NCBI GenBank assembly: GCA_002382735.1
Contig: DFZN01000071.1
Span: 55,542 to 119,541, forward strand
Reading direction: 5' to 3'
Origin: a bacterium UBP11_UBA4055
GTDB taxonomy: Bacteria > UBA4055
Length of the DNA stretch: 64,000 nt
Positions within the stretch are counted from its first letter, which is position 1; the number at the start of each line of letters is the position of its first letter. This document shows, piece after piece, positions 1-64,000 of the stretch. The notes under the pieces were generated by a model. The model saw only the letters and a list, made by a program, of their open reading frames with translations, was not told where the DNA came from and made no database searches. The position numbers and the translations under genes are program-made.

Positions 1-2
1 GT

Positions 3-2447
3 GCAGACAGGACAGGTTATGAGATTGAGCCAGGATCAGAAACTGTTTGGCTGAACGGCAAAAAGCTCAGTAGGGGTTCTGAATATTATTTTGACAATCT
101 CAATGCCGAACTCTATTTTCTTGCAGGCACACCCGTCCATGACGGAGACAGGATCATGATTGATTTCAGATATTTTACAAGTGATTATAATAATATTACA
201 TACGGATTTGACACAAAAGCCCGCCTTAATGAAACAGGCATGAAAATCGGGTTCAATTATTATCAGACATCTGATATAAAGGATAAACCGGTTTCTTTTG
301 ATATGTCTGATGAAATAAAGGAGATGCTCCAGAATTCCGGATCTGAGTATATTCTGGCTTCAGGGGGTGTATTTACACCGGACGAGGGTGATTATGATCT
401 TATTGAGCCTGATTCGATATATGTTTACAGAGGCTCGGGAAACGGAGACTACACAGTAAGGTTCTCATATTTTGAAACGGGAGGCGAATACAAAATTGAT
501 TACGACAGTACCGGAACATCATTCTTTGTACATGATGCTGTCAACGGGGGCAATTATCTTCCTCTTATAAAGATAGAAGCTCCTAATTCATACTCAAGAA
601 TGCACCTGTCGGGCACTTTTCTATCAGAAAGGATATCTATTGAGAGCGAATTCGCGGCATCAGCTCTGAATAAAAATCTTTACAGCAGCAGTGAGACTGA
701 ATTCAACGGTCTCGGTGATAGACAGATGCTGTCTTTTTCTACAGGAAAGGGCAGATTGGGAGAGTTTAAGATAAATTTGAGCAGAAAATTTTATAATGAA
801 GAACTTGTCCTGCCGTCAAGGCTGAAAGAAGTCCTCGAAGATGAAGACATAGACGACAGTGATATGAACACAGGCGGGGACTATCTCAGGTACGGATTCG
901 GACTTGATCATAAGATCGGGAACGATATAGCGAACAACTACAGCATTTTCTATCTGGATAAAGGCGGATCTTTCTTTGAGAACGGACATAAGATCAGTTC
1001 ATACTTGAGAAAAAGAAATTATTATTACAAAGCCGACATCTCGTTTTATAAAGCTGAAAATGATTCAATAATAAAAGAAAAGAAGAGTTTGTTCTTCAAT
1101 CCCGGGTTTACAGGTAATTTGTGGAGTTTCGGGCCTTATCTTAGAGGAAGCACTTCTTCGAAAAATATTAACGGGATCAGTGATAAAGAGATATCTTCAA
1201 AGCTGGGAAATCATTCAGCTTATAATTCTTCGAACACTTTACTTTCACATGATTTTGAATATGGAAGGATAGGTTTAGAAAATAATGACCCCGTTGAGAG
1301 ATATACTAATACTGTAAAAGTCGAGAAGAGGTTAGGATCTGTAATGAGCACAGATGCGGTATGGACTAATGTAAAGGTCGATCGCGCAGATTCTTCAAAT
1401 GTCAATTACGACATGATCAACATCAGGCTGAATTACAACAAAGAAAGCAGATACAGAGTGTTTTGTGAATACGGAACCGAAATAACGAATTATTACCGGA
1501 AGATCAGAACATACTACAAAGTTGATGAAGGTACAGGGCAGTTCGTATTTGTTGATGGTGAATACTATCCTGATGATTTCGGAGATTTTTCATATTACAT
1601 AAACACGGCAGACGACCCGTCAGAAGCAGCCGGAGTCAGGTTGACAGCCAAATCGTTTTTTGATTTTCCCGACAGTGAAGACAGAAGTAATATTCTATAC
1701 TGGCTCTCAAGAATTGACATCGAACAGGATATTGAGATCGAAGAGAAGTCAGGAACAGACAAAACATCCGATGTGATATTTCTAAATTTAAGGACATTTC
1801 AAAATGATTCGACGATCACGGGGATAATAGATTCCCGCACAGGGTTATATTTGTTAAAAAACAGTAAATTCAGTGCGGATTATTCATTGCATTACAGAAA
1901 AAGTCTTTATCGCGAGTTCATGAATTATTCAGACAATTCGTTGATAAAAGAGCACTACATGTCTTTTAAGAGGATATTTGGAGATTTCACTCATAAGATA
2001 TCCGGAAAACTTGAAAGGAAAGAAAGATACAGCTTTACAGATATTAAGATGGATGATCTGTCGAATAATTATGCTTCTTACAACATCAGGCACAGCATCA
2101 GACCGGATCTGATATGGTCGGTTGAGATAGAATACGGGAGAGAGTATGAGGACATACGGGAGGTAACATCCAACAGCTACAGAATGTCGCCAGGGCTATC
2201 TGCAGGATTTTTCAAATACGGAATATTCAGAGCAGGCATAGATGTCATCAAAGTTGATTCATACCAGGAAATACCATTCTCAATGAATGCGGGATTAGGA
2301 AAGGGTATGAGCTACAAATGGCGATCAAACGCAGATTACAGATTCGGTAAGAGGGTATTGGGAAGTTTTTTATATTCGGGCAGATTCCTGTCATACGATA
2401 AAAAGCCTTTCCATGAACTTAGAATAGAATTCAGAATGGAACTTTGA
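3..2447 (+). CDS. 5'-truncated large secreted/outer-membrane-like protein (hypothetical); the ORF is open from the window edge
   Basis: Frame 3 has no stop codon from nt 3 to 2447, whereas the track ORF starts only at the internal ATG at 156, so the gene continues upstream of the window. Composition is Tyr/Asn/Gly/Asp/Ser-rich with alternating hydrophobic residues typical of beta-barrel/beta-rich surface proteins. No recognisable catalytic motif. Confidence 0.55.
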   Translation, partial: ADRTGYEIEPGSETVWLNGKKLSRGSEYYFDNLNAELYFLAGTPVHDGDRIMIDFRYFTSDYNNITYGFDTKARLNETGMKIGFNYYQTSDIKDKPVSFDMSDEIKEMLQNSGSEYILASGGVFTPDEGDYDLIEPDSIYVYRGSGNGDYTVRFSYFETGGEYKIDYDSTGTSFFVHDAVNGGNYLPLIKIEAPNSYSRMHLSGTFLSERISIESEFAASALNKNLYSSSETEFNGLGDRQMLSFSTGKGRLGEFKINLSRKFYNEELVLPSRLKEVLEDEDIDDSDMNTGGDYLRYGFGLDHKIGNDIANNYSIFYLDKGGSFFENGHKISSYLRKRNYYYKADISFYKAENDSIIKEKKSLFFNPGFTGNLWSFGPYLRGSTSSKNINGISDKEISSKLGNHSAYNSSNTLLSHDFEYGRIGLENNDPVERYTNTVKVEKRLGSVMSTDAVWTNVKVDRADSSNVNYDMINIRLNYNKESRYRVFCEYGTEITNYYRKIRTYYKVDEGTGQFVFVDGEYYPDDFGDFSYYINTADDPSEAAGVRLTAKSFFDFPDSEDRSNILYWLSRIDIEQDIEIEEKSGTDKTSDVIFLNLRTFQNDSTITGIIDSRTGLYLLKNSKFSADYSLHYRKSLYREFMNYSDNSLIKEHYMSFKRIFGDFTHKISGKLERKERYSFTDIKMDDLSNNYASYNIRHSIRPDLIWSVEIEYGREYEDIREVTSNSYRMSPGLSAGFFKYGIFRAGIDVIKVDSYQEIPFSMNAGLGKGMSYKWRSNADYRFGKRVLGSFLYSGRFLSYDKKPFHELRIEFRMEL

Positions 2448-2524
2448 TATATATTTCCTGAGAAAAATTACTTGAATTTATGTGTTCGGGGATTTATATT
2501 TATGCCAAATCGAAGGAGAAACCG

Positions 2525-3646
2525 ATGAAAATAAAATTTACCGTAGTATCAGCAGTTTTCCTGATCATAATTATAATAGGCTGCTCCAAAGAGAAAAAAA
2601 AGCATTCATTTGAACTGATCGACGGAATAGAATTTCATAAAAACTCCGGTGAGCCGGGAGGTATTTACAGGCCTCAGGCAGATTTATTATTCGAAATTAA
2701 CGGGCCCCAGAATGTTCCTGATTCAATGAAGGGCTTTGGCATGATAGCTCAGGTTATTACTGATTTTAATGAAAATATATACATACTTGACGGAAAGCAC
2801 GCAGTCATCAAAAAATACAACAGCAGCGGAGAATTCGATAAATATTTTCCCGAGCAAAGCAGTATAGATGTCAGCCAATTCAAAGCTCCTACTCAATTTG
2901 CCGCCCTGTATGATACACTTCTTATTTTTGACCAGGGATCCAACAAACTTGTCAGATATCTTTCTAACGGGCAGTTTATTAATAGCCAGTTCCTCATGTC
3001 CGGCTTCAAACCGGTTTATATGATGTCTGATTCAAAAACAAACCTTTCATCTTTCGTTTGGAAAAGGGCTTTGATCGATTCAGTAGATTATATGACAAAT
3101 GACCTGTGTCTTTTGAATGACAGATTTAAAGTGAGCAAGGTCATAAAAGAGATATGTTTTCCGATTGATAAACTCTCCGCTGCCGACCTTTTCACAACTT
3201 ACGCATTAAGGGACGGAATGTTCTATATAGCTGAAAATAAGGGATCGGATTACAAAATATATGCAATAAACAGCAGATCGAACATCAAACAGATAATTGA
3301 AAAGGATTTCACTCCTGTCAAATATAATGAATACGAACTTAACGCACTGAATGATTTCTTAACATCTGCAGGTTTCAATGCTCTTGATACACGGATCCGG
3401 CACTATAAGAAGGCTATAAATTCAATTCATGTTGACAAAAAAAATAAATTGTGGATAAACTCACCCGCTGAGAGAACATCTCAAAATCAGGACTCGCTTT
3501 ATGTTGACATTTTCGAAAAAGGTGCTTTTATAAACACGACAGTCCTTGACTTTGTGAAATCCGGTGAGACTTTCAGCCTTCTCGGAAACAGGATATATGT
3601 CATTGCAGAAGACAGAAGATCTCTTCGTGTTTATGATTATGAATAA
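2525..3646 (+). CDS. lipoprotein with repeated beta-propeller-like segments (hypothetical)
   Basis: The ATG at 2525 is preceded by GGAGAA. The N-terminus MKIKFTVVSAVFLIIIIIGCSKE is a signal peptide plus lipobox (IIGC). Repeated 'IYILD/IYVIA'-type strands suggest an NHL/TolB-like propeller. The track ORF starts earlier, at 2480. Confidence 0.55.
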   Translation: MKIKFTVVSAVFLIIIIIGCSKEKKKHSFELIDGIEFHKNSGEPGGIYRPQADLLFEINGPQNVPDSMKGFGMIAQVITDFNENIYILDGKHAVIKKYNSSGEFDKYFPEQSSIDVSQFKAPTQFAALYDTLLIFDQGSNKLVRYLSNGQFINSQFLMSGFKPVYMMSDSKTNLSSFVWKRALIDSVDYMTNDLCLLNDRFKVSKVIKEICFPIDKLSAADLFTTYALRDGMFYIAENKGSDYKIYAINSRSNIKQIIEKDFTPVKYNEYELNALNDFLTSAGFNALDTRIRHYKKAINSIHVDKKNKLWINSPAERTSQNQDSLYVDIFEKGAFINTTVLDFVKSGETFSLLGNRIYVIAEDRRSLRVYDYE

Positions 3647-3663
3647 TAAACTTACTGATCATT

Positions 3664-4146
3664 TTATTTCTTATATCTGATCATTCTCAAGAAATCGTAC
3701 CGCCATTTTTTGTCTTCATTTGTTTCAATCCCGGCCGGTTTTGAGCCGTCAATTACTCCAAGTATGCCGCGTCCCCGTTCTGTTGACACAACAATAACTT
3801 CGACAGGATTGGCTGTGGCGCAGAAAATATTGCATACTTCCGGTACATCCTTTACCCTTCCCATCAGGTTTATCGGGAAAGCGTCTTTCAAAACGATAAT
3901 GAACGAATGTCCGCACGAAAGGCTGAATGCGTTTTCTGTAGCTGTCTTCTCAAGCTCTTCATCGTTCCCGTCGAATCTGATCAGACATTTTCCGGAGGCC
4001 TCGCAGAACGCGATTCCGAATTTTACTCCCGGAACAGTATTGACGACAGCTTCATAGATGTCTTCGACGGTCTTGATAAAATGAGCCTGCCCCAGTATTA
4101 TATTGCAGCCTTCCGGGGTATTTATTTTTACGATTTCAAGGTTCAT
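3664..4146 (-). CDS. conserved hypothetical cytoplasmic protein (weak resemblance to adenosine-specific kinase/DUF355-like small proteins; tentative)
   Basis: A 160-aa ORF with no signal peptide and compact globular composition. The family assignment is from memory only and is uncertain. Confidence 0.45.
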
Positions 4147-4160
4147 AATGAAACTCCTTA

Positions 4161-4658
4161 TTACCAGTTAGAACTTAAAGCCAGAACGATCTTTTCGGAG
4201 ATCCTTTCAATAAGTATATCGAAAGCTGTTCTTCTCTCTTCGTCTCCGCCTGAAGCCATGAAATATTCGCTGTCGGATATTCTCTGTCTATTGACAATGT
4301 ATTCGTCGGTTCCGTTATTGAAGAAACTGATCTCGACAGTGAGAGATATTACCATCTGGTCAATATTTTCATCTCTTGTTTGAGAAGATGCGTTTTCTGA
4401 ATACGAGATCACAGTTCCATAGATCTTCGCATCAGCGTCAGACAGGTTCTCAAGATCGAAATAATTATAATTTTCTATCTGCTTTATAATGCTTTCGTTC
4501 AGGATCTCAGGCAGGCTGAGATCGTATCTTCCCGAATAGTCCTCGAATATCAGAAGCTGGGCATTTTTTACATTGGAGGGAATACTTTTACCTGAGAACG
4601 AATAATTTCCGCATGAAATTAAAAAGAGAAAAGCTGCGATACTGATCAGATATTTCAT
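4161..4658 (-). CDS. small lipoprotein (LptE-like size; hypothetical)
   Basis: [21 protein letters not shown] is a signal peptide plus lipobox (LISC). The gene overlaps the upstream sigma-54 activator gene stop by 4 nt, so it is probably co-transcribed. Confidence 0.55.
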
Positions 4659-5800
4659 AATTCGATCCCGTATTTTTCTATCTTTCTGTAAAGAGTTCGT
4701 TCACTTATATTCAGTTCTTCGGCGGCTCTTCTTCTGTTCCCGCGGTGTTTTTTGAGCGTCAGCAGTATCTCATCCTTCTCAGAAAGTTCCTCTGTAGGTA
4801 CGATCTCTCTTTCAGATGTGAGTATGTCTTTTACATTGCTCCCGTAAACGGGCGGAGCATCTTTGTCGGAATATATATCGATAATGAATTTTTTTATAAT
4901 ATTAAGATCGCTTTTTATTTCAAGCAGAGTCCTGAAAATAAGATCAGTGTCCCTTTTAGGTTCATCCTGAATGATCATAGGCAGGTATGAGGCTGTATTC
5001 TCAGTCTTAAGATACTTACGGATGATCTCACCTGTGACAGTTTTACCTGTTTCCATTACAGTCAGCATATCGATGAAATTCTTTAGTTCCCTTATATTTC
5101 CTTTCCAGTGGTGATTCATCATCTCGGAGAGCGCATCTTTATCAAAAATCAGCTGGCTTCTGTTGTATTTTTGTGCCGAATCTGAAGAGAACTTCATCAC
5201 GAAAACCGGAATGTCGGCAAGTCTTTCTTTAAGCGAGGGAAGCTGTAGTGTAACAGCTTTAAGTCTGAAGAAAAGATCCTCGCGGAATGTGCCTTTTGCA
5301 ACCATTTTAGGCAGGTTCTTATTAGTAGCGGTTATAACTCTCGCATCAACTTTCACATTGGAGGAGCCTCCAACTTTCATGAATGTTCCGTTCTCGAGAA
5401 CCCTCAGCAGTTTGACCTGACTTGCCAGTGGGAGTTCACCTATCTCATCAAGAAAGATAGTTCCTTTATCCGCCATCTCAAAATATCCTTTTGATTTGTC
5501 GGTGGCGCTGGTGTACGATCCTTTCTCATGTCCGAAAAGTTCGTTTTCAATCAGGCCTTCAGGTATCGCTCCGCAGTTTATCGGGATGAATTTGTTATTT
5601 TTTCTTTCACTCAGGTCGTGAATAAGCTGCGCAAAGACCTCTTTCCCCGTACCGCTTTCACCAGAAATCAAAACCGACAGATTGGTCGGAGCTACTGTCT
5701 TCGCGATAGCGACCACCTCTGAAATTTTCTCAGAATATCCGATTATGTTATGTTCTCTGAAATTCGGTCCCAGTTCGATTCCGAGCTGTTTTATACTCAT
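4655..5800 (-). CDS. sigma-54-type enhancer-binding protein (AAA+ sigma-54 interaction domain + C-terminal Fis-type HTH), with no N-terminal sensory/receiver domain
   Basis: Walker A is GESGTGKE, Walker B is IFLDEIGE and the arginine-finger region is GNIRELKNF. The C-terminal HTH is RRAAEELNISERTLYRKI. The GAFTGA loop is degenerate (ELFGHEKGSYTSA). Confidence 0.85.
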   Translation of the reverse strand: MSIKQLGIELGPNFREHNIIGYSEKISEVVAIAKTVAPTNLSVLISGESGTGKEVFAQLIHDLSERKNNKFIPINCGAIPEGLIENELFGHEKGSYTSATDKSKGYFEMADKGTIFLDEIGELPLASQVKLLRVLENGTFMKVGGSSNVKVDARVITATNKNLPKMVAKGTFREDLFFRLKAVTLQLPSLKERLADIPVFVMKFSSDSAQKYNRSQLIFDKDALSEMMNHHWKGNIRELKNFIDMLTVMETGKTVTGEIIRKYLKTENTASYLPMIIQDEPKRDTDLIFRTLLEIKSDLNIIKKFIIDIYSDKDAPPVYGSNVKDILTSEREIVPTEELSEKDEILLTLKKHRGNRRRAAEELNISERTLYRKIEKYGIEL

Positions 5801-6040
5801 AACGTTCCCATGGCATTTAAGTTAACAAGGAACATAATATAACAAATCGGTCAGCATTCTTCAAGTGTTCAGTTGAGTATTTCATGATAAAAATAAAAAA
5901 TCGTCGTTAATAATCAATTTAGTTGTTGATTTTGCCGAAAATATGTTTTAACATACTATACCCAATCAAAAAAATTGGAGAGAGGGCGGTTTGATCCGTA
6001 CAGAAAAAATAAACAGGGAAACGCAAATCAGGAGAGGCGA

Positions 6041-6409
6041 ATGAAAATCTATGTGGGAAATCTGTCTTACAACACGACCGATGACGATCTTAAAGATGCA
6101 TTTGAGAAATTCGGTACCGTAGAATCGGCAGTGGTAGTTAAAGACAAGATCGACGGGAGATCTAAAGGATTCGGTTTCGTTGAGATGTCATCTGAATCCG
6201 AAGCTAAAGAAGCCATTGACGGTATGGACGGTCAGGAATTGAACGGCAGAGCTGTGAAAGTTAACGAATCCAAACCCAGACCGGAAGGCGACAGGGGATT
6301 TAGACCTCCGAGAAGCAATTTCGGCGGTAACAGAGGCGGAAGAGGCGGAGACAGTAACAGAGGCGGATTTGGCGGAGCCAACAGAGGCGGAAGAGGCGGA
6401 GACAGATAA
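6041..6409 (+). CDS. RRM-type RNA-binding protein with RGG/Gly-rich C-terminal tail
   Basis: RNP1/RNP2 motifs are KIYVGNLSY and KGFGFVEM. The tail is GGNRGGRGGDSNRGGFGGANRGGRGG. A GGAGAGG RBS lies before the ATG at 6041. The track ORF starts earlier, at 5975. Confidence 0.85.
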   Translation: MKIYVGNLSYNTTDDDLKDAFEKFGTVESAVVVKDKIDGRSKGFGFVEMSSESEAKEAIDGMDGQELNGRAVKVNESKPRPEGDRGFRPPRSNFGGNRGGRGGDSNRGGFGGANRGGRGGDR

Positions 6410-6436
6410 TCCCCGTTTGAAAATATTTTTTTAAAA

Positions 6437-6464
6437 AAATTAGGCGCTCCGTGCGCCTAATTTT
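6437..6464 (+). terminator. rho-independent terminator hairpin after the RRM gene
   Basis: AAATTAGGCGC-tccgt-GCGCCTAATTT is a perfect 11-bp stem with a 5-nt loop. It is flanked by an A-run and a T-run, so it may act bidirectionally. Confidence 0.75.
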
Positions 6465-6487
6465 ATAATATAAATCTGGAATAAAAA

Positions 6488-8095
6488 ATGCTAAGGATCA
6501 CTGATGTTATTTTAAAGACCGATCATTCTGCAGATGAGATAGGAACTGCAGTTTTGAAGAGGCTAAGGATCGTTAAAAAAAGATTGCTGTCAACTAAGGT
6601 AGTGAAGAGAAGTTATGACGCAAGAAATAAAGAGAATATACTGTTCGTTTATACTTTAGATGTAGAGATAGAAAATGAGAAAGAGATCCTTGATAAGATC
6701 AAAACTTACAAAAAAATAAGCCTTGCGCCTGATACTGAATACCGGTTCAAAGCTAAAGCAAATTCACAGAATTTCAAAAGACCTGTAGTGATCGGTTCAG
6801 GGCCGTGCGGGCTGTTCTGTGCTCTGATACTTGCACAGGCAGGTTTTCGACCTCTTATAATTGAAAGAGGTAAACCCGTCAAGGAAAGGAGCGCGGACAC
6901 ATTCGGATTCTGGCGGGGCGGTCATTTCGATCCCGCATCGAACATCCAGTTCGGCGAAGGCGGCGCCGGTACATTTTCCGACGGCAAGCTCAACACGCAG
7001 ATAAGGGATACGGAAAATTACAGGATAAAAGTTCTAAATGAGCTTGCATCGGCAGGCGCGCCTGACGAGATCAGGTTCGTTTCAAAGCCGCACATCGGGA
7101 CTTTCCGCCTCGTGAAGGTGGTAGAGAACATCCGGAACAAGATAATTGAGCTCGGCGGCGAGTATCTCTTTGAAACTCAGGTAACGGACCTGATGTCGGA
7201 AAACGGCGAAGTTACGGGACTTGTCCTGAGCAACGGCGGTACAATCGGGACGGACAGTGCCGTCCTCGCGATTGGCCACAGCGCCCGGGACACATTTGAA
7301 ATGCTCCTGAACAGAGGCGTGACGATGGAACCCAAGCCGTTCTCGGTCGGGTTCAGGATAGAGCACCCGCAGGAGCTGATAGACAGGGCGCGGCTGGGGA
7401 AATACGCGGGCGATGACAGGTTCGGAGCCGCGGATTATAAACTCGTACATCACTGTTCGAACGGCAGGAGCGTTTACACTTTCTGCATGTGCCCGGGCGG
7501 AAGGGTGGTCGCCGCCACTTCGGAAGAAGGCTGCGTAGTCACGAACGGCATGAGCCAGTACCAGCGTAACGATGTGAACGCCAACAGTGCGATCGTAGTA
7601 GGGGTGAAGCCGTCCGATTTTTTCACGGGAGTGCCGGGCGGCGTCGAATTCCAGAGGGATATTGAAAGAAAAACATTTCTGCTCGGCGGGGGAGATTACA
7701 AAGCTCCGACCCAGCTTGTCGGCGACTTTTTGAAAGGTGTTCCTTCAGCTTCTCAGGGCACCGTCAAACCTTCATATCAGCCCGGAGTGAAATGGACAGA
7801 ACTTTCATCGTTACTGCCTGAGTTCGCGATAAATGCGATCAGAGAAGCGATCCCTGAATTCGCAAAGCAGATAAAAGGTTTTGATATGTACGATGCTGTT
7901 CTCACGGGATCCGAGACCAGAACTTCCTCGCCTGTAAGGATCGTCAGGGGAGATGACTTCCAGAGCGTCAGCGTAAGGGGGCTGTTCCCGGGCGGAGAAG
8001 GAGCAGGTTATGCGGGAGGGATAATGTCTGCCTCGATCGACGGTATAAAGATCGCCGAGGCTGTTTCGCTTCGTATAGTAAACGGGGACAGGTAA
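6488..8095 (+). CDS. FAD-dependent dehydrogenase of the COG2509 'FAD-dependent protein' family
   Basis: The dinucleotide-binding motif is VVIGSGPCGLFCALILAQAG at about aa 100. Length (535 aa) and overall layout are typical of COG2509. Confidence 0.7.
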   Translation: MLRITDVILKTDHSADEIGTAVLKRLRIVKKRLLSTKVVKRSYDARNKENILFVYTLDVEIENEKEILDKIKTYKKISLAPDTEYRFKAKANSQNFKRPVVIGSGPCGLFCALILAQAGFRPLIIERGKPVKERSADTFGFWRGGHFDPASNIQFGEGGAGTFSDGKLNTQIRDTENYRIKVLNELASAGAPDEIRFVSKPHIGTFRLVKVVENIRNKIIELGGEYLFETQVTDLMSENGEVTGLVLSNGGTIGTDSAVLAIGHSARDTFEMLLNRGVTMEPKPFSVGFRIEHPQELIDRARLGKYAGDDRFGAADYKLVHHCSNGRSVYTFCMCPGGRVVAATSEEGCVVTNGMSQYQRNDVNANSAIVVGVKPSDFFTGVPGGVEFQRDIERKTFLLGGGDYKAPTQLVGDFLKGVPSASQGTVKPSYQPGVKWTELSSLLPEFAINAIREAIPEFAKQIKGFDMYDAVLTGSETRTSSPVRIVRGDDFQSVSVRGLFPGGEGAGYAGGIMSASIDGIKIAEAVSLRIVNGDR

Positions 8096-8659
8096 ATGGA
8101 ATACAGAATAATCAAACCTGACGAATACAGAACAATGCCGTGGAAGAACGGAAAGGGTATGACGACCGAACTTTTTGTCAAGAACTGTTCTGATTCGGAC
8201 AAATACATTTACAGGCTGAGCATAGCGGGAGTTACCGAGAACGGTCAGTTCTCCGACTTTTCAGGTTACGACAGAAAGCTTATTATGCTCGAAGGCAACG
8301 GGGTCAGGCTTAAACATTCTGACGGGAAAAGCAGCAGCATCTTAACTACTTCTGATATAGCAGAATTTTCCGGAGATGAAGAGACTCATGCAGAGCTTGT
8401 AAACGGACCGATAAGAGATTTCAATGTCATGACTTTAAGAAAGAAGTGCAGCTCTTCTGTAGAAGTTATTCACGGCACAAAAAAATTAAGCTGTATCTGC
8501 GATGAGCTTCTGATCTACGCAAAGTCATGCAGTAAAATCGATTTTTTGAACAAAGAACTGACTCTGGAAAGTGATAATCTGTTTTGTTTCCAAGATCCCG
8601 GTCAGTCAGAAATTTCTGTATCCGGTTCTGTGATCGTCTCCGGTATTAAATACAACTAA
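8096..8659 (+). CDS. hutD: HutD/Ves family protein
   Basis: A 187-aa protein whose N-terminal sequence ([21 protein letters not shown]) matches the HutD/Ves family signature. The start overlaps the upstream stop (TAAATGG). Confidence 0.55.
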
Positions 8660-10083
8660 TACCTGTAGTGCTCGGGTTTATACGGGCCCTCAAGCGCAAC
8701 GCCGATGTAATCAGCCTGATCTTTTGTCATTTTTGTCAGTTTTACTCCGATCTTTTCAAGATGCAGTCTCGCCACTTCCTCGTCAGCTTTCTTTGAAAGC
8801 CTGTAAACTCCGATCTTATACTTTTTACGGTTCGCCCACAGATCAAGCTGGGCAAGCACCTGATTCGAGAATGAATTGCTCATAACGAACGAAGGGTGTC
8901 CGGTCGCGCACCCGAGGTTCACGAGCCTGCCTTCAGCAAGAAGGAATATCTCATGATTGTCCTTGAAAGTATATTTATCGACCTGAGGCTTAATATTTGT
9001 TTTCTTTTTAAGCTCTTTGCATTTTTCAAGCTTTTCAACCTCAATCTCATTGTCGAAATGGCCGATGTTGCATACGATAGCCTGATCTTTCATCTTAAGA
9101 ATATGCTCTATCCTTATAACATCCTTGTTGCCTGTGGTCGTTACATAAATGTCCGCTCTGCCGAGTGTGTCCTCGACCGTCGTAACTTCATAGCCTTCCA
9201 TTGATGCCTGAAGCGCGCAGATCGGGTCTATCTCGGTCACTATAACTCTTGCGCCGTAGTTCCTCAAAGATCTCGCCGAGCCTTTTCCGACATCTCCGTA
9301 TCCGCAGACTACAGCTACTTTGCCCGCAAGCATTACATCGGTGGCTCTCTTGATACCGTCAGGCAGTGATTCTCTGCATCCGTACAGGTTGTCGAACTTG
9401 GATTTAGTCACTGAATCGTTCACATTAATAGCCGGTATTAAAAGCTCGCCTTTTTCGAACATTTTGTACAACCTGTGAACGCCCGTAGTCGTCTCTTCTG
9501 AAACGCCTTTGAGCTCTTTGGCGCATCTGTGCCATTTATCCTTATCTTCTTCATACATCAGCTTTAGAGATCTCAACAAAGCCTTACCGTCAGAGCTTGA
9601 ATCCTTAATATTGAAAAGTTTCGGGTCTTTCTCGGCATAGTATCCTTTCTGGAACATTAGAGTTGCATCGCCGCCGTCATCAACTATAAGTTGCGGACCT
9701 TTTCCTCCGGGGAACGACATTGCCTGTGCAGTACACCACCAGAACTCGTCTAAGGTTTCGCCTTTCCAGGCAAAAACAGGCACTCCGGCTTTTGCTATGG
9801 CCGCAGCGGCGTGATCCTGAGTTGAAAAAATGTTGCAGCTTGACCACCTGACATCTGCGCCGAGGTCAACAAGGGTCTCGATTAGAACCGCAGTCTGGAT
9901 CGTCATGTGCAGTGAGCCTGTTATCCTGACATTCTTAAGAGGTCGTTCCGGCGCATACTTTTTTCTGATAGACATAAGCCCGGGCATTTCTTTTTCGGCT
10001 ATCTCGATCTCTTTTCTGCCGAAATCCGCCAGCTTAATATCCTTAACTTTGTAAGGCATTTTTTCATCGATGTATTTTTTCAT
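8656..10083 (-). CDS. ahcY: adenosylhomocysteinase (S-adenosyl-L-homocysteine hydrolase)
   Basis: A 475-aa protein with an NAD-binding Rossmann motif ([15 protein letters not shown]) and conserved SAHH blocks ([47 protein letters not shown]). Confidence 0.95.
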
Positions 10084-10097
10084 GCTGTCTCCAATAA

Positions 10098-10997
10098 TTA
10101 TTTTTTCCCCCGAACAAGAAATATCTCCCTCAACGGAATGTGGAAAGGTGTCCGTGTCGTTATAAATGTAAAATAAATTTTCTTTTCGGTAAACACTTTT
10201 CTGAACTTGTTTATGTGCTCGTCATAGATCTTTTTATACTTTTCCTTCAAAAGCGGCGTTTTGATTATCAGGCTGTCATCCGTTTCCGAATCGATGAGGT
10301 TCATGTGAGTCCCAAGCTCAAGGTTGTACTCGTCATCATCCGCTATCATGAACACAATAATGTCCTGCTGTCTTTTCTGCAGCGTAAGTATTCTGCCGAT
10401 CAGATCCTGCGGCTCTTCGAGCATGTCCGAGATCACGACAAGAATTCCGGATTTGCTTAATTTGAGGCTGATATGGTCAAATGAACGGTATGTTTCGTTC
10501 GTTTTATAAGATCCGTGACCTTCAAGGTTTATCAGTATGTTCTTCAGATGCTGTTTCGACGATCTTGGCGGGATATATTCCTTAAGTCCATCGGAGTAAT
10601 TTCCGAAACCCACGGAGTCTTTCTGATTGATAAGGATAGTCGCAACGGCCGCGGCAAGCTGTTTTCCGTAATCTAGCTTTGAGTATTTGAATTTGCCCGA
10701 ACGGAAATCCATTGAGGCCGATCTGTCGAGAAAAATATTTGCGTAGATATTCGTTTCATCTTCGAACTGCTTCAAAAAATACTTTTCTGTCCTGCCGAAT
10801 ATCTTCCAGTCTATAAACCTGGTCGAGTCACCGTCGTTGTACTGCTTATGCTCAGAAAATTCTGCCGAAAAACCCTTCATTGGGCTTGAGTGAATTCCGA
10901 GCATATAACCTTTTAGAACCATCCTCGTCGTCAGGCTCAGGTTTGAAAAAGTCGCGATAAATTCCGGATCAAGATATTTTTTGTAGTCTTCTGCCAT
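10098..10997 (-). CDS. DUF58-family protein (vWA-like; often partnered with MoxR ATPases)
   Basis: A 299-aa protein with a 'FLDRSASM' vWA/MIDAS-like motif and the overall DUF58 arrangement. Confidence 0.65.
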
Positions 10998-11194
10998 TGC
11001 GGACTAAATTTACGACAAAGTAAGGAAAATCTCAAATGAAATAAAAACTGGAATGTACCCGATTTCCTGTTGAAAGTTACTTCGCGGTTTCCTTTTCTGC
11101 TCATGCTTTGCATGAACTCAAGTTCTTTTAGCCGCGCTGCGAAGTCGTTACTGCGATACTGAGAACCACGGTCAGAATGAAATTATCTGGTAAA

Positions 11195-11374
11195 CTATCT
11201 TGTATATTTTGCTTTTGGGGGGATATCTTCCGGCATTATTTTTACAATTTTACCGGATTTGCTTACCACAAGAGGACTGTTCTTTTCTTTTTTGAACTTG
11301 ACCAGCTTAATGTAAGCTTCTTCTAGTCCTATTCTGATAAGCTCGTTTTCTTTTTGGATTTCTTCTTTAGTCAT
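11195..11374 (-). CDS. small ORF (59 aa) overlapping the 3' end of the zeta-like ATPase pseudogene by 8 nt; possible toxin-antitoxin partner
   Basis: Hand translation gives MTKEEIQKENELIRIGLEEAYIKLVKFKKEKNSPLVVSKSGKIVKIMPEDIPPKAKYTR. It is absent from the ORF track because it is below 60 aa. The ATGACTAA overlap with the upstream gene suggests translational coupling. Confidence 0.35.
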   Translation of the reverse strand: MTKEEIQKENELIRIGLEEAYIKLVKFKKEKNSPLVVSKSGKIVKIMPEDIPPKAKYTR

Positions 11375-11814
11375 TATATTGTCCGGTTAAATTATTCCAT
11401 TCTTTTTTATGATAAATAATTTCACTATTTCGAGTACCTTCAGCTATAATCTTATACGGATTGCCGGAATTGTTAATAAATATCCAGCTGTATATAGAAT
11501 TCTTATAAATTTTGAAGTTCTCTAAACCTCTTTTATATCTTCGTTTGATAACATCGAGCGGGTTATCGTGTCCACCTTCAGTAACTCGACATTTTACCCT
11601 TTCAACTGCAAGCTCCTGAGCATTCAACCAAAGAAAAACTAATTTAGTCGAGTATCCTTTGCTTTGAGCTTTATCAATGTATTTAATAAATGATTTTGAT
11701 GCAAGAGTAGTCTCGAAAGCAAAGTTCTCGTCTTCTGAGATTAATGTATTTATACGGCCAAGCATTAGTTTTTCCAGCTCCGTTCGCACCCGATATGATG
11801 TGAAGTTTCTTCAT
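11367..11814 (-). pseudogene. zeta-toxin/AAA_33-like P-loop kinase, frameshifted
   Basis: The ATG at 11814-11812 opens MKKLHIISGANGAGKTNAWPYK (Walker A GANGAGKT) in one frame. The rest of the protein (…FAFETTLASKSF…LVFLWLNAQELAVERV…) lies in the track ORF 11367-11789 in another frame. A single-base shift falls near 11770-11790. Confidence 0.6.
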
Positions 11815-12049
11815 CCACTTCCAAAGTTTTATTCGTGTAATTTAAAGCAGAAAACAGCTAAAAACAAGTTTATAATTTTTTTAACCTGTCAGAAAAGCAT
11901 ATTATTATTCCGGCAAATAAATATTTAAAACAATCCCTTTGCATAAATGACCTTTTGATGATTGAAAAAACTCTTAATTTTCTCTGTGTTTCTCTTTTTA
12001 ATTGCCGTGGTAATATATTGAGTTATGAAAATTAAACTGGAGGTGTCGC

Positions 12050-12175
12050 ATGACAACAAAGGAATTATATAAGATCGAAATAATGAAAGAGCTTGGACTC
12101 TTACCGGAAGACAGCCTGAAAAATGTAAAACTTTCTCTTGACAAAGCGTACGAAATTCCGTACTTTTATTCCTAG
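12050..12175 (+). CDS. small ORF (41 aa) with a strong RBS, immediately upstream of yefM
   Basis: CTGGAGGTGTCGC precedes the ATG. Translation is MTTKELYKIEIMKELGLLPEDSLKNVKLSLDKAYEIPYFYS. The ORF is absent from the track because it is under 60 aa. Confidence 0.35.
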   Translation: MTTKELYKIEIMKELGLLPEDSLKNVKLSLDKAYEIPYFYS

Positions 12176-12189
12176 AAGGAGGTAATCGG

Positions 12190-12432
12190 ATGACTACAAT
12201 AAATGTAACTGAAGCCAGAAAAAATTTATACAATCTTGTGGATTTAGCAAATGAATCGCATGAAACCATTCTGATATCAGGCAAACGGGGAAATGCTGTT
12301 TTAATATCAGAAGAAGACTGGTCAGCCATCAATGAAACTCTTTATCTTCTCTCAATTCCAAAGATGAGAGAATCAATAAAGAAAGGGCTGGAAACCCCTG
12401 TTGATGATTGCGATACGGATCTTTACTGGTGA
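12190..12432 (+). CDS. yefM: type II antitoxin of the Phd/YefM family
   Basis: An 80-aa protein beginning MTTINVTEARKNLYNLVD…TILISGKRGNAVLISEEDWSAINETLYLLS, the classical YefM signature. It is preceded by AGGAGG. Confidence 0.85.
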   Translation: MTTINVTEARKNLYNLVDLANESHETILISGKRGNAVLISEEDWSAINETLYLLSIPKMRESIKKGLETPVDDCDTDLYW

Positions 12433-12692
12433 AGTGGAAATTAATATATACAAAACAGGCTCAGAAAGATGCTCTGAAGCTAAAATCAGCCGCGCTCAAA
12501 GATAAAGCTGCGGAACCGCTTAAGATTCTCTCAGACGATCCTTTACAAAATCCCCCCAAGTATGAAAAGCTTGTCGGTGATCTTTCCGGTGCATATTCAA
12601 GAAGAATAAATATTCAGCACCGTCTTGTATATCAGATCTACGATCAGGAAAGAATCGTGAAAGTTATCAGAATATGGACTCATTATGAGTAG
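12429..12692 (+). CDS. yoeB: type II toxin of the YoeB/Txe family (RelE superfamily mRNA interferase)
   Basis: KLIYTKQAQKDALKL…LSGAYSRRINIQHRLVYQI matches the YoeB core (LSGxWSRRIxxEHRLVY). A GTG start overlaps the yefM stop (GTGA). The in-frame ATG at 12408 is an alternative start. Confidence 0.8.
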   Translation: MKWKLIYTKQAQKDALKLKSAALKDKAAEPLKILSDDPLQNPPKYEKLVGDLSGAYSRRINIQHRLVYQIYDQERIVKVIRIWTHYE

Positions 12693-12696
12693 GGTG

Positions 12697-13380
12697 ATGA
12701 CAGAAGAACTCAAAACACACTATATCGGCCACGACGGAGCATACAGGTACCGGAAAGCAAAAGGTGAACCCGGTTGGGCTTCAGAAGAAGATAATTTGAA
12801 GTTCGAAAAGGTGATCGAAGACAGCCTAAGGATAGCCTGCATTCCTAAAGATGGTAGAGTTCTGGAGCTTGGCTGCGGTGCAGGCGATATGACTTTGGTT
12901 TTGGCCTCAAAAGGCTATGAAGCATACGGGATTGATATTTCACCGACTGCTATAGAATGGGCAAAAGAAAAAGCGAAAGAAAGGAATTTAAAACCTGATT
13001 TCATGATCGGAAGCGTGATGGATCTTTGCGATTTTCCTGACAATTACTTTGATTATATTCTGGACGGTCACTGCCTGCACTGCATAATAGGCAAAGATAG
13101 AGAAAAGTTTCTTTCTGAAGCGCTTCGTGTTCTTAAACCCTGCGGAATTTTCTTCTCCGAAACAATGTGCGGAGGAATAAGAGACCCTGAAGTTCTTAAA
13201 TTGTTCGATCCTGAATCAAGATGCATGATAAGAGATGGTGTCGCAGGCAGATATATTGGATTACCTGAAGATATAGTTGAAGAGTTTAAAAGTGCCGGAT
13301 TCAAGTTGATCAGTTACGAAATCAGTCCGGATCCTGACGCTCAGGACGATCTGAGAATTCATGCGACGAAAAAGACATGA
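12697..13380 (+). CDS. class I SAM-dependent methyltransferase (small-molecule type, not a DNA MTase)
   Basis: Motif I is VLELGCGAGDMTLVLASKG. There is no DPPY/NPPY or other DNA-MTase motif. The start codon lies just before the left 29-bp repeat. Confidence 0.8.
   Translation: MTEELKTHYIGHDGAYRYRKAKGEPGWASEEDNLKFEKVIEDSLRIACIPKDGRVLELGCGAGDMTLVLASKGYEAYGIDISPTAIEWAKEKAKERNLKPDFMIGSVMDLCDFPDNYFDYILDGHCLHCIIGKDREKFLSEALRVLKPCGIFFSETMCGGIRDPEVLKLFDPESRCMIRDGVAGRYIGLPEDIVEEFKSAGFKLISYEISPDPDAQDDLRIHATKKT
12711..12739. repeat. left copy of a 29-bp direct repeat (caaaacRcactatatcggccacgacgRag), 27/29 identical to 14172-14200
   Basis: Seen by eye: the two copies encode ELKTHYIGHDGAY in the MTase versus IELQSKTHYIGHDEEYK* in the + frame at 14158-14211. 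Confidence 0.7.
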
Positions 13381-13438
13381 AAAATTTTGATTTAAGCCGA
13401 AATTATTTGTATATTATTAGTAACCAAAGGAAACATGA

Positions 13439-13864
13439 ATGAAATCAAAGCTTTCCGAAAATATTGACAGAAATGACATAAATATGATCGTTGAATTTTG
13501 GGTTAACGGCTCGGATAGAGATTTTCAGACTATGAACTCAATGTTTGAAAAGAAAGAATACAACTGGTCACTTTTTATCGGACATTTGGTAATAGAAAAG
13601 CTTCTTAAGGCTTATTATGTAAAAATTATCGGAACACACGCACCTTTGATCCATAATTTATTAAAGCTGGCTATGGATTCTAAGCTTGAATTTGATGAAG
13701 AAAAGAGAATATTCTTTATCACTGTTACCGCATTCAACATTAATGCAAGATATGACGATTATAAAACTAATTTCTATAAAAAATGCACAAAAAAGTTCAC
13801 TGAGGAATGGTTAAATAAAATAACAGAGAACCGGGAATGGATAAAAAAACAGCTAAACTGGTAA
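13439..13864 (+). CDS. HEPN-domain protein (putative toxin partner of the downstream nucleotidyltransferase)
   Basis: A 141-aa protein with a HEPN-like helical core (…EKLLKAYYVKIIGTHAPLIHNLLKL…). It overlaps the downstream NTase gene by 28 nt. Confidence 0.65.
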   Translation: MKSKLSENIDRNDINMIVEFWVNGSDRDFQTMNSMFEKKEYNWSLFIGHLVIEKLLKAYYVKIIGTHAPLIHNLLKLAMDSKLEFDEEKRIFFITVTAFNINARYDDYKTNFYKKCTKKFTEEWLNKITENREWIKKQLNW

Positions 13865-14148
13865 ATGAGTTTATAAAAGCAGCGATCAAATTGAACCCTC
13901 ATCTTGTGAATGCATACCTTTTCGGGTCTTATGCAAAAGGTAATTTTGATGAGAACAGTGATATAGATATAGCTTTGGTGCTGGATAAACTTAAAGATAA
14001 TGAAAGATTTGACTTCCAGGTTGAACTTATGCTATTGTCTTCTAAATATGATAACAGAATAGAACCGCATCCTATCGCAAAAAAGGATTTGAATTTGAAT
14101 AACCCTTTTGCGGCGGAGATTTTAAAAACCGGCATTCCGCTTTTGTAA
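13837..14148 (+). CDS. minimal nucleotidyltransferase (MNT/Pol-beta superfamily; putative antitoxin)
   Basis: LFGSYAKGNFDENSDIDIALVL is the canonical GS…DxD NTase motif. Confidence 0.8.
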   Translation: MDKKTAKLVNEFIKAAIKLNPHLVNAYLFGSYAKGNFDENSDIDIALVLDKLKDNERFDFQVELMLLSSKYDNRIEPHPIAKKDLNLNNPFAAEILKTGIPLL

Positions 14149-14155
14149 CACCCTA

Positions 14156-14632
14156 CTATTGAATTACAGAGCAAAACGCACTATATCGGCCACGACGAAG
14201 AATATAAATGAAGAATATGATCGCCACTATTGTAACATAGTCCCAATCAATAAAATATTCTTTATCACTGACTGAATCAGTCATAAACAGTGTGTATTCC
14301 ATATCAGAAAAAGGCGCATCATAAATATAGTCGTAGTATCTGCCCTTATCCGTTTCTTTTACAAGTTCAGTTTTCTTGATGTCCGGCATGAACACAGGAT
14401 ATTCTTCAACGGCCTTTATTATATTGTAACAGTCCTCAGGTTCTGCCTGAACTCTAAATACCGCTTCGGCAGTCTTTATATCAGAATCCGGTATCTCGAC
14501 CAGTCTGATTATCATATCGTCATCTGTAACCAATATCTTTCCTTTACTGTCCGTAAAAGATAATGAAAACAGAGTTCCGGCAAAAATCGTCATAATTACG
14601 ATCAAATGTGCATAACAGGCATGAGTTCTCAT
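14156..14632 (-). CDS. secreted START/SRPBCC-like lipid-binding protein, apparently C-terminally shortened or remodelled
   Basis: It has an N-terminal hydrophobic signal and a DAPFSDMEY motif that matches the DAPWPFSDRDM block of the START-like protein at 55512. It is about 40 aa shorter than that paralogue, and its tail (…YILRRGRYSAFCSVIQ) is encoded by the 29-bp repeat. Confidence 0.5.
   Translation of the reverse strand: MRTHACYAHLIVIMTIFAGTLFSLSFTDSKGKILVTDDDMIIRLVEIPDSDIKTAEAVFRVQAEPEDCYNIIKAVEEYPVFMPDIKKTELVKETDKGRYYDYIYDAPFSDMEYTLFMTDSVSDKEYFIDWDYVTIVAIIFFIYILRRGRYSAFCSVIQ
14172..14200. repeat. right copy of the 29-bp direct repeat
   Basis: See 12711-12739. This copy also encodes the last ~10 codons of the minus-strand START-like ORF. 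Confidence 0.7.
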
Positions 14633-14924
14633 TTATACAAAAACCTGTAAGTAAAAGAAAAATTCAATATAATATCCTTATACCATTATTTCACAAAAAT
14701 ATACACATAAAACTTGCGTCCGGTAATAATTAATTTTAGTCACTTAAATAAAACGCAGTTTGACAGTTGCTATGTTTCTTATCTGTTTACGGTTTAAATT
14801 CCTTCGGGATCAGAAGCAGTAATGATTTTAAAGGCATTAAATATGTAAGCTGAACAGTAATGTCTTTCTAAAATGGGAATGAGGATGGTTTGAGTCTGAC
14901 ATACACATTTTAGAAGTCTTAATC

Positions 14925-15884
14925 TCATTTTATTGATAGATTATATTTTATGCCTAAACCAATAGCATCATTTTTATAATATGGAACAAATCGCACAGCT
15001 GTTTTATCATGATCTGAAACTACCCTTCTTCCGTTATCTGCTGCAATCCTTCCGAAACCGTATCCGATAGCAAGAGCTAAAGGATAATCACTTGCCCAGT
15101 GTACGCCGTTGTTCATCATCTGAAAAGATAACAGCCCCATGAGTGTCCATCCTACTGGTTTGACCCACCGGTTGTATTCCGGATAATTTTCCGTGATCAC
15201 AGTAAAAGTCATCATTGCCGTAGCCAGATGCCCGGATGGAAAAGCATCATAACTTGAAACATGCTCATGGTAATCGATCTGGTCGGGAAAGAAATCCCAT
15301 TTTCCTCCTTCTTCGGTCGATCTGTAAGGACTCTGCCTGCCTGTTATATGTTTTAGCACTTGGGTAGCGATCCCGGTAGTTATAAGTCCTTCAGCCAGCT
15401 GTGATGCGGTCTGCAGAGCCCTGTTGTCGTCTTTGATCAGACCGTAAGTTAGAAATCCTGTCATGATTGATCCGTGCAGCCACCCGTCGCCGAGGAAATA
15501 TAAAGATGATCCGAGATCGGTCGGACCTCTGAAAACAGGTATGCCTCCGATAGTAATGAACGATTGAGTCATATCTTTGCTGTTTATATTCAGATCCCGT
15601 CCCAGATCTTTAGCTTCATCGATAAGTTCCTGATCGTATATGATCAAAACAGCCGTAGAAACTGCAACAAGCGAATAGGTGATCAGACTATTCTTTTGCG
15701 TAAAAAGTCCGGCATATTCAAGATAATCGGGCACAATTCTTTTAAAAGGGTCAGGCAGACGGGGTCTTGAATATTCGTACACAGTTCCTTTATATTCGAA
15801 GATTTGCCTGTCTTCAAATCCCGCAAATAATGTGATACATATTGTCAGAATAATAAGCAGGATATTTACTTTAAAACATCTCAT
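14925..15884 (-). CDS. PAP2-family (type 2 phosphatidic acid/lipid phosphate) phosphatase, membrane
   Basis: PAP2 motifs are KxxxxxxRP-like, FPSGHLATAMM, and SDYPLA with H/D residues. It has an N-terminal TM segment. Confidence 0.7.
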   Translation of the reverse strand: MRCFKVNILLIILTICITLFAGFEDRQIFEYKGTVYEYSRPRLPDPFKRIVPDYLEYAGLFTQKNSLITYSLVAVSTAVLIIYDQELIDEAKDLGRDLNINSKDMTQSFITIGGIPVFRGPTDLGSSLYFLGDGWLHGSIMTGFLTYGLIKDDNRALQTASQLAEGLITTGIATQVLKHITGRQSPYRSTEEGGKWDFFPDQIDYHEHVSSYDAFPSGHLATAMMTFTVITENYPEYNRWVKPVGWTLMGLLSFQMMNNGVHWASDYPLALAIGYGFGRIAADNGRRVVSDHDKTAVRFVPYYKNDAIGLGIKYNLSIK

Positions 15885-15890
15885 AACCGT

Positions 15891-16430
15891 TCAGAAATTA
15901 TAAGAAAAACTAAATCCGTACATATCGCTCCCTGAAATGATACCGACAGACAGATCGTTTTTTGTATATCTGTCCGTAAAATAATAAGAGCATGATATGC
16001 CCAGAGCGGCTCCGCCGAGCACATCCCAGATGTCGTGCATGTCAGATTCGCCCTCAATGCGACTGTATCCCACGAACGAGGCGAGCAGGTATGAGGGAAT
16101 ACCCCATTTCCAACCGTATCTGCGCTGGATAAAAGAGGCTCCCTGAAACGCAGCAGAAGTGTGACCGGAAGGGAAAGCGTAATGACCGTTGCCTTCCGGC
16201 CTTGGTTTATCTATGATATATTTTAAACCGTGAGTCAGAGCAGTATTGACAATCACTGATTTTAGGAACATGTTCCTGCCGTCCTTATCACCTATAACGA
16301 GAGCGGTTAGAAATCCTGCAACAGGTATGGCGAGCTGAATTATATCACCAGCATTCGCAACATCAGGATTCTCCTCAAAGTCAACTGCGAAAAGTAAATA
16401 TCCTGATAAAAGAAAAATGATAAGCATAAG
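15891..16430 (-). CDS. PAP2-family phosphatase (second copy)
   Basis: Motifs are KYIIDKPRPEG, FPSGHTSAAF and SRIEGESDMHDIWDVLGGAALG. I chose the internal start MLIIFLL; the track N-terminal extension to 16535 is the antisense of the Lys/Ala repeat of the neighbouring gene. Confidence 0.7.
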   Translation of the reverse strand, partial: LMLIIFLLSGYLLFAVDFEENPDVANAGDIIQLAIPVAGFLTALVIGDKDGRNMFLKSVIVNTALTHGLKYIIDKPRPEGNGHYAFPSGHTSAAFQGASFIQRRYGWKWGIPSYLLASFVGYSRIEGESDMHDIWDVLGGAALGISCSYYFTDRYTKNDLSVGIISGSDMYGFSFSYNF

Positions 16431-16440
16431 TCTTTTCAAA

Positions 16441-18036
16441 TCAGAATCCCGGTATCTTGATCTTTTTCTTGGCTTCCGCCGCAGCTTTCTCAGCCTCAGC
16501 TTTTGCTTTGGCTTCCGCCGCAGCTTTCTCGGCATCGATCTTAGCCTGCGCTTTTGCCTTCTCTTCCTCCAGCTTCGCTTCGGCTTCAGCTTTTGCTTTG
16601 TCGATCTCTTCCTGAGCTTTCTGCTTTACTTCGTCTATCTTCTCGTCAACGAACGCGCCGGCTTTCTTTTTTATGAGTTCGGTGAGGCTGACGGGCATGA
16701 ACGATACTTTTACTTCGGGATCTGAGATGTCGCCTGTTGAAGTGAATTCGATAAATATTCTTCCGTCTCTGACCACGCCTGCGAGTAATTCGTTCTTGAT
16801 CTCCTGTTTGTCGATCTTGACACCTTTGATCTTGACATCCTTCATGCTGTCGTCGATGAATTTATCCGCCTGATCAAGCAGCTTTTTGGATTCCGCCTCA
16901 GATACAGTCAGATCACCTTTGAAACTGTGCTGATTGTTCATAACATTGAACCAGCTCTCTTTCTGAATTGCGACATCGTAATCGGCCGTAAGCACCTTCA
17001 GGTTTTCCTCGAAAGAAACTTTCCCTTCTTTGTATCTTATGTCAGTATCGGCATTCTTGCTTAGAACGGCTTTTTTACTCAGGATGTCGAGATTTATACC
17101 GACTTTCTCCAGAGTGGCAAGTGAAGATTTGACTTTTTCTAACGCGACAAGAGCCTGAATGAAAGAGCCTTTCCCGATAGATATCGCGTAAACAGCTTCG
17201 GGATCGACTTTACCTGTATTAGGATTGAACGGTCTGAGAACGGCACTCGACTTTATGCCGAGTCTGGCCTGTTCGGACTTCTCTTTGTTGTATATAGCCA
17301 TATTCGTATTGAAAGTGACTGTAGCTTTGTTGTGGTTAATCAGGTCCTTGGGATCAATGTCGATCTTATCTATGACCATGAAGAAGTCCGAGATCAGAAA
17401 GCGCTGCTGCGTGGTCTTAAAGAAAATGTCAACCTCGCCGTTCTCTATCCCGATCTGGTTCATCGTCGCGGCTATAGGCATGTCCTTAGCCGAAAAATCC
17501 TCCTGCGGCTCATCGGGCTGCTGTGCAGCAGGTTCCTGCGCAGCCTCAGTTTCAGCCTGCTCAGAAACTTCTGCCGGTCTTCCTTCTGCCGCTTTCCCTG
17601 AAGGCTGACCGAGCAGGGGAGTGAGATTGTCCTGCCCTTCTTCACCGAGTGTAAGTCTCGCTACCGGCCTCTGAATAATGAACTTGTTCAGCTCGAACCT
17701 TTTGTCGAATAGCGGGATCAGATTGGCCTTCAGCTCAATATTCTCAATTGAGATTATCTCACCTTCTATCTTCGGCCTTTCGTCGATGTGGACTTTGTCG
17801 TCCGCGTACTTATCTCTCTTTCCGAGCTTTATCCCGTCGATCTTCAGAGAGGGTGTGAAAGAAAAGATCCCGATGCTCACATCTGTAAGTTCGAACCTTG
17901 AATTAGTCTCAGCCTCCACAGCCTTGACGATTATGTCCTTGTCGAAATATTTCTCAAGGTAGATCTTTACCCCGAAAAGACCGACAACGACTATGAATAC
18001 TACAGCCAGAACGATCCTGAACAGCCACTTGAACAT
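16441..18036 (-). CDS. AsmA-like / DUF748-like membrane-anchored protein with a C-terminal KAEAEAK low-complexity tail
   Basis: It has a single N-terminal TM (MFKWLFRIVLAVVFIVVVGLFGV) followed by a long soluble region. The C-terminus is (KAEAE)n coiled-coil-like. Confidence 0.45.
   Translation of the reverse strand: MFKWLFRIVLAVVFIVVVGLFGVKIYLEKYFDKDIIVKAVEAETNSRFELTDVSIGIFSFTPSLKIDGIKLGKRDKYADDKVHIDERPKIEGEIISIENIELKANLIPLFDKRFELNKFIIQRPVARLTLGEEGQDNLTPLLGQPSGKAAEGRPAEVSEQAETEAAQEPAAQQPDEPQEDFSAKDMPIAATMNQIGIENGEVDIFFKTTQQRFLISDFFMVIDKIDIDPKDLINHNKATVTFNTNMAIYNKEKSEQARLGIKSSAVLRPFNPNTGKVDPEAVYAISIGKGSFIQALVALEKVKSSLATLEKVGINLDILSKKAVLSKNADTDIRYKEGKVSFEENLKVLTADYDVAIQKESWFNVMNNQHSFKGDLTVSEAESKKLLDQADKFIDDSMKDVKIKGVKIDKQEIKNELLAGVVRDGRIFIEFTSTGDISDPEVKVSFMPVSLTELIKKKAGAFVDEKIDEVKQKAQEEIDKAKAEAEAKLEEEKAKAQAKIDAEKAAAEAKAKAEAEKAAAEAKKKIKIPGF
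16471..16530. repeat. 39-bp-period tandem duplication (ggcttccgccgcagctttctc x2) inside the Lys/Ala/Glu-rich 3' end of the AsmA-like gene
   Basis: Two identical 21-mers lie at 16471-16491 and 16510-16530. Confidence 0.6.
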
Positions 18037-18047
18037 AATGCCCTCCT

Positions 18048-20570
18048 TTAATTGCCGAACGGGTCTATCAGTCCTGCCTCGGACATTTTTCCCGTCCTGA
18101 TCTTTTTTATGGGATATTTATAATAATCCATTTCTGCTATTTTAAAAACATGTTCGAATATCTCTGACATCTTCACGGAAGCCCCGTCAATGAAATTTAT
18201 GCCCGCGATAATATTATCTCCGTCGAATTGGAGCTTCTGCACGAAAGGAATTATATCGAACTCTTTTACTTTTCCCTTGTTCTCGCGGCTGATGACGAGT
18301 TTCTTTTTTGACCTGAACTTCAAGATGCATTCGGTGAAGTATTCTGCCGAGTCGTCCGGGATGATGATGAGGTATTCTGTGTAATCAATAAAATTCATAA
18401 GCGGAGTGAACTTTCCGGCCAGCTTTTTGACCTCGACGAACTCCATTATGTTCGAGAAAACTTTTCTCATGTCGGCCTCGATATCACCAATGTAATCATC
18501 CTTGAAGCCGATGTCGGCGAACTCGCAGTCGGATGTAAAACCGAAGGGCAGGGGGTGGGAGAAGCTTAAGACGGGCATCGGGTGAAAGCCTTTTGAAAAT
18601 GCGACAGGAATGTCGTGGATGAAGAATTCCCTTTCGATATATGCGCTTAAGTTCCTCTGGGAAAGAAACCTTGACTGCCTGAGCCTTCGGAACTTGACCC
18701 TGTACCTCATATCCGCCTTTGGCACTGGAGCCGCTTTGTGGCCGAGCACTTCCGAATGTTCCCTGACGATCTCCTTAATGCCCGGAGCCTTCACTTTTTC
18801 AGCAAGAAGCTCTCTGCATTTGTATTCCTTCTCAATCCCGCATTTTGCGCACTGTTTCAGGCAGTACTTCGTGAGGGACTCGTTCCGAGCTTTCTCCCAT
18901 TCAGATTCAAGGAATTTTCTGCTCACGCCTATATCGATAAAATCCCAGGGAAGCGGTTCGTTCAATCTCTTTTCCGAAAGATAATCATCCGGATTTATGC
19001 CTGTCTTTTTGAAAACTTTATTCCACAGCGAAAAGTCGAAAGTTTCCGTCCATGCATCAAAGAGAGCACCCTGTTTATATGCTTCCTCAATCGCTTTGGA
19101 GAGTTTTCTGTCTCCTCTCGAGAAAACAGCTTCGAGTATAGAGACTTCAGGATCGCGCCATGTCATGTGCACATTCGGTGTTCTTATTCGTGAGAGTAGA
19201 ATACCTATCCTGCCCTTGAAAACGCTCAGAGGAACCTGCTCAGCCCACTGGAAAGGCGTATGCGGTTTGGGGTTGAAAGGGGAGATCGAGACATTTATTT
19301 TGACCCTGCCGTAGGAGCTGCTGTACCGGCCGATCTCGTTTATCATTTCCGCCATCTCGATGATGTCCTCATCGGTCTCGAAAGGAAGTCCGATCATATA
19401 ATAAAGTTTTATGCTTTTCCATCCGAGCCTGAGCACTTTTTCCATCACATCGAGTATGGATGACAGTTCGATCGGCTTGTTGATGATCATCCTCATCCTT
19501 TCAGAGCCTGCCTCGGGCGCGAAAGTGAAGGAACTTTTCCTGCCGATCGAGGCTATTACCGCGATATTGTCGGTAAATGATTCCGCCCGCATTGATGGAA
19601 AGGACAGTTTCACCCCCTTCATCGAGCATTTTTCGTAAAGCACTTCGAGAAGAGGCTCGATGTTGGTGTAGTCCGAGGTCGAGAGGGAAAGAAGCGTCAG
19701 CTCTTTCCAGCCCGAGCGGGCGATCATCGAGGACGCCTGCCTGACAATGTCAGTGACGGGGCGCTCCCTTAAGGGGCGGTAATAATAGCCCGCCTGACAG
19801 AACCGGCATCCGCGGTCGCAGCCGCGCATGACCTCCACGGAGACCCTGTCCTGCGTGATCTCCATCAGCGGGACTACGGGCGCATCTGTGTAGTTATCAG
19901 CCTTAAGCATCGCCACGGCTTTTTTTATCCTTGTGCCGCCCGTCAGAAGAGCGGGGACATAAATGCTTTCAAGCGCGGAAAGTTCTTTCAAAAGTCCCGC
20001 TCTGTCATTTTGTCCCGCTGCTTTTTCGGCATATAGCTTCAAAAGCTCAGGCAGGCGTTCCTCTCCGTCCCCGATAAGGAACAGGTCGAAGAAGTCCGCG
20101 ACGGGCTCCGGGTTTATCGCATTGATCCCTCCGCCGAGTACAAGGGGTTTCTTTCCCTTCCTGTCTTTCGAGTAGAGCGGTATGTCCGAAAGCGAGAGTA
20201 TCTCAAGTATGTTCGTAAAACACAGCTCGTAGGGGAGAGTTATGCCCACAAGATCAAATTCCGACAGCGAAGTTCTGGTCTCCAGACTGAAAAGCGGAAT
20301 ATTCTTCTGCCTGAGAAGATCACAGGCATCCTTTTCAGGGATAAAGGCTCTCTCGCAAACAATATCGTCATAACTGTTGAGCACATGGTAGAGGATGTGG
20401 AAGCCTTTGTAGGACATTCCGATCTCGTATTTGTCCGGATAGAGAAGTACTATGCTCGTTCTTCCGGCGTGTTTTTTTACAACGGTGTTTTTTTCGGCAC
20501 CTGAATAACGCAAAGGCTTATTTACGAACGGCAGAAATTCCGTTTCTATTTTATCGAATAATGCAGTCAT
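18048..20570 (-). CDS. B12-binding-domain radical SAM protein (TIGR03960-like) fused to a DUF2344 (TIGR03936-like) C-terminal domain
   Basis: The CxxxCxxC cluster is MRGCDRGCRFCQAGYYY. The N-terminus (FLPFVNKPLRYSG) is typical of the family. Total length is 840 aa. Confidence 0.8.
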   Translation of the reverse strand: MTALFDKIETEFLPFVNKPLRYSGAEKNTVVKKHAGRTSIVLLYPDKYEIGMSYKGFHILYHVLNSYDDIVCERAFIPEKDACDLLRQKNIPLFSLETRTSLSEFDLVGITLPYELCFTNILEILSLSDIPLYSKDRKGKKPLVLGGGINAINPEPVADFFDLFLIGDGEERLPELLKLYAEKAAGQNDRAGLLKELSALESIYVPALLTGGTRIKKAVAMLKADNYTDAPVVPLMEITQDRVSVEVMRGCDRGCRFCQAGYYYRPLRERPVTDIVRQASSMIARSGWKELTLLSLSTSDYTNIEPLLEVLYEKCSMKGVKLSFPSMRAESFTDNIAVIASIGRKSSFTFAPEAGSERMRMIINKPIELSSILDVMEKVLRLGWKSIKLYYMIGLPFETDEDIIEMAEMINEIGRYSSSYGRVKINVSISPFNPKPHTPFQWAEQVPLSVFKGRIGILLSRIRTPNVHMTWRDPEVSILEAVFSRGDRKLSKAIEEAYKQGALFDAWTETFDFSLWNKVFKKTGINPDDYLSEKRLNEPLPWDFIDIGVSRKFLESEWEKARNESLTKYCLKQCAKCGIEKEYKCRELLAEKVKAPGIKEIVREHSEVLGHKAAPVPKADMRYRVKFRRLRQSRFLSQRNLSAYIEREFFIHDIPVAFSKGFHPMPVLSFSHPLPFGFTSDCEFADIGFKDDYIGDIEADMRKVFSNIMEFVEVKKLAGKFTPLMNFIDYTEYLIIIPDDSAEYFTECILKFRSKKKLVISRENKGKVKEFDIIPFVQKLQFDGDNIIAGINFIDGASVKMSEIFEHVFKIAEMDYYKYPIKKIRTGKMSEAGLIDPFGN

Positions 20571-20578
20571 AGTATTAT

Positions 20579-21232
20579 CTAAATTTCGCCCCTGAGAATT
20601 TTTACAGCCTTTTCTCTGTCGGGATGTTTGAAGAAATAATTACCCGAAACAAGGCAGTTCACGCCTCTTTTTGTCAGCATTCCGCAGGTTTCGGCATTAA
20701 CGCCCCCGTCCACCTGTATAATAAAATCATCTTTCAGTCGGTCTTTGTATCTCTGATTGAAAAGATCAATTTTCTTAAGTACCGAAGGAATGAACTTCTG
20801 GCCTGAAAAGCCGGGATTTACCGTCATGAACAGGATCATATCCAATTCATCGATCACATAATCAATAAAATCAATTTCGGTCGCGGGATTAACGGCAACC
20901 GCGGATTTTGCTCCGAGAGACCTTATAAGCTGAAGCTGCCTGTGGAGGTGTGGACAGGTCTCGGCATGGACAGAAATTATATCGGCGCCGGCATTAATGA
21001 AGTTCTCAATATATCTTTCGGGGTTCTCTATCATAAGATGCACATCGAGTACGAGGTCAGACGCTTTTCTGCAGAATTCCACAACGAACGGGCCGAAAGT
21101 GATGTTGGGAACGAAATGACCGTCCATTATATCGAGATGAAGCCAGTCGGCACCGGAATCTTTCACGCTCTTAATTTCGGTTTTAAGTTCCAGAAAATCC
21201 GCTGAGAGAAGTGACGGCGCTATGTGTATCAT
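20579..21232 (-). CDS. rpe: ribulose-phosphate 3-epimerase
   Basis: MIHIAPSLLSADF…LHLDIMDGHFVPNITFGP…DVHLM…GADIISVH…VNPGFSGQKF…QVDGG are all conserved RPE blocks. Confidence 0.92.
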   Translation of the reverse strand: MIHIAPSLLSADFLELKTEIKSVKDSGADWLHLDIMDGHFVPNITFGPFVVEFCRKASDLVLDVHLMIENPERYIENFINAGADIISVHAETCPHLHRQLQLIRSLGAKSAVAVNPATEIDFIDYVIDELDMILFMTVNPGFSGQKFIPSVLKKIDLFNQRYKDRLKDDFIIQVDGGVNAETCGMLTKRGVNCLVSGNYFFKHPDREKAVKILRGEI

Positions 21233-21252
21233 CTGAATTCTCCTTAAATTTG

Positions 21253-24200
21253 TTAAAAATTCGTTCCGAGGCTGAAAATATGTATAGGTGACGAAGTTGC
21301 GGAATTAAAGTCCCATGTCCATGAAACATCGTACCTTAATATGAAATAGCCGGCGTTCATTCTTGTACCGATCCCGGAAGAGAAAAGAATGTCTTTCAGT
21401 CTTCTGTCGCCGTCTTCAGTCTTGACCGTACCTCTGAAGTCAGAATTGTTCCATGCGCTCCCTGCGTCGGTAAACAGGACGCCGTCGATCTTTCCCAGAA
21501 CCATCGGGAACGGAAAACCGAGAACCATGTATTTCACGAAAGGATACCTGAATTCGGCGTTGACCAGAGCATACCTGTTGCCCGATCTCTCCAGAAGCCT
21601 GTAACCCCTCAAGGGATAAACTCTTGAAGAGTAATACTTGTCAATAAAAGTATCATAGTTGTAATCGTCATTATATTTGTAGTTCAGCCAGTTCGAAAAG
21701 CCCCCGAGATAAAAATTCTGCGGAGTGCTGCCTTCGCTGACTGCTCCTGACAGTCTCAGCGCGATCTGATATTCTCCTTTAAGCCTGAAATATTTCCTGT
21801 AGTCCAGAGCGAAAGTGGAAAAATAACCCGTGCTCTCTTCTTTTAGCGTCAGATCGTCCGTTTCCGAACCGTAAACAGCGTCAACCCTCATCCTCGTTCC
21901 GTTCTCAGGCCCGTAATATCCCCAGATAACATTATCGTACGAAAAACCTCCGCCTGCAGTCATGAAGGTATTGGTGTGATCATGCTGATAATCTTCAGCC
22001 GAATCCAGCCACTTTTCATTTATTATACTTGTAATATCAACAGATGAGTCCACTCTTGAAAATCTGCTGAATGGGTATTGCGCGGATAAATGCATACATA
22101 GAAGCCTGTCCCTGTACCAGTCATCAACCTCTGTCTCACTTTCGTCCCAGATGTAATAATAGACGACTTCGTGACTGATGCCCATGCCTATGTTCATTCT
22201 TTTCTTCAGGTAGTAGTAATATAAACCGAGATTAGAGTTCAGAATGTCCTGATTGAGATCGGTGGCCAGAATAAAACGGTGATCGGAAAGATAATCGGAG
22301 AATTGAAGATAAGTCGAACCCACGACTCCGTAACCGGTAGCATACCCGGCATTGACCGTTATAATATCAGGGGTAAAGTGGATCGCATAGGATTTAGGCT
22401 TTCTCAGCTCTATCCTCTGTTCCTCGGTGATGACTTCTTCCGGCTTCTCTTCCAAAAGGTCTTTTCTGAACTTGAATTTCCTCAGATCGGTCTTTGAGAA
22501 TTCGAAAGTGGAGTCTTTTTCCACAGAGACTTTTGAGAAATCGGTCTCTTCATACCATCTGACCTCAAGAGGGTCTTTTTTATTTTCGATCAGCTTTTCC
22601 GCATCATTTATCATGAATATATCATATCCGGCTTTAAATACAGCCGTAAAAGCAATTTTGTTGTCGCTGTATGAAGCCTGTGAACAGCCTGTCATCAGAT
22701 TGGTGAGACCGGATGATCGTCCTGATGAGAGGTCTTTATAGTATATATTCGAAATTCCTGACTCGTCTGAAATATATCCTAATCTGCTGTCATCTATCCA
22801 GAACGGAGAGAATTCCCTGAAACCTCCCGGATCTGTGACCGGAGTGATCGTGTCTGAAGCTATATCAAGTACGAAAATATCTTTGACATTCAAATTCCTG
22901 TCCATGATGCCTGAGAGCAATTTCTTGTCGATCGTGAGGTCATCAAGCCTGTCAGATGAAAAGGCTATTTTTGTACCGTCGGGCGAGAACCTGGGTTCGT
23001 TGTCTGAATAGATGTCGTCGGTGAGCTTCTTAAGTTCTCCTGTTTCTATCGTATAAAGGTAAATGTCAGAGAACCCGTCTTTCAGACCGGTAAAACAAAT
23101 ATGCTCGCCGTCCTTAGACCATTCGGGATAATACAGTCCGTCCAGCCCGAATTTCACTCTCTTCAGCCTTTTACCTGTTTCAGCTTCATAGATGAAAAGG
23201 GCGTCCTCGTCAGTGCTTTTTGTGAAAAACGCTATGTTCCTGCTGTCCGGCGACCATGCAAAACCGGGTCTGAGCCAGTGAAATTCCTCAAAATCTCCCG
23301 AGGACTGGCCTGAGATAATCTTCTTTATTATCTTGCCGTCGAATGTTCTCATCAGATAAATGTCAAAGTAATCAGACTTATTGCTCAGGAACACGATCTT
23401 TTTTCCGTCGGGGCTTATGACCGGTGAATTATTTATCGAATTCCCGTATTCTTCATGATCTGTCAGTATCACCGCTGCTGATTTAGGTTCATCTGTTGCT
23501 ATCAGCGTGTCCCAGAATTTTGTCTTGAGCCATTTATCCCAGTTCTGTGAAAGGTCCTTGAAGTTCGTGCCCAGCGCATCGAGAAAGGCATCTTCGGTAG
23601 ATCTGATTATGTTTATCGACCTCAGGATCTCTCCGATCTTCTTGCTTCCGTAAGTGTCCGCTATGTATTTAAAAAGGGACTGCCCGCCTTTATAGGCCAT
23701 ATAATTATTGAGATAGTATAAATTCCCGATATAATTATGGTAAACTGCGTCCCTTACTGTCTGATCGGATTCGCTGTCCCACCCGCCCCGGCTTTCATAC
23801 TCTGCGATCCCCTCTATGAACCAGAGCGGCATGTTCATATTAGCGAGACCCGAAACTATCGACTGGTAATTACCCTGAAAAAGCATCTGGTTCATTATCG
23901 CATGAGTGAGCTCATGGTGGATCACATGCCTGAAATCCTCCCAGTTACCCTCGTAAGGCACAACGACCCTGTTCTTGAAGAATTCGGTAAAGCCGCCGAC
24001 CGATTCTTCCGGAATCCCTCCCATTATATTTGTTTCCTCGAAATGGTTGTGGGAGTTGTAAACTATTACATGGATCTTGGATCTGGGAATATACATCATA
24101 TCTTTTCTCAGCCGTTCCAGTGACCTTTCAGCCATTTCGGCAGTGAAATCGGCAAGATGATCGCCACCCTGATAATAATAGATCCTGAAGTGGTCCGTCT

Positions 24201-24303
24201 CAATAAATTTCCAGTCAAAATCATGATGCTGAACTTTATTCTTTCCGAAAGGGAATAGTGCCGAAGCGATCAAGAGTATGTAAAATATGCGGAAAAATCT
24301 CAT
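21253..24303 (-). CDS. multidomain outer-membrane protein with an N-terminal peptidase-MA-like zinc-metallopeptidase domain (HEXXH), a central TolB/PD40-type beta-propeller and a C-terminal Omp85/BamA-like (bacterial surface antigen) beta-barrel
   Basis: It has a signal peptide and a VIHHELTHAIM zincin motif. PD40 repeats include SPDGKKIVFLS…DIYLM, SPDSRNIAFF…FIYEAETG, SKDGEHICFTG…DIYLYTIETGE and SPDGTKIAFSSDR. The C-terminus has a RGY…NAEFRYP…GVLFTDAGSAW…RYDVSW pattern and a terminal …SLGTNF (aromatic C-terminus). Confidence 0.7.
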   Translation of the reverse strand: MRFFRIFYILLIASALFPFGKNKVQHHDFDWKFIETDHFRIYYYQGGDHLADFTAEMAERSLERLRKDMMYIPRSKIHVIVYNSHNHFEETNIMGGIPEESVGGFTEFFKNRVVVPYEGNWEDFRHVIHHELTHAIMNQMLFQGNYQSIVSGLANMNMPLWFIEGIAEYESRGGWDSESDQTVRDAVYHNYIGNLYYLNNYMAYKGGQSLFKYIADTYGSKKIGEILRSINIIRSTEDAFLDALGTNFKDLSQNWDKWLKTKFWDTLIATDEPKSAAVILTDHEEYGNSINNSPVISPDGKKIVFLSNKSDYFDIYLMRTFDGKIIKKIISGQSSGDFEEFHWLRPGFAWSPDSRNIAFFTKSTDEDALFIYEAETGKRLKRVKFGLDGLYYPEWSKDGEHICFTGLKDGFSDIYLYTIETGELKKLTDDIYSDNEPRFSPDGTKIAFSSDRLDDLTIDKKLLSGIMDRNLNVKDIFVLDIASDTITPVTDPGGFREFSPFWIDDSRLGYISDESGISNIYYKDLSSGRSSGLTNLMTGCSQASYSDNKIAFTAVFKAGYDIFMINDAEKLIENKKDPLEVRWYEETDFSKVSVEKDSTFEFSKTDLRKFKFRKDLLEEKPEEVITEEQRIELRKPKSYAIHFTPDIITVNAGYATGYGVVGSTYLQFSDYLSDHRFILATDLNQDILNSNLGLYYYYLKKRMNIGMGISHEVVYYYIWDESETEVDDWYRDRLLCMHLSAQYPFSRFSRVDSSVDITSIINEKWLDSAEDYQHDHTNTFMTAGGGFSYDNVIWGYYGPENGTRMRVDAVYGSETDDLTLKEESTGYFSTFALDYRKYFRLKGEYQIALRLSGAVSEGSTPQNFYLGGFSNWLNYKYNDDYNYDTFIDKYYSSRVYPLRGYRLLERSGNRYALVNAEFRYPFVKYMVLGFPFPMVLGKIDGVLFTDAGSAWNNSDFRGTVKTEDGDRRLKDILFSSGIGTRMNAGYFILRYDVSWTWDFNSATSSPIHIFSLGTNF

Positions 24304-24443
24304 TTTAGGTTCCGTAATTTACTCAAGTGTGTAATATATGTAATCAAAACACTTTTTGCGACGATAAAAAAGATTAATTATTTTTCTTGAATTTACAGAT
24401 ACATGAGTTATATTAACCTTATAAAATCTGGTACGGAGACATT

Positions 24444-26243
24444 ATGGGAATATATTTTGTCAAAGCCTTTCTGCTACTGTCTGTTATGTTACATTCAATT
24501 CCCGCATTCGGTCTCAAAATTGGAGTTTATGATAATCCGCCCAAGATATTTTTGAACGAGAAAGGCGATGTTGACGGTTTCTGGCATGCAGTTACTGTTG
24601 AAATAGCCAAAAAAGAGAACTGGAAGATCGAATGGGTATGCGGTTCATGGGACGAATGTCTGCACAGACTTGAAACAGGCGAGATTGATATAATGCCGGA
24701 TACGGGAGTGACCCCCGACCGGAAATTGAAATATGTTTTCAATGAAGAAACAGTTTACCTGAGCTGGAACAGGGTTTATTCAAGAATTGATGCCGGCATA
24801 ATTACGGTACTGGATCTTGAGGGTAAAAAAGTTGCCGGTCTCAGGAACAGTTTTGATCTGGAAGGACCCGAAGGTTTGAAAAAACTTTTAACAGATTTTT
24901 CCGTGAATGCGCAGATAATAGAAATGGACAGTTATGAAGATATATTCACGGCACTTGGAAAAAACGAGATATCAGCCGGCCTAGTGGATAAAGATTTCGG
25001 TCTATTTAATGAGCAGAAGCACCCGGTCTTTAAGACCCCGATCATTCTACAGCCCGCAAAGATGCAGTTCGCTATGGAAAAAAATTCGCCATTCTCGAAA
25101 GATATCATCCGGATCATTGATATGAGAATGGCTGAGATGAAAGCAGACAAAAATTCTGTTTACTATAAAGCTTTTGATCACTTTTTCGGAGAAGAGGGCA
25201 GGCGTTTTAGAATACCCGGCTGGCTTTGGATAATTCTGATCGGACTTTGCTCACTGATCGCGGTCGTAGTGCTTTTGAACCGATATTTGAGAAACGAGGT
25301 AAAGAAAAAAACGCTGAGCCTGAAAGAGAGTGAGGAAAGTCTGAGGATCACTCTGGAGTCTATCGGTGACGGAGTTATAGCTGCCGACATGAACGGTCTG
25401 ACCACGATAATGAACAAGACTGCCGAAAGTCTTACCGGATGGAAGTTCTCTGAAGCCATCGGGAAGCCGATAAAAGAAATATTCAGAATAGTTAATTCTG
25501 AAACAAGACAGGAAGTAATAAATCCCGTCGAATTGGTGATAAAGAACGGTGTTATCGTGGGACTGGCTAATCATACTGTACTGATCTCAAGGAACGGTAA
25601 AGAATATCAGATATCCGACTCGGCTGCGCCGATAAAAGATGATAAAGGAGATATACACGGCATGATCCTCGTATTCTCCGATGTTACAGAAAAATATTCA
25701 ATCAGATACAGGGTAGAAGAAAATGAGAGATTTCTTGACTCTCTCATTTCCAATCTGAACGGAATGGTGTACCGTTGCGTCAATGACAAGAAATGGTCGC
25801 TGATATATTCAACTGTCGGATCAAAGGAAATAACAGGTTATATGCCTGAAGAGCTTATCAGGGGAACCTTAAGATACGCTGATATGGTATTTCCGGAGGA
25901 TGTGCCTGTTCTCAAGAACGCAATAGACAGAGCGATCGCATCCAGACAGCATTTTAATGTTGAATACAGGCTCACTGACCGTAACGGTAAGCTGAAATGG
26001 GTGCTGGAAAAGGGCAAAGGCATATATGATGAGAACGGTAATGTCAAATTCATTGAGGGTTTCGTTACTGATATTACTCCGAGTAAGACCTCAGAAATGG
26101 AAATAAGGGAAAAATCAGAAGAACTTGAAAGGACAAACCGGCTTATGGTGGACAGGGAATTAAAGATGATAGAGCTCAAAAAAGAGATCAATGCTCTGTT
26201 AAAAGCCTCAGGAAAAGAACCCAGATATATAACAAACGAATAG
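24444..26243 (+). CDS. membrane sensor made of a periplasmic family-3 solute-binding-protein domain, one TM, two PAS domains and a coiled coil, with no kinase or other output domain
   Basis: It has a signal peptide, an SBP_bac_3-like region to about aa 250, a TM (WLWIILIGLCSLIAVVVLL) and PAS boxes (…ITLESIGDGVIAAD…), and ends in a heptad coiled coil. Confidence 0.7.
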   Translation: MGIYFVKAFLLLSVMLHSIPAFGLKIGVYDNPPKIFLNEKGDVDGFWHAVTVEIAKKENWKIEWVCGSWDECLHRLETGEIDIMPDTGVTPDRKLKYVFNEETVYLSWNRVYSRIDAGIITVLDLEGKKVAGLRNSFDLEGPEGLKKLLTDFSVNAQIIEMDSYEDIFTALGKNEISAGLVDKDFGLFNEQKHPVFKTPIILQPAKMQFAMEKNSPFSKDIIRIIDMRMAEMKADKNSVYYKAFDHFFGEEGRRFRIPGWLWIILIGLCSLIAVVVLLNRYLRNEVKKKTLSLKESEESLRITLESIGDGVIAADMNGLTTIMNKTAESLTGWKFSEAIGKPIKEIFRIVNSETRQEVINPVELVIKNGVIVGLANHTVLISRNGKEYQISDSAAPIKDDKGDIHGMILVFSDVTEKYSIRYRVEENERFLDSLISNLNGMVYRCVNDKKWSLIYSTVGSKEITGYMPEELIRGTLRYADMVFPEDVPVLKNAIDRAIASRQHFNVEYRLTDRNGKLKWVLEKGKGIYDENGNVKFIEGFVTDITPSKTSEMEIREKSEELERTNRLMVDRELKMIELKKEINALLKASGKEPRYITNE

Positions 26244-26251
26244 GATGAAAA

Positions 26252-26527
26252 TTGGTACAGGAAAATGAAATAATAACTTTTTTACTTTTTGCGCTCGTAG
26301 TGATCTTTTATTTTATCAACAGGCAGAAGCTTTCGGGATTCCCTGGAATAAAGTATTTTCTGATCTCGATAGTTTTCCTGTTGATAAGCAGTATTCTGAC
26401 GATAATAGAAGGCTTTTTCTTTGAAGAGATCATCAACACAGCAGAACATATAACACGACTCGTCTCCACAGTAATGCTTTTTGTTTGGGCTTATTCTTTA
26501 AGAGCAAAAAAAGGAAGTGCGAAATGA
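26252..26527 (+). CDS. small 3-TM membrane ORF (TTG start) overlapping the next kinase gene by 4 nt; possibly a detached N-terminal membrane module
   Basis: Hydrophobic helices are FLLFALVVIFYF, YFLISIVFLLISSILTII and LVSTVMLFVWAY. There is no in-frame ATG. It ends ATGA, overlapping the kinase start. Confidence 0.35.
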   Translation: MVQENEIITFLLFALVVIFYFINRQKLSGFPGIKYFLISIVFLLISSILTIIEGFFFEEIINTAEHITRLVSTVMLFVWAYSLRAKKGSAK

Positions 26528-28383
26528 TAGGTTATATAGATTTTTTGTGCCTGATTTTTACAGTAATGTCCGGAATTTTTATGGTCAGAATAAAAAAAGT
26601 CAAACTCCCGTTATTTCTAAATGTCACTAAAATATTATTTCTTCTCCTTTTTTTCCATTACCTGAGTAATTCGCTCGAATGGCTCGGGATTTCGGATATA
26701 CTCGATCCTTACGAAGATTTTATTGAGCTTTTTGAACCGTATTTTTTGTTTATGATTGTGTACTTGTTTATAGCTGAAAAATCCGGTGAAAGTTTAAAAG
26801 CGTCAGAAGAAAAATACAGACTTCTTATTGAAAACCAGGATACTCTTGTTGTAAAGATCGATCCTGAAGGGCGCTTTATCTATGTGAGCCCGAGTTATTG
26901 TAAAGCCTTCGGAAAGAAAGAGGAAGAACTTCTGGGACAGAAATTCCTTCCCCTTGTGCATGAAGAAGATATCGGACCTACTTTAATGGAGATGGAGAAG
27001 CTTTATAGTCCTCCATATAGCTGTTATATTGAACAGAGGGCGATGACCGTTAAAGGGTCGAGATGGTTGGGCTGGGCTGACAAGGCTGTTTTTGATAAAG
27101 ACGGTAAAATGATCGAGATAATCGGAGTGGCCCACGATGTTACCGAAAGAAAGAACAATGATAACGAAATAAAGAATCTTAAAACCCAGTTCGAATATGT
27201 TCTCGGTGCTACAAATACGGGTTTCGATCTGATCGATGAGGATTATAATGTGCTCTATATTGATCCGATGTGGGCAAAAGTTCTCGGGGATTATTCAGGA
27301 AAGAAATGTTATGAATACTTTATGGACAGAGAGGAACCATGTTTAACATGCGGCATTCCGTCAGTACTTAAAACCGGCAACACTGAAGTTACTGAAGAAT
27401 ATCTTGTTAAGGAAGACAGGCACATCGTGGTACATACGATACTGCTCAAAGAAAAAGTGAACGGAAAGCGTGTAGTAGCCGAATTCAATATTGATATCAC
27501 TGAAAGAAAGAAAAAGGTGCACGACCTCAGACAGGCACTTGATGATCTGAAAAAGAGCAGGCTGGCCGAATTGAATCTTATTGAAGATCTTAAATTCGAG
27601 ATAAATGAAAAAGAAGAAGCAAGGCTCGAGATCAAGAAGCTTAACGACACGCTTGAAAAGAGAGTAGAGGAAAGAACAAGAGAGCTTGAACTCTCGAACA
27701 GAGAGCTGGAGGCTTTCAGCTATTCGGTTTCTCATGATCTCAGGGCTCCGTTAAGACATATTCTGGGATTTACTGTACTTCTAAACGACGCAGTTCAAAA
27801 TGGTACTATTCAGGATGCTGTTCATGATATTGAAAAGATCAGAGAAAGCGCCGAAAGCATGGGTGGGCTGATCGACGACCTTCTCAATTATTCCAGAACG
27901 GGAAGAACTGAGATCAATGTGGGAACAGTTAAAATGAAAGAAATCGTACTTGAGATAAAAGAAAGGATGATGAACGAGAATCAGTCCAGAGATATCGAAT
28001 GGATCGTCCGTAATATGCCTGACGCTGAATGTGACGAAAATCTAATAAGAACTGTCTGGCTCAATATTATTGATAACGCCGTCAAATATACTTCGAAAAA
28101 AGACAAAGCTGTGATTGAGATAGGTTTTGAAGAAACTGACCGGACATACGGCTATTTTGTAAAGGACAACGGCGCGGGATTCGACATGAAGTATTCCGAT
28201 AAGCTGTTCGGCGTATTCCAAAGGCTACACTCAAAGAATGAATTTCCGGGTACAGGTATAGGACTTGCGAATGTAAGGCGCATAATATCCCGGCACAGAG
28301 GTACCGTAAATGCGGTCTCTGAAGGTGAGGGAAAAGGCGCATGTTTTTATTTCATTCTGCCTGTTAAGGAGAATATCAAATGA
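26524..28383 (+). CDS. membrane PAS/PAS sensor histidine kinase
   Basis: It has 3 N-terminal TM helices and PAS domains. HisKA is FSYSVSHDLRAPLRHI and the HATPase_c N/G boxes are IIDNAVKYT and GTGIGLANVRRI. I chose the start at MIGYIDF; the track starts at 26485. Confidence 0.8.
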   Translation: MIGYIDFLCLIFTVMSGIFMVRIKKVKLPLFLNVTKILFLLLFFHYLSNSLEWLGISDILDPYEDFIELFEPYFLFMIVYLFIAEKSGESLKASEEKYRLLIENQDTLVVKIDPEGRFIYVSPSYCKAFGKKEEELLGQKFLPLVHEEDIGPTLMEMEKLYSPPYSCYIEQRAMTVKGSRWLGWADKAVFDKDGKMIEIIGVAHDVTERKNNDNEIKNLKTQFEYVLGATNTGFDLIDEDYNVLYIDPMWAKVLGDYSGKKCYEYFMDREEPCLTCGIPSVLKTGNTEVTEEYLVKEDRHIVVHTILLKEKVNGKRVVAEFNIDITERKKKVHDLRQALDDLKKSRLAELNLIEDLKFEINEKEEARLEIKKLNDTLEKRVEERTRELELSNRELEAFSYSVSHDLRAPLRHILGFTVLLNDAVQNGTIQDAVHDIEKIRESAESMGGLIDDLLNYSRTGRTEINVGTVKMKEIVLEIKERMMNENQSRDIEWIVRNMPDAECDENLIRTVWLNIIDNAVKYTSKKDKAVIEIGFEETDRTYGYFVKDNGAGFDMKYSDKLFGVFQRLHSKNEFPGTGIGLANVRRIISRHRGTVNAVSEGEGKGACFYFILPVKENIK

Positions 28384-30239
28384 TCAGGGTGTATAAAGAG
28401 ATACTTGACGAATTACCTTCGGGTGTGTGGGTCACCGACAGAGAGGATAAGGTAGTTTACATAAATAAAGCCATGACGGCTATAGCCGGAGCTTCGATAG
28501 AAGAGTTTACAGGATTGAATGTTTTTAAAGATATGGATAATCCGGGGAATAAAGAATTCCTTGAATCCTACAGAAAAGTAAAACGGAATCTCTTTCCCGG
28601 AGAATACGAGGTCAGGCTGAAAGATTCCAAAGGGCAAGGTTTCGTTCACAGGGGATGGCTCACTCCGCTGATCAAGAACTGTTTTTATGGCGGAATGATC
28701 GTTACGGCTGAAGATATCACAGAGAAAGATATCTATCTGAAAGCTGTGAAAGAATCAGAGGATAAGTTCAGAAGAACGATCGAATTTGCGGCCGACGGAA
28801 TACTTCTCGGCTCACCTGAAGGCTATATTACTGAAGCCAATCAAGCTGTCTGCGAACTGTTCGGTATGGATAAAAAGAATATGATGCAGCTTCATAAAAT
28901 GCCGTTCACAAAAGAGAGCCTTGAAAGATACCCTATGAGATTCGACCTTTTAAAACAGGGAAAGACCGTGATCAGCGAGAGAGTAATAAAAAGGAAGGAC
29001 GGTTCGGAGATCATGATCGAAATGAAAACTAAGATGATGGATGACGGTAGCTATCAGTCCATATACAGGGATATTACCGAGAGGAAACAGAATGAGAATG
29101 CCCTGAAAGAAAACGAGGAGAAATTCAGGACGATTTTTGAAGAGTCCAATGATGCGATATATCTAATGGACGGCGACACTTTTATTGACTGTAACGAACA
29201 GGCCGTTAAAATGTTCGAATGCGCCGACAGAAATGAAATGATCAATCACAAACCGATGGAATTCTCACCGTCCGTTCAACCCGACGGGTCAGAAAGTGTT
29301 CCATCGGCACTTGAGCATATAAATGAGGCACTGGCCGGAAGACAGCAGAGGTTCTACTGGAAACACAGGAAGAAGAACGGACAGGATTTTGACGCCGAAG
29401 TTTCCCTCAACGCAGTTTTTCTAAAAGGCAAAAAGTTCCTTCAGGCGATCGTTAAAGATATAACATTCAGAATGGAGGCTGAAAAAGAGATTAAACAGAT
29501 AAACGAATCTCTTGAGCAGAAGATCAAGGAACGGACAGCTGAGCTTGAAGAAGCCTACAAAGAACTTGAATCGTTCAGTTATTCGGTGTCGCACGATCTG
29601 AGGGCACCTTTGAGGCATATTTCCGGTTTCTCGGATATAACAAGGAAAAACCTTTCTTCAGGCAATATTGAGAAAGCCTCAAATTCTCTAAAGAAAGTCG
29701 AGGAAGCTACAGAAAAAATGGAAAAACTGATCGATGGCCTTCTCAAATTGTCAAGGACAGGAAGAGTAGAGCTCAATATGACTGAACTGAACATGAACGG
29801 TATTATTGCGGATGTGATAGATGAGTATAAAGACTGCCCTGAGTATAATGCGGCAGAGTGGCACATAAGAGAGCTGCCTTCCGTCTATGCTGACAGGACA
29901 CTTATGACTTCAGTTTGGGAAAATCTTATAGATAATGCACTTAAATACACTGGTAAGAACGATGATCCCAAGATCGAGATCGGATGTAATAACTCAGCCG
30001 ACCGCTGCGAATTTTATATAAAGGATAACGGCGTAGGATTCGATCCTGAGTTCACAAATAAGTTATTCGGGGTTTTTCAGAGGCTGCATCTTGATAAAGA
30101 ATTCCGCGGTACAGGCATAGGTCTTGCCACAGTGAAAAGAATAATCGACCGTCACGGGGGAACTGTGCGGGCGGAAGGAGAGACAAATAAAGGCGCAACA
30201 TTTTATTTTACACTACCAAAAGTACAGGGGGAAAAATGA
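28380..30239 (+). CDS. cytoplasmic multi-PAS sensor histidine kinase
   Basis: It has three PAS-like segments. HisKA is FSYSVSHDLRAPLRHI. HATPase_c motifs are LIDNALKYT, DNGVGFD and GTGIGLATVKRI. Confidence 0.85.
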   Translation: MIRVYKEILDELPSGVWVTDREDKVVYINKAMTAIAGASIEEFTGLNVFKDMDNPGNKEFLESYRKVKRNLFPGEYEVRLKDSKGQGFVHRGWLTPLIKNCFYGGMIVTAEDITEKDIYLKAVKESEDKFRRTIEFAADGILLGSPEGYITEANQAVCELFGMDKKNMMQLHKMPFTKESLERYPMRFDLLKQGKTVISERVIKRKDGSEIMIEMKTKMMDDGSYQSIYRDITERKQNENALKENEEKFRTIFEESNDAIYLMDGDTFIDCNEQAVKMFECADRNEMINHKPMEFSPSVQPDGSESVPSALEHINEALAGRQQRFYWKHRKKNGQDFDAEVSLNAVFLKGKKFLQAIVKDITFRMEAEKEIKQINESLEQKIKERTAELEEAYKELESFSYSVSHDLRAPLRHISGFSDITRKNLSSGNIEKASNSLKKVEEATEKMEKLIDGLLKLSRTGRVELNMTELNMNGIIADVIDEYKDCPEYNAAEWHIRELPSVYADRTLMTSVWENLIDNALKYTGKNDDPKIEIGCNNSADRCEFYIKDNGVGFDPEFTNKLFGVFQRLHLDKEFRGTGIGLATVKRIIDRHGGTVRAEGETNKGATFYFTLPKVQGEK

Positions 30240-30679
30240 GATCAAAATTCATTCTGCTGGTAGAGGATGACCAGAACGATGTAGAGCTTACTTTAAGAGC
30301 TCTCAAGCACGGGTACGACGGGAATATCACAGTAGTAAATGACGGAGCCGAGGGACTTGATTTTCTTTTCCGAAAAGGAAAATACGCAGACAGGGGGACT
30401 GAAGATCCGGGTTTTATTATTCTGGACAAGAAGATGCCCAAAATGGACGGTATTGAATTACTCATTGCCGTAAAAAAAGACGAAGTGTTAAAGAATATTC
30501 CCGTAATAATGTTCAGCTCGTCTAATTACGAAAAGGACATTTCGGACTCCTACAAAGCCGGCGTGAACGCTTACATTGTAAAACCTATAAATATTGATGA
30601 ATATTATAAAGCAGTCAGAGAGATCGGGCACTTTTGGGGTGAGTTGAACGAAGCACCTTCAATGCAAAACCGTCCTTGA
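30236..30679 (+). CDS. single-domain response regulator (CheY-like receiver only)
   Basis: ILLVEDDQND…FIILDKKMPKMDG…PVIMFSSS…K carries the receiver DD / D / T-S / K positions. Confidence 0.85.
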   Translation: MRSKFILLVEDDQNDVELTLRALKHGYDGNITVVNDGAEGLDFLFRKGKYADRGTEDPGFIILDKKMPKMDGIELLIAVKKDEVLKNIPVIMFSSSNYEKDISDSYKAGVNAYIVKPINIDEYYKAVREIGHFWGELNEAPSMQNRP

Positions 30680-30755
30680 GATAAACGGTTAGACAAAAAA
30701 ATGGTAATTGCCGGTTGGCATTGAACAAGACAGTCCAAATATAACAGGCTTAATA

Positions 30756-32243
30756 ATGGAAAAGATAATAATACTTATACTTGAAGATAACGAAAACGAT
30801 ATCGACCTTATCAGGTATGAACTTGAAAAGATCAGTTCTGAAACAGTATTTCTGATAACGAGAAACAAGAATGAATACATCAATTCGTTGACAAACAATG
30901 AACCGGATATAATACTTTCCGATTATAATCTTCCTGACATTGACGGTGAAGAAGTGCTGTCCTTGTTAAGAGAAAGAAATTCCGACACTCCTTTCATTCT
31001 TGTCTCAGGCACTATCGGTGAAGAAAAAGCTGTCGAGCTTATGCGTAACGGTGCTAATGATTTTATTGTTAAAAATAATCTTAAGAAACTTATCCCGACA
31101 ATTGAAAGGGAAATAAACGCATATAAGAGCAGAAAGAAGGCGAAAGAAGATCATGCCGAACTTATTAAGCTTAAAGCGGCTGTGAATCAAAGTCCTACAA
31201 TAATAGTCATGACCGATATTAAAGGGAATGCTGAATATGTAAATCCGCGTTTTACCGAGGTAACTGGTTATACTCTCGATGAAGTAAAAAACAAAAATCC
31301 GAGAATTTTAACATCAGGTGAAATGACCGATGAAGAGTATTCAGAAATGTGGAATACTATAACCGAAGGCAATATTTGGAAAAGTGAATTTCTGAACCGA
31401 AAAAAGAACGGGAAGCTTTATTGGGAAGGAGCTACCGTAGGCCCGGTATTTGACGAAAACAAAAGGATCACAAACTTTCTGAAACTGTCTCAGGATATAA
31501 CAGATAAAAAACAACTCATAAAAGAATTGCTGAAAGAAAAAGAAGCACTTGTTGCATCGAACAATGAACTCGAACAGTTCGCCTATATCACTTCACACGA
31601 CCTGCAGGAACCCCTGAGGATGGTTTCCAGTTTTACCGACCTGTTAATGAAAAAATATTCAGATAAACTAAATGAAGAAGCAAGAAGTTATATGAATTTC
31701 GCGATAAACGGCGCAAAGAGAATGCAGATGCAAATTCAGGGGCTGCTGACTTATTCAAGAGTGTCAACAAGATCTAATCCGTTTGAGAAAATATCATTAA
31801 ATGAAGTTCTCAAAGAAGCTTTAATGAACATTTCGGCATCGGTAAAAGAATCCGGCGCACAGATCGAAAGTGCTGATCTTCCTGTTGTTCTGGGGGACAA
31901 GTATCTGCTTCTATCGGTTTTCCAGAACCTTATTGGCAATGCCGTTAAATTCAGAAAGGACGGAATTGTACCGAAGATCAATATCCTTGCGACAGATACG
32001 AGAATTTCCGATAAAATCGAAGTGTCAATATCTGATAATGGAATCGGTATCCCGGAGAAAGATATTGATAAAATATTCTTCATTTTTCAGAGACTTCATT
32101 CGCAGGATAAATATCAGGGAACAGGCATTGGTTTGGCAGTTGTTAAAAAAATAATCGAAAAACACGGAGGAGAGATACATGTTGAATCTGTATTGAATGA
32201 AGGAACAAAATTCATTTTTTCACTAATAAAAGGCTCGCTATGA
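30756..32243 (+). CDS. hybrid receiver-PAS-histidine kinase
   Basis: REC is ILILEDNEND…IILSDYNLPDIDG…K. PAS is at about aa 150-260. HisKA is ITSHDLQEPLRMV. HATPase is IGNAVKF…GTGIGLAVVKKI. The start was moved to MEKIIIL (ATG at 30756). Confidence 0.85.
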   Translation: MEKIIILILEDNENDIDLIRYELEKISSETVFLITRNKNEYINSLTNNEPDIILSDYNLPDIDGEEVLSLLRERNSDTPFILVSGTIGEEKAVELMRNGANDFIVKNNLKKLIPTIEREINAYKSRKKAKEDHAELIKLKAAVNQSPTIIVMTDIKGNAEYVNPRFTEVTGYTLDEVKNKNPRILTSGEMTDEEYSEMWNTITEGNIWKSEFLNRKKNGKLYWEGATVGPVFDENKRITNFLKLSQDITDKKQLIKELLKEKEALVASNNELEQFAYITSHDLQEPLRMVSSFTDLLMKKYSDKLNEEARSYMNFAINGAKRMQMQIQGLLTYSRVSTRSNPFEKISLNEVLKEALMNISASVKESGAQIESADLPVVLGDKYLLLSVFQNLIGNAVKFRKDGIVPKINILATDTRISDKIEVSISDNGIGIPEKDIDKIFFIFQRLHSQDKYQGTGIGLAVVKKIIEKHGGEIHVESVLNEGTKFIFSLIKGSL

Positions 32244-32644
32244 AAGATCGATCGGGAAACAATATAATACTTGTCGAAGACAATGAGGGAGATGTAGTTC
32301 TTGCGGGAGAAGCGTTAAAATTTATCGGATCGAACTCAAATATAATACATATTAATGACGGAGAAAGCCTTTTCGAACACCTTAGCGACCGTAAAAATGA
32401 TACACCCGATGTAATAATTCTTGATCTTAATCTTCCGGGAATGAACGGAACTGAAATACTAAAAATTCTAAAAAAAAATCCCGAAACTGAGAACATACCG
32501 GTTATTATATTATCAACATCCAATAACCAGAATGACATTGATAAATGCAGTGAATTGAAAGCAGATAAATATATCACAAAACCGATCGATCTGAACGAAT
32601 TCTTTGAAGTATTCAGGGATATCGACAGCTGGATTAAACATTGA
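32240..32644 (+). CDS. single-domain response regulator
   Basis: ILVEDNEGD…VIILDLNLPGMNG…PVIILSTS…K. Confidence 0.85.
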   Translation: MKDRSGNNIILVEDNEGDVVLAGEALKFIGSNSNIIHINDGESLFEHLSDRKNDTPDVIILDLNLPGMNGTEILKILKKNPETENIPVIILSTSNNQNDIDKCSELKADKYITKPIDLNEFFEVFRDIDSWIKH

Positions 32645-32669
32645 ATTGCTGATAAATTAAGGATAAATA

Positions 32670-34955
32670 ATGGAAAGAGAAAAACTGAAAATAGCTGTAG
32701 TTGAGGATAACGAAGGTGATGCAGTATTGATAAAAGAAATGCTTACTTTCGGGGATGTCGAGATCACACATTTCAAAGATATAGAAAGCGCGCTGGAAGA
32801 TTTTGAGTTCAGCCGTTACGATGTCGCGGTGGTAGATCTCGGCCTGCCCGGATGTGTCGGCTCAGAAGCACCGATGATGATCATTAATGAAAATCCCACT
32901 TTACCGGTCATAGCTTTAACCGGAAGCGATGATATAAGAGTGATACAGAAAGTTCTGAGCGTAGGCGCACAAGATTATCTTATAAAGGGAAAATTCGACA
33001 GAGACACGCTGATCAGATCAATACGATATTCGATCGAAAGAAAAAAAGTTCACGATAATCTTTATGCTCAAAAACAATTTTCAGAAAATATTATTAATAC
33101 CGCAGGCGCGATAATAATGGTGCTGGATGGATCAGGCAGGATCACAAGAATAAACGAATATTTTAGAGATGTCACAGGATTTAGAACCGAAGACGCAAAA
33201 AACAGAGTTTTTGCAAGTTCTTTTGTTTCTCAAGGCTATATTGATAAAACTGAGGATGCACTTAGAAGGTCATTTACCGAAGATTTTGACAGAAGATTTG
33301 TGAACGCTATTCTAAAAAAAGGAGGCGGGTCGGTCATTGTCGAATGGCATTTTTCTCAAATGAAGAACAATGATAACGCTATACTGGGTCTGTTATGCGT
33401 AGGTATTGATATTACTGAGAGGGTAGAAGCGGAAGATCATCTCAAAAGAAGTGAAGAGCTTTTAAAAAGAACTCAATCTATCGCCAATGTCGGGAGCTGG
33501 ATATTTGAAAGCAAAACATCGGAACTTGTATGGTCGGATGAGGTTTACAAGATATTCGGGATCGATAAGAGGAGAATAAAACCCAGTTATGAAATTCTGG
33601 CGAATTCAATACCGGGAGATGAGCGAGCTGCTTTTGAAAGCGAATTCAAGTCGGCAGTAAATGAGGGGAAGCCTTTTGAAATAATTCACAGTATCAAAAG
33701 GAAAGACGGAACCCTCAGAACTGTCCATCAGAAAGCTGAGCATGAAAAGGACAGCAAAGGCAATGTTGTAAGGATTCTTGGGATGATTCATGATATTACG
33801 GATCAGAAAGAACTGGAAGAGCAGCTCAGACAATCCCAGAAAATGGAAGCTATAGGGCTTCTAGCAGGCGGTATCGCTCACGATTTCAATAATCTTCTTA
33901 TGGTGATATTATGCAACTGTGATCTCATGCTTGCCGACATGAAGAAAAACGATCCCCATACCGACGACATAATAGAGATAAAGAAAAGCGGGCAGAGAGC
34001 CGCAGAACTCACTAAACAGCTTCTTGCTTTCAGCAGGAAACAGGTCTTAAAACCCCAAATCCTTGACCTGAACATGATAATAGGCGATCTTGAGAAGATG
34101 ATCAGGAGACTGGTAGGAGAAAAAATAGATATTGTAACAAAAATGAGACCGAATATCGATATGGTTAAAGCCGACAGGGGACAGGTAGATCAGATAATCA
34201 TGAATCTGGTAGTGAACGCCAGAGACGCTATGCCTAAGGGTGGTAAAATAATTATTGAAACTATGAATGTAGCCCTTGATGATAACTATATCAAGAAATA
34301 CTCTGACATTGAACCCGGGAACTATGTCATGATGGCAGTTACAGACACCGGGTCGGGAATGAATAAAGAAACTGTTGATAAGATATTTGAACCGTTTTTT
34401 ACAACAAAAGGTATAGGGAAGGGTACAGGACTGGGGCTGTCAACTGTATATGGTATCGTAAGACAGAGCGGAGGTTATATTTACTGTTACAGCGAACCGG
34501 GAAAAGGAACTGCTTTCAAGATATATCTGCCTGTTGCGGATGAAGATATTATTTCTGATAAAGATAAGAAGGAAATGAATGACCTCAGGTCACACGGTGG
34601 AACAATTGTTGTTATTGATGATGAAAAAGAGATAAGAGAAGTTATAACCCGTATGCTTGAACAGGAAGGTTACGAGGTGCTGACAGCAGATAAATACGAA
34701 GATGTTTTGAATTATTTCGAGACTCGGAAAATTGATCTTTTGATCACTGATGTAATAATGCCAGAAATAAACGGTGACGAGATCGGCGAGATGATCCTCG
34801 AGAAATACCCCGGGTCAAAGATAATATTCATGTCGGGATATACAGAGAGCACAATTATAGATTTCAGTCTGCTCGATAAAAACAAAATCTATCTCCAGAA
34901 ACCCTTTTCGAGACAATCTCTTGTTCAGAGCGTTAACGAAATACTCATCAGTTAA
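32670..34955 (+). CDS. hybrid sensor kinase with domain order REC, PAS, PAS, HisKA, HATPase_c, C-terminal REC
   Basis: The N-terminal REC is VVEDNEGD…VAVVDLGLPG. HisKA is IAHDFNNLL. HATPase is LVVNARDAM…GTGLGLSTVYGI. The C-terminal REC is IVVIDDEKE…LLITDVIMPEING. Confidence 0.85.
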   Translation: MEREKLKIAVVEDNEGDAVLIKEMLTFGDVEITHFKDIESALEDFEFSRYDVAVVDLGLPGCVGSEAPMMIINENPTLPVIALTGSDDIRVIQKVLSVGAQDYLIKGKFDRDTLIRSIRYSIERKKVHDNLYAQKQFSENIINTAGAIIMVLDGSGRITRINEYFRDVTGFRTEDAKNRVFASSFVSQGYIDKTEDALRRSFTEDFDRRFVNAILKKGGGSVIVEWHFSQMKNNDNAILGLLCVGIDITERVEAEDHLKRSEELLKRTQSIANVGSWIFESKTSELVWSDEVYKIFGIDKRRIKPSYEILANSIPGDERAAFESEFKSAVNEGKPFEIIHSIKRKDGTLRTVHQKAEHEKDSKGNVVRILGMIHDITDQKELEEQLRQSQKMEAIGLLAGGIAHDFNNLLMVILCNCDLMLADMKKNDPHTDDIIEIKKSGQRAAELTKQLLAFSRKQVLKPQILDLNMIIGDLEKMIRRLVGEKIDIVTKMRPNIDMVKADRGQVDQIIMNLVVNARDAMPKGGKIIIETMNVALDDNYIKKYSDIEPGNYVMMAVTDTGSGMNKETVDKIFEPFFTTKGIGKGTGLGLSTVYGIVRQSGGYIYCYSEPGKGTAFKIYLPVADEDIISDKDKKEMNDLRSHGGTIVVIDDEKEIREVITRMLEQEGYEVLTADKYEDVLNYFETRKIDLLITDVIMPEINGDEIGEMILEKYPGSKIIFMSGYTESTIIDFSLLDKNKIYLQKPFSRQSLVQSVNEILIS

Positions 34956-36847
34956 TACTGCCAAGTTATCTCGTCAGTATATAGCATAAATTCCTGAAGA
35001 TATGTGACGATCAGTTTTCCGTTGTAAAAAGTATATTCGGCCTTTCCGAAAGGACCCATTTTCATGCCGTTAATATTCAAATAAACACCGTCACTGTTTT
35101 GATACCTGAATATAAATATCCTGCTGTCCGGTGAAAAGGACGGAAAGTCCGCATATTCATACGGTCCGAAGGTCTCGTCGCAAATCTGAACATAGTAATG
35201 AGTATCAGAAAAGTGGATGAAGCCGTATTTCTTTTTGTCGTTGCTGAAGATCGGAATATAGATCTGAAGATTCTTATTTCTTGATAAATACTTTCTTCCG
35301 TTTATCTGTAAATTATCTATATCGGACTGTTTATCTCTGTACTTAAAGGCGAAAAGCGACTCGTCAGGTAAAAATCTCCATTCCGAGATACTTTCGTAAG
35401 GTCCGAATAATGTATCATTGAGATTTATGAACCACGAATTGTTCCTTTTAAAAATAATAGCTTCAATTCCTATATAATTCGTCTGATAATCAATTATCTC
35501 GGCATCATCCTCAATAATCTCTCCGTTGAAGGAAATATAATTCTGGAGTTTGGAGAACAAATGTCCGGTCTTCTGTTTTTTTGAGAAACTATAAATATAA
35601 CTGCTCCCATTAAGGATCAAATTCGAAGCAGAATCGTACATTCCGTGAAGATTGTTCGAAATGTTCACAAAATATTTAGCGTTCTTCATAAAAATAAAAC
35701 CAAAGGACGAAGCTGAATCCGTGATCTCGACATCTGAAACAGTTATATATGGGCCAAAAATTTCGCCGTTTATATTGATATAGTAATTGTCATATTGTTT
35801 CTGATATACAAAACAATAGTTTTCTCCGCCGGAGCTGATCTTCATACCGGAAATGCTTTTATACGGACCATATTCATATTCACCGGTCACAACATAATAC
35901 TGACCGTCCTTCATATATGAAAAAATATAACTGTCACCTGTTCTACTAAGACGGTGATCAGTTACATTTGAAAAGAGACCTATGTCTTTAACAATCACAT
36001 GATACGAAGTTTCTTTTTTTGACATTTGGAATGATGCTTCCGTTCTTAATACAGAGCTCACGAGAATAAAATTCTTGTTCACCTTTTCGACTACATATTT
36101 ATCGAATCCGCTTAGGACACTGTCGTTGATCCGGCAAAAATCAGTTTTATCCTTTGTAAAAAGGAATGTATAGTGACCGTACTCTTTATAGTAATGAAGA
36201 TCTGAAGCCGATTCGAAAGGTCCGAAAACACTGTCGTTTATTTTTACAAAATATTCGCCCTCATTTTTTTTGAAAATGTATGCCATAAAACTGCTTGGGT
36301 AGTCCATAATAAAATCTGACAGATCGTCATAAGGCTCGGAAATCACTTCGTTAACCCTTACATATTTCTTTGAACCTGACCTGTAACATAATGCGAACGA
36401 GGTACCGTCGGGCGAAAATTCTACATTATAGATCTTTCTGAAACTTCCGAATTTATTGTTGTTTACCAACAGAAATGCGTCACCTAGAGTTTCGTACCAC
36501 AAATAATAAGTAATGTTGTCATTAAGCCCGAAATCTTTAATTTTATAAAATGGTCCCAATATCCTTCCGTTTATGATGACCGAATCCTGATTTTCATCTT
36601 TTATGAGGCCAAGCTTTTTTGAGAATGTTGAGGATTTGAAAGCCACTATTTTACCGTTCTTTCTGAATATGATCTTTTCAATAGAATCGAATCCGCCGTA
36701 TATTTTATCTTTATTCTGCGCAAAATATTTACCCTGTGTTCTAAAAACGAACAGGAAATTGTTCCCCTCGTTGGATATATACAGAGAAGCGTTCTCGAAT
36801 TCTTTTCCCGATGAGTATTCAGATATTCTGAAAAGGTTTATGCCCAT
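34952..36847 (-). CDS. tandem-repeat protein with about 11 repeats of ~50 aa, each containing an [IV]N[GD]xxFGP[YF] core; no signal peptide; function unknown
   Basis: Repeats are read directly, for example INGEIFGPY, INDSVFGPF, LNDTLFGPYE, ICDETFGPYE, INGMKMGPFG and VTGEYEYGPYKSI. Confidence 0.6.
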   Translation of the reverse strand: MGINLFRISEYSSGKEFENASLYISNEGNNFLFVFRTQGKYFAQNKDKIYGGFDSIEKIIFRKNGKIVAFKSSTFSKKLGLIKDENQDSVIINGRILGPFYKIKDFGLNDNITYYLWYETLGDAFLLVNNNKFGSFRKIYNVEFSPDGTSFALCYRSGSKKYVRVNEVISEPYDDLSDFIMDYPSSFMAYIFKKNEGEYFVKINDSVFGPFESASDLHYYKEYGHYTFLFTKDKTDFCRINDSVLSGFDKYVVEKVNKNFILVSSVLRTEASFQMSKKETSYHVIVKDIGLFSNVTDHRLSRTGDSYIFSYMKDGQYYVVTGEYEYGPYKSISGMKISSGGENYCFVYQKQYDNYYININGEIFGPYITVSDVEITDSASSFGFIFMKNAKYFVNISNNLHGMYDSASNLILNGSSYIYSFSKKQKTGHLFSKLQNYISFNGEIIEDDAEIIDYQTNYIGIEAIIFKRNNSWFINLNDTLFGPYESISEWRFLPDESLFAFKYRDKQSDIDNLQINGRKYLSRNKNLQIYIPIFSNDKKKYGFIHFSDTHYYVQICDETFGPYEYADFPSFSPDSRIFIFRYQNSDGVYLNINGMKMGPFGKAEYTFYNGKLIVTYLQEFMLYTDEITWQY

Positions 36848-36853
36848 ATGATA

Positions 36854-38641
36854 TTAATCCCTGATTAGTTCGTAACTGAGAGTGAACCTGATCACGGTAC
36901 CTTTACTCTTACCTTCAGAGTCTGCCCAAATTCTTCCGTTGTGGAGTTCAATGACTTTTCTGCAGAAAGCAAGTCCGGCACCCGATCTGAGGCTGTTATC
37001 TTTATCCGATTTAAAACCGGGAAAAAATATCCGCTCCAGATCTTCATTAGCTATGCCCTTGCCGTCATCTGCAACGAAAAAAGAGTTATCTTCATAGCCA
37101 ATGGAAATTTGTCTGCCGCCGTAAATGACTGCGTTAGATACCAGTTGATTAAAGAGTAGTTTAATATTTTCTTTATCCGCAAATATGTCCGGGATCTTAT
37201 CTCTGTTCACTAATTCGATCACCGCATTATATTTTTCGATCAAAATTTTATTGTCGGAAATGACCTGATCGATTATTTTTGAGGTATTAACCATCTCGAA
37301 GGGATTCTTCACGGCGTTCAATTTTGATATATCGTAAAAATTCCTGAAAAGTTCGTTCATTCTCTTGATATTTGAGATTATTTTTTCAAGGTAGATACTG
37401 CTTTCATTCCCTGCTTCAGACAATGATGAAGTCTTCAACAGCAGTTTGGAAAATCCTTCCACTGCTATGATAGGAGACTGGAGGTCATGAGTAGTCATGT
37501 ATATCAGTTTCTTCATGTCCTCGGTTGTTCTCTTTACTTCATTCTCGATCTTCTTTTTTTCGGTTATATCCTGCAGTATTCCTGATATCTTTCGAAGGTT
37601 GCCATTACCGTGAATGTTTTTTGCCTTAATTCTGAAATATCTGGTCTTGTCATTAAATTCTGAACTCCTGTCCATGTATGTAATCTCATTGTCGATTTCA
37701 TCCTTTTGAGAATGCATACTCTTAAGCTCAATATAGAACTGCTCGAATTTTAGATTTTCACGAATATCTTCGAGTTTAGATTTTTTTTCGTAAGGAATGT
37801 TGAGTATCCTGAAGAATTCTTTTGAAGCCGTAATCTCATCGGTTTCGGGTAAATAAGTCCAGCTTCCCATGCTGGCGATCTCCTGAGCCTGAGAGAGAAG
37901 TTCTTTGCTTTCCTTTAACGCAGCGTCCTTCTTGATAAGGTCCGTAATGTCAACCATAGAAGTGAGTTCCTCGGTACCTGCCATCAGGATTACTGTCACG
38001 ATCACATGCCTAAGATCGCCGTTTTTCCTTCTGAATTTCATGGTATATTCTCTCGGTGCTTTCTCAGGGTCGTATTTTCTCAGCCGGTCAAATTCGAAAA
38101 CTCTTTTGATATCGTCTTCATAAACTACTTTTCCCCAGTGCATCTTTCCGATTATCTCCTCCCGGTCATATCCTGAAAGCTCTACAAATTTCCTGTTACA
38201 GTCGCTGATGAGTTCATTATCTCCTACTATCAGTATCGCAGTTCCGTTGTTTTCAAAAAGAGATCTGTATTTAGCTTCTTTTTCCATTATCTCCCTGGAA
38301 TTTTTGGTTACATCCTCCAGATAATTCAGTTTTTTAAAATCCGAGATCCATTTACGCATAAGAAAATGGATCGTGACAGCCATTGCCAGGACTGAGAATA
38401 TTATTATTCCGGACATGAGGTAATAATGACCGATAGTATCTTTGTAGGCGTTAAAAAGAGCTTCATATTCCTCTACATATTTCTCGGCCAGATTATATTT
38501 TGTAACGATAGCGTCATTTAGGAAAATATCTTTATTACGCCATGTAAAATAACCCACAACGGCTATTATCTCAGCGGTAAATATACCGAGATACAGGAAG
38601 TAGTTTTTGAACAGAGAATTAAATTTGTCTTTTTTCGGCAT
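36854..38641 (-). CDS. membrane-anchored PAS/PAS sensor histidine kinase
   Basis: It has two N-terminal TM helices and PAS domains. HisKA is MTTHDLQSPI. HATPase_c motifs are SNAVIYG, DDGKGIA and GAGLAFCRKV. Confidence 0.85.
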   Translation of the reverse strand: MPKKDKFNSLFKNYFLYLGIFTAEIIAVVGYFTWRNKDIFLNDAIVTKYNLAEKYVEEYEALFNAYKDTIGHYYLMSGIIIFSVLAMAVTIHFLMRKWISDFKKLNYLEDVTKNSREIMEKEAKYRSLFENNGTAILIVGDNELISDCNRKFVELSGYDREEIIGKMHWGKVVYEDDIKRVFEFDRLRKYDPEKAPREYTMKFRRKNGDLRHVIVTVILMAGTEELTSMVDITDLIKKDAALKESKELLSQAQEIASMGSWTYLPETDEITASKEFFRILNIPYEKKSKLEDIRENLKFEQFYIELKSMHSQKDEIDNEITYMDRSSEFNDKTRYFRIKAKNIHGNGNLRKISGILQDITEKKKIENEVKRTTEDMKKLIYMTTHDLQSPIIAVEGFSKLLLKTSSLSEAGNESSIYLEKIISNIKRMNELFRNFYDISKLNAVKNPFEMVNTSKIIDQVISDNKILIEKYNAVIELVNRDKIPDIFADKENIKLLFNQLVSNAVIYGGRQISIGYEDNSFFVADDGKGIANEDLERIFFPGFKSDKDNSLRSGAGLAFCRKVIELHNGRIWADSEGKSKGTVIRFTLSYELIRD

Positions 38642-38645
38642 TTAG

Positions 38646-39827
38646 TTAAACTCCCTGCGCGTTACCGTCAACCGGAATAGAAACCGAGAATGTCGATCCG
38701 CCGCCGAATTTACTTTCTACGGATATATCGCCTTTGTGCGCTTCGATTATCTTTTTAGCGATCGGAAGGCTGATACCCTGCCTGTTCTCCTCTTCACCTG
38801 TATTGAACTTAAAAATATCCTTAAGATCTTCTTCAATTATACCGATCCCGTGGTCTTTGATCAGGAATTTTATGATTCCGTTTTCGTACTTCATGCCGAT
38901 TTCAATACTTGTTGAGTTTTCAGAATATTTAATTGCGTTCTCGATCATTCTTGACAGCGCGATCAAGATCTTGTTTGTGTCCATCATTACTTCAACAGGA
39001 AGTATGTTGTCATGATAAGCTTCTATCCTGATCTGTTTTTTTTCAGCGGAAGCTGTATTACGAGAAATCAATTCATTAAAGAACTCAAGCGTTCTTACTT
39101 TTGAATATTTCAGCTTCAGATTTCCGGAAGTGATGTCTGCCACATTCATTATCTTTGCGTATATCTTGGCAAGCTCTTCTGCTTTTCCGAAAATTTTTTC
39201 GGTTACCGCAAGCTTTTCGCTGTCAGTTCCCGGATCAAACATTTCTGAGAGTTCAGTTGTCAGATCGGCAATTTTCTGGGTAGAATTCCTGAAATCGTTC
39301 ATCGCGATCTCTATGAACTGGTTTTTGATATCATTGAGTTCCTCAAGTTCAGCTTTCTGATCTTTTATAACTTCATACAGCCTGTTCAGTTCGTTGTTCG
39401 CTGAAGTTAATTCTTCGGTTGAGCTCTTGAGTTCGTCATGCATCATTTTAAAATTTAGGACATTTTCTATCCTTAGTACGAATTCTTCGGGGATTACAGG
39501 CTTGTTGACGAACTCTATTATTCCGCATTCGAGCGCTTCTTTCCTCATATCGTCGTCCACATATCCTGTCAGCATAATAGTCGGGATGTCTTTCGTAATA
39601 CCCTTACTCTTCATCTCCTTTAACATTTCACTGCCGCTCATACCGGGCATCTTACCGTCAGTTACGATCAGGTCGAATTCCATGATTGATGCTTTTTGGA
39701 TACCTTCTTTCCCACTCGATGCGAAAACAAGTTCCCAGTCGCTTCTTCTCGCCTGGAAGATCCTCCTTATCCCGTTCAGCACAGGCACTTCGTCGTCAAC
39801 GAAAAGTATCCTGAAATTTTTTTCCAT
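38646..39827 (-). CDS. hybrid receiver + coiled-coil + histidine-kinase-like transmitter
   Basis: REC is ILFVDDEVPV…LIVTDGKMPGMSG…TIMLTG…K. The C-terminus has HATPase_c motifs (IENAIKYS, DHGIGI, GISLPIAKKI). Confidence 0.8.
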   Translation of the reverse strand: MEKNFRILFVDDEVPVLNGIRRIFQARRSDWELVFASSGKEGIQKASIMEFDLIVTDGKMPGMSGSEMLKEMKSKGITKDIPTIMLTGYVDDDMRKEALECGIIEFVNKPVIPEEFVLRIENVLNFKMMHDELKSSTEELTSANNELNRLYEVIKDQKAELEELNDIKNQFIEIAMNDFRNSTQKIADLTTELSEMFDPGTDSEKLAVTEKIFGKAEELAKIYAKIMNVADITSGNLKLKYSKVRTLEFFNELISRNTASAEKKQIRIEAYHDNILPVEVMMDTNKILIALSRMIENAIKYSENSTSIEIGMKYENGIIKFLIKDHGIGIIEEDLKDIFKFNTGEEENRQGISLPIAKKIIEAHKGDISVESKFGGGSTFSVSIPVDGNAQGV

Positions 39828-39845
39828 AAATTTCTCCGCTATTAA

Positions 39846-41411
39846 TTATTCATTATTTTCAATCGGCAGTTTGATCGTAAAAACTGTTCCCTTGCCATGT
39901 TCTGAATCGACTTTTATACCGCCATTATGCTTATTTACGATTATGTCGTAACTCAAAGCCAGCCCCTGACCCGTGCCTTTCCCGATCTGTTTGGTCGTAA
40001 AAAAAGGCTGGAATATTTTTTCTTTAAGTTCGGCAGGTATCCCGGCCCCGTTATCCTCTATTGTTATGTAAATAAATGCTTCATCGAAAGATGTCGATAT
40101 TTTTATCAGGCCTTTTTCTTCGCCTTTTCTTTCCGATATAGCGTCGCACGAATTCGTTATCATATTAAGAATAACCTGGTTTATGTCTCCGATATGGCAG
40201 GTGATCTCGGGAAGATTTTCGGCGGGGCAGGTCTCAACATCAGCAATATACTTCCAGACATTTTTAGTTATGGTCACAGTCGAAGTTATTGCGTCATTTA
40301 TGTCAGCTTTCTGCATTGTTTTAAGCCCAGGATGCGAGAATGTTTTCATGGCGGTCACGATCTTTCTCACTATCCGGATGCCGTTCATGCTTTCCTCTAG
40401 TGCTTCAGGTATCTCGTTCATCAGATATTCCAGGTCAGTGCCGACAGCTATCTTATTTTCTGAGCCGCTTTCAGCTGATTTTTTGATATTGGAATAGAAA
40501 TCAGATATTTTTTTGAACGAATCTTTGATGAACAGGGTGTTGTCGCTAATATACTGAAGAGGTGTATTTATCTCGTGCGCTATACCTGCGGCCAGAGTTC
40601 CGATCCCTTCCATTTTTTGAGCGTGTCTCAATTGATTTTCAATTCTTATCATATCTGAAATATCCCTTTTAAGCGCGACGAAATTAATTATGTTCCCGCT
40701 TTCGTCAAATACTGGGGACACGGATGCATCCTCTTCATAAACATCCCCGTTCTTCTTTTTATTGATAAAATGACCCTTCCATGGTTTTCCTGCAAGAATC
40801 GTTTTCCAGAGATCATCGTAAAAAGCCCTGTCATGCTGACCGCTCTTTAAAACTGATACCGGCATTCCCAAAACCTCTCCGGCCGAATATCCCGTTGTTC
40901 TTTCGAAAGCAGGATTAACAAATTCGATTATACCTTTGATATCCGTTATTACAATTGTTTCTGAGGAATGATAAATGGCAGTACTGAGCTTGTTCTGTCG
41001 TTCTGCTATGGCATTTCTGTCTTTTCTCAGGTTGCTTAATTCAAGGAACCTATCGGTTTTTTCCGGAAGAGATTCGAACATATCTGCGGATTTATTTACA
41101 TAATCGAGAACACCGGATTTTATAAGAGTTACTACGGTTTCCTGATCAACAAAGCTCTCAAGGACTATGACAGGTACATTTTTGTATATGTAGGGATCCT
41201 TTAACAGATCTAAAGGACTTCCGTCGTCAAGGTAGAGATTGCTAATGATAATATCGGAACTCTCGGCATATTTCCGTGCAATTTCGATGTCAGGTACGAT
41301 CGTCAGCCTGTAACGGTTACCGTATCTGAGAAATACGCTGTTTATGAGTATTCCGTGATCCTCATTTTTTTCTATAAGCAGTACTTTTACCGGCATGTCA
41401 GCTCTGTCCAA
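39846..41411 (-). CDS. PAS sensor histidine kinase with an N-terminal pseudo-receiver (phospho-acceptor Asp replaced by Asn)
   Basis: The receiver-like region is VLLIEKNED…[16 protein letters not shown]…VPVIVLES…K, with Asn where the Asp normally sits. HisKA is [12 protein letters not shown]. HATPase is ITNSCDAI…[12 protein letters not shown]. Confidence 0.8.
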
Positions 41412-41487
41412 TTTTGATCATCTTGTTATAGTTAAATTTATATATAAGAAATACTCCCCATTAAATCAATCATTAAATCGTTAATTT

Positions 41488-42663
41488 TTATTCTTCTCGC
41501 ATGAAAGGAATACCGTCCTTGAGAAGATCGAAGAACTGGCCGGTGGGGCAGAGGTAAACGCACCACGGATTTTTAATGAAAACCGAAGCAATAAATATTA
41601 TTATGCTGCCTGTAACGGTTATTATTGATGCGGTTGAGAATATGAATATCGAAAAAGGCTCAATGATCGTCAGGTCAATTCTGATCGAAGCGGAAACGGC
41701 TATAAGCAGGGATATGAAAATTAGAAGTCTGAGCCGCCTGAAGAAAATTATGATCTTAGCACTTGGAATGACCTTTTTAACCTGTATTTTTGCAAGTATG
41801 GTCTGAACTCCGCCGAAGGGGCAGATATAATAACAGTAATAATGTCTATTGAAGAAAAGCGGAACAAGAACCGAAAGAATCAGGAGAACGATCGTCGTTA
41901 ATGAAGTTAAAAAGCTTATGCCGTTCAACGAAAGACTTTCAAGAAAATAGATCGAAATAAATTTGCCTGATATGACACCAAAAAATATAATAGATAGAAG
42001 CTGTATGAAAATTCTGAACTTATTTATTTTCTTTATGAATATTCCCAGTAATGATATAAATAGAATAAAATATAAAACTGCTTCGTATGGAGATTTCAAT
42101 AGCGATATTTCTGTTTTTGGGGTCGATTTTGCATACGCTGTTTTCCCGGTAAATATACCCACTCTTTTACTGATAATTTTTCCGACTGCTTCGCTTGTAT
42201 ATGTTGCTCCTGACACGGCATCTATTTCCATTTCTTCAAGTTCCTCAAGAGTTTTGCCTTTCCATGAATTGAAATATCCGATGTTTTCAAGCCCGGAAAT
42301 CCAGGCCGGCGTTTCTCTGTGATTTACGACCAAGATCCCGGTGATCTTTTCATTTTCATCCGCAAGGACCGCAAGGCTTAAATTCCCTCCGTACCCTATA
42401 ATATCGTCGCTGAAAGGTGATGTAAGAATGAATTTGCCTGCGACATTTCCCTTCCCGTCATAAATTTTTGACCACGAGTTAAGATAATTCTTCTCTTCGA
42501 CAGATGCGGCTTCAGGTATGATCCTTTTGAATTTCTCTGCAAGATCATATCTGCCAAAATCAAAATCCTCTTTTATTTCGCCTTTGGAAAGTATGAAAAC
42601 CAAAACGAACACTGCAATTACTGGGAGCTTTAAAAGATATCTGATCCGGGTACTTTTCGTCAT
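41488..42663 (-). CDS. polytopic membrane redox protein with an FMN-binding domain and two CxxC(P) 4Fe-4S-type motifs (NosR/NapH-like)
   Basis: The FMN_bind signature is AVSGATYTSEAV. The iron-sulfur motifs are YYCYYICPFGG and WCVYLCPTGQ. It has an N-terminal TM and about 6 further TM helices. Confidence 0.7.
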   Translation of the reverse strand: MTKSTRIRYLLKLPVIAVFVLVFILSKGEIKEDFDFGRYDLAEKFKRIIPEAASVEEKNYLNSWSKIYDGKGNVAGKFILTSPFSDDIIGYGGNLSLAVLADENEKITGILVVNHRETPAWISGLENIGYFNSWKGKTLEELEEMEIDAVSGATYTSEAVGKIISKRVGIFTGKTAYAKSTPKTEISLLKSPYEAVLYFILFISLLGIFIKKINKFRIFIQLLSIIFFGVISGKFISIYFLESLSLNGISFLTSLTTIVLLILSVLVPLFFNRHYYCYYICPFGGVQTILAKIQVKKVIPSAKIIIFFRRLRLLIFISLLIAVSASIRIDLTIIEPFSIFIFSTASIITVTGSIIIFIASVFIKNPWCVYLCPTGQFFDLLKDGIPFMREE

Positions 42664-42781
42664 ATATTCACCTTAAAAAAAATCCTCTTATCATTTTTTC
42701 ATTGCTTGCACCAAGCTTTAAGAAATATACACACGAATTCAAATTACTTCCAACCATATCTTCTAATAATCCTATATAAAG

Positions 42782-42834
42782 AAAGGAACGCCGTTTTTTT
42801 GATTTAGAGGCGGGGAGTGTAAAAAACGGCGTTC
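42782..42834. promoter_or_regulatory. perfect 15-bp inverted repeat (GGAACGCCGTTTTTT…AAAAAACGGCGTTCC) with a 23-bp spacer, immediately upstream of the FMN/Fe-S membrane protein gene
   Basis: Seen in sequence. It could be an operator for a dimeric regulator or a bidirectional terminator-like hairpin. Confidence 0.4.
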
Positions 42835-42850
42835 CCGTGGAGAGATCTGT

Positions 42851-43111
42851 TTATTCGTTACTTATCCTGTAATATTCTGGTATGTCTGGTTTTCTTTGTT
42901 GTCCGCATCTGACCATAATGATGTTTTTAAGATAGATCGCATAAGGCTGTCTGGCTGAAAGGTCGTAGCATATAAGGAAGCCCCCGTCAAGTTTTATCGG
43001 AAATACTTCCAGTATGAGATGTTCTCTTATTATTTCAGAAAAATAATGATCGCAAATAAGCGTGTTCCCCGAACTTATCGCTTCATATATCGCAGATCTC
43101 AATTTCCGCAT
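42851..43111 (-). CDS. hypothetical small protein
   Basis: An 86-aa ORF that overlaps the upstream ORF by 29 nt. It could be the 3' part of a frameshifted single gene. Confidence 0.35.
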   Translation of the reverse strand: MRKLRSAIYEAISSGNTLICDHYFSEIIREHLILEVFPIKLDGGFLICYDLSARQPYAIYLKNIIMVRCGQQRKPDIPEYYRISNE

Positions 43112-43418
43112 TTATACATTTCCTTGTTGTTGTTTTCGCACTTAGCGTTATTTCATTATTGAACCACCTGACCGTCATGGTATTGACAAAATCTCCAATG
43201 TCTGAAGGTACAGTAAAAGACACTACCTCACCTTCGGTGATCTCTCCGGGATCCTTTAGTAAGCTGATTCTGTCACCAACAGAAATCAGGGCGCATTTTT
43301 TCCCGTAGAGATAAAACCTTTTTAATATGTACCGGCTGTTTTTCCTGAAAATATCCGGGTTTTCTTTCGGGTCAAAAAAGACAGCCACGGCTCCGCAGCT
43401 GTCGTTAATGATGCTCAT
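43083..43418 (-). CDS. hypothetical protein (RxxxR…D/G-rich; weak PilZ-like resemblance)
   Basis: A 111-aa ORF with an FRKNSRY motif. The assignment is weak. Confidence 0.4.
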   Translation of the reverse strand: MSIINDSCGAVAVFFDPKENPDIFRKNSRYILKRFYLYGKKCALISVGDRISLLKDPGEITEGEVVSFTVPSDIGDFVNTMTVRWFNNEITLSAKTTTRKCINAEIEICDI

Positions 43419-43444
43419 GTCGGCACCTCTTGTTTATTAGTTTT

Positions 43445-43606
43445 TTATTTTTTGATTGGGGGCGGCGGAGGTATAGGGTCCACACCGTCACCTGTATAAA
43501 CCCATCCCGTTCCGATCCAAGTCCAGTCCGGATATATTTCATCAGCGTAAAGACCGGCAGTCAATGCCGTGAGAGCTAAGATCGCCGCGATAATAAGTTT
43601 CTTCAT
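43445..43606 (-). CDS. small secreted peptide precursor (53 aa; mature part about 32 aa, Trp/Gly-rich with a PPPPP tract)
   Basis: Hand translation gives MKKLIIAAILALTALTAGLYADEIYPDWTWIGTGWVYTGDGVDPIPPPPPIKK. An AAGGAGG RBS lies 8 nt upstream. It sits directly downstream of the TPR protein gene on the same strand and is absent from the track because it is under 60 aa. Confidence 0.5.
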   Translation of the reverse strand: MKKLIIAAILALTALTAGLYADEIYPDWTWIGTGWVYTGDGVDPIPPPPPIKK

Positions 43607-43781
43607 TCTTTGCCTCCTTTTTGTTGTTCGAAGGCAAGATACCTCTGTAAAACTCTCGTGTCAATCATACAGCATTTTTAGGGCGGAAAAAATGCCGTTG
43701 TGGCCCTTCAACTTTTTATTGTCATATTGTGTAAAGTATTGATATATTATAAAATGCGGAATAAAAAAAATGGTTCGAAAT

Positions 43782-45632
43782 TCAGTTCGACAAACCCTTC
43801 ATTATACCTTTTATATCAACAATGTCGTTTTCCGCTTCGGGTGATCCAATAGCTTTAAGATGCCTGAGCGCTTCTTTAAAATGTTTGGCGGCTTTGGAAA
43901 CATTGTTCATTTTCGCACAGTTTATGCCCGCAAGTTTATGGCAGTGAGCTTTAAGAACGGTGTCCGGTATGTTCTCCGACTCAATTATTTGAAAGCATTT
44001 GTTAAGGTGTGAGTTGGATTTTCTGTACCTTGAGGTTTCGCTGTATATGACCGCGAGAGTATTTTCAATGTAGGCCGGGTAGAGTCTGATTGAGTTCAGG
44101 GCGCATATCTCGGTAAGCCTGTTCAGAAATCTTACCGCGCCAATGTACTTTTTCTTTTCTGTCATGATCTTGGCGAGATAGATCATGTTAACGATATGCT
44201 CCTCAAGACTCTCACTCTTTTCATTAAAAATGACCGCCGATCTTCTGAAATATTTTTCAGCCTTGTCTTTCTCTCCCTTTTTGTAAAGATATATCGCGAA
44301 ACTGATAAGCGAATTGTAGTAATACGAGTCCTTGCCGGTCTTTTTTGAAAGCTGTTTTATGCGTCTAAGGTATTCATCCGCCGCTGAATGTTCGATACTG
44401 CCTGAATACGATGAAGTTGAAAATATCTGGGAAATGCATTTTGATTCGCCTATCAGATCTTTATTCTTTCTTGTATATTCAAGCTGCATATCCAGGCATT
44501 CGAGAGCTTTATTATATTTTCTGTCCCTGATATATATTTCAGATTTTACTCCGTAGAAGTAACCAAGCTCTTTATCATTAGTTCTCCTGAAAGCTTCCCT
44601 GATGCATTCATTCACCTTGACGAGTGCGTTTTTCAGGTCGTTCTTAACGATTTTTTTTCTTATCTGAGCATCATAATGTATATATTTTTTTTCCTCATTT
44701 TCGGTTTTATTAAGAAACCACAGGGTGCGGGTAAAACAACGGTCTGCTTCCTGCAGGTTGTTAGAATATGCGGAGATCATTCCCAGATAATAATATAGTT
44801 CTCCCAGTTCATCATTGTAATGAGCATCTGTCATTATTCCTATTCCGTCAAGAACGATATCTCTACACTTTTCATACTGTTCGAGATGAAAAAATATTTT
44901 CGCTTTTTTCATGATGATGCCCGCACTGAATTTTTCAGAGCCATGAAGCTCGGAAGCGGCGTTCTGGAGCCTGTTGTAAAGCATTACGGCTCTCTCGAAA
45001 TCCAGTTCGTCCTCATATCTCTCAACATCTTTCGCGGTTTCGTATAAAGTGCTCAGGAGAATATCGTTATCCTCCTTTGAAAGGCTGTAATCTTTCCAGA
45101 AATCAGTAAAATCCCTCATCTTTTCAATATCTTTTATGAATGAATCGACAAAAACCGGAGGTATGACGGGACTGTCAGACAAAAAGGCGCCTTCATTTTT
45201 CGCATAACCTCCGCTCAAAAGAAGTTCTTTATACAGCTTTTTTAATATTTCCCTGTGGTCTATACCGTTCTTCATCGGCGAATTGTTCCTGCCGGAGAAA
45301 TGAACTGGCTCCATTTTTACTGAGGTGTGATCAAGTTTTCTGCTGTCTGAAATTTTAATACAGGCAGGATCATTATTTTTAGGTCTGAGATTGGAAAGAA
45401 TATAACTCGTGAATATTTCGATGCCTGTCTGGCTCTTATCCAGACTGTAGCCTAAGAATCTGTGATGCGATGAAGTATCCTCAACGATTATCTTATAGAC
45501 AGATATTGTTTTGCCTTCAGTTTCTGTCCTCGAAAACAGTTCAATAAACGCGCTTAAGCCTTTAAGTTCCCTGAAAGTATCCAGTTTATTCATGTTCGCT
45601 TTAAAATGATCGAATCTCTTTGTTCTCATCAA
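43782..45632 (-). CDS. TPR-repeat protein (616 aa)
   Basis: The C-terminal 400 aa show multiple 34-residue helical repeats with W/L-G-Y-A-F-A-P-like positions (…AKHFKEALRHLKAIG…, …YYYLGMISAYSNNLQEAD…). Confidence 0.7.
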   Translation of the reverse strand: MMRTKRFDHFKANMNKLDTFRELKGLSAFIELFSRTETEGKTISVYKIIVEDTSSHHRFLGYSLDKSQTGIEIFTSYILSNLRPKNNDPACIKISDSRKLDHTSVKMEPVHFSGRNNSPMKNGIDHREILKKLYKELLLSGGYAKNEGAFLSDSPVIPPVFVDSFIKDIEKMRDFTDFWKDYSLSKEDNDILLSTLYETAKDVERYEDELDFERAVMLYNRLQNAASELHGSEKFSAGIIMKKAKIFFHLEQYEKCRDIVLDGIGIMTDAHYNDELGELYYYLGMISAYSNNLQEADRCFTRTLWFLNKTENEEKKYIHYDAQIRKKIVKNDLKNALVKVNECIREAFRRTNDKELGYFYGVKSEIYIRDRKYNKALECLDMQLEYTRKNKDLIGESKCISQIFSTSSYSGSIEHSAADEYLRRIKQLSKKTGKDSYYYNSLISFAIYLYKKGEKDKAEKYFRRSAVIFNEKSESLEEHIVNMIYLAKIMTEKKKYIGAVRFLNRLTEICALNSIRLYPAYIENTLAVIYSETSRYRKSNSHLNKCFQIIESENIPDTVLKAHCHKLAGINCAKMNNVSKAAKHFKEALRHLKAIGSPEAENDIVDIKGIMKGLSN

Positions 45633-45695
45633 ACCTGCCTTTGTACGGATTTTAGTGACTCATCTTCATCAAACTTTGCATCTGCTTAATATAAG

Positions 45696-45735
45696 AAAAA
45701 AAAAACAGAAAAACCGCAATCGTTTTTCTGTTTTA
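45696..45735 (-). terminator. rho-independent terminator downstream of phoU (end of the pst-phoU operon)
   Basis: The minus-strand read is AAAACAGAAAAACGATTGCGGTTTTTCTGTTTTTTTTTT: a 10-bp stem, a 7-nt loop and a 10-nt U-tract. Confidence 0.65.
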
Positions 45736-45756
45736 TGTTCCTGTATAAAATATTTA

Positions 45757-46410
45757 TTATCCCTGATGCCTTACGATCGTTCCGTTTATCATATAGACCA
45801 CATCCTCGGCTATATTTGTAGCATGATCGCCAATTCTTTCAAGAGATCTTGATATGGTCAGATATTGTGAGAGGAGCTCAAAATTATCCGGCTGTTTTTC
45901 CAGAGCTTTCTTCACTTTACCAAAAACCGACTCATGAAGCCTGTCAACTTCATCATCAGCTTCAATGACCATTTCTGCTTTCTTCATATCCAAGTCTATC
46001 ATCGAGTCTATGCTGTTCTTTACCATTAAAAGAGCTTTTTCGCACATATCGGTAAAATCGAACGAATCGTCCTTCCTGTTCAGGCTGATGATCTTTATAC
46101 ATCTCTCGGAAATGTTCACTGCGAGATCGCCTATCCTTTCAAGGTCGGAATTGATCTTAAGCATAGAGATTATAAGCCTTAAGTCGATGGCTACAGGCTG
46201 ATAAAGGGCGAGAAGTTTTAAACAGTCCTCCTCTATCTCTATCTCCGTCAGATCTATCTGCCTGTCTTTCTCTATTACTTTCTCAGCGAGTTTGACATCT
46301 CCTTCGTAAACTGATCTGACCGCGTCTCTGACATCTTCTTCGACCACGGCACAGAGTTCGTAAAATTTCTTTTTGAGTTTTGTTAATTCGTTCTGCAGGT
46401 ATTTTGACAT
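45757..46410 (-). CDS. phoU: phosphate-specific transport system accessory protein PhoU
   Basis: A 217-aa protein with the two-repeat PhoU architecture and conserved E/DxxxD metal motifs (…DLAVNISE…, …GDHATNIAEDV…). It lies immediately downstream of pstB. Confidence 0.9.
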   Translation of the reverse strand: MSKYLQNELTKLKKKFYELCAVVEEDVRDAVRSVYEGDVKLAEKVIEKDRQIDLTEIEIEEDCLKLLALYQPVAIDLRLIISMLKINSDLERIGDLAVNISERCIKIISLNRKDDSFDFTDMCEKALLMVKNSIDSMIDLDMKKAEMVIEADDEVDRLHESVFGKVKKALEKQPDNFELLSQYLTISRSLERIGDHATNIAEDVVYMINGTIVRHQG

Positions 46411-46419
46411 AATTTACTC

Positions 46420-47196
46420 CTATCCGAATTGTCCGGTAATATATTCCTCTGTCCTTTTCTGGTCAGGGCTGGTGAATATCTTGGTTGTTTTGTTGTATTC
46501 GATGAGGCTGCCTATATAGAAGAATGCCGTATAATCCGAAACCCTTGAAGCCTGCTGCATGTTGTGTGTCACGATTATGATGGTCACCTGATCCTTTAAT
46601 TCGCCGATGAGTTCCTCAATCCTGTTGGTTGACTGAGGGTCAAGAGAGCTTGTGGGTTCGTCCATTAAGAGCACTTCAGGTTCCACTGCGAGGGCTCTTG
46701 CTATCGAAAGTCTCTGCTGCTGACCTCCCGACAGACTTCCCCCTGGCGTTTTCAGCCTGTCCTTAACTTCATCCCACAGAGCTGACTGGCGAAGAGATCT
46801 TTCACAGACCTCGTCAAGAAGCTTTCTGTCCCTGAAACCCACAAGTTTAAGGCCCGCGACCACATTATCGTATATGGACATTGTGGGGAAGGGTGTAGGC
46901 TTCTGGAATACCATTCCTATTTTTCTTCTGATTATTACCGGATCGAGCTTGGGATCATATATATCCTGACCGTCAATGAGAGCTTTTCCGGTCACTTTCG
47001 CGCCTCTCGTAAGGTCGTGCATCCTGTTGAGAGCTCTTAAGAAAGTAGTCTTTCCGCATCCTGAAGGTCCGATGAGCGCGGTTACTTTTTTATCATAGAT
47101 CTTAAGGCTCACATCTTTAACCCCCGGATTCTCTCCGTAAAAAACTGAAAGTCCTATGGTCTCGAGCCTTAATTTATTTTCAATAACATTGTCCAT
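46420..47196 (-). CDS. pstB: phosphate ABC transporter ATP-binding protein PstB
   Basis: Walker A is GPSGCGKTT. The ABC signature is [15 protein letters not shown]. Walker B is [11 protein letters not shown]. The H-loop is VTHNM. Confidence 0.95.
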
Positions 47197-47198
47197 CT

Positions 47199-48062
47199 CT
47201 ATTCCTGTTTTTTATCTCTTATGAAAAATCTTGCCGCTGCGAAAGACGCTGTGATGACCGCCAAAAGGATTATAGCCGCCGCCCATCCCATTCCGTGCCA
47301 GTGCTCGTACGGGCTGATAGCCAGGTTGTACAGCCTTTGCGGCAGAGTATCGACCGGTCCGAATATCCAGCCTGTCCACTTGACCGGCAGGTAATTGTTG
47401 CCGAACGAGGTAAAAACCAGCGGCGCTGCTTCTCCGGCTGCCCTTGCGAACGCGATCAAAAATCCCGTTACGAGCCCTACTTTGGCCGCAGGGATGATAG
47501 TAGAGAGAATTACTCTCCATCTGGGCAGGCCGATAGCGAGCCCGGCTTCTCTGATCGACCACGGGATGTTCATCAGCGCGCTTTCGGTCGCTCTGGCGAT
47601 TATGGGGAACATGACGAAAGCCAGCGCGACGCCTCCGGAAAGCCCGGAAAACGAGCCCATGGGTTTTACGACAAGCACGAAAGCGAGCAGGCCTTTTAAG
47701 ACCGCGGGCATTCCGTTGAGCGTGTCGTTGAGCACTCTGAGGATCGGGTTCGCCCAATGGTCGGGATATTCTGACAGCATGACGCCCGCACCGATCCCGA
47801 ACGGGATCGATATCAGCACGGCCATAATATCAACGACAGCCGTACCTATGATCGTGTGAACAAGTCCTGTCGGTTCTCCCATCATGTTCCTTGTCGGCGA
47901 TCCGAGTTCTTTCGTGAACAGGTCGAGGCTGATATAATTAAATCCCTGGACTATTACATAGCCGAGTATGATAAAAAGAGGAATAAGAACCGCGACAGTA
48001 TTGAGTATTATAAAAACGAGCACAACATTATCCCGTGCGTATCTGCTTCTGAGACTCCTCAT
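47199..48062 (-). CDS. pstA: phosphate ABC transporter permease PstA
   Basis: A multi-TM permease with an EAA-like loop (…[14 protein letters not shown]…). The true start, MRSLRSRY, overlaps the pstC stop (ATGA). The track ORF to 48608 is an alternative-frame read-through of GC-rich DNA. Confidence 0.9.
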
Positions 48063-49063
48063 ACCGCCCTCCCGCCGGTCACCGCATATTTTCTCTGTAT
48101 ATAAGCGGCCGCCAGATTCACGATAAGCGATATCAGGAACAGGTAGAACCCTACGGCCATAAGGCTTGTTAAATGAATGTTCTCGACCGCTTCCCTGAAC
48201 TCGTTCACTATTACCGATGCCATGGTCGAACCGGGGCCGAAGAGGGTGAAGGGGAGAGTGTTCTTGTTCCCGATCAGCATCGCGACCGCCATCGTCTCGC
48301 CGATAGCTCTGCCCAGCGAGAGCATAGTGCCGGCAAGTATTCCGCCCCTTGAGTACGGGATCACGGCCATCCTGATGACCTCCCATTTGGTCGCGCCGAG
48401 AGCACTGGCGGCTTCCCGCTGCTCTTTGGGCACCATTCTGAACGCGTCCACCGTGAGAGCCGTAGTAAAAGGAATGATCATGATCGTTAAGATTATCGTC
48501 GCGGTCATCATTCCGTACCCGATCGGGTTTCCCAGAATGGGAGTCAGTCCCGGCGCGTTCTCCAGCGACCAGATGTAAACGGGAATCTCGACCGTGTCCC
48601 TGATCCACGGTGTGAATACGAACACTCCCCAGATCCCGATAACGACGGACGGGACAGCCGCTATCAGGTTAACAAGGTTCTCGATAATATGCGAGAGCCA
48701 GTGCGGAGCGTATTCGGCCGTGAAGACCGCGATCGCGATCGCGGGGATGAACGAAAGTGCCAGAGCACCGAGGCTTGTTGACACCGTGCCGACTATGAAC
48801 GGCCACGCACCGAATTCCATGGTTATAGCAGGATCCCATTTTTCGCCTGTTAAAAATCCCCAGAACCCGAATCTCGTGATCGCTTCCGAGCCCTCATAAT
48901 AAAGTGAAATGGCCATAGCGAGAGTCGTAAAAATGACGATAAATCCTAAAACGAAGACGGAGACAGCGAATATTCTGTCTCCGAGCCATCCGTACAGCGC
49001 AGACGGGCTGACATTTATTTTTTTTGTGTTGTTATCGGACACTTTATTAGTCTCCTTAGCCAA
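48059..49063 (-). CDS. pstC: phosphate ABC transporter permease PstC
   Basis: A multi-TM permease with an EAA motif (REAASALGATKWEVI). It has a TTG start; a GTG about 20 nt downstream is an alternative start. Confidence 0.9.
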   Translation of the reverse strand: MAKETNKVSDNNTKKINVSPSALYGWLGDRIFAVSVFVLGFIVIFTTLAMAISLYYEGSEAITRFGFWGFLTGEKWDPAITMEFGAWPFIVGTVSTSLGALALSFIPAIAIAVFTAEYAPHWLSHIIENLVNLIAAVPSVVIGIWGVFVFTPWIRDTVEIPVYIWSLENAPGLTPILGNPIGYGMMTATIILTIMIIPFTTALTVDAFRMVPKEQREAASALGATKWEVIRMAVIPYSRGGILAGTMLSLGRAIGETMAVAMLIGNKNTLPFTLFGPGSTMASVIVNEFREAVENIHLTSLMAVGFYLFLISLIVNLAAAYIQRKYAVTGGRAV

Positions 49064-50135
49064 GTATTTTTTTGCCGATCTCTTCGCCGTTCCATTTAAG
49101 TTCTCTTATCATAGCTTTGTTCTTATCTACTGCAGCCTTAGGAAGTTTTGCATATCCGAGCCTTTCCGAAAGACCCTGTCCGTCAGTGATAGCCCAAATA
49201 AGGAATTTTATCAGTTCTTCCGCTTCATTTTTTGATTTGATGGCTTTGTTCTTCTCGAGGTTCTCGTAAACGAGCATCCATGTGAATCCTGCCACAGGAT
49301 AGCCCTGAGCAGCAGGAGTATCGGTAAATATTATTCTTGTGTCCTCGGGAAGGTCTATGTTTGCAGCTTCTGAAGTCGCTTCGAAATTAGGCTTAATAGT
49401 ATTTCCTGACTTATTGATCAGATAACCGTAAGATATTTTGTTGAGCAGGGCATAGGCATAGCTGTTGTATCCCAGAGCTCCCGGAGTGTTCATTACGACT
49501 CCTGCGACTCCTTCATTCCCTTTAGCACCTACTCCGACAGGCCAGTTCACGCTTGTTGCATAACCGATCTTGTCGGCCCACTCTTTTGAAACTTTTGTCA
49601 GATAGCTTGTCCAGATGTTGGTGGTCCCCGATCCGTCAGATCTGTGTACGACTGTTATGTTCAGGTTTGGAAGCTTGATGCTTTTGTTCAGAGCCTGGAT
49701 ATTTTTGTCGTTCCATTTTTTGATCTTGCCCAGGAAAATGTCCGCGAGGACTTCGCCGTTAAAAACAACGCCTTCCTTTACGCCCGGTACATTATAAGTG
49801 ACTACAACATCAGCAAGTGTAATAGGCATGTTGAAAGCTCTTCCGCCCGTCTTTTTTTCCACTTCTTCAACGATCTCATCATTTAAAAAAGCCTCGGTCA
49901 TTCCGAACATTATCGTCTGTTCGCCGAACTGCCTGATACCGCCGCCAGAACCGATCGACTGATAGTTTACCGTTACTCTTCCGTCAGTTAAAGTTCTGTA
50001 CTGGTCAGCCATTGCTGTTACGAGAGGTGCCGGGAATGATGCCCCCGCACCGATCACTTCGATCTTCTGAGCAAAAGCCGTGCTCATTGCCGCAGCGATC
50101 ACGAGAGCGGCTGCCATTTTTTTTGTAAATCTCAT
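49056..50135 (-). CDS. pstS: phosphate-binding periplasmic protein PstS
   Basis: It has a signal peptide and blocks conserved in PstS/PBP family 2 (…GAGASFPAPL…, …YQSIGSGGG…, …SDGSGTT…). An AAGGAG RBS lies 7 nt before the ATG at 50135. Confidence 0.9.
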   Translation of the reverse strand: MRFTKKMAAALVIAAAMSTAFAQKIEVIGAGASFPAPLVTAMADQYRTLTDGRVTVNYQSIGSGGGIRQFGEQTIMFGMTEAFLNDEIVEEVEKKTGGRAFNMPITLADVVVTYNVPGVKEGVVFNGEVLADIFLGKIKKWNDKNIQALNKSIKLPNLNITVVHRSDGSGTTNIWTSYLTKVSKEWADKIGYATSVNWPVGVGAKGNEGVAGVVMNTPGALGYNSYAYALLNKISYGYLINKSGNTIKPNFEATSEAANIDLPEDTRIIFTDTPAAQGYPVAGFTWMLVYENLEKNKAIKSKNEAEELIKFLIWAITDGQGLSERLGYAKLPKAAVDKNKAMIRELKWNGEEIGKKILG

Positions 50136-50201
50136 AAACAATCTCCTTGTTAGTTTTCGTCTGTAATATCATGTTTGATTGTTTGAATAGTTTTTGCGAA
50201 T

Positions 50202-50221
50202 TGTTAGAATTGTGTTAGAAT
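50202..50221 (-). promoter_or_regulatory. putative Pho box: two TGTTAGAAT (minus-strand ATTCTAACA) direct repeats with 11-bp periodicity, 67-86 bp upstream of pstS
   Basis: The sequence is ttgTGTTAGAATtgTGTTAGAATtat. PhoB/PhoP-type boxes are 11-bp-periodic direct repeats. The same TCTAACA heptamer recurs at 55450. Confidence 0.45.
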
Positions 50222-50398
50222 TATAATTTTTAACATTAATTATTATGAATGACATTTAGTATTTATGTAACAAAAGTATCGAAATTCGGTATTTATCTCG
50301 TAGAGGAACTAAGATATGAGCATAACTGAAAATGATTTTTAACATTAAAATGGACAGTGCCCTGTATCTCTTTTCGAATTAAAAAAAAATCGGAAAAA

Positions 50399-50749
50399 CT
50401 AAATTATTTTAAGAGCGATGTCAGAAATCTGCTGTTTATTCTGAGGTAAATGGTTTTTTATCACATCCCAGATTATTTCATGATCTATCCCGAAGTATTC
50501 GTGAGAGACTTTGTTTCTCATAAGATACATCTCCATCCATGGAAAATCGGGGTATTGATCTTTTATTCCCTGAGAAATATTCTTTGCCGCTTCTCCAATC
50601 ACTTCTAAATTCCTGATAACAGCATCAACAGTCTTAGAGTCGTCAAGAAAATCATCATACTCCATACCGTTCACATACTCTTCAATTTTCTCAATTGAAA
50701 GGACTATATCTTCAAAATACATTCTATTTGTTCGAAGTTCTTTCTTCAT
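50399..50749 (-). CDS. hepT: HepT-like HEPN (DUF86) toxin
   Basis: The Rx4HxY motif is RNKVSHEY. It is a 116-aa protein whose start overlaps the upstream NTase stop. Confidence 0.8.
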   Translation of the reverse strand: MKKELRTNRMYFEDIVLSIEKIEEYVNGMEYDDFLDDSKTVDAVIRNLEVIGEAAKNISQGIKDQYPDFPWMEMYLMRNKVSHEYFGIDHEIIWDVIKNHLPQNKQQISDIALKII

Positions 50750-51039
50750 CAGATATATTTCACCTGGCTTAATATACTATCTCTAATCTGAGATTTCAGG
50801 GCATTTCTGGTTACAAGATCAACTTTTCTGCCAAGAATTTTTTGAAGGTATAATTCAAGAGTGAAATATTTCCAGCCGACAGGTTTCTTGAAATCTACTA
50901 AAATATCGACATCACTGTCGTTATTATAGCTGCCGTCTGAGAAAGATCCGAAAATACCGAGCCTTTCGACTGCGTATTCTTTAGCCAGTTCGGGCATTGA
51001 TCTTTTAAGGATTCCGATTATTTCTTCATCTTTTTTCAT
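50749..51039 (-). CDS. mntA: MntA-like minimal nucleotidyltransferase antitoxin
   Basis: LGIFGSFSDGSYNNDSDVDILVDF is the NTase GS…DxD motif. It lies upstream of, and overlapping, hepT. Confidence 0.8.
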   Translation of the reverse strand: MKKDEEIIGILKRSMPELAKEYAVERLGIFGSFSDGSYNNDSDVDILVDFKKPVGWKYFTLELYLQKILGRKVDLVTRNALKSQIRDSILSQVKYI

Positions 51040-51209
51040 AAAGGGAATTTAAACAAATTTAACTCCAACTGCAATGATTTTAACAAAAATCCTTTCTCCG
51101 CCATTATTTGGCGTAATCCTTTGTTTATATTTCTTCTGTCGTTAATTTTACTCGGAGGTAAATTATATGAAAGGCGCGATACATTATAAACTGAAAACGG
51201 AGTAAAATA

Positions 51210-52163
51210 ATGCCTGAAAAATATCAGATGGAAAGAATTCTCGCGGCTTTAAAAGCGCTCACGACGGTCGGTTACATCAAAAGAGAAAGCTTAATGGAGG
51301 AATGCCGGATAAGCTCGAGGACATTCGACAGGTTCATCGCCGATCTCAAGTTATATGTGCCCGTCATATATGACGATGTGAAAAACCGGTATGTGATCGA
51401 CCGCACCAAGGCTAATCAGAGAACCGAGATGCTTGAGTATTATAAAAAGGTGATGATAAAAGATGACTTTCTGCTTTTTTACGCGTTCGTTCGCAGCATG
51501 ATAAAAAGCAAATATTTTTTCCCGCCGTTCAGCACTGAATACGGTACATCATCGCAGCCCAGAGATTTTGCAAAGGTACTTAAGATGCTCGAGGATCTTG
51601 TCAGCCCTGTGGATAAAAAGATTTACGATAAGGTCGAATATTTTCTATCGGGGCATTATCATTTCCGGAACAGACCGCACTACAAAGATGTGTGCGAAAG
51701 GATATGGTATATGATCGCATATCTTGTTGAATCGAGCAAAGTGCCTGAAGAAGAATGCAATGTAGTCAGAACATACAAAATAGCATATATTAAGAATTCC
51801 GAGCTTGTAAAAGGCGAATTCTATCCCGTTCACGAAGAAGAACCGGAATACAGTTTCCAGAATTCCTTCGGGATCTATATGGATGAGGCTTTAAAAAGAG
51901 CGGTCATCAATATTTATGGACATGCTGCGCATGACGCAATGGAGATCGTATGGCATCAGGATCAGTTCACGCGAGATCTGAAAGACGGGGACGGAAACAA
52001 GTTTACCCAGATAAGCCTGGATTATCCCGAAAAGGGCGGGGTTGAGCTGATGTCGAGAGTTTTGTCATTCGGTACAAATGCCGAAATAGTGTCGCCACCG
52101 GAATTGAAAGCTCAGTGGCAGAATGAAATTAATGCTATGGGCAAAAAGTTTCTAAAGGAATAA
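51210..52163 (+). CDS. WYL-domain transcriptional regulator (N-terminal HTH, central WYL, C-terminal WCX-like; PafBC/BrxR/CapW-like)
   Basis: The N-terminal HTH is YIKRESLMEECRISSRTFDRFIADL. The C-terminal VLSFGTNAEIVSPPELKAQW resembles the conserved '…ILSFGxxVEVLEPxELR' tail of WYL regulators. Confidence 0.6.
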   Translation: MPEKYQMERILAALKALTTVGYIKRESLMEECRISSRTFDRFIADLKLYVPVIYDDVKNRYVIDRTKANQRTEMLEYYKKVMIKDDFLLFYAFVRSMIKSKYFFPPFSTEYGTSSQPRDFAKVLKMLEDLVSPVDKKIYDKVEYFLSGHYHFRNRPHYKDVCERIWYMIAYLVESSKVPEEECNVVRTYKIAYIKNSELVKGEFYPVHEEEPEYSFQNSFGIYMDEALKRAVINIYGHAAHDAMEIVWHQDQFTRDLKDGDGNKFTQISLDYPEKGGVELMSRVLSFGTNAEIVSPPELKAQWQNEINAMGKKFLKE

Positions 52164-52175
52164 TCCCGAATAAAA

Positions 52176-52595
52176 TTATAAATTATTTCGAACTGAATGA
52201 ATCCTTACCGGAATCACTTTTGAGAACTCAAAAAAGTCTTTGTCGGTACTAAAAATGCTTATATTTCTGTTTATAGAGACGGCGCAGATGAGAAAATCTA
52301 TATGAGACCCCTGTATTCCATTCTTACGGCAGATATTATACAGCTCAGAAGCCTTCTCGTAATCTTCAGAATTTATAGCCATATCTTCAAAATATTTTAA
52401 TTTGTCTTTCAGCATTTCATATTTTTCAGCCTGAGAAATTCCTGATAATAACTCCTGCCTAACAGGTCCGATGATCACCGCTCTAAATTCTTTTATCAGT
52501 TCCTTAAGCTCATTCACCGTCTTTTTTTCATCGCCTGTAAGAGTCTTTTTTCTCAGAGCGAGTGACCATACCGAGGTGTCAATAAGAACTTTCAT
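52176..52595 (-). CDS. vapC: PIN-domain ribonuclease toxin VapC
   Basis: MKVLIDTSVW carries Asp6. Acidic residues are conserved in later helices. It overlaps the upstream antitoxin by 4 nt. Confidence 0.8.
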   Translation of the reverse strand: MKVLIDTSVWSLALRKKTLTGDEKKTVNELKELIKEFRAVIIGPVRQELLSGISQAEKYEMLKDKLKYFEDMAINSEDYEKASELYNICRKNGIQGSHIDFLICAVSINRNISIFSTDKDFFEFSKVIPVRIHSVRNNL

Positions 52596-52792
52596 TTTCT
52601 GTTTCTCATTTTTTTATAATCATAATCTTTTTCATATTCGACAGTCCCGAATATCCCGATTATTTCTTCCTGCTTGTGGTGCATGATAAATTCGCGCAGA
52701 GCTGTATTAACGGTTTCTTTCTTGGTCGGAATACAGGAAATTTTCTGTGCTTCGATTATTAGATTATCGTCAAGTGATAGATTCGTAGGCAT
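52592..52792 (-). CDS. vapB: VapB-family antitoxin
   Basis: MPTNLSLDDNLIIEAQKISCIPTKKETVNTALREF is the typical VapB/DUF2191 N-terminus. AGGAGG lies 6 nt upstream of the ATG at 52792. The track starts earlier, at 52831. Confidence 0.7.
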   Translation of the reverse strand: MPTNLSLDDNLIIEAQKISCIPTKKETVNTALREFIMHHKQEEIIGIFGTVEYEKDYDYKKMRNRK

Positions 52793-52862
52793 AACAACCT
52801 CCTTGTTTCTTTTGTGTGTAATATAACACAAACCAATGTGTAAGTCAAATTTTTATTATAAA

Positions 52863-54635
52863 TTATTTCGGGATAACCAGTGTAAAAGTCGATCCCTTGC
52901 CGACTTCGCTTTCAACTGTCGCTCTGCCTTTGTGCAGGTTCATGATGTGTTTGACTATGGAAAGCCCTAAACCCGTTCCGCCTTCTTTTCTGCTTCTTGA
53001 TTTGTCTATGCGGTAAAATCGCTCGAATATTTTGTCGAAATGAACAGGACTGATCCCCTGGCCTTTGTCAGTTACGGAGAAGTTGACTGTACCTTCCTCC
53101 TCGAAACATTTTACTGAGACTTCGGAACCTTCAGGGCTGTATTTTATCGCATTGTCAACGAGGTTCAAAAGAGCCTGTTCGATAAGAGGCTGGCTGCATC
53201 TGAAGTTCCCTGATAAAGAAGAACCGGACTGAATCGCGATCTTTTTTTCACCGGCCTTTCCGGAGCACAATTCTTTTACATTATTAATAATGACATCGGC
53301 TTTTGCTTCGCTCAGTTCGAATTCTTCTTCCTTCTCCTCTTTCTCCAGAGTAGCCAGTGTAAGCAGGTCCTCGATTATTGAATTGAGCCTGTCAACATGT
53401 TTTTGTATAATATTGAGAAATTTCCGCCGGTCATCGTCAGACTGTTCCTCGTCGATAAGAGTTTCAACGAACCCCTTTATGGAAGTCAGCGGAGTTCTTA
53501 ATTCGTGCGAGACATTGGCTACGAATTCCCGCCTGATGTTCTCGAGCCTCTTAATATCGGTGATATCGTGCATAACTATGACCGCGCCTATCGTTTTACC
53601 GAAAGCGTCCTGCAGCGAACTTCCCTGAATGTGAATGAAAATATCTCTGCCTTCAAAATTGAGCCGCATTTCCTTCTTTTCGGAGGTCACAAGATTATTC
53701 TTAACTAGTGATGTAATGAATTCCTGGATCTTTGTGTTCCTTGTTGCCTCCTGGATCAGTTTACCCTGGGCTTTCTGCGGATCAGCACCGAGTATTCTGC
53801 AGGCCGACTGGTTTATCATTATGACCCTGTCGTCCAAATCAACTGCGATCACACCCTCGATCATGGATTTTAGAATAGCGGACTGTTCCTTATTCCTCAG
53901 CTCAAGTTTTTTGATCTTTTCCTCAAGCTCGCCGGCCATAAAATCCATTGTTTCCGAAAGCTGATTGGTCTCGTATTGCGAATATTCCTCGATCAGATGT
54001 TTAAAATCCCCGTTGGCGAACTTCTTTGCCTTGTTCTTAAGCTGTATCAGGGGCGCGCTGAGCCTTTTTGACAAATACAGGCTTACTGCGGCGAGGAGCA
54101 GCACGACTATAGTTACCACCCAGAGTATCCTTTTTGTGAAAAGTATGATCGTTTCAGTGAAGCTCATCAGCGGATAGGCGGTTCTCACCACGATTTTCCT
54201 GCCGTTTACATTATATACGGGGAGAGCGGCGTACATCAGGTCCTTCTTTAAAGTGGAGCTGAACCTGACCGACCTTCCTCTTTCTCCGGACAGCGCGGCT
54301 GAGACTTCGGGCCTTGTCCTGTGATTTTCCATTGCCGATGCTGTTTCTTTGCTGTCTGCCAGAACAACACCGTTCTCATCGATCACCGTTATTCTGGTGG
54401 TAAGAGCCGAAGCGTATCCCGTAACGATACTGTCGAGCATAGATAACTCATCATCATCCACACTTTCAAGCTGGGCTTTGACGAGCGTGCCTTCATTAAC
54501 TATCTTTTCGAAAATAAAATCCGAGTAGATGTTTTTAAATGTTCTCACCGAAAATATTACTATCAGCAGTCCCGACACGAAGGTTATAAAAACGAATGCG
54601 GGAAAAATGCTCCAGAAAAAAGGTTTTCTTTTCAT
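52863..54635 (-). CDS. phoR: phosphate-regulon-type sensor histidine kinase (2 TM, HAMP, PAS, HisKA, HATPase_c)
   Basis: HisKA is NVSHELRTPLTSIKGFVETL, the PhoR-type H-box. HATPase motifs are LVDNAIKYS, DKGQGIS and GTGLGLSIVKHI. It is adjacent to phoB and near pst. The start was chosen at MKRKPFF. Confidence 0.75.
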   Translation of the reverse strand: MKRKPFFWSIFPAFVFITFVSGLLIVIFSVRTFKNIYSDFIFEKIVNEGTLVKAQLESVDDDELSMLDSIVTGYASALTTRITVIDENGVVLADSKETASAMENHRTRPEVSAALSGERGRSVRFSSTLKKDLMYAALPVYNVNGRKIVVRTAYPLMSFTETIILFTKRILWVVTIVVLLLAAVSLYLSKRLSAPLIQLKNKAKKFANGDFKHLIEEYSQYETNQLSETMDFMAGELEEKIKKLELRNKEQSAILKSMIEGVIAVDLDDRVIMINQSACRILGADPQKAQGKLIQEATRNTKIQEFITSLVKNNLVTSEKKEMRLNFEGRDIFIHIQGSSLQDAFGKTIGAVIVMHDITDIKRLENIRREFVANVSHELRTPLTSIKGFVETLIDEEQSDDDRRKFLNIIQKHVDRLNSIIEDLLTLATLEKEEKEEEFELSEAKADVIINNVKELCSGKAGEKKIAIQSGSSLSGNFRCSQPLIEQALLNLVDNAIKYSPEGSEVSVKCFEEEGTVNFSVTDKGQGISPVHFDKIFERFYRIDKSRSRKEGGTGLGLSIVKHIMNLHKGRATVESEVGKGSTFTLVIPK

Positions 54636-54645
54636 GATCTTATCT

Positions 54646-55335
54646 CTATTTATCCATAAATCTGTATCCGATGCCTCTGACCGTCTGAATATATTTTCCG
54701 GCATCTTTAAGTTTCTTCCTCAGGCTGACCATCATAACATCCACGCTTCTGTCGGTCACCGGATAATTCTCCCCGTGAACGCTTTCAACGATCTGATACC
54801 GCGTGAATACCCAGCCCGGCCGTCCTGCAAGTAGGTGCAGCGCTTTGAATTCCGATGCCGTAAGCATGATCTTTTCATTTTTGACTATAACTTCGTATCT
54901 GCCGGGTACTATCTGCATCTCATGTACCGAGATATTCTCTTTTTTGATCTCGGTGATCTGTTCTTTACGCCTGAGAACTGCTTTAATCCTTGCCACGAGA
55001 ACTTTTGGCGAGAAGGGTTTCAGAATATAATCGTCAGCGCCTATCTCGAGCCCCGTGATAATGTCAGTTTCTTCTCCTTTCGCGGTCAGCATGATCACAG
55101 GGATATTTTCTGTGGAAGGAGACTTTTTCAGTTTCTTGCATATCTCAAGACCGTCCATTCCCGGAAGCATGAGGTCGAGAAGAACAAGATCACAGGCGTC
55201 TGTTTCGATGTATTCCAGAAATTCCTCGCCACTGCCGAATACTTTTGTTACGAACGAATTTTTTGCAAGATTGTAGGAGATCAGCTCCTGTATATCTTCC
55301 TCGTCCTCTACTACAAATATTCTTTCCCTGCCCAT
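54646..55335 (-). CDS. phoB: OmpR/PhoB-family response regulator
   Basis: REC is IFVVEDEEDI…LVLLDLMLPGMDG…VIMLTAKGEE…DDYILKPFSPKVLVARIKAVLRR, a PhoB-like signature. It has a C-terminal winged helix (…VRGIGYRF). Confidence 0.85.
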   Translation of the reverse strand: MGRERIFVVEDEEDIQELISYNLAKNSFVTKVFGSGEEFLEYIETDACDLVLLDLMLPGMDGLEICKKLKKSPSTENIPVIMLTAKGEETDIITGLEIGADDYILKPFSPKVLVARIKAVLRRKEQITEIKKENISVHEMQIVPGRYEVIVKNEKIMLTASEFKALHLLAGRPGWVFTRYQIVESVHGENYPVTDRSVDVMMVSLRKKLKDAGKYIQTVRGIGYRFMDK

Positions 55336-55449
55336 AATTTTCCTCTCGGCTTATGTTTTACAATATACCAAATATCGGATAAAAATGTTAGAGAAATATT
55401 GCACAATTATTAGTATTGAGTTAGAAAACAGTATTTTGCAGAAAAATAT

Positions 55450-55478
55450 TCTAACAAATATTTAACAATACGCTGACA
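55450..55478 (+). promoter_or_regulatory. putative Pho-box array: three heptamers (TCTAACA / TTTAACA / GCTGACA) at exact 11-bp spacing, 34-62 bp upstream of the START-protein gene and in the phoB-divergent intergenic region
   Basis: ttCTAACAaatatTTAACAatacgcTGACAat. It matches the TT(A/T/C)ACA-N5 periodic architecture of PhoP/PhoB boxes. Confidence 0.45.
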
Positions 55479-55511
55479 ATCTTCAAACAATAACTGTTTA
55501 TATTTGGCAGT

Positions 55512-56105
55512 ATGAAATATATCCTTTACATCATATTTCTGATATTTGCGTTCATTCTGGCAGCGGATGAAAACTGGGAACTGAAAAAACAGGGCGGTAA
55601 CTTCAAAGCCTATTTAAAAGACCGCAACGGAAAACACTACAGGATCGAAGCTGAATTCAGCTGTTCTTCCGATTCCGTTTATAATTTTCTGACCGGATTT
55701 GAGCGTTTCCCGGATCACTTCGACAACATAAGTTCTCTGGCGATCCTGAGCTCGAACGATTCTGTCACGATACACTACTCAGTTATCGACGCACCCTGGC
55801 CTTTTTCAGACAGGGACATGATCACAAGAGTAGAGGTTGACAAAGCTCAGGGAAAGACCACGATATTGTCATCAGCCTGCGATCATAAGATCGGATTCAG
55901 TACGGGAAACAGGATCAGAATAGATGATTTCGAAGAAAAACTGGAGATAACAGAAATAGAAAGCGGAAGAACTCTTCTTACGATATCAGGCAGGATCAGG
56001 CTCAAGGAAAATCTTCCCGAATGGCTACAGAACAGGCTCATTCTTTCGGGACCTGTTAAGACGATAGAAATTATCAATAAAAAATACAACCGGAGAATAA
56101 ATTGA
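55512..56105 (+). CDS. secreted START/SRPBCC lipid-binding-domain protein
   Basis: It has a signal peptide and the START-like DAPWPFSDRDMITRVEV block. Length is 197 aa. Confidence 0.55.
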   Translation: MKYILYIIFLIFAFILAADENWELKKQGGNFKAYLKDRNGKHYRIEAEFSCSSDSVYNFLTGFERFPDHFDNISSLAILSSNDSVTIHYSVIDAPWPFSDRDMITRVEVDKAQGKTTILSSACDHKIGFSTGNRIRIDDFEEKLEITEIESGRTLLTISGRIRLKENLPEWLQNRLILSGPVKTIEIINKKYNRRIN

Positions 56106-58771
56106 AAAAGAAGTCTTCATTTCAAGATCAGATGAAAACGGAATTACAGGATTTTCTTGCTTCTCAGCTTGAAAAATATCCCATGGATGAGGTAATAAAG
56201 ATCGACCTTCATTGTCACGATCATAACAGCGATGTGCCCGATGAGCTTATCGGAAGGATACTGAATGTACCTGAGACATGGCTGAGAACAGAGGAACTAT
56301 TATCGGCATTGAAAGCTGAGAAGTGCGATCTGGCAACTATAACCAACCACAATAACGCAAGATCCTGTTTCGAGATGATCAAAAAAGGGGAAGATGTACT
56401 TACGGGAGCCGAATTCAGCTGTCTCGTGCCGGACTATGATATTGGAATACATGTTCTTGCCTACGGGTTCGATGAGGAACAGGAAACGGAGCTCTTCAGG
56501 CTAAAGGAGAATCTTTACGAATTTTTGAAATATGCCCGATCCAAGGATATACCGACGATATGGGCCCACCCTCTTTTCCAGTACAAATCCGACGGCGTTC
56601 CGCCCTTTGATTTTTTTATAAAGCTCTCTCTTTTATTTGAAAGGTTCGAAGTAATTAACGGACAGAGAAATACATGGCAGAACCTGTTATTCAAATCATG
56701 GCTTGAAGGGATCAGATCAGAGGATATGGACAAATGGGCTCTCAAATTCAATATCGATCCTTACGAATACTGCAGAGACCCCTACAGAAAGGTGTTCACC
56801 GGAGGCTCGGACAGCCACATGGGTATTTTCGCAGGTCAGACAGGGTCATTTCTTCATATTCCTGATCTGAAGGAAAGAAGAAAGAAGGAGCCTCTTTCAA
56901 AGCTGGCGCTGGAAGCGATCAGGAAAGGTGATATCGCTGTTTACGGTTCCGATCAGAACACTGAGAAACTCACGATCGCATTTCTGGATTATTTCAGCCA
57001 GGTATGCCTGAATTTTAAAGACCCCGGGCTCACAAGGATGATACTTCACAAAGGCTCAATGAATGATAAGGTCATATCTTTTATCGCCTCTAATGCCGTT
57101 TCAGAGATACAGAGACATAAAGTCACTATAAATTTTATTGAGCTCTTCCACAGATCTTTCAACGGTCAGGTGCCTTCGTACTTCAAAAAACTGCTGATAC
57201 CTTCGGTATATAAACCTGTATTTGATTACGCTGTAGAGATCGCCGAAGCAAAAAAGAAAAAAAATTCCGATACTGTAGGACTTTTCCATAAACATATTAC
57301 ATCTATTTCCGATCAGCTAAATAAAGTGCTTTTTTCAAGGCTGAAGAAGAAACTTGACGAGATCGATTTCGATAAAAAATTCGAAAACACTTCGCTTGAT
57401 AATATAATTAATTTTCTTGAGCTTCCCAGTGACCTTAGGTCATACTCGGGGAGAGAGAATAAAAGATCAGGCAAAATGCTGAATCCCGACATTCCCGGTT
57501 TTCTTGACGGCCTTTCTTTTCCGATGCTGACATCGCTCATAATACTCGCGGCAAATTTCACAAGCGCAAAATCACTGACGCACCTGAGACCTCTTTATAA
57601 TGATTTCTCATTGCGAATAGGTAAATTATCACACCCTAAAAGAATGCTCTGGCTGACCGACACATTCGAAGACAGGAACGGAGTATCAATGTCGTTACAG
57701 GCGATGCACGAAGAAATAAAAAAAAGAAATCTGCCTATAGATTTCCTTGTTTGTTCAAGTACTGTAAAACCGGACAGGAATTTGATCGTTATAAAACCGG
57801 AGATGGAATTCGTTCTTCCGTTTTATAAGCAGCAGCCTATAAGGATACCTAATTTCTTAAAGATACATTCGGTATTTCAGGAAGGTGAATATGACAGAGT
57901 AATATGTTCAACAGAAGGGATCATGGGAGCTGTGGCGCTTTATCTCAAACATGCTTTCACTGTGCCTGCAAGCTTTTATATTCATACCGACTGGATCACT
58001 TTTGCAAAAGATGTGCTGGGATTCGATATACATGAACTTAACAGGACAAGAAGGTATCTCAGGGCTTATTATAAGGCATTCGACAGGCTTTTTGTTCTGA
58101 ATACGGATCAGAAAAAATGGCTTACAGGAAAAGAAATGGGGTTTGAAGAGAATGAGGTATTCGTTACGGCGCACTGGGTAGATGAGATTTTCATGCCTCA
58201 AGAAGTGAAACAAAGGACTGCAAAGAACATTGACAATTCAATATATATGATAGAGGAAAAGAAAGTTCCCACGATCCTCTACGCAGGGAGGATCAGTAAA
58301 GAAAAAGGCGTTATGGAGCTTCCGAAGATATTTAAGAATATACAGAAAAAGATAAAGGACATCAGGATCGTAATAGCCGGAACAGGTCCGGCCGAAAAAG
58401 AGCTTAAGGAACTGCTGCCCGAAGCGGAATATCTGGGCTGGGTGAACCACGCGGACCTTCCAAGGATCTATTCATCGGCCGATATTTTCATATTACCTTC
58501 AAGATTCGACACTTTCGGCTGTGTTATTCTTGAGGCCATGGCCTGCGGACTGCCGGTTATCTCTTACAATACAAAAGGTCCGAAAGATATAATTAATGAT
58601 AATTTCAACGGCTTTCTGGTCGAAAGCGCACAGGAAGCTTCTGACAAGGCCGTATATTATCTGTCAAATCAATGCCTTCATGACAATTTTAAAAAAAGCG
58701 CAGCGGGAAAATCAAAAAGATTCACTCCCGACAGGATACTAAAGGAATTTCTTGAGGCTGTAGAACTGTGA
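56102..58771 (+). CDS. fusion of an N-terminal PHP-family metal-dependent phosphoesterase domain with a C-terminal GT4/GT-B glycosyltransferase
   Basis: PHP motifs are IDLHCHDHNSD, ITNHNN, IHVLAYG and WAHP. GT4 motifs are ILYAGRISKEKGV and ILPSRFDTFGCVILEAMACGLPVI. Its start overlaps the upstream gene by 4 nt. Confidence 0.7.
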   Translation: MKKKSSFQDQMKTELQDFLASQLEKYPMDEVIKIDLHCHDHNSDVPDELIGRILNVPETWLRTEELLSALKAEKCDLATITNHNNARSCFEMIKKGEDVLTGAEFSCLVPDYDIGIHVLAYGFDEEQETELFRLKENLYEFLKYARSKDIPTIWAHPLFQYKSDGVPPFDFFIKLSLLFERFEVINGQRNTWQNLLFKSWLEGIRSEDMDKWALKFNIDPYEYCRDPYRKVFTGGSDSHMGIFAGQTGSFLHIPDLKERRKKEPLSKLALEAIRKGDIAVYGSDQNTEKLTIAFLDYFSQVCLNFKDPGLTRMILHKGSMNDKVISFIASNAVSEIQRHKVTINFIELFHRSFNGQVPSYFKKLLIPSVYKPVFDYAVEIAEAKKKKNSDTVGLFHKHITSISDQLNKVLFSRLKKKLDEIDFDKKFENTSLDNIINFLELPSDLRSYSGRENKRSGKMLNPDIPGFLDGLSFPMLTSLIILAANFTSAKSLTHLRPLYNDFSLRIGKLSHPKRMLWLTDTFEDRNGVSMSLQAMHEEIKKRNLPIDFLVCSSTVKPDRNLIVIKPEMEFVLPFYKQQPIRIPNFLKIHSVFQEGEYDRVICSTEGIMGAVALYLKHAFTVPASFYIHTDWITFAKDVLGFDIHELNRTRRYLRAYYKAFDRLFVLNTDQKKWLTGKEMGFEENEVFVTAHWVDEIFMPQEVKQRTAKNIDNSIYMIEEKKVPTILYAGRISKEKGVMELPKIFKNIQKKIKDIRIVIAGTGPAEKELKELLPEAEYLGWVNHADLPRIYSSADIFILPSRFDTFGCVILEAMACGLPVISYNTKGPKDIINDNFNGFLVESAQEASDKAVYYLSNQCLHDNFKKSAAGKSKRFTPDRILKEFLEAVEL

Positions 58772-60387
58772 CCGAGAGAAACCGTACTGATGATCTTATC
58801 TGGTGGAAGCACGGAATCATCTACCATATATATGTTCTGAGCTTTAAGGATACGAACGGCGACGGTTATGGAGATCTGAGAGGTATCATCGAAAATCTGG
58901 ATCATCTTAAGAATCTTAGAATTCATGCAGTTTGGCTTTCTCCCGTCTTTAAGTCGCCGATGGCTGATTTCGGATATGACATTGAAGATTATTGCTCTAT
59001 TGATCCTGTTTTCGGAACGATGGACGACTTTGACGAACTAATTAAAAAAGCACATGATTCCGGCATAAAGATCATACTCGATATGGTAATGAACCACACT
59101 TCTGATAAACATCCCTGGTTCATCTCGTCCGCTTCATCAAAAGACGATCCTAAAAGGAACTGGTATATCTGGGAGAAAGGCAGGAACGGAAAGCTGCCGA
59201 ACAACTGGAAAACGATCTTTGGTCATACAGCCTGGGAATATGATGCTCGAACTGACGAATATTATTACCACTCGTTCTTAAAAGAGCAGCCCGATCTTAA
59301 CTGGCGAAATCCGGAAGTAAAGGAAAAGTTCTTTAAAATATTCCGTTTCTGGCTCGACAAAGGTGTGGACGGCTTCAGGCTGGATGCCGTAAATTTTATT
59401 GTTAAGGACAAGAAACTTAGAAAAAATCCCAATCTGATCGAACTTCTGTTCGGAAAAAGGAAGTTCTATTCCAGGAACAGGATCGAATCCGTAAAGCTTC
59501 TTCAGGATTTCAGGAATCTTGTAAATTCGTATGATGACAGAATGATGGTAGGGGAGATATTTTCTCTGCCGCCGGGAGAATCGAATGTTGTCGGATTTTA
59601 CCTTTCTTCAGGTGAAGATACATTGAATATGGCTTTTGATTTCTCACTCCTTTTTCAGAGATGGAGCGCAAGAAAATATTACAAAGCTGTGGAACGGTCA
59701 TACGGCGGCATTCCCTCCAAAGGATGGCCGAGCATAGTACTCTCTAATCATGATCTTTCCAGAAGCTACGACAAGTATAAATTCTCTAACCATCCTCTTG
59801 AAAAGGCGAAGATCAAGGCGATGCTCCAGCTGACTCTCAAAGGAACACCTTTCATTTATTACGGCGAAGAAATAGGGATGAAGAACGGTTCTATCCCGAA
59901 AGATAAAATAAAAGACCCGATCGGAAAGATATACTGGCCGCTTTATAAAGGCAGGGACGGGGCCAGGACGCCGATGCAGTGGGACGGTTCTGTCAATGCC
60001 GGATTTTCTGACGCGGAACCGTGGCTGCCTGTAAATAATGACTATGAAATAAATAATGTAATCGCTCAGAAGATCAACGAATACTCGCTTTTAAGATTCT
60101 ACAGCAGGCTGATCTCTATCAGAAATTCTATTCCGGCTTTGAGCAGGGGAGACTGGATCCCTGTATCTAAAGGCAGGGACGATATCTTTTCCTACATAAG
60201 GAGCGCAGGCGGAGAATATCTGCTGATAGTGCTCAATTTCAGCACCAGGGAAAAATCTCTTACTTTTCAGGACTCGAACGAATTCTGTGTTGTCCTTTCT
60301 ACTTCCGGCAGAAGTCTCAATTGTTTTGTTCAGCTGAAGAACTTCAGTGTTCGTCCGCTTGAAGGTCTCATTTTCAGAGTAAAATAA
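58768..60387 (+). CDS. GH13 alpha-glucosidase / oligo-1,6-glucosidase / trehalose-synthase-family enzyme
   Basis: GIIYHIYVLSFKDTNGDGYGDLRGI, DYL…WLSPVFKSP…DFGYDIEDY and GIKIILDMVMNHTSDKHPWF are canonical GH13 subfamily blocks with the catalytic D/E/D context. Its start overlaps the upstream gene. Confidence 0.85.
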   Translation: MTERNRTDDLIWWKHGIIYHIYVLSFKDTNGDGYGDLRGIIENLDHLKNLRIHAVWLSPVFKSPMADFGYDIEDYCSIDPVFGTMDDFDELIKKAHDSGIKIILDMVMNHTSDKHPWFISSASSKDDPKRNWYIWEKGRNGKLPNNWKTIFGHTAWEYDARTDEYYYHSFLKEQPDLNWRNPEVKEKFFKIFRFWLDKGVDGFRLDAVNFIVKDKKLRKNPNLIELLFGKRKFYSRNRIESVKLLQDFRNLVNSYDDRMMVGEIFSLPPGESNVVGFYLSSGEDTLNMAFDFSLLFQRWSARKYYKAVERSYGGIPSKGWPSIVLSNHDLSRSYDKYKFSNHPLEKAKIKAMLQLTLKGTPFIYYGEEIGMKNGSIPKDKIKDPIGKIYWPLYKGRDGARTPMQWDGSVNAGFSDAEPWLPVNNDYEINNVIAQKINEYSLLRFYSRLISIRNSIPALSRGDWIPVSKGRDDIFSYIRSAGGEYLLIVLNFSTREKSLTFQDSNEFCVVLSTSGRSLNCFVQLKNFSVRPLEGLIFRVK

Positions 60388-60665
60388 AAAAAACCGATAT
60401 TTTTATCAGGTCTTCAGGAGCGGATTTTTCCCTTCCCTGCGCTAGTAGGAGGCCTAAGGGTCAGTCCGCTCATTTTGCCTGAATTCTATTTCAAATCTCA
60501 ACTGTAATTTAACGCTCTTATATTAGCATAATATTAAAGCTTAATCAGAATTCTGTTAAATCTTAGAACTTAACTTTCGAAACGATCCCGACCCTCATCT
60601 GAGAATCTTCCGCATCCGAACCCTTTGTGGTAGCAGGTCCCGGCATGAACATCGCGAAATACGGC

Positions 60666-61154
60666 TCAAGCGTCATTTTTTCGAATGCTTTTATCTTCGA
60701 GCTCAAAGAGATCTCCATTCCGATCAGCAAGACCGTAGAGACCGGCAGTAACATCGGGGGTTATTTTGTATGAAGCGTCGATATTGAAAAGCCTTTCCGC
60801 AAAACCGCACGCCGCCCCACCCACGCCCTTTTCGCTTTCATCTTTAGGAATATAGTAGGCTGAGTCGAAATAAAGCTGATTGTACCTGCCTGAATATTTC
60901 ATACCGGCAATATCGTCCTCGAATATCAGCGACTGAGGGTCTTTGTGCCCCATGATACCGAACCACGGCCTTAATCGCATATCGGTGTACCTGAACATTG
61001 TTTGAGTATCGGCGTCCCATGTTGTTTTCATTGTGTAGCTTTCCATTCTTCCCACGGCCTCAACGCCGCTTTTGAACTGCGCATTGGCTGAGAATACGAG
61101 CCCTAGCAGTACCAGCCCCATTCCGATCTTGATCATTATTCTTGTTTTTTTCAT
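60666..61154 (-). CDS. small outer-membrane-like protein (signal peptide); possibly frameshifted near its 3' end
   Basis: MKKTRIMIKIGMGLVLLGLVFSANAQF is a signal peptide. An overlapping minus-strand ORF (60754..60563, shown as + in the track but verified by hand to be minus) ends in …VSKVKF, the aromatic C-terminus typical of beta-barrel OMPs. Confidence 0.5.
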   Translation of the reverse strand: MKKTRIMIKIGMGLVLLGLVFSANAQFKSGVEAVGRMESYTMKTTWDADTQTMFRYTDMRLRPWFGIMGHKDPQSLIFEDDIAGMKYSGRYNQLYFDSAYYIPKDESEKGVGGAACGFAERLFNIDASYKITPDVTAGLYGLADRNGDLFELEDKSIRKNDA

Positions 61155-61369
61155 TCAGTTTCCTCCTTGTTAGATTTTTGTTTGTAATATCGTTCTGTTA
61201 AATTAGAAGAAAACTAAGATAGAGTTAATTTTTTGTTAGAAATGCTTTTATCACAACAAAAAACCCCCCTAAGTGTATATTCAGGAAGGTTTTTCGTGAG
61301 GAGATGTTGTTGAGAAAGAAATTTACGAAACTATTATTAGCAGCTTATTATCGCCTTTTTAGAATATCG

Positions 61370-63376
61370 TTATTTCGTAGCATTCTTAGCAACTATGTAA
61401 TAGAATTTCTTTGCATCATTATATGGTGTAACATACTGATTTGTGGCAACATTAGCTTCGAAAGCGAACCCGCTGTATGGATCGTTCGATGAATAAACAT
61501 CGTAGCTTGTCGCGTCAGCAGAAATAGCCCAGTCGATTACGAGTTCTGTCCCGGATATGCTTGTTACTACATTTGCAGGAATTACCGGTATGATCATTTC
61601 AGGTACAGTATATTCAACTATCAGCTTAGGGGGATATCCTCCCTCATAAGGATCAGCGACCCTTTCATCTGCGTCGCTATCGTCTTTCCAGAAAATACAG
61701 GTCATGCTGTTGCCGCTTGACCATCCGGCTCTGTCAACTACCTCCTGAACTACTGAGGACATATCGGGAAAATTATACACAGTTTCAGCAGTCCATGAAG
61801 GCGGGTTCGTCCAAGTAACCGAGTTGGTTGTTTTAGTCCTTGATGAAAGATTCCATGCGCTTGTGGTGAAAGCCGGCGAATCGTCAATGTCTTCTGCGGC
61901 ATATTTAATATGGTTAAGCGTCCTGGTATCCGATTCGTCAGCTCTGACTTCAAGATACGCCGAAGTAATTGTTGCTCCCTGCGGAATGTTGACTACCTGG
62001 AACCTGATGCCGACCTGCTGATTTCCGGAATCGTCGCAAAATTCAAGGTCAGAACTGTCCATATACATACTGCCATCAGCCATGAACTGCTCGACATCGT
62101 CGGAACCGGAAATCACTGATACAGAGATCGAAGCAGTATTAGTGACGGTTATATATCCTGTCTTCGATTCGGAATCCTGACCGTAAGCATTAGTGACGGT
62201 AAGTGAAACATCATAAGTCCCCGATGCATTCCAGACGACTGAAGGATCTTTTTCAGTGCTGCTTGAAGGATTTCCGCCTGTAAATGTCCATGACCATGAA
62301 GTAGGATTATTCGTCGAAAGATCAGAAAAATTCACAGTCTGACCTATTCCTACACTGACATCATCTGCAGAGAAATCGGCAACGGGCGGGGTCGTAGTCA
62401 TTGTGACAAAACCGAATGGTTGAGTATAAGATGATCCGTTAGAGTTGTCCAGAACGGCTCTTACGAAAGGCTGGTCTGTATAAGAGGAGTAGTCGAAAGT
62501 CGTCCCTGAGCCTACTGTGGTAGTTCCCGCTCCTATCCATGTTATGCTTGCATAGTTCGTGGCGTTGAGAGTGATTGTCTTATTGACATCGTCAACAGTT
62601 ATTCCGCTTATTCTCGGAACAATTGCAGATCCGTTCCCTGACGGTTCATAACAGAAATAGGAAGCTCCGTTATCCATACAGTCGATCAGATCACTCTGTG
62701 TAAGCGCAGGCATAAGCATGAACTGGTAATTATGGTAGAGATGAGACATCGTATGCATGTCATCGTTCGAGTAACCCCAGACAAGCTTCCCTTCAGTGGG
62801 AAAGAAATTCTCATTTATATTATCCCAAAGCTGTCTGTCAGCGGGATACCTGTCCCCCTGATTATAAACCTCAAGTCCTACATTTGTAGGGTAATCTCTA
62901 TACCAAGGAATATACCATGCCCAGTCGTCAGGGGTATAATACCTTCCGGGATGGTTAATATGGGACCTTCCGCCGTTTGATTCTACATTGGGAATTCCCT
63001 GTTCCAGAGTTGCCGATGTTACCGTAAAATTGAAAAATCCGTTGTCATGGTGGCTGTTGGAAAATTCATCACCCCTGACTCCGAGCATTCCGAGTGATTC
63101 CGGAGTAGGTGCTCCGTATGCGTCCCATGGCCAAAGCACAAAATTATGATCTGTCATGGCCAGAATATCATAGTTCGCGTTTGCGTAGGCATTTATGACC
63201 GTGCTTGGTGATTCTGAACCGTCACTGTAAGTCGTGTGTGTGTGAAAATTCGCTTTGTACTGGTTGTAAGTTGACCAGTTTATGTCAGCGTAAGGGTTCT
63301 GAACAAGACTCACAACAGTCTGTCCTAAGAGCGACATTATGATACCGAGTATCAGCACTGCTATCATTTTTTTCAT
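61370..63376 (-). CDS. secreted PHP-domain phosphoesterase-like protein with a central PKD domain
   Basis: It has a signal peptide. PHP motifs are NFHTHTTYSDGS and AMTDHN. The PKD domain is WSWTFTGGNPSSSTEKDPSVVWNASGTYDVSLTVTNAYGQDS. Confidence 0.65.
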   Translation of the reverse strand: MKKMIAVLILGIIMSLLGQTVVSLVQNPYADINWSTYNQYKANFHTHTTYSDGSESPSTVINAYANANYDILAMTDHNFVLWPWDAYGAPTPESLGMLGVRGDEFSNSHHDNGFFNFTVTSATLEQGIPNVESNGGRSHINHPGRYYTPDDWAWYIPWYRDYPTNVGLEVYNQGDRYPADRQLWDNINENFFPTEGKLVWGYSNDDMHTMSHLYHNYQFMLMPALTQSDLIDCMDNGASYFCYEPSGNGSAIVPRISGITVDDVNKTITLNATNYASITWIGAGTTTVGSGTTFDYSSYTDQPFVRAVLDNSNGSSYTQPFGFVTMTTTPPVADFSADDVSVGIGQTVNFSDLSTNNPTSWSWTFTGGNPSSSTEKDPSVVWNASGTYDVSLTVTNAYGQDSESKTGYITVTNTASISVSVISGSDDVEQFMADGSMYMDSSDLEFCDDSGNQQVGIRFQVVNIPQGATITSAYLEVRADESDTRTLNHIKYAAEDIDDSPAFTTSAWNLSSRTKTTNSVTWTNPPSWTAETVYNFPDMSSVVQEVVDRAGWSSGNSMTCIFWKDDSDADERVADPYEGGYPPKLIVEYTVPEMIIPVIPANVVTSISGTELVIDWAISADATSYDVYSSNDPYSGFAFEANVATNQYVTPYNDAKKFYYIVAKNATK

Positions 63377-63732
63377 TTTTCCTCCTCAGTTTTTTTACAT
63401 TTTTTAATTCATGAGCTTTGGCGACGATAAGTTAGCACCCTAATGTTAAAATAATATTGAAAGCGATTTAGAAATGAATGAAATTATAGTTAGCATACCA
63501 TTTTCATCATTTTTAAATAAAACCTGAAAAAACTGCGTTGACGGATTTATCGTCGTAGAGACAGACAAGATGATAAAGAATAAAAAAGGCCGTTATTTTA
63601 AGCACAACTAACAGTATTTTATTACAAAACACACAATTAATTAACAGACAAATAACAGCAATCTAAATTTAAATCAATATACTATTAACATTGGCAACGC
63701 ACATTACATATGAAAATTTTACGAGGAGAGTA

Positions 63733-64000
63733 AATGAAAACATTTTTAAAGGGAGGCAGGTTGAGAAAGATATTTCTGCTTCTTATGATCACAGCTCTGA
63801 CAGGAGCATTCGGGCAAAGGCTGCAGTACGGAAAGATCAGGGGGACTGTCGTCGATAAAGACACAAATGAGCCTGTAATTGACGCCAATGTGTATCTGAC
63901 GAGCGCAAAGGAAGAAAAGAACATCGGTACTGCTACTGATGAAAAGGGCGAATACATCATTAATTACATCCCTTTCGGGGATTACGCCCTTATCTCTGAA
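63733..64000 (+). CDS. 3'-truncated SusC/RagA-like TonB-dependent receptor (N-terminal CarboxypepD_reg-like domain); runs off the window
   Basis: It has a signal peptide and then YGKIRGTVVDKDTNEPVIDANVYLTSAK…GEYIINYIPFGDYALIS, the carboxypeptidase-regulatory-like fold that opens SusC-type receptors. A GAGGAGAG RBS precedes the ATG. The ORF is not in the track because it has no stop within the window. Confidence 0.65.

What the first reader, a model, noticed from the sequence alone, without database searches (positions are those of the whole stretch)
12050..14211. A 1.46-kb segment carrying a SAM methyltransferase and a HEPN/nucleotidyltransferase pair, bounded by a 29-bp direct repeat that duplicates the methyltransferase N-terminal codons and forms the 3' end of a START-like gene
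caaaacRcactatatcggccacgacgRag occurs at 12711-12739, inside the methyltransferase start region where it encodes …LKTHYIGHDGAY…, and again at 14172-14200 with 27/29 identity. There the + frame reads IELQSKTHYIGHDEEYK*, a ghost copy of the methyltransferase N-terminus. On the minus strand, the second copy supplies the last ~10 codons of the START-like protein 14156-14632. That protein is about 40 aa shorter than its paralogue at 55512 and has an atypical tail. A 29-bp repeat is much longer than a transposon target-site duplication. It looks like the footprint of site-specific or homologous recombination that inserted or rearranged this methyltransferase + HEPN-nucleotidyltransferase cassette (with small ORF + YefM-YoeB immediately upstream) and truncated the START gene.
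Basis: seen in the sequence. Interest (0 to 1): 0.6.

Follow-up and report, generated by a model that had tools for sequence, protein, structure and literature searches.

The report
Leftover stub of a lost methyltransferase
The 29-base repeat is real, but its second copy is the leftover first codons of a second, destroyed methyltransferase gene inside an 87-base patchwork of gene fragments left by deletions, not the border of a mobile cassette.

Summary
The 29-mer occurs at 12711-12739 and 14172-14200 at 27/29, none is expected by chance, and at least three independent assemblies carry both copies.

The organism is a Candidatus Delongbacteria bacterium. Three relatives (L016, L018, L035) carry the methyltransferase (MTase) downstream of YefM-YoeB without HEPN-MNT, so the MTase is not cargo delimited by the repeat. 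HEPN-MNT (13386-14148) is a separate module with its own promoter-like site; it occurs alone in another context (L021).

In the closest relative (L035/L042) the second repeat copy is a 17-codon relic of an MTase start, MTKEIKTHYIGHKGANK*. It overlaps the ATG of a secreted metallophosphoesterase gene ("geneX"). Window 14172-14235 matches that stretch at 92%.

So 14149-14235 reads as spacer, then MTase stub, then the first 9 codons of geneX. It is joined tail-to-tail at 14234-14236 to a START-like gene cut at codon 133; homologues are 188-226 aa. A third contig (L020) fuses the same stub to half of an MBL-fold gene.

The best reading is a functionless scar of deletions and short-homology recombination in a plastic accessory-gene region rich in toxin-antitoxin genes. 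No recombinase, tRNA or inverted repeats were found. This is ordinary and of low interest.

The parts
12190..12432 (+). YefM-type antitoxin gene. It is the first gene of the conserved YefM-YoeB-MTase block, which begins at about 12126 inside orf41.
   Evidence: Pfam PF02604 at 8.4e-18. The protein is 96-97% identical in L016 and L018.
12429..12692 (+). YoeB/ParE-type toxin gene (87-aa call with a GTG start overlapping the YefM stop). Its TAG stop overlaps the upstream ATG of the MTase.
   Evidence: Pfam PF06769 at 4.3e-10. Gene calls come and the sequence.
12685..13380 (+). Intact class I SAM methyltransferase (MTase_A). The likely native start is the ATG at 12697 (MTEELKTHY...).
   Evidence: Pfam Methyltransf_11 at 5.8e-24. 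Orthologues at 84-89% aa identity follow YoeB in L016, L018 and L035. The family N-terminus KT.YIGHD..YK.RKA is conserved.
12711..12739 (+). Repeat copy 1. It covers codons 6-15 of MTase_A, counted from the ATG at 12697.
13386..14148 (+). Self-contained HEPN-MNT module. It has a promoter-like TTGATT..TATATT at 13387-13415, the HEPN gene at 13439-13864 and the MNT gene at 13837-14148.
   Evidence: Pfam hits. blastn aligns L021 3421-4183 to window 13386-14148 at 86%, in a different context. The promoter-like site is conserved in L020 and L021. The MNT carries GSX10DXD, and the HEPN has no R-X4-6-H.
14149..14171 (+). A 23-nt spacer after the MNT stop. It is shared only with L020 and is of unknown origin.
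   Evidence: Alignment. It has no similarity to L021, L025 or L035 at this position.
14172..14200 (+). Repeat copy 2, a 5' stub of a second MTase copy starting at codon 6 with no start codon. Positions 14172-14193 are identical in window, L020 and L035. Positions 14194-14197 follow the MTase and L020. From about 14204 the sequence follows L035.
14208..14235 (+). Remnant of geneX, a secreted metallophosphoesterase. It comprises the ATG plus the first 9 codons (MKNMIATIV) and is 28/28 identical to L035 4081-4108.
   Evidence: blastn aligns L035 4045-4108 to window 14172-14235 at 92%, E = 2e-20. The L035 ORF is 51% identical to the L018 Metallophos gene.
14156..14632 (-). Truncated START-like (SRPBCC / Polyketide_cyc) ORF. 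Codons 1-133 (14632-14234) are genuine. Codons 134-158 are read-through across the antisense of the geneX remnant, the MTase stub and the spacer.
   Evidence: Of the 20 homologues found, those whose alignment reaches the break stop at residue 133-134 = window 14234 and carry about 64-70 more residues. The full Polyketide_cyc domain is present in P0122 and P0123.

Best explanation
The second repeat copy is a non-functional relic: the first few codons of a second copy of the neighbouring methyltransferase (MTase) gene, whose body has been deleted. It is one tile in an 87-nt mosaic of gene fragments, 14149-14235. The mosaic runs: spacer after MNT, then MTase stub (codons 6 to about 14), then the ribosome-binding region and first 9 codons of a secreted metallophosphoesterase gene (geneX). 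It is joined tail-to-tail at 14234-14236 to a START-like gene cut after codon 133.

The repeat exists because the stub and the intact gene share the most conserved N-terminal coding stretch of this MTase family.

Shown:
- The stub-geneX arrangement exists intact in the closest relative.
- The START-like gene is truncated at 14234.
- The HEPN-MNT module and the YefM-YoeB-MTase block are separate units whose ends do not match the repeat.

Inferred:
- (i) An ancestor had two MTase copies, from a tandem duplication or from acquisition of the YefM-YoeB-MTase block next to a native copy. One copy was then reduced to a stub in front of geneX.
- (ii) An illegitimate join placed the HEPN-MNT downstream spacer against stub codon 6. 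This junction is shared with L020.
- (iii) A deletion between the convergent genes geneX and START removed both 3' parts. The START ORF now runs on to the first stop at 14156-14158.
- (iv) The window is L020-like to the left of about 14197 and L035-like to the right of about 14204. At least one step was therefore probably a crossover inside the roughly 26 nt shared by MTase 5' copies.

Nothing suggests a present-day function for the repeat.
For: The repeat is real and reproducible.

The family N-terminus is conserved across hundreds of homologues, and the ghost fits it.

L035 and L042 are two assemblies, 99.97% identical to each other. L035 comes from the same MAG as L007, which is 92% nt identical to the window across DUF58-AdoHcyase. 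Their gene order is YoeB, MTase, TPR, Peptidase_C11, stub (ATG...17 codons...TGA overlapping the ATG of geneX), geneX. Window 14172-14235 matches this at 92%, E = 2e-20.

geneX is a Metallophos homologue.

START homologues stop aligning at window 14234 and continue for about 64-70 aa. No remnant of the missing part exists elsewhere in the window.

L020 has the same MNT-spacer-CAAAAC junction. There the stub runs on to ...GAYKHR and is fused in frame to the 3' half of an MBL-fold gene that is 82% aa identical to L018's intact gene.

L016, L018 and L035 carry the YefM-YoeB-MTase genes without HEPN-MNT; in L018 a GNAT gene separates YoeB from the MTase. In L018 the MTase abuts AsmA, as on the window's right flank.

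L021 has HEPN-MNT alone.

No recombinase or transposase lies within +/-10 kb. There are no flanking inverted repeats, no tRNA and no Rfam hit. No similarity beyond weak partial matches over the YefM-YoeB genes in three plasmid records appears in plasmid, phage or viral collections.
Against: No relative was found with a full-length second MTase at this position, nor with geneX and a full-length START gene convergent. The two-copy ancestor and the geneX/START deletion are therefore inferred, not observed.

The junction pattern is not tree-like: the left junction is shared with L020, and the stub-to-geneX transition is shared with L035. It needs either a crossover inside the stub or a chimeric 1.26-kb L020 contig.

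Five differences cluster in 12 nt (14194-14205) between the window and L035, next to 22 and 30 identical nt. This is a conversion-like or recombination patch that is not fully explained.

All seven or eight contigs of the window's own type are identical here, so population data say nothing about decay.
Confidence: 0.8

Rival explanations
1. The origin of the second copy was a tandem duplication of a unit starting in the MTase 5' end, followed by deletion of nearly all of copy 2. In the window the unit would be 12711-14171. In L035 it would run from the MTase ATG to 11 nt past the Peptidase_C11 stop. This is a variant of the best explanation that differs only in where the second copy came from.
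For: In both the window and L035 the stub lies on the same strand, 1.5-3.8 kb downstream of the intact gene. The stub is near-identical to the gene: 27/29 in the window and 35/36 over the first 36 nt in L035.
Against: Two different duplication units would be needed for L035 and for the window/L020.

The L035 stub has ATC (MTKEI), as in the copies not directly fused to YoeB in L017 and L018. All three YoeB-fused genes have CTC.

L020's stub reads YKHR, as in L016, not YRYR as in the window's own gene.

These markers are few, so the argument is weak.
Confidence: 0.25
2. The 29-mer is an att-like or homologous core, and a 1.46-kb MTase + HEPN/MNT cassette was integrated by site-specific or Campbell-type recombination. 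That duplicated the core and truncated START.
For: An imperfect direct repeat flanks a segment carrying accessory genes. GC is low around HEPN-MNT and START. The region differs between relatives.
Against: No recombinase lies within +/-10 kb, and there is no tRNA.

The units that actually vary between genomes are 12126-13380 and 13386-14148. Neither is bounded by the repeat.

In relatives, homology of copy 2 to the MTase extends beyond the 29-mer on the left, back to the ATG in L035, and on the right, to YKHR in L020. The 29-mer is therefore only what is left.

The START break is 35 nt away from the repeat.

The left junction, spacer|CAAAAC, has no homology to the sequence left of copy 1, so it cannot be a reciprocal crossover product.
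Confidence: 0.04
3. The stub is kept for a function. One option is an upstream mini-ORF translationally coupled to geneX, as its ATGA overlap in L035 suggests. Another, in the window, is an antisense segment in the START transcript that pairs with the MTase mRNA at 27/29.
For: In L035 the stub is an intact 17-codon ORF whose stop overlaps the geneX start. The stub is 92% conserved between L035 and the window.
Against: That conservation equals the neutral background between these genomes: 90-92% over the neighbouring genes.

In the window and in L020 the stub has lost its start codon, and stop codons lie just upstream in frame.

In the window geneX itself is gone. L018's geneX has no stub.
Confidence: 0.04
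4. The repeat is a chance match or an assembly artefact.
For: None beyond the AT-rich context.
Against: None of 100 shuffles gave a match. Both copies occur in at least three independent assemblies. Copy 2 has orthologous counterparts in L020 and in L035/L042.
Confidence: 0.01

Closest known systems
Gene remnants (pseudogene stubs) left by deletion of one of two redundant gene copies
   Same: It is a short 5' fragment with both nucleotide and amino-acid homology to an intact neighbouring gene. It lacks the catalytic domain. Its extent varies between relatives, and it is fused to whatever lay beyond the deletion.
   Different: Nothing essential differs. The only unusual point is that the same stub is seen joined to three different partners (geneX, an MBL-fold gene, the MNT spacer) in close relatives.
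attL/attR direct repeats of integrative elements and Campbell-type insertions
   Same: Imperfect direct repeats flank a segment that carries accessory and toxin-antitoxin genes.
   Different: There is no integrase and no tRNA or other conserved target. The repeat does not coincide with the limits of the variable units. Homology of copy 2 to the gene extends beyond the 'core' in relatives. No empty site was found.
Integron gene-cassette arrays (sedentary chromosomal integrons rich in TA cassettes)
   Same: Relatives show co-oriented arrays of small accessory enzymes (GNAT, MTases, NUDIX, HD, MBL) interspersed with TA pairs, with gene-by-gene presence/absence differences.
   Different: There is no IntI. 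No attC-like inverted repeats lie between the genes; the intergenic spacers are 23-58 nt. Housekeeping genes such as TyrRS sit inside the arrays.
HEPN-MNT (type VII, HepT/MntA) toxin-antitoxin modules
   Same: It is an adjacent, overlapping HEPN + minimal nucleotidyltransferase pair. The MNT has the GSX10DXD motif (motif as given in PMC11586414). The pair behaves as a discrete two-gene unit found in different contexts.
   Different: The HEPN is the PF05168 type and has no R-X4-6-H / RX4HXY motif. The MNT scores 46.3 bits against NCBIfam's MntA cut-off of 60. HEPN is encoded first.
YefM-YoeB type II toxin-antitoxin modules
   Same: Both Pfam families score above their cut-offs. The genes overlap, with the antitoxin first.
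   Different: In three genomes the YoeB stop overlaps the start of a SAM methyltransferase, making a conserved three-gene block. The meaning of this link was not tested.

Membership tests
Integrative element bounded by att repeats | A site-specific recombinase (integrase or resolvase) is encoded in or next to the bounded segment. | tested here: not met
   ORFs in 10000-17000 and the precomputed Pfam hits for all genes within 10 kb on either side show no integrase, resolvase or transposase.
Integrative element bounded by att repeats | The repeats coincide with the ends of the unit that is present or absent among relatives, and the empty site has a single core. | tested here: not met
   The variable units are 12126-13380 and 13386-14148. 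Relatives with one core (L016, L017, L018) have it as the start of a complete MTase. The closest relative, L035, also has two copies, 3.8 kb apart, around different cargo.
Integrative element bounded by att repeats | The core is reused elsewhere, or lies in a tRNA or other conserved target. | tested here: not met
   There are only two copies in the window and no tRNA in 64 kb. IMG/VR viral contigs gave no match.
Transposon with target-site duplication | Terminal inverted repeats and a transposase lie inside short (2-14 bp) direct repeats. | tested here: not met
   No inverted repeats lie at 12740 or 14171 and no transposase was found. A repeat of 29-33 nt is longer than typical target-site duplications (own knowledge).
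Integron cassette array | An IntI integrase is present, and attC imperfect palindromes lie at cassette boundaries. | tested here: not met
   There is no IntI-like Pfam hit. The intergenic spacers are 58 nt (13381-13438) and 23 nt (14149-14171), with no inverted repeat reported.
Gene remnant (5' stub of a paralogue) | Nucleotide and protein homology to the 5' end of an intact family member. | tested here: met
   The match to the resident gene is 27/29. The reading KTHYIGHD..YK fits the family N-terminus. Alignment A2 shows the homology.
Gene remnant (5' stub of a paralogue) | The rest of the gene is absent, and the fragment cannot encode the domain. | tested here: met
   The stub is followed by a stop after 17 codons and has no start codon. 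The Methyltransf domain starts at residue 55-60 of the intact protein.
Gene remnant (5' stub of a paralogue) | Orthologous remnants exist in relatives, with different extents or partners. | tested here: met
   In L035/L042 the stub has an ATG and is joined to intact geneX. In L020 the stub is longer and fused to half of an MBL gene. One search gives the three-way comparison.
SRPBCC / START-like (Polyketide_cyc) protein | A complete helix-grip domain of about 126 profile positions, including the C-terminal helix. | tested here: not met
   The window ORF matches profile positions 1-36 only, at 21.9 bits against a cut-off of 23.4. Homologues P0122 and P0123 match positions 3-125. All alignments end at residue 133.
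HEPN-MNT type VII toxin-antitoxin | The MNT carries the GSX10DXD nucleotidyltransferase motif. | tested here: met
   GSYAKGNFDENSDID is at residues 30-44. The motif definition is from PMC11586414.
HEPN-MNT type VII toxin-antitoxin | The HEPN carries the RX4HXY (R-X4-6-H) RNase motif. | tested here: not met
   The 141-aa HEPN protein has no R-X4-6-H. The motif definition is from PMC11586414.
HEPN-MNT type VII toxin-antitoxin | The MNT scores above the curated MntA equivalog cut-off. | tested here: not met
   NF047752 scores 46.3 bits against a cut-off of 60.
HEPN-MNT type VII toxin-antitoxin | The antitoxin AMPylates the toxin, and the toxin arrests growth. | not testable with these tools
   This requires biochemistry and genetics.
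YefM-YoeB type II toxin-antitoxin | Adjacent antitoxin and toxin genes of the PhdYeFM and YoeB/ParE families, both above their cut-offs. | tested here: met
   PF02604 scores 64.4 bits against 29.8, and PF06769 scores 39.9 against 27. The genes overlap by 4 nt.

The most novel reading that the evidence does not exclude
The conserved 5' coding segment of this methyltransferase family (about 26-45 nt, ATGACAAAAGAAMTCAAAACRCACTATATCGGCCAC) may act as a recurrent short-homology joint. Through it, Delongbacteria would shuffle, delete and re-link gene blocks in their accessory and toxin-antitoxin arrays. In a handful of close relatives it is already seen joined to four different partners: a full MTase body, geneX, half an MBL gene, and the MNT spacer. 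The window itself looks like a crossover product between an L020-like and an L035-like stub.
Probability: 0.1. Interest if true: 0.4.

Novelty: already known. Interest (0 to 1): 0.15.

Why it matters
It matters mainly for annotation. Four points follow:
- The 158-aa 'START-like protein' is a truncated gene with a 25-residue read-through tail and should be flagged as a probable pseudogene.
- The region 14149-14235 contains no gene.
- The MTase belongs with YefM-YoeB, not with HEPN-MNT.
- HEPN-MNT is a separate movable two-gene unit.

The locus is a clear worked example of how deletions in a TA-rich variable region leave chained gene stubs that mimic att sites. It does not open a new biological question, unless the MTase 5' segment proves to be a preferred recombination joint.

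Tried and rejected
(1) I looked for an empty site from the left flank. The DUF58 protein found 8 Delongbacteria genomes, but in all of them homology to the window stops at about 11045-11048. The left side gives no empty site.

(2) A word-index search with the START-like protein found only itself. The exhaustive HMMER search was needed to find homologues.

(3) I first read L020 as carrying a full second MTase paralogue after MNT, from a tblastn hit of 38% over 86 aa. I rejected this. Only about 42 nt are MTase-like, and the rest is the 3' half of an MBL-fold gene.

(4) I first took 14201-14233 to be filler or a diverged START tail. I rejected this once L035 showed it to be the start of geneX.

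(5) A 9-nt inverted match between 12689-12697 and 14149-14157 looked like a template-switch footprint. It is not conserved in L020, so I treat it as chance.

(6) The 'partial' MTases P0028 and P0036 are simply cut by contig ends.

(7) The geneX fragment has no other close homologue in the word-index search. Its only contexts are L035 and L042, both ending 239 nt into the gene. What lies beyond geneX could therefore not be seen.

(8) Plasmid, phage and IMG/VR searches gave nothing relevant. There is no tRNA and no Rfam family.

(9) Exact-protein look-ups for MNT and YefM returned only the same population, plus L020 and the short contig L041.


Full report
**Observation**

CAAAACACACTATATCGGCCACGACGGAG lies at 12711-12739 and CAAAACGCACTATATCGGCCACGACGAAG at 14172-14200, a 27/29 match. 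These are the only two matches in the window with up to three mismatches allowed, and 100 shuffles gave none. With looser ends the pair is 33 nt at 91%, spaced 1461 nt apart.

The gene content is also as described:
- orf41: 12050-12175
- YefM: 12190-12432
- YoeB: 12429-12692
- class I SAM methyltransferase (MTase): 12685-13380
- HEPN: 13439-13864
- minimal nucleotidyltransferase (MNT): 13837-14148
- START-like ORF on the minus strand: 14156-14632

Residues 145-154 of the START-like ORF are antisense to repeat copy 2.

Contigs from JGI 3300002446, JGI 3300000032 and Logan SRR636597 carry both copies at the same spacing. Logan SRR16297625 has the same gene order. The repeat is therefore not an assembly artefact.

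**Organism and neighbourhood**

A DUF58-anchored scan places the window in Candidatus Delongbacteria. From the left, synteny with eight related genomes ends at about 11045-11048, just past DUF58.

Between there and about 14900 lies a low-GC stretch (0.30-0.36, against 0.43-0.49 in the flanks). The MTase itself is at 0.41-0.42. This stretch holds a frameshifted zeta-toxin gene, YefM-YoeB, HEPN-MNT and the START-like ORF.

No integrase or transposase is encoded within 10 kb on either side. No inverted repeats flank the segment. The whole window has no tRNA, and 9000-17000 has no Rfam family.

**The MTase is not cargo of the repeat**

MTase orthologues at 84-89% aa identity were traced to their contigs:
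- L016: YefM-YoeB-MTase-GNAT-TPR.
- L018/L019: YefM-YoeB-GNAT-MTase, convergent with AsmA, radical SAM, RPE and tricorn. This is the same right-hand flank as in the window, but without HEPN-MNT, START or the two PAP2 genes.
- L035: YoeB-MTase-TPR-Peptidase_C11.

At the DNA level, window 12126-13373 is 86-90% identical in these three contigs. The MTase therefore belongs with YefM-YoeB.

The N-terminus KT.YIGHD..YK.RKA.G.PGW is conserved across hundreds of family members. The ghost reading SKTHYIGHDEEYK* fits that consensus.

**HEPN-MNT is a separate unit**

An MNT-anchored metagenome scan found L021. There, window 13386-14148 recurs at 86% nt identity between two unrelated methyltransferase genes. 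Homology starts just after the upstream stop codon and ends at the MNT stop codon.

The unit carries its own promoter-like TTGATT..TATATT, conserved in L020 and L021. Its ends are not the repeat.

The MNT has the GSX10DXD motif. The HEPN (PF05168) has no R-X4-6-H motif, and the MNT misses NCBIfam's MntA cut-off. Membership in the characterised type VII HepT/MntA family is therefore not established (motif definitions from PMC11586414).

**What copy 2 really is**

The closest relative is the MAG STF1_163. Its contig L007 is 92% nt identical to the window over DUF58-AdoHcyase. Its contig L035 carries a second MTase start, 11 nt after the Peptidase_C11 stop:

ATGACAAAAGAAATCAAAACGCACTATATCGGCCACAAGGGAGCAAATAAATGA

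This is a 17-codon mini-ORF, MTKEIKTHYIGHKGANK*. Its TGA overlaps the ATG of the next gene, which begins MKNMIATIVILTVSLLIAQDGP.... A second assembly, L042, has the same sequence at 99.97% identity.

That next gene (geneX) is 51% identical to the N-terminal part of a 353-aa Metallophos protein in L018.

blastn aligns L035 4045-4108 to window 14172-14235 at 92%, E = 2e-20. Window 14208-14235 is 28/28 identical to the first nine codons of geneX. Repeat copy 2 is therefore the orthologue of a pre-existing MTase stub that sits in front of geneX.

**The START-like gene**

The exhaustive HMMER search found 20 homologues; the full-length alignable ones are 188-226 aa. Nearly all stop aligning at residue 133 of the window protein and then continue for about 64-70 residues (...WDYVKGDLK..GSW...).

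By tblastn the homology ends at window 14234, and no trace of the missing part exists elsewhere in the window. P0122 and P0123 contain the whole Polyketide_cyc domain, whereas the window ORF matches only profile positions 1-36.

geneX-derived sequence runs up to 14235, and START-derived sequence starts at 14234 on the other strand. The two truncated genes are therefore joined tail-to-tail with 0-2 nt of overlap and no filler. The last 25 codons of the 'START' ORF are read-through across, in order, the antisense of the geneX start, the MTase stub and the spacer.

**A third version**

L020 is a 1259-nt contig with 100% identical MNT and 93% nt identity to window 13263-14208. It has the same MNT stop, spacer and CAAAAC junction as the window.

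Its stub, however, continues as ...GHDGAYKHR. It is then fused in frame to the last 100 or so codons of an MBL-fold gene that is intact in L018, at 82% aa identity.

In a three-way comparison, the window behaves as follows:
- 14172-14193: identical to both L020 and L035.
- 14194-14197 (GACG): follows L020 and the MTase.
- From about 14204 onward: follows L035.

The left junction is thus shared with L020 and the stub-to-geneX transition with L035. This mosaic implies a crossover within the roughly 26 nt common to MTase 5' copies, or a chimeric L020 contig.

**Most likely history**

The steps below are inferred.
1. An ancestor had two MTase copies. Either a native MTKEI-type copy sat upstream of geneX alongside the YefM-YoeB-linked copy, or there was a tandem duplication. 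One copy was cut down to a stub.
2. An illegitimate join brought the HEPN-MNT spacer against stub codon 6.
3. A deletion between the convergent genes geneX and START removed both 3' parts.

The repeat is simply the region where the stub and the intact gene still coincide. I see no evidence for present function. In the window and in L020 the stub has no start codon, and stop codons lie just upstream in frame. Its 92% conservation equals the background divergence of neighbouring genes.

**Comparison with known systems, and verdict**

The structure mimics attL/attR but fails every testable att criterion. It also fails the criteria for transposon target-site duplications and for integron cassettes. 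It meets all criteria of a gene remnant.

This is an ordinary deletion scar in a plastic region rich in toxin-antitoxin genes. The one reading with some novelty is that this MTase 5' segment is a recurrent short-homology recombination joint in Delongbacteria. That idea rests on four junction types in a few relatives, and I put it at about 10%.

Noticed in passing
window 11367-11814 (-): The zeta-toxin-like gene is split by a frameshift near an A5 run at about 11765. The Walker-A piece MKKLHIISGANGAGKT lies in ORF 11683-11814 and the rest in ORF 11367-11789. Independent assemblies make the same 132-aa call. The upstream 59-aa ORF (11195-11374) has no family hit.
   Followed up: no
window ~12105-12135; L039, L040: Two independent Logan contigs (SRR636597, SRR16297625) both begin at window 12105, inside orf41. 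This is 20-30 nt left of the point where the YefM-YoeB-MTase block shared with L016 and L018 begins. It suggests an assembly-graph branch (strain variation or a second context) at the left edge of that block.
   Followed up: no
window 12126-13373 vs L016, L018: The YefM-YoeB-MTase block is 86-90% nt identical (YefM 96-97% aa) in genomes whose syntenic flank is far more diverged. L018's AsmA is 55% aa identical, and its flank is about 69% nt identical. This suggests the three-gene block is exchanged between Delongbacteria lineages. The YoeB stop overlaps an MTase start in three genomes.
   Followed up: partly
L018 9237-10048: In L018 a GNAT gene sits between YoeB and the MTase. It has taken over the YoeB-overlapping start MSRMMT. 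The octamer ATGACAAA occurs at both ends of the extra 779 nt, so this is another small duplication of the MTase start at a block junction.
   Followed up: partly
window 13703-13724 and 14249-14270: A 22-nt direct repeat (20/22, with an exact 17-mer AATATTCTTTATCACTG) links the HEPN coding region and the antisense of the START-like gene. It is probably chance in AT-rich DNA, but it remains unexplained (D5).
   Followed up: no
L035 4319 / L042 3789: Two MAG assemblies of the closest relative both end at the same base, 239 nt into geneX. This hints at a repeat or a strain breakpoint inside that gene.
   Followed up: no
window 13381-16440 vs L018 10714-10724: In L018 the MTase stop and the AsmA stop are 10 nt apart. 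The window has about 3 kb between them: HEPN-MNT, the scar, the truncated START gene and two tandem PAP2 paralogues (14925-15884 and 15891-16535). The PAP2 genes have native-like GC of 0.45.
   Followed up: no
window 16469-16618: The 3' end of AsmA carries degenerate 39-nt repeats that encode KAEAEAK-type low-complexity sequence. The window protein is 531 aa, against 482 aa in L018.
   Followed up: no
L002/L005 (JGI 3300000032): This older assembly of the same population has several genes split or shortened relative to the window: PAP2a 179 aa, DUF58 225 aa, radical SAM 785 aa. These are probably sequencing frameshifts. The repeat region is nonetheless identical.
   Followed up: no

Follow-up and report, generated by a model that had tools for sequence, protein, structure and literature searches.

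A single open reading frame in the 64,000-nucleotide stretch analysed here (hereafter, the window), from a bacterium of the UBA4055 lineage, raises the question of whether one polypeptide joins a zinc peptidase, a beta-propeller and an outer-membrane barrel, and, if so, whether it represents a module of a new type and on which side of the membrane its enzyme would act. The ORF list and translation give a complete frame with an ATG start, encoding 1016 amino acids plus a stop on the minus strand; the strand was absent from the original prediction. Pfam and NCBIfam searches, AlphaFold2 modelling and Foldseek bear out the proposed fusion of a zincin peptidase, a TolB/PD40 propeller and an Omp85-type barrel, and all the motifs on which it was based are present (VIHHELTHAIM, aa 127-137; SPDGKKIVF...DIYLM, aa 297-318; RGY, aa 899-901; NAEFRYP, aa 915-921; GVLFTDAGSAW, aa 941-951; and the terminal F1016). 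In the full-length AlphaFold2 model (pLDDT 82.3, pTM 0.81), the zincin domain is helical, the propeller has six blades and the barrel, at aa 643-1014, has 16 strands. These domain assignments are far beyond chance (Table 1).

Table 1. Features of the protein and their positions in the window
Feature	Residues (aa)	Window positions	Strand	Basis
WD40-like Omp85 family protein (peptidase, propeller, barrel)		21253..24303	-	ORF list, translation, full-length homologues at 36-92% identity
Sec-type signal peptide (MRFFRIFYILLIASALFP)	1-18	24250..24303	-	read directly from sequence
Mature N-terminal motif FGKNKVQ(H/Y)	19-26	24226..24249	-	homologue alignment
Gluzincin metallopeptidase domain (Peptidase_MA_2)	31-270	23494..24213	-	
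Conserved loop (MGGIPEESVGGFTEFFKNR)	94-112	23968..24024	-	alignment, model confidence
HEXXH zinc-binding/catalytic motif, H130-E-L-T-H134	130-134	23902..23916	-	sequence, family conservation
E164 of WFIEG motif, presumed third zinc ligand (gluzincin Glu)	164	23812..23814	-	78/78 conservation
Y204, invariant Tyr	204	23692..23694	-	78/78 family members
Six-bladed TolB-like PD40 beta-propeller	288-566	22606..23442	-	Pfam, NCBIfam, DSSP, Foldseek, PDB profile search
Flexible K/E-rich linker, without POTRA	567-642	22378..22605	-	pLDDT, composition, Pfam
16-stranded Omp85-type outer-membrane beta-barrel	643-1016	21256..22377	-	DSSP, Foldseek, profile search, orthologues
Long periplasmic turn T4 (DNVIWGYYGPENG), between beta8 and beta9	790-802	21898..21936	-	DSSP, conservation
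Loop L6, between beta11 and beta12	858-909	21577..21732	-	DSSP, sequence
beta13 motif F-T-D-A-G, Omp85 (F/G)xDxG that pairs with L6	944-948	21460..21474	-	conservation

The signal peptide has a basic n-region, a hydrophobic core and an ASA motif, its putative cleavage site being placed from the sequence, and it contains no Cys; the protein is therefore not a lipoprotein. Within the mature N-terminal motif, which is modelled with low confidence by AlphaFold2, none of the 56 aligned homologues departs from F19, G20, N22, V24 or Q25.

The peptidase-MA-like assignment was confirmed by a Pfam match to Peptidase_MA_2 (PF13485) on aa 58-260 (E = 2.4e-12), with a score of 47.5 bits that exceeds the gathering cutoff of 32.4, and both the zincin fold and the PF13485 profile of gluzincins (clan MA(E)) are present. 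According to the AlphaFold2 secondary structure, the HEXXH motif lies inside helix 121-142 and E164 inside helix 160-171. H130, E131 and H134 are retained in all 78 family members compared, down to 35% identity, as are W161, E164, G165 and E168. The gluzincin pattern, in which HEXXH is followed downstream by a helical Glu, makes E164 the presumed third zinc ligand, and Y204 is a candidate transition-state stabiliser by analogy with M1 and thermolysin-type enzymes. The loop at aa 94-112, which comes before the edge strand next to the active-site helix, is invariant at E100, G103, G104, T106, E107, K110 and R112 in the homologue alignment; pLDDT falls below 50 at aa 94-109 in one model assessment and at aa 93-96 and 100-106 in another, and the loop may serve as a mobile flap. 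In structure, the domain comes closest to secreted endopeptidases (collagenase, lugdulysin), and its fold matches are protein or peptide endo- or aminopeptidases, with no known muropeptidases among them. Collectively, the domain is an M9/M30/M1-like gluzincin and, judged by residue conservation, likely an active enzyme; the strict conservation of the zincin site makes it probable that the protein works mainly through proteolysis.

The propeller was matched by Pfam PD40 (E = 3.7e-17) and by the NCBIfam TolB propeller model (E = 7e-36), and the original count of four or more PD40 repeats is refined by DSSP analysis of the AlphaFold2 model to six blades built from 23 strands. TolB, the six-bladed PD40 propeller protein of the Tol-Pal system, is the best match for this region in both sequence and structure, ranking first in Foldseek (5e-11) and in the PDB profile search (1.5e-19), with weak matches to Pfam DPPIV_N and to S9 and tricorn structures in the PDB. 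Nevertheless, identity as TolB was rejected: the protein scores 124 bits against the TIGR02800 equivalog cutoff of 343 (NCBIfam), carries a peptidase where TolB has its N-terminal TolA-binding alpha/beta domain, and has no tol-pal genes among the neighbours scanned. A beta-propeller adjoining a peptidase domain is likewise found in DPP-IV, prolyl oligopeptidase, acylaminoacyl peptidase (all S9) and tricorn, but these are soluble serine peptidases, whereas the window protein is an outer-membrane-anchored zincin.

The absence of POTRA domains, also anticipated in the original prediction, was confirmed: Pfam searches of the protein returned no PF07244 or PF08479 match, and the 76-residue linker, which contains 14 E and 12 K, is disordered except for short helices at aa 568-573 and aa 627-633, with no beta strand, pLDDT below 50 at aa 594-621 and poor conservation in the homologue alignment. 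In the barrel that follows, DSSP analysis of the AlphaFold2 model gives odd strand connections of 3, 7, 9, 4, 12, 52, 21 and 9 residues and even connections of 4, 5, 4, 11, 2, 5 and 2 residues; these lengths reproduce the loop/turn pattern of Omp85 proteins and thus indicate that beta1 starts on the periplasmic side. Foldseek matched the barrel to BamA, TamA and Fusobacterium nucleatum BamA (~1e-9 to 1e-8 over ~400-430 aligned columns), and a barrel profile matched the last of these (9ccg) at 1.6e-6. The Omp85 assignment stood on strand number, Foldseek matches and motifs, but the window barrel itself falls below the PF01103 threshold, with no match at E <= 0.1, and its NCBIfam TamL and BamA matches are only partial. 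By contrast, PF01103 was matched by 13/24 orthologous barrels (33-72% identity; best E = 3.2e-16) and, above the gathering cutoff of 24 bits, by 5/9 more distant relatives. Accordingly, since the window protein has no PF01103 match of its own, its Omp85 membership rests on transitive homology and structure.

The barrel shares with BamA, TamA and TamL the 16 strands, the RG(F/Y) motif of L6, the FxDxG motif of beta13 and the C-terminal aromatic residue. The 52-residue L6 carries R899-G900-Y901 at window positions 21601-21609, with P897 and G900 conserved in 78/78 family members and R899 in 77/78; in the beta13 motif, which aligns with FaDaG of 9ccg, F944 is conserved in 75/78, D946 in 78/78 and G948 in 76/78. 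The beta12 NxExRxP motif is also conserved among family members, and the barrel ends in an aromatic beta-signal (FSLGTNF), the last residue being aromatic in 76/78. Turn T4, with a connection of 11 residues compared with 2-5 in the other turns, is marked by D790 and P799 (78/78), W794 (74/78) and G802 (75/78). Judged by its motifs, all of which are retained, this looks like a working Omp85 barrel, and the conservation of the L6 RG and beta13 FxDxG motifs suggests a BamA-like placement of L6 in the lumen. Identity as BamA, TamA or TpsB was nonetheless rejected: there are no POTRA or ShlB-type matches, and the scores fall far short of the cutoffs (30 versus 400 bits for BamA and 12 versus 1050 for TamL). 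Nor did the suggested two-partner-secretion-like module find support: Pfam returned neither a TpsB-type match nor a POTRA, and none of the neighbouring genes scanned is TpsA-like.

Is the three-domain order peculiar to this organism? Searches of other genomes with two sequence patterns, one of them the mature N-terminal FGKNKVQ(H/Y) motif, retrieved full-length relatives in at least 585 species genomes, distributed among Delongbacteria, KSB1, Calditrichota, Ignavibacteria, Bacteroidota, Zixibacteria and Marinimicrobia. The window copy belongs to an uncultured, Delongbacteria-like genome, and its nearest relatives share 89-92% identity with it; Cloacimonadota, Ignavibacterium album and Caldithrix have full-length relatives that are 36-50% identical. 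Nearly all barrel-only relatives have a length of 950-1170 aa, and they retain Peptidase_MA_2 and PD40, which, together with the spread over these genomes, indicates that the whole architecture is under selection.

The module is not, however, of a new type. Heinz and Lithgow (2014, Front Microbiol 5:370, PMC4104836) defined a 'WD40-like Omp85' subfamily, for which their Table S2 gives PF07676 plus PF01103 profiles, with listed UniProt members including H1XQ58, B0VIY2 and I0AKC8. Their Table S3, covering ~95 proteins, records matches to BamA (4k3b/4c00) and TolB (2w8b/2ivz) and, in a column headed 'best aminopeptidase hit', matches to aminopeptidases and collagenase (1z5h, 4kxd, 4ar1, 4ar9, 3qnf, 4fgm). 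Our fold searches re-found 2w8b, 2ivz, 4ar9 (collagenase), 3qnf (ERAP1) and 4fgm (aminopeptidase), and reached the remaining proteins through different entries (tricorn factor F3, aminopeptidase A). The window protein and this subfamily agree in having PD40 N-terminal to an Omp85 barrel without POTRA, TolB as the best structural match to the propeller, an N-terminal aminopeptidase/collagenase-like zincin region, and a distribution over Bacteroidota, Ignavibacteria, Caldithrix, Cloacimonas and others, with no difference in kind. On architecture, shared structural matches and taxa, the window protein is a member of the WD40-like Omp85 subfamily, one of ten Omp85 subfamilies and still called uncharacterised in 2024 (PMC11116518); we found no experimental function for any family member in the searchable literature.

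The main text of the 2014 study (PMC4104836) discusses only the propeller, the peptidase being confined to the supplementary table, and proposes a 'BamA-BamB fusion', that is, an outer-membrane protein assembly factor in which the propeller would take over the docking role of POTRA/BamB, insertion or folding of beta-barrel clients would fall to the barrel, and proteolysis would be a side activity or missing altogether. The retention of all Omp85 functional motifs and the position of the propeller, where POTRA/BamB-like scaffolds stand, are consistent with this proposal. We nevertheless consider it decidedly unlikely: full conservation of the HEXXH, Glu and Tyr residues in 78 members argues for central proteolysis, and the six-bladed, TolB-like PD40 propeller is unlike BamB, an eight-bladed WD40-type lipoprotein. 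Moreover, there are several paralogues in many genomes, with 3-4 per genome in Caldithrix, Rhodothermus and Ignavibacterium (Table S3 of PMC4104836), a pattern seen more typically in enzymes whose substrates have diversified than in a core insertase.

We also considered the genomic context. Neighbours scanned at the window locus include rpe, a radical SAM gene, an AsmA-family gene, PAP2 genes and PAS kinases, and the lineage-specific neighbours are envelope genes (AsmA-like/DUF748, MlaEF, MurA), which lend weak support to an envelope role. No gene neighbour common to the whole family was found, and the context therefore gives no clue to the substrate. The lineage-specific envelope genes would accord with an enzyme that tethers or remodels the envelope at the peptidoglycan-lipoprotein layer, its propeller binding a Pal/OmpA-like protein, its zincin cleaving cell-wall peptides or lipoprotein tethers, and its barrel serving only as an anchor. 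TolB, the nearest relative of the propeller, binds Pal through its propeller (PDB titles 2w8b, 2hqs, 4r40), and PlpD provides a precedent for an Omp85 scaffold anchoring a periplasmic enzyme (PMC11116518). Set against this quite improbable alternative are the low TolB score and missing TolB N-terminal domain, the lack of a family-wide neighbour, the absence of any identified pal, tolA, tolQ or tolR among the neighbouring genes scanned, and the fold matches to protein or peptide endo- or aminopeptidases instead of known muropeptidases.

On which side of the membrane would the peptidase lie? The original prediction left the choice between surface and periplasm, and its reading of an outer-membrane-anchored protease is reasonable. 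An N-terminal enzyme, a long disordered linker and no POTRA make up an autotransporter-like layout, compatible with a type V-like self-export in which the barrel, or BAM during assembly, would move the protease-propeller to the surface, the linker spanning the barrel lumen, to yield a surface-anchored extracellular protease for peptide or protein foraging. The 76-residue linker is long enough to thread the lumen, which counts against a periplasmic location, and secreted endopeptidases as the nearest fold relatives would also fit an extracellular role. However, the 280-aa propeller and 240-aa zincin would have to cross unfolded with no energy source, the conserved L6 RG and beta13 FxDxG motifs point to a lumen filled by L6, and PD40/TolB-type propellers are typically periplasmic. 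The precedent for such export is PlpD, a patatin-like Omp85 formerly assigned to 'type Vd secretion', by analogy with which Heinz and Lithgow raised export for the related 'Metallo' Omp85 (PMC4104836). PlpD likewise places an enzyme domain N-terminal to an Omp85 barrel, but it combines a patatin lipase with one POTRA, whereas the window protein, in which Pfam searches detected neither patatin (PF01734) nor POTRA, has a zincin, a propeller and a disordered linker. The patatin domain of PlpD, once thought to be secreted, has been shown to be periplasmic, as are the N-terminal domains of all tested Omp85 proteins (PMC11116518). This analogy disfavours surface exposure of the protease, and we regard self-export as improbable.

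The reading we favour, held with slightly better than even confidence, is an active zinc metalloprotease that is tethered to the outer membrane and faces the periplasm, with the propeller as a gating or binding module and the barrel as an anchor or gate. The barrel would sit in the outer membrane with its first strand starting on the periplasmic side, and the K/E-rich linker of ~76 residues would tether the peptidase-propeller module beneath the membrane. There the gluzincin (HEXXH plus Glu) would pack next to the six-bladed propeller, which may bind partners or admit only unfolded polypeptides and peptides, as in DPP-IV, prolyl-oligopeptidase and tricorn; the barrel may, in addition to anchoring, act as a BamA-like gate engaging beta-barrel clients. 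Judging from domain anatomy and from analogy with PlpD and BepA-BAM, periplasmic location, protease activity and substrates of this kind are most likely. In the periplasm of Escherichia coli, BepA, which combines a HEXXH zinc protease and a protein-interaction scaffold, acts at BAM, promoting LptD maturation and degrading LptD intermediates stalled at BAM (PMC8423444, PMC13478230). BepA is a separate soluble protein, an M48 peptidase with TPR that docks on BamA, whereas in the window protein a Peptidase_MA_2 fold and a PD40 propeller are both covalently fused to their own barrel; the likeness is a functional analogy and not a shown homology. On this reading, the whole protein would correspond to the BepA-BAM quality-control pair with its two partners covalently joined. 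A more ambitious version, which we think unlikely, is a self-contained outer-membrane quality-control machine uniting BAM-like recognition and BepA-like degradation in one polypeptide: a BamA-like lateral gate would capture stalled or misfolded beta-barrel or secreted clients and hand them to the tethered, propeller-gated zinc protease, with the FGKNKVQ N-terminus, the loop at aa 94-112 and turn T4 as regulatory or docking elements. If it exists, such a machine would be widespread in the FCB group and related phyla.

In conclusion, the product of the gene is a WD40-like Omp85 protein, exported by Sec and placed in the outer membrane, whose three-domain layout is genuine and widespread; it is a correctly called member of a known family and not a new kind of system. 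To the BamA-BamB-like scaffold view of the 2014 main text (PMC4104836), the present analysis adds that the N-terminal zincin is strictly conserved, that the barrel retains all Omp85 functional motifs and that at least 585 species have the architecture in this fixed form. Should these proteins turn out to be periplasmic proteases tethered to the outer membrane, they would extend the emerging view, derived from PlpD, of the Omp85 scaffold as reused to anchor periplasmic enzymes, and the family could provide a quality-control route for the envelope in phyla in which no such route has been studied.

Window positions 21253-24303 carry, on the minus strand, one unbroken ORF with an ATG start (1016 codons plus stop; ORF list and translation), and the plus strand of the same segment contains stops throughout when translated. 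All the motifs behind the original prediction of a protease-propeller-barrel fusion were recovered from the translation at the predicted relative positions. The product is a secreted protein that combines a gluzincin with an intact, invariant catalytic set, a six-bladed TolB-like propeller, a disordered tether of ~76 residues and a 16-strand Omp85 barrel. As read from the sequence, the N-terminus, MRFFRIFYILLIASALFP, resembles a Sec signal peptide without a lipobox Cys. At the mature N-terminus, FGKNKVQ (aa 19-25), residues F19, G20, N22, V24 and Q25 are invariant in 56/56 aligned homologues, despite the low confidence of this element in the full-length AlphaFold2 model. A 722-aa database protein from JGI (P0010) is 100% identical to the target over 70% of its length; it is probably a copy from the same organism whose gene was called shorter or whose contig is cut off.

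The peptidase domain is recognized by Pfam Peptidase_MA_2 (aa 58-260, E 2.4e-12, 47.5 bits, cutoff 32.4). In the full-length AlphaFold2 model, built with 56 homologues as input (pLDDT 82.3, pTM 0.81), aa 31-270 fold into a mostly helical domain that also has a small sheet. When aa 1-285 were modelled separately (pLDDT 83.6), only zinc peptidases matched, with aminopeptidase N and collagenase T as the best Foldseek matches, confirming that the HEXXH segment belongs to a zincin fold. Residues H130, E131, H134, W161, E164, G165, E168 and Y204 are 100% conserved (78/78 sequences from the best 80 of at least 585 relatives). Its catalytic residues do not vary, and M9 and M30 endopeptidases are its closest fold neighbours at low rmsd, so that the domain is probably active as a zinc endopeptidase. 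The loop at aa 94-112, directly preceding the edge strand that adjoins the HEXXH helix, has seven invariant residues among the 56 aligned homologues, yet lies largely at pLDDT <50 in both models, making it a candidate mobile flap. Within this loop, G104-F-T-E107 was weighed as the counterpart of the GXMEN exopeptidase motif of M1-type aminopeptidases; this reading was not adopted, because a PDB profile search with the target returned no M1 sequence match and the loop is unmodelled.

The propeller is represented by Pfam PD40 repeats (E 3.7e-17) and modelled at aa 288-566 as 23 strands in six four-stranded blades. TolB is the top PDB match of the full-length model in Foldseek (5e-11). The NCBIfam TolB propeller model also matches (E 7e-36), and membership in TolB itself was rejected on the score of 124 bits, well under the equivalog cutoff of 343, on the peptidase that takes the place of TolB's N-terminal domain and on the lack of a tol-pal cluster among the neighbours scanned. 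By analogy with the propellers of S9 and tricorn peptidases, which do likewise, this domain would bind partners or restrict access to unfolded chains. The linker that follows (aa 567-642) is disordered and K/E-rich (14 E and 12 K per 76 residues), with pLDDT <50 at aa 594-621. Neither the Pfam scan nor the full-length model revealed a POTRA domain, in agreement with the predicted Omp85 barrel devoid of POTRA.

The predicted 16-strand barrel was likewise borne out: aa 643-1014 form 16 long strands, and the PDB matches after TolB are the barrels of BamA, TamA and F. nucleatum BamA (~1e-9 to 1e-8, ~400-430 aligned columns). The odd inter-strand connections measure 3, 7, 9, 4, 12, 52, 21 and 9 residues and the even ones 4, 5, 4, 11, 2, 5 and 2, as expected for an outer-membrane barrel in which beta1 starts in the periplasm. 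The 52-residue connection joins strands 11 and 12 and bears RGY, and FTDAG lies on strand 13, which in the model is exactly the Omp85 arrangement of L6 (the beta11-beta12 loop) and beta13. These sites are conserved in 75-78 of 78 sequences (P897/R899/G900 in L6, N915/E917/R919/P921 in beta12, F944/D946/G948 in beta13), and the last residue is aromatic in 76/78. The target's own barrel falls below Pfam PF01103, and short NCBIfam TamL and BamA matches lie near its C-terminus. Among 24 orthologous C-terminal domains (33-72% identical to the target), 13 matched PF01103 (best E 3.2e-16), and the profile built from this alignment retrieved Fusobacterium nucleatum BamA (9ccg, 1.6e-6) over the region from FxDxG to the terminal Phe. 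The turn between strands 8 and 9 (aa 790-802), on the predicted periplasmic side, is unusually long and conserved. The barrel would serve as an anchor and possibly also as a client-engaging gate; an assembly factor resembling BamA-BamB, with proteolysis as a side activity, is improbable in our view. The peptidase-propeller module would sit in the periplasm, given the periplasmic start of beta1, the periplasmic location of all tested Omp85 N-terminal domains and the precedent of PlpD, a patatin-like Omp85 protein. Export of this module to the cell surface in type-V style, the opposite topology, is accordingly quite improbable.

A protein-database search with the target yielded >3,000 matches, and nearly all of the best 120 are full-length (~1010-1095 aa) with the same domain set; among these 120, the nearest relatives (89-92% identical) belong to Candidatus Delongbacteria, and those at 39-50% identity to Cloacimonadota, KSB1, Zixibacteria, LCP-89 and Zhuqueibacterota. 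A scan with one genome per GTDB species confirmed at least 585 relatives, the best 80 being full-length and originating from Delongbacteria, KSB1, Calditrichota, Ignavibacteria, Bacteroidota, Zixibacteria and Marinimicrobia. With the barrel alone (aa 601-1016) as query against 1.84 billion cluster representatives, 1390 relatives were found (584 at E <= 1e-10), and nearly all the full-length ones measure 950-1170 aa and carry the barrel C-terminally. In nine more distant barrel relatives, PD40 was detected in 9/9, Peptidase_MA_2 in 7/8 full-length proteins and PF01103 in 5/9. Recurring in full-length relatives across phyla, the three-domain order is thus fixed in the family, and purifying selection acts on the protease site as well as on the Omp85 motifs.

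The suggestion that the fusion is of a new type found no support in the literature. In the survey of Heinz & Lithgow 2014 (PMC4104836), the Omp85/TpsB superfamily has ten subfamilies, one of them 'WD40-like' with Pfam profiles PF07676 (repeats) and PF01103 (Table S2). For ~95 WD40-like members, their Table S3 gives Phyre2 matches to BamA/TamA barrels (4k3b, 4c00) and TolB (2w8b, 2ivz), as well as a 'best aminopeptidase hit' column with tricorn factor F3 (1z5h), aminopeptidase A (4kxd), collagenases (4ar1/4ar9), ERAP1 (3qnf) and 4fgm. Our fold searches returned the identical entries 2w8b, 2ivz, 4ar9, 3qnf and 4fgm, and the remaining Table S3 proteins through other entries of the same proteins. 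That listing also shares taxa with ours: it names Caldithrix, Ignavibacterium, Melioribacter, Cloacimonas, Rhodothermus, Salinibacter and many Bacteroidota. The profiles, fold matches and shared taxa therefore indicate that the architecture was already catalogued in 2014, and the target adds a new, Delongbacteria-like protein to an Omp85 subfamily that is known but experimentally uncharacterised. Hanson et al. 2024 (PMC11116518) still count this subfamily among those Omp85 proteins that 'have not been well characterized', and our literature search (Omp85 with PD40/TolB-like/beta-propeller and peptidase; member accessions) found no functional study of the family.

The genomic context is lineage-specific. 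When ten window neighbours were compared by tblastn with 80 related loci (the best 80 of at least 585), synteny was found only at two Delongbacteria-like loci (L001 and L002), where the rpe, radical-SAM and AsmA-family genes follow in the same order and which are alone in this; the PAP2 genes matched in none of the 80. When the 835 flanking ORFs of these loci were clustered de novo, no neighbour proved family-wide and none occurred in >17/80 loci. An operon partner (TpsA-like cargo, TamB or Pal) was rejected on these grounds. Neither TpsA-like cargo nor a tol-pal cluster was found among the scanned neighbours of the target, and the two-partner-secretion reading, tested by membership, was abandoned. 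A role as a Tol-Pal-like envelope tether or remodelling enzyme is very unlikely, there being no such cluster and no family-wide partner. The recurrent neighbours are RNase R, DUF748/AsmA-like, RfaE-like, MlaE/MlaF, MurA and GWxTD proteins. The family gene of Ignavibacteria and some Bacteroidota lies behind a conserved string that runs from a PfkB-type kinase through an RfaE-like cytidylyltransferase and a DUF748/AsmA-like protein of ~1500 aa to RNase R; with the AsmA gene of the window, these strings hint weakly at a lineage-specific link to AsmA-like envelope proteins. In Calditrichota, MlaE directly follows, then in most such loci an MlaF-like ABC ATPase, and other lineages have MurA or a GWxTD protein beside the gene. 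Many of the recurrent neighbours are envelope genes, a mildly suggestive feature.

Since the AsmA ORF of the window and the PAP2 ORF after it share ~95 nt, a start codon is probably mis-set in one of them. The upstream PAS run comprises an SBP_bac_3-PAS protein, several PAS-HisKA-HATPase proteins, a stand-alone receiver and hybrid kinases. Terminator-like sites in 14500-24600 occurred at chance level in a promoter/terminator scan whose sigma-70 consensus may not be that of the host. Elsewhere in the window, ORFs of 763, 388 and 631 aa (156-2447 +, 2480-3646 +, 34952-36847 -) had no Pfam match at E <= 1e-5; a 668-aa PKD-domain protein (61370-63376 -) and an 889-aa protein with a C-terminal GT4 glycosyltransferase domain (56102-58771 +) were also noted.

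Features of the target gene, its neighbourhood and related genome loci (L numbers, from the best 80 of at least 585 relatives)
Feature	Position	Strand	Source
VIHHELTHAIM	aa 127-137	-	translation
SPDGKKIVF…DIYLM	aa 297-318	-	translation
RGY	aa 899-901	-	translation
NAEFRYP	aa 915-921	-	translation
GVLFTDAGSAW	aa 941-951	-	translation
Terminal Phe	last residue of target		translation
Mature N-terminal element FGKNKVQ	window 24226-24249	-	alignment
Loop aa 94-112	window 23968-24024	-	alignment and both models
Long barrel turn aa 790-802	window 21898-21936	-	model and conservation
rpe (ribulose-phosphate 3-epimerase)	directly downstream of target, 20-nt gap	-	neighbour annotation
Radical_SAM_N2 + Radical_SAM fusion with DUF2344, 840 aa	after rpe	-	neighbour annotation
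AsmA-family protein, 531 aa	after radical-SAM/DUF2344 gene	-	neighbour annotation
Two PAP2 phosphatases	after AsmA-family gene	-	neighbour annotation
Downstream same-strand cluster, rpe to PAP2	window 14925-21232	-	neighbour annotation
PAS sensor histidine kinase and response-regulator run, upstream of target, divergent	window 24444-34955	+	Pfam
PfkB/RfaE-like/DUF748-AsmA-like/RNase R string, first set (L027, L040, L041, L043, L045-L048, L055)	~1-8000		
PfkB/RfaE-like/DUF748-AsmA-like/RNase R string, second set (L061, L065, L068, L069, L071, L072)	~1-8000		
Family gene, then MlaE (then MlaF-like) (L008, L019, L024, L025, L029, L037, L057, L067)	~11000-12700		

Of the original interpretation, with its new type and two-partner secretion set aside, the outer-membrane-anchored protease stays plausible, and on balance we favour an outer-membrane-tethered, periplasm-facing active protease. 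The nearest functional analogy is BepA, a HEXXH protease of the periplasm that carries a TPR scaffold; it docks on BAM, aids LptD maturation and breaks down LptD intermediates that have stalled there (PMC8423444, PMC13478230). In the target, protease and scaffold would share one polypeptide with an Omp85 barrel of their own. That such a fusion constitutes a self-contained quality-control machine for outer-membrane proteins is an unlikely, more speculative extension. With a protease site so strictly conserved in hundreds of species, the family is a reasonable choice for experiments.

Follow-up and report, generated by a model that had tools for sequence, protein, structure and literature searches.

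Our analysis suggests, with moderate confidence, that the 13 genes at positions 24444-42663 of the window (the whole 64-kb stretch of DNA analysed, from an uncultured Candidatus Delongbacteria bacterium) form a multikinase network that is conserved in relatives and made up of receiver-controlled kinases, encoded in two convergent operons; a phosphorelay was not demonstrated. Ten of the 13 genes (g1, g3-g8 and g10-g12) encode PAS, histidine-kinase or receiver proteins, one more than the nine counted in the first-pass annotation, with whose gene list the ORFs and Pfam domains agreed almost item by item. What had been read as one contiguous hub ending at 41411 is indeed clustered and conserved, but it consists of a plus operon (g1-g8) and a minus operon (g13-g9), both tightly packed and arranged tail-to-tail, whose stop codons overlap in TTAA (34952-34955). 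The FMN/4Fe-4S membrane protein of the original list exists as well, but as g13, beyond that end. Within each operon, neighbouring genes share 4 nt or lie 4-25 nt apart, except for gaps of 76 nt (g5/g6) and 91 nt (g13/g12), and as judged from the sequence there is translational coupling between stop and start codons throughout. A promoter-like site (TTGAAT-16-TATATT, 24387..24414, plus strand) lies in the 140-bp gap upstream of g1; note that the consensus scan overall gave no enrichment over shuffles, so this site is weak evidence. A 16-bp inverted repeat forming a terminator-like hairpin (42785..42835, minus strand; -22.4 kcal/mol, z -6.4) parts the g13 operon from small ORFs upstream. Since two-component genes account for 10 of 13 consecutive hub genes versus 2 among the remaining annotated genes of the window, and since the arrangement recurs in related contigs, the clustering is not due to chance, and the sequence data support a real, co-transcribed and evolutionarily conserved signalling hub. 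Moreover, paralogues within the hub are at most 35% identical, so they are not recent duplicates.

The cluster recurs in Ca. Delongbacteria relatives at 52-84% identity. The order g13-g12-g11-g10-g9, facing g8-REC-kinase-REC-kinase-REC, was kept in the related contigs L004 (81%), L012 (80-84%), L009/L010 (76%), L093 (71%) and L005 (68%). Both this order and g5-g6-...-g7-g8 are thus conserved to 68% identity, and the g12-g11 pair to 52%, being kept in L007 and L094 (52-53%). L007 also retains g9 (37% identity); in L094 the contig stops within the gene after g12-g11. The plus operon is variable in its upstream part: in close relatives a fused SBP-PAS-kinase (978-1099 aa) replaces g1-g4, and in other close relatives NMT1- and 5TM-LYT-type kinases are added upstream, so the tiers of the network are not a fixed circuit. 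The conserved parts include the unusual ones, namely the transmitter-less g1, the 91-aa g2, the beta-propeller g9 and the NapH-like g13.

The plus operon begins with g1 (24444..26243), a membrane sensor in which Pfam and TM prediction identified a signal anchor, a periplasmic SBP_bac_3 domain, one TM helix, two cytoplasmic PAS domains and a conserved C-terminal helix. Pfam found neither HisKA nor HATPase in g1, and the C-terminal motif is confined to transmitter-less homologues. It is followed by g2 (26252..26527), a membrane protein with 2-3 predicted TM helices and no Pfam or NCBIfam match, apparently coupled translationally to g3 (26524..28383), a kinase with three TM helices, a PAS domain, a Cys-containing PAS-like region, HisKA and HATPase (Pfam, TM prediction). 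L012 (73% identity) and L011 (40%) each have a g2 counterpart that is likewise 91 aa long and in the same place, and both keep the g1-g2-g3 trio. The next gene, g4 (28380..30239), encodes a soluble triple-PAS histidine kinase (Pfam, H-box) whose core, with 8f71 and the bacteriophytochromes 8uph and 9ys3 as closest solved structures, is of the bacteriophytochrome type. Two single-domain receivers of the Rcp1/bacteriophytochrome-RR type were identified by Pfam: g5 (30236..30679), with top PDB matches 5ic5, 5brj, 4zyl, RcpA, RcpB and Rcp1, and g7 (32240..32644), placed in the same class by paralogue comparison and 57% identical to its orthologue in L009. Between them, g6 (30756..32243; alternative TTG start at 30708) carries a receiver, a NifL/LOV-like PAS and a histidine kinase (Pfam, residue checks), the receiver-controlled arrangement, and is 64% identical to its L009 orthologue. 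The operon ends with g8 (32670..34955), a REC-PAS-PAS-kinase-REC hybrid by Pfam with a CckA-like core. Its PDB matches were CckA 5idj (E 3e-62) and also LvrB, and its score against the NCBIfam CckA model, 461 bits with a cut-off of 1000, is below the equivalog threshold.

The first gene of the minus operon, g13 (41488..42663), encodes a NapH/PceC/NosR-like membrane protein with FMN_bind and Fer4_5 matches (Pfam, NCBIfam). It is composed of an N-terminal anchor, an extracytoplasmic FMN_bind domain with an SGAT motif, about six predicted TM helices and two CX3CP motifs, and from homology and motifs we infer that it is flavinylated. It adjoins g12 also in L005, L009, L010 and L093. The g12 product (39846..41396; longest ORF from a TTG at 41411) combines an N-terminal receiver, a NifL/MmoS-type PAS and a kinase (Pfam, residue checks). 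The first-pass annotation rightly called it a pseudo-receiver PAS kinase: the receiver carries D13K, D57N and T87E, although that of the L007 orthologue is intact. The g12 PAS matched 9qq6, MmoS 3ewk, NifL 2gj3 and LOV domains (NCBIfam NifL, 175 bits) and is probably flavin-binding. Downstream, g10 (36854..38641) encodes a kinase with two TM helices, PAS, HisKA and HATPase (Pfam, TM prediction, H-box), 53% identical to its orthologue in L009. The last gene, g9 (34952..36847), encodes a cytoplasmic GPY-repeat protein with no Pfam family and no predicted TM helix or signal peptide. Its AlphaFold2 model (pLDDT 88.6) is all-beta with tandem propellers as Foldseek matches, predicting a tandem beta-propeller, and its orthologues were found in Delongbacteria only, invariably at the same position in the cluster.

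The possibility that the hub consists of degenerate paralogues lacking conserved His or Asp residues was not upheld. The phospho-His is kept in six of the seven kinase cores (g3, g4, g6, g8, g10 and g12), with intact N and G1 boxes, and the D12/13, D57, T/S87, K109 pocket is intact in six of the seven receivers (g5, g7, g6N, g8N, g8C and g11N). The H-boxes read [ST]HDL[RQ]xP in g3 (SHDLRAPL), g4, g6 and g10, and AH[DE][FI]N in g8 (AHDFNNLL) and g12 (AHEINTPL); the receivers g7, g6N and g8N are paralogues of g5, with 33-40% identity. Together with the PDB matches of g4, g5 and g8, these residues point to two specificity classes, with kinase and receiver classes matching inside the cluster. The NCBIfam LvrA/LvrB models were among the top sub-threshold matches for g3, g4, g8, g11 and g12, all scores being far under the family cut-offs.

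The remaining kinase core is that of g11 (38646..39827, minus strand), in which Pfam and AlphaFold2 gave a receiver, a long signalling helix/coiled coil, a DHp-like region and a CA (HATPase) domain. Although listed as a REC-coiled-coil-kinase hybrid, it is not a strict kinase: the phospho-acceptor position is Asn in the window copy and in 10 of 11 aligned orthologues, and Asp in the eleventh, and the G2 box is degenerate. No g11 orthologue gave a Pfam HisKA match. With the His absent, g11 would be unable to autophosphorylate on His. The D/E-x-x-N motif is retained, and the best full-length fold match of the model was LvrB 8vc9. Since the receiver, N box and G1 box are invariant across orthologues while the His is replaced, the alignment indicates purifying selection for a non-kinase function. 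That g1, g11 and the g12 receiver, each without a family-defining residue or domain, are decaying pseudogenes or assembly artefacts is very improbable, and the conservation data all but refute it: these features recur in contigs and MAGs that were assembled independently, the g1 orthologues (596-599 aa, 59-86% identity) all lack HisKA and HATPase, the g11 replacement is found in all 11 orthologues, g12 D57N/T87E is common to L005, L009 and L010, and all hub reading frames are open.

Domain scans of the hub proteins detected neither an Hpt nor an output domain, whether DNA-binding or enzymatic, confirming the earlier statement that the hub is without a DNA-binding output. For a His-Asp-His-Asp phosphorelay, a further His-bearing carrier (Hpt, Spo0B or ChpT) is required. 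The g8 protein ends in a receiver, and in most hybrids that have been characterised such a terminal receiver delivers to an Hpt. In a branched relay of this kind, the sensor kinases would load the single-domain receivers (Spo0F/RcaF-like) and the g8 C-terminal receiver, and a carrier encoded elsewhere would pass the phosphate to an output regulator. The CckA-like kinase-REC core of g8 and the two intact single-domain receivers fit this scheme, the window represents just 64 kb of a genome that could hold carrier and regulator elsewhere, and, in the distant L007 and L094, the g12-g11 module has a gene for an NtrC-type REC-sigma54 activator 1.5-5.5 kb away. However, neither Hpt (PF01627) nor a Spo0B/ChpT-like protein was found in the hub, in the scanned ORFs of the window or among the Pfam domains listed for the ~10-kb flanks of L005, L007, L009, L010, L093 and L094, so the multi-step phosphorelay of the first-pass annotation was not borne out. 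The only output-domain receiver in the scanned window ORFs is a PhoB-type regulator (54646-55335), which adjoins its own PhoR-like kinase and pst genes and is unrelated to the hub. The N-terminal receivers of g6, g8 and g11 point instead to kinase-to-kinase control, and a cascade in which receivers control kinases would explain the gene order no less well than the sporulation/Rcs/Gac-type relay of which the single-domain receivers and multiple hybrid kinases were earlier taken as hallmarks. We therefore regard the relay as unlikely. Still more doubtful are independent two-component paralogues that are merely co-located, each with its partner elsewhere. Plus-operon kinases gained, lost or fused between relatives, the two separate operons and the ratio of six kinases and one pseudokinase to two free receivers would suit such an assembly, but the translational coupling throughout, the gene orders held across relatives, the matching classes and the need of kinase-fused receivers for an upstream kinase argue against it.

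The network of receiver-controlled kinases that we favour has partial precedents. One is the LvrA-LvrB-LvrC pathway of pathogenic Leptospira, with LvrB as the prototype of receiver-controlled histidine kinases (PMC13269768, PMC5863495). The g11 architecture (REC, signalling helix, DHp, CA) is LvrB-like, g6 and g8 are REC-(PAS)-kinase variants, and the core Lvr pathway is also without a DNA-binding domain. However, g11 has no phospho-acceptor His where LvrB has H161, and its G2 box is altered, so an LvrB-like phosphate relay is not expected, and the hub has many more components and no LvrC-like REC-anti-sigma protein. The Caulobacter DivJ/PleC, DivK, DivL, CckA module, in which DivL/DivK/CckA set the pseudokinase/receiver precedent (PMC4211667, PMC9430884), also has several kinases, single-domain receivers, a His-less kinase-like protein and a PAS-PAS-kinase-REC hybrid. 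In contrast to g11, DivL carries Tyr rather than Asn at the His position and has a TM/PAS input instead of a receiver; g8 has an N-terminal receiver in place of TM helices and falls below the CckA cut-off; ChpT and CtrA were not found here, and the host phylum differs. Cyanobacterial and bacterial phytochrome kinases paired with Rcp1/BRR single-domain regulators (1i3c, 1k68, 5ic5, 5brj) provide the closest relatives of the g4 core (the kinases) and of g5 and its paralogue g7 (the regulators), with kinase and small-regulator genes likewise adjacent. The hub, however, has PAS, SBP or TM inputs and no GAF or PHY photosensory module, several of its kinases share regulators, and its downstream kinases also carry fused receivers of this class. 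Kinase-kinase control is a feature of the multikinase networks GacS/RetS (PMC8498467) and CheA3/CheS3 of R. centenum (PMC3868531), where likewise several kinases feed a single pathway, REC-kinase hybrids are under the control of a different kinase and a catalytically impaired kinase modulates another; yet their outputs (GacA/Rsm, CheY3/cyst genes) are known, whereas none was found here, and there is no sequence orthology. PsmA is a further precedent for receiver-controlled kinases and pseudokinases (PMC12963549). Finally, g13 shares its N-terminal extracytoplasmic FMN_bind domain bearing SGAT, polytopic membrane part and two CX3CP motifs with NapH-like flavinylated electron-transfer proteins such as PceC/RdhC and NosR (PMC8238504, PMC5928378), but these sit with respiratory oxidoreductases, while g13 heads an otherwise all-signalling operon.

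We derive the proposed wiring from the order of the genes, from the resemblance of classes and from adjacency that is conserved. In the minus operon, g13 and g12 would supply redox input, and g12 would most likely act on g11, its conserved neighbour, by phosphorylating the intact receiver there. As a receiver-controlled pseudokinase, g11 could act as a phosphatase, in view of its D/E-x-x-N motif, or as a DivL-like reader, or could form RetS-like heterodimers with g10, with g9 as partner or scaffold. The solute or redox link suggested earlier is plausible through the SBP sensor, the FMN/Fe-S protein and the NifL-type PAS, but as candidate inputs, not outputs. The only link between the two operons is their conserved tail-to-tail adjacency, and they may act independently. 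In the plus operon, g1, g2 and g3 may form a three-gene membrane sensor unit, followed by the soluble g4. These sensor kinases, with bacteriophytochrome-type cores, would phosphorylate Rcp1-type receivers that are either free (g5 and g7, as side branches, phosphate sinks or allosteric partners) or the N-terminal control domains of g6 and then of the CckA-like g8, in keeping with the order kinase(s), small receiver, REC-kinase, small receiver, REC-kinase-REC. Signals would thus descend tiers of receiver-controlled kinases, with a final output that we infer to be either non-transcriptional or encoded beyond the 64-kb window.

The hub was delineated by ORF listing and Pfam scans, with TM segments predicted by a hydropathy scan. 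On the plus strand, it comprises g1 (24444-26243; SBP_bac_3, TM and two PAS domains, without a transmitter), g2 (26252-26527; 91 aa with two to three hydrophobic segments), g3 (26524-28383; three TM, PAS, kinase), g4 (28380-30239; three PAS, kinase), g5 (30236-30679; a receiver alone), g6 (30756-32243; REC-PAS-kinase), g7 (32240-32644; a second receiver alone) and g8 (32670-34955; REC-PAS-PAS-kinase-REC). Facing them on the minus strand are g13 (41488-42663; a membrane protein with FMN_bind and Fer4_5), g12 (39846-41396; weak REC, PAS, HATPase), g11 (38646-39827; REC, coiled coil, HATPase), g10 (36854-38641; two TM, PAS, kinase) and g9 (34952-36847; a repeat protein without a Pfam family). The domain order proposed in the first-pass annotation was almost entirely right. 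The signalling genes are indeed clustered, but they number ten rather than nine, and the FMN/4Fe-4S membrane gene, present as g13, sits just past the point where the hub had been taken to end.

Adjacent hub genes either share 4 nt or lie 4-25 nt apart, the exceptions being g5/g6 (76 nt) and g13/g12 (91 nt). Moreover, g8 and g9 meet tail-to-tail with their stop codons overlapping within the sequence TTAA (34952-34955), an overlap kept in the related loci L004 (4106-4109) and L009 (14877-14880). The tight spacing and the overlapping stops indicate that the hub consists of two convergent, translationally coupled operons. Since the overlap leaves no space for a terminator, the two transcripts must run into each other. 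At the other end of the minus operon, an inverted repeat of 16 bp, perfectly matched and flanked by A/T runs, forms a strong hairpin with a 21-nt loop (42785-42835, minus strand; -22.4 kcal/mol, z -6.4); it lies ahead of the g13 promoter region and looks like a bidirectional terminator between g13 and small unannotated ORFs (42851-43606). Note that a consensus scan of the hub for sigma-70 promoters and terminators gave counts not above those of shuffles and says little on operon boundaries. The sigma-54 promoter pattern had 14 matches against 19 expected, none of them upstream of the plus or the minus operon. For this reason, we dropped as a driver of the hub the REC-less sigma-54 activator encoded 19 kb upstream (4655-5800, minus strand). 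This protein is PspF-like, with AAA+ and HTH_8 and without a receiver or other N-terminal regulatory domain, and its gene is followed by LptE-like and adenosine-kinase-family genes.

The window is bacterial, and carries an AsmA-family gene, the sigma-54 activator, pstSCAB-phoU and PhoR/PhoB-like genes; scans of it for Rfam families and tRNAs found none. It also contains two large ORFs of 763 and 388 aa (156-3646, plus strand) to which no Pfam family could be assigned at E<=0.001, and several genes resembling those of defence or toxin-antitoxin systems, with a Zeta_toxin domain in a short ORF of 140 aa (11367-11789), a HEPN domain in a second protein (13439-13864) and a PIN domain in a third (52176-52595). 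Contigs encoding g8, the largest hybrid kinase, with an identical protein sequence were found in the JGI metagenomes 3300002446 and 3300000032 and in run SRR636597; 3300002446 and SRR636597 come from a hydrocarbon-degrading enrichment. In the collection of species-representative genomes the sole relative, at 81% identity, is a Candidatus Delongbacteria MAG, and named homologues of three of the hub proteins are likewise assigned to Ca. Delongbacteria.

Comparison with related loci demonstrates that the hub is a real, non-random and conserved feature. In L009/L010 (76%), L093 (71%) and L005 (68%), the order g13-g12-g11-g10-g9 faces a g8-containing block, whose plus side, reading from g8, carries a small REC, a PAS-PAS kinase, the g6 orthologue and another small REC, and ends with a fused SBP_bac_3-PAS-kinase of 978-1099 aa; BLAST bore out the orthology to the hub for L009 and, in L005, for g9 alone. 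L004 (81%) has g10-g9 facing g8. In L007 and L094, the most distant of these relatives (52-53%), a hybrid kinase is followed by g12 and g11. In L007, g9 (37% identity) comes after g11, and then more REC and kinase genes, while in L094 the gene after g11 is cut by the contig end. The upstream portion of the plus operon itself varies among relatives, with either the fused SBP-kinase or extra NMT1- or 5TM-LYT-type kinases. In L093, the g9 and g8 orthologues (12990-17143) are each called as two genes (309+318 aa and 332+429 aa), by either assembly frameshift errors or real decay, and a full Zeta_toxin gene lies near the hub. An origin of the kinases by recent tandem duplication or amplification was rejected, as the hub paralogues are <=35% identical to one another.

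To judge the catalytic residues, seven DHp-CA cores were aligned with EnvZ, and seven receivers with CheY, the latter being scored on the acidic pocket D12/D13, the phospho-acceptor D57, T/S87 and K109 (CheY numbering). The H-box His is kept in g3, g4, g6, g8, g10 and g12, together with the N, G1 and G2 motifs. In g12 the H-box is clear (AHEINTPL) although the Pfam HisKA model misses this protein, and g3, g6 and g10 have the H-box [ST]HDL[RQ]xP in common with g4. All the receiver residues are intact in g5, g7, the N-terminal receivers of g6, g8 and g11, and the C-terminal receiver of g8; g7 and the N-terminal receivers of g6 and g8 are paralogues of g5 (33-40% identity) with a common VEDNxxD signature. 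The N-terminal receiver of g12 has E, K, N, E and K at D12, D13, D57, T/S87 and K109, so that the guess of a pseudo-receiver on this protein is borne out by K13, N57 and E87. Thus, loss of the conserved His or Asp from the hybrids, which would speak against the proposed wiring, is confined to one kinase core (g11) and one receiver (that of g12).

The g11 protein had been described as a REC-coiled-coil-kinase hybrid. The REC-coiled-coil architecture is correct, but the kinase is not: Asn (AMNDFRNS) occupies the position of the phospho-His, and the G2 box in the ATP lid reads RQGISL instead of the expected GxGLG. Asn is found there in the window protein and in 10 of the 11 aligned orthologues, the eleventh having Asp, and neither g11 nor any of its orthologues has a Pfam HisKA match. 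All of the orthologues (48-95% identity) derive from Delongbacteria sources. Homologues at about <=30% identity nearly all have Pfam HisKA, and the four distant ones included in the alignment have His at the phospho-acceptor position. Across the orthologues, no variation is seen in the receiver residues, the N-box Asn or the G1 DxGxG, and they have the altered G2, QG[IV]SLP, in common. This pattern argues that g11 is a conserved, selected His-less protein and not a pseudogene. Note that a metagenome scan with generic peptide patterns from this alignment returned kinases of 22-39% identity and no orthologues among the matches listed, and it was left out of the synteny evidence.

The AlphaFold2 model of g11 (pLDDT 82) consists of REC (1-112), a long helix (113-196), DHp alpha-2 (203-233) and CA (242-385). 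Its top full-length Foldseek match is LvrB (8vc9), with about 400 columns aligned, followed by the HK853, ZraS, DivL (4q20), GacS and RetS cores. As in LvrB, an N-terminal REC and a signalling helix precede DHp-CA. However, a kinase of the LvrB type is defined by autophosphorylation at its DHp His once REC is phosphorylated, which is impossible in g11 because this His is absent. DivL has a substituted His as g11 does, but the two proteins differ in their input domains. Beside the former His, g11 keeps the acidic-x-x-Asn (D/E-x-x-N) motif, known to support phosphatase activity in kinases of the HisKA type (summarized in PMC12963549).

The neighbouring g12 and g13 are candidates for a redox input. 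The PAS domain of g12 matches 9qq6, MmoS (3ewk) and NifL (2gj3), which suggests that it belongs to the NifL/MmoS/LOV flavin-PAS clade, without the LOV Cys; its NCBIfam NifL score of 175 bits is below the cut-off of 242. The pseudo-receiver changes are common to L005, L009 and L010, while the receiver is intact in the L007 orthologue, and therefore the degeneration arose within the clade of the window. The g13 protein matches PF04205 (FMN_bind) and PF12801, and has seven hydrophobic segments, an N-terminal anchor that precedes an extracytoplasmic FMN_bind domain and about six TM that follow it. It carries SGAT within AVSGATYT and two CX3CP motifs (CYYICP and CVYLCP). From what is known of ApbE substrates, we take the [ST]GA[ST] motif in its FMN_bind domain to be the flavinylation site. 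Judged by these sequence features, g13 is a member of the NapH-like/PceC/NosR class, that is, of the flavinylated transmembrane electron-transfer proteins (PMC8238504, PMC5928378).

At the other end of the hub, the g1-g2-g3 trio, including the 91-aa g2, recurs in L012 (g2 73% identical) and L011 (g2 40%). Relatives carry the 978-1099-aa fusion, and g1 could be a truncated form of such an SBP-kinase. This was rejected, as there are nine orthologues of exactly 599 aa (80-86% identity) and one of 596 aa (59%), all without a transmitter. Likewise, g2 is not a frameshift fragment of g3, because 91-aa orthologues persist down to 40% identity. The g1 protein ends in a motif of about 35 aa, RxNxLM[IV][DG]RE[LIV][KR]M[IV][ED]LK[KR]E[IV]N...KY...E (26130-26243). 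Among the 120 best g1 homologues, this motif lies at the extreme C-terminus in 17/17 carriers, all of which have SBP_bac_3 or dCache as the sensor domain and no HisKA/HATPase match, and it was found in none of the kinase-containing homologues. The motif may be a docking or output helix. Split sensors have precedents in the binding-protein/kinase pairs LuxP/LuxQ and TorT/TorS, and small membrane modulators are also known (MgrB, SafA, MzrA). In addition, the second PAS-like region of g3 (residues about 276-293; window 27350-27420) contains a C-x10-C-x2-C arrangement, KKCYEYFMDREEPCLTCG, a possible metal- or cluster-binding site.

The repeat protein g9 is modelled as all-beta (pLDDT 88.6), its fold matches are tandem beta-propeller proteins, and the hydropathy scan revealed neither a signal peptide nor a TM segment. 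Its GPY/GPF repeat, of about 37-40 aa per blade, has no Pfam model and, at E<=1e-3, is present in a large family of 2,661 proteins, some of them with SLH or peptidoglycan-binding N-termini. Full-length relatives of g9 form only two 50%-identity clusters, and the full-length cytoplasmic form of 620-630 aa is restricted to Delongbacteria. Assignment to TmcD was rejected (a faint NCBIfam match, 28 bits against a cut-off of 440), as was membership of the PD40 family, for which the match is weak; the structure of g9 supports only a tandem beta-propeller.

How might these parts be wired? The first-pass annotation had claimed a multi-step phosphorelay. Its first acceptors are present, namely the C-terminal REC of g8 and the single-domain receivers g5 and g7. 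The defining second His carrier was found neither in the hub, nor in the other window ORFs scanned, nor in the Pfam lists of related loci, and the relay is unproven: there is no Hpt domain and no Spo0B/ChpT-like protein in the hub or the other window ORFs scanned, and no Hpt in the precomputed Pfam lists, which cover the flanks of the related loci. The core of g8 is closest to CckA (5idj, E 3e-62) and LvrB, but its score of 461 bits is below the NCBIfam CckA equivalog cut-off of 1000; it has no TM anchor, and neither ChpT nor CtrA, the partners of a CckA, was found in the window. No hub protein is a receiver with an output domain, and the absence of DNA-binding outputs proposed earlier for the block holds. 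The one DNA-binding regulator among the window ORFs scanned is PhoB-like and lies beside a PhoR-like kinase and the pst operon. Only in L007 (1-1028) and L094 (3905-5266) is a gene for an NtrC-type REC-sigma54 activator found 1.5-5.5 kb from g12-g11, and it may supply a transcriptional output there. All in all, the hub is best classed as a multikinase network assembled from known domain types, several of its members being atypical yet conserved.

The arrangement of the hub fits a different logic. The genes run from kinase(s) through a small receiver, a REC-kinase and another small receiver to REC-kinase-REC; receivers of one class are found both free and fused ahead of the next kinase, and the kinases and receivers of the hub match in class, the pairing being made at the level of classes only. 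The best solved relatives of g5 are phytochrome-partner single-domain regulators (5ic5, 5brj, 4zyl, RcpA, RcpB and Rcp1), the kinase core of g4 is closest to 8f71 and bacteriophytochrome kinases, and g6 and g8 are variants of the LvrB type, REC-PAS(n)-DHp-CA. The matching classes, the free and fused receivers and the gene order fit tiers of receiver-controlled kinases, down which the signal would pass; we regard this as the most likely mechanism. Such a logic has been shown experimentally for LvrA -> LvrB (PMC13269768) and for CheA3/CheS3 (PMC3868531). The free receivers g5 and g7 would be branches, sinks or allosteric ligands, as DivK is for DivL/CckA (PMC4211667, PMC9430884). On the minus side, g12 would sense redox via its PAS, possibly through g13, and phosphorylate its conserved neighbour g11. 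Because g11 is unable to autophosphorylate and keeps the acidic-x-x-Asn motif, it could act as a switchable phosphatase, as a reader in the manner of DivL or, in the manner of RetS (PMC8498467), as a heterodimer partner of g10. Finally, g9 may be a scaffold or target, and g1-g2-g3 would form a split sensor.

A more specific reading, which we regard as improbable, is that the minus operon represents a new kind of redox-sensing device, acting in parallel with the g1-g2-g3 split sensor. Here g13 would be a transmembrane electron wire reporting the extracytoplasmic or quinone-pool redox state to g12; this flavin-PAS kinase would signal to g11, as switchable phosphatase or pseudokinase, and the lineage-specific cytoplasmic propeller g9 would be the non-transcriptional output. 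In parallel, g1, with its dedicated docking helix, would control the membrane kinase g3 through the 91-aa membrane adaptor g2.

To our knowledge, Candidatus Delongbacteria has no cultured member. The literature searched names the group only in passing, and its signalling therefore appears unstudied. The locus is a compact, conserved case of many sensors wired without a classical DNA-binding regulator. It offers several natural variants: an LvrB-type receiver-controlled kinase scaffold that has lost its His and is kept under selection (g11), a pseudo-receiver with an intact, ancestor-like form in a sister lineage (g12), PAS sensors that lack a transmitter and end in a conserved helix, and a NapH-like electron-transfer protein that has joined an operon of signalling genes (g13). 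If the proposed wiring is wrong, the locus would be a dense neighbourhood of ordinary two-component genes. If it is true, the locus would extend the concept of the multikinase network to another phylum, and would provide pseudokinase and redox-wire test cases.
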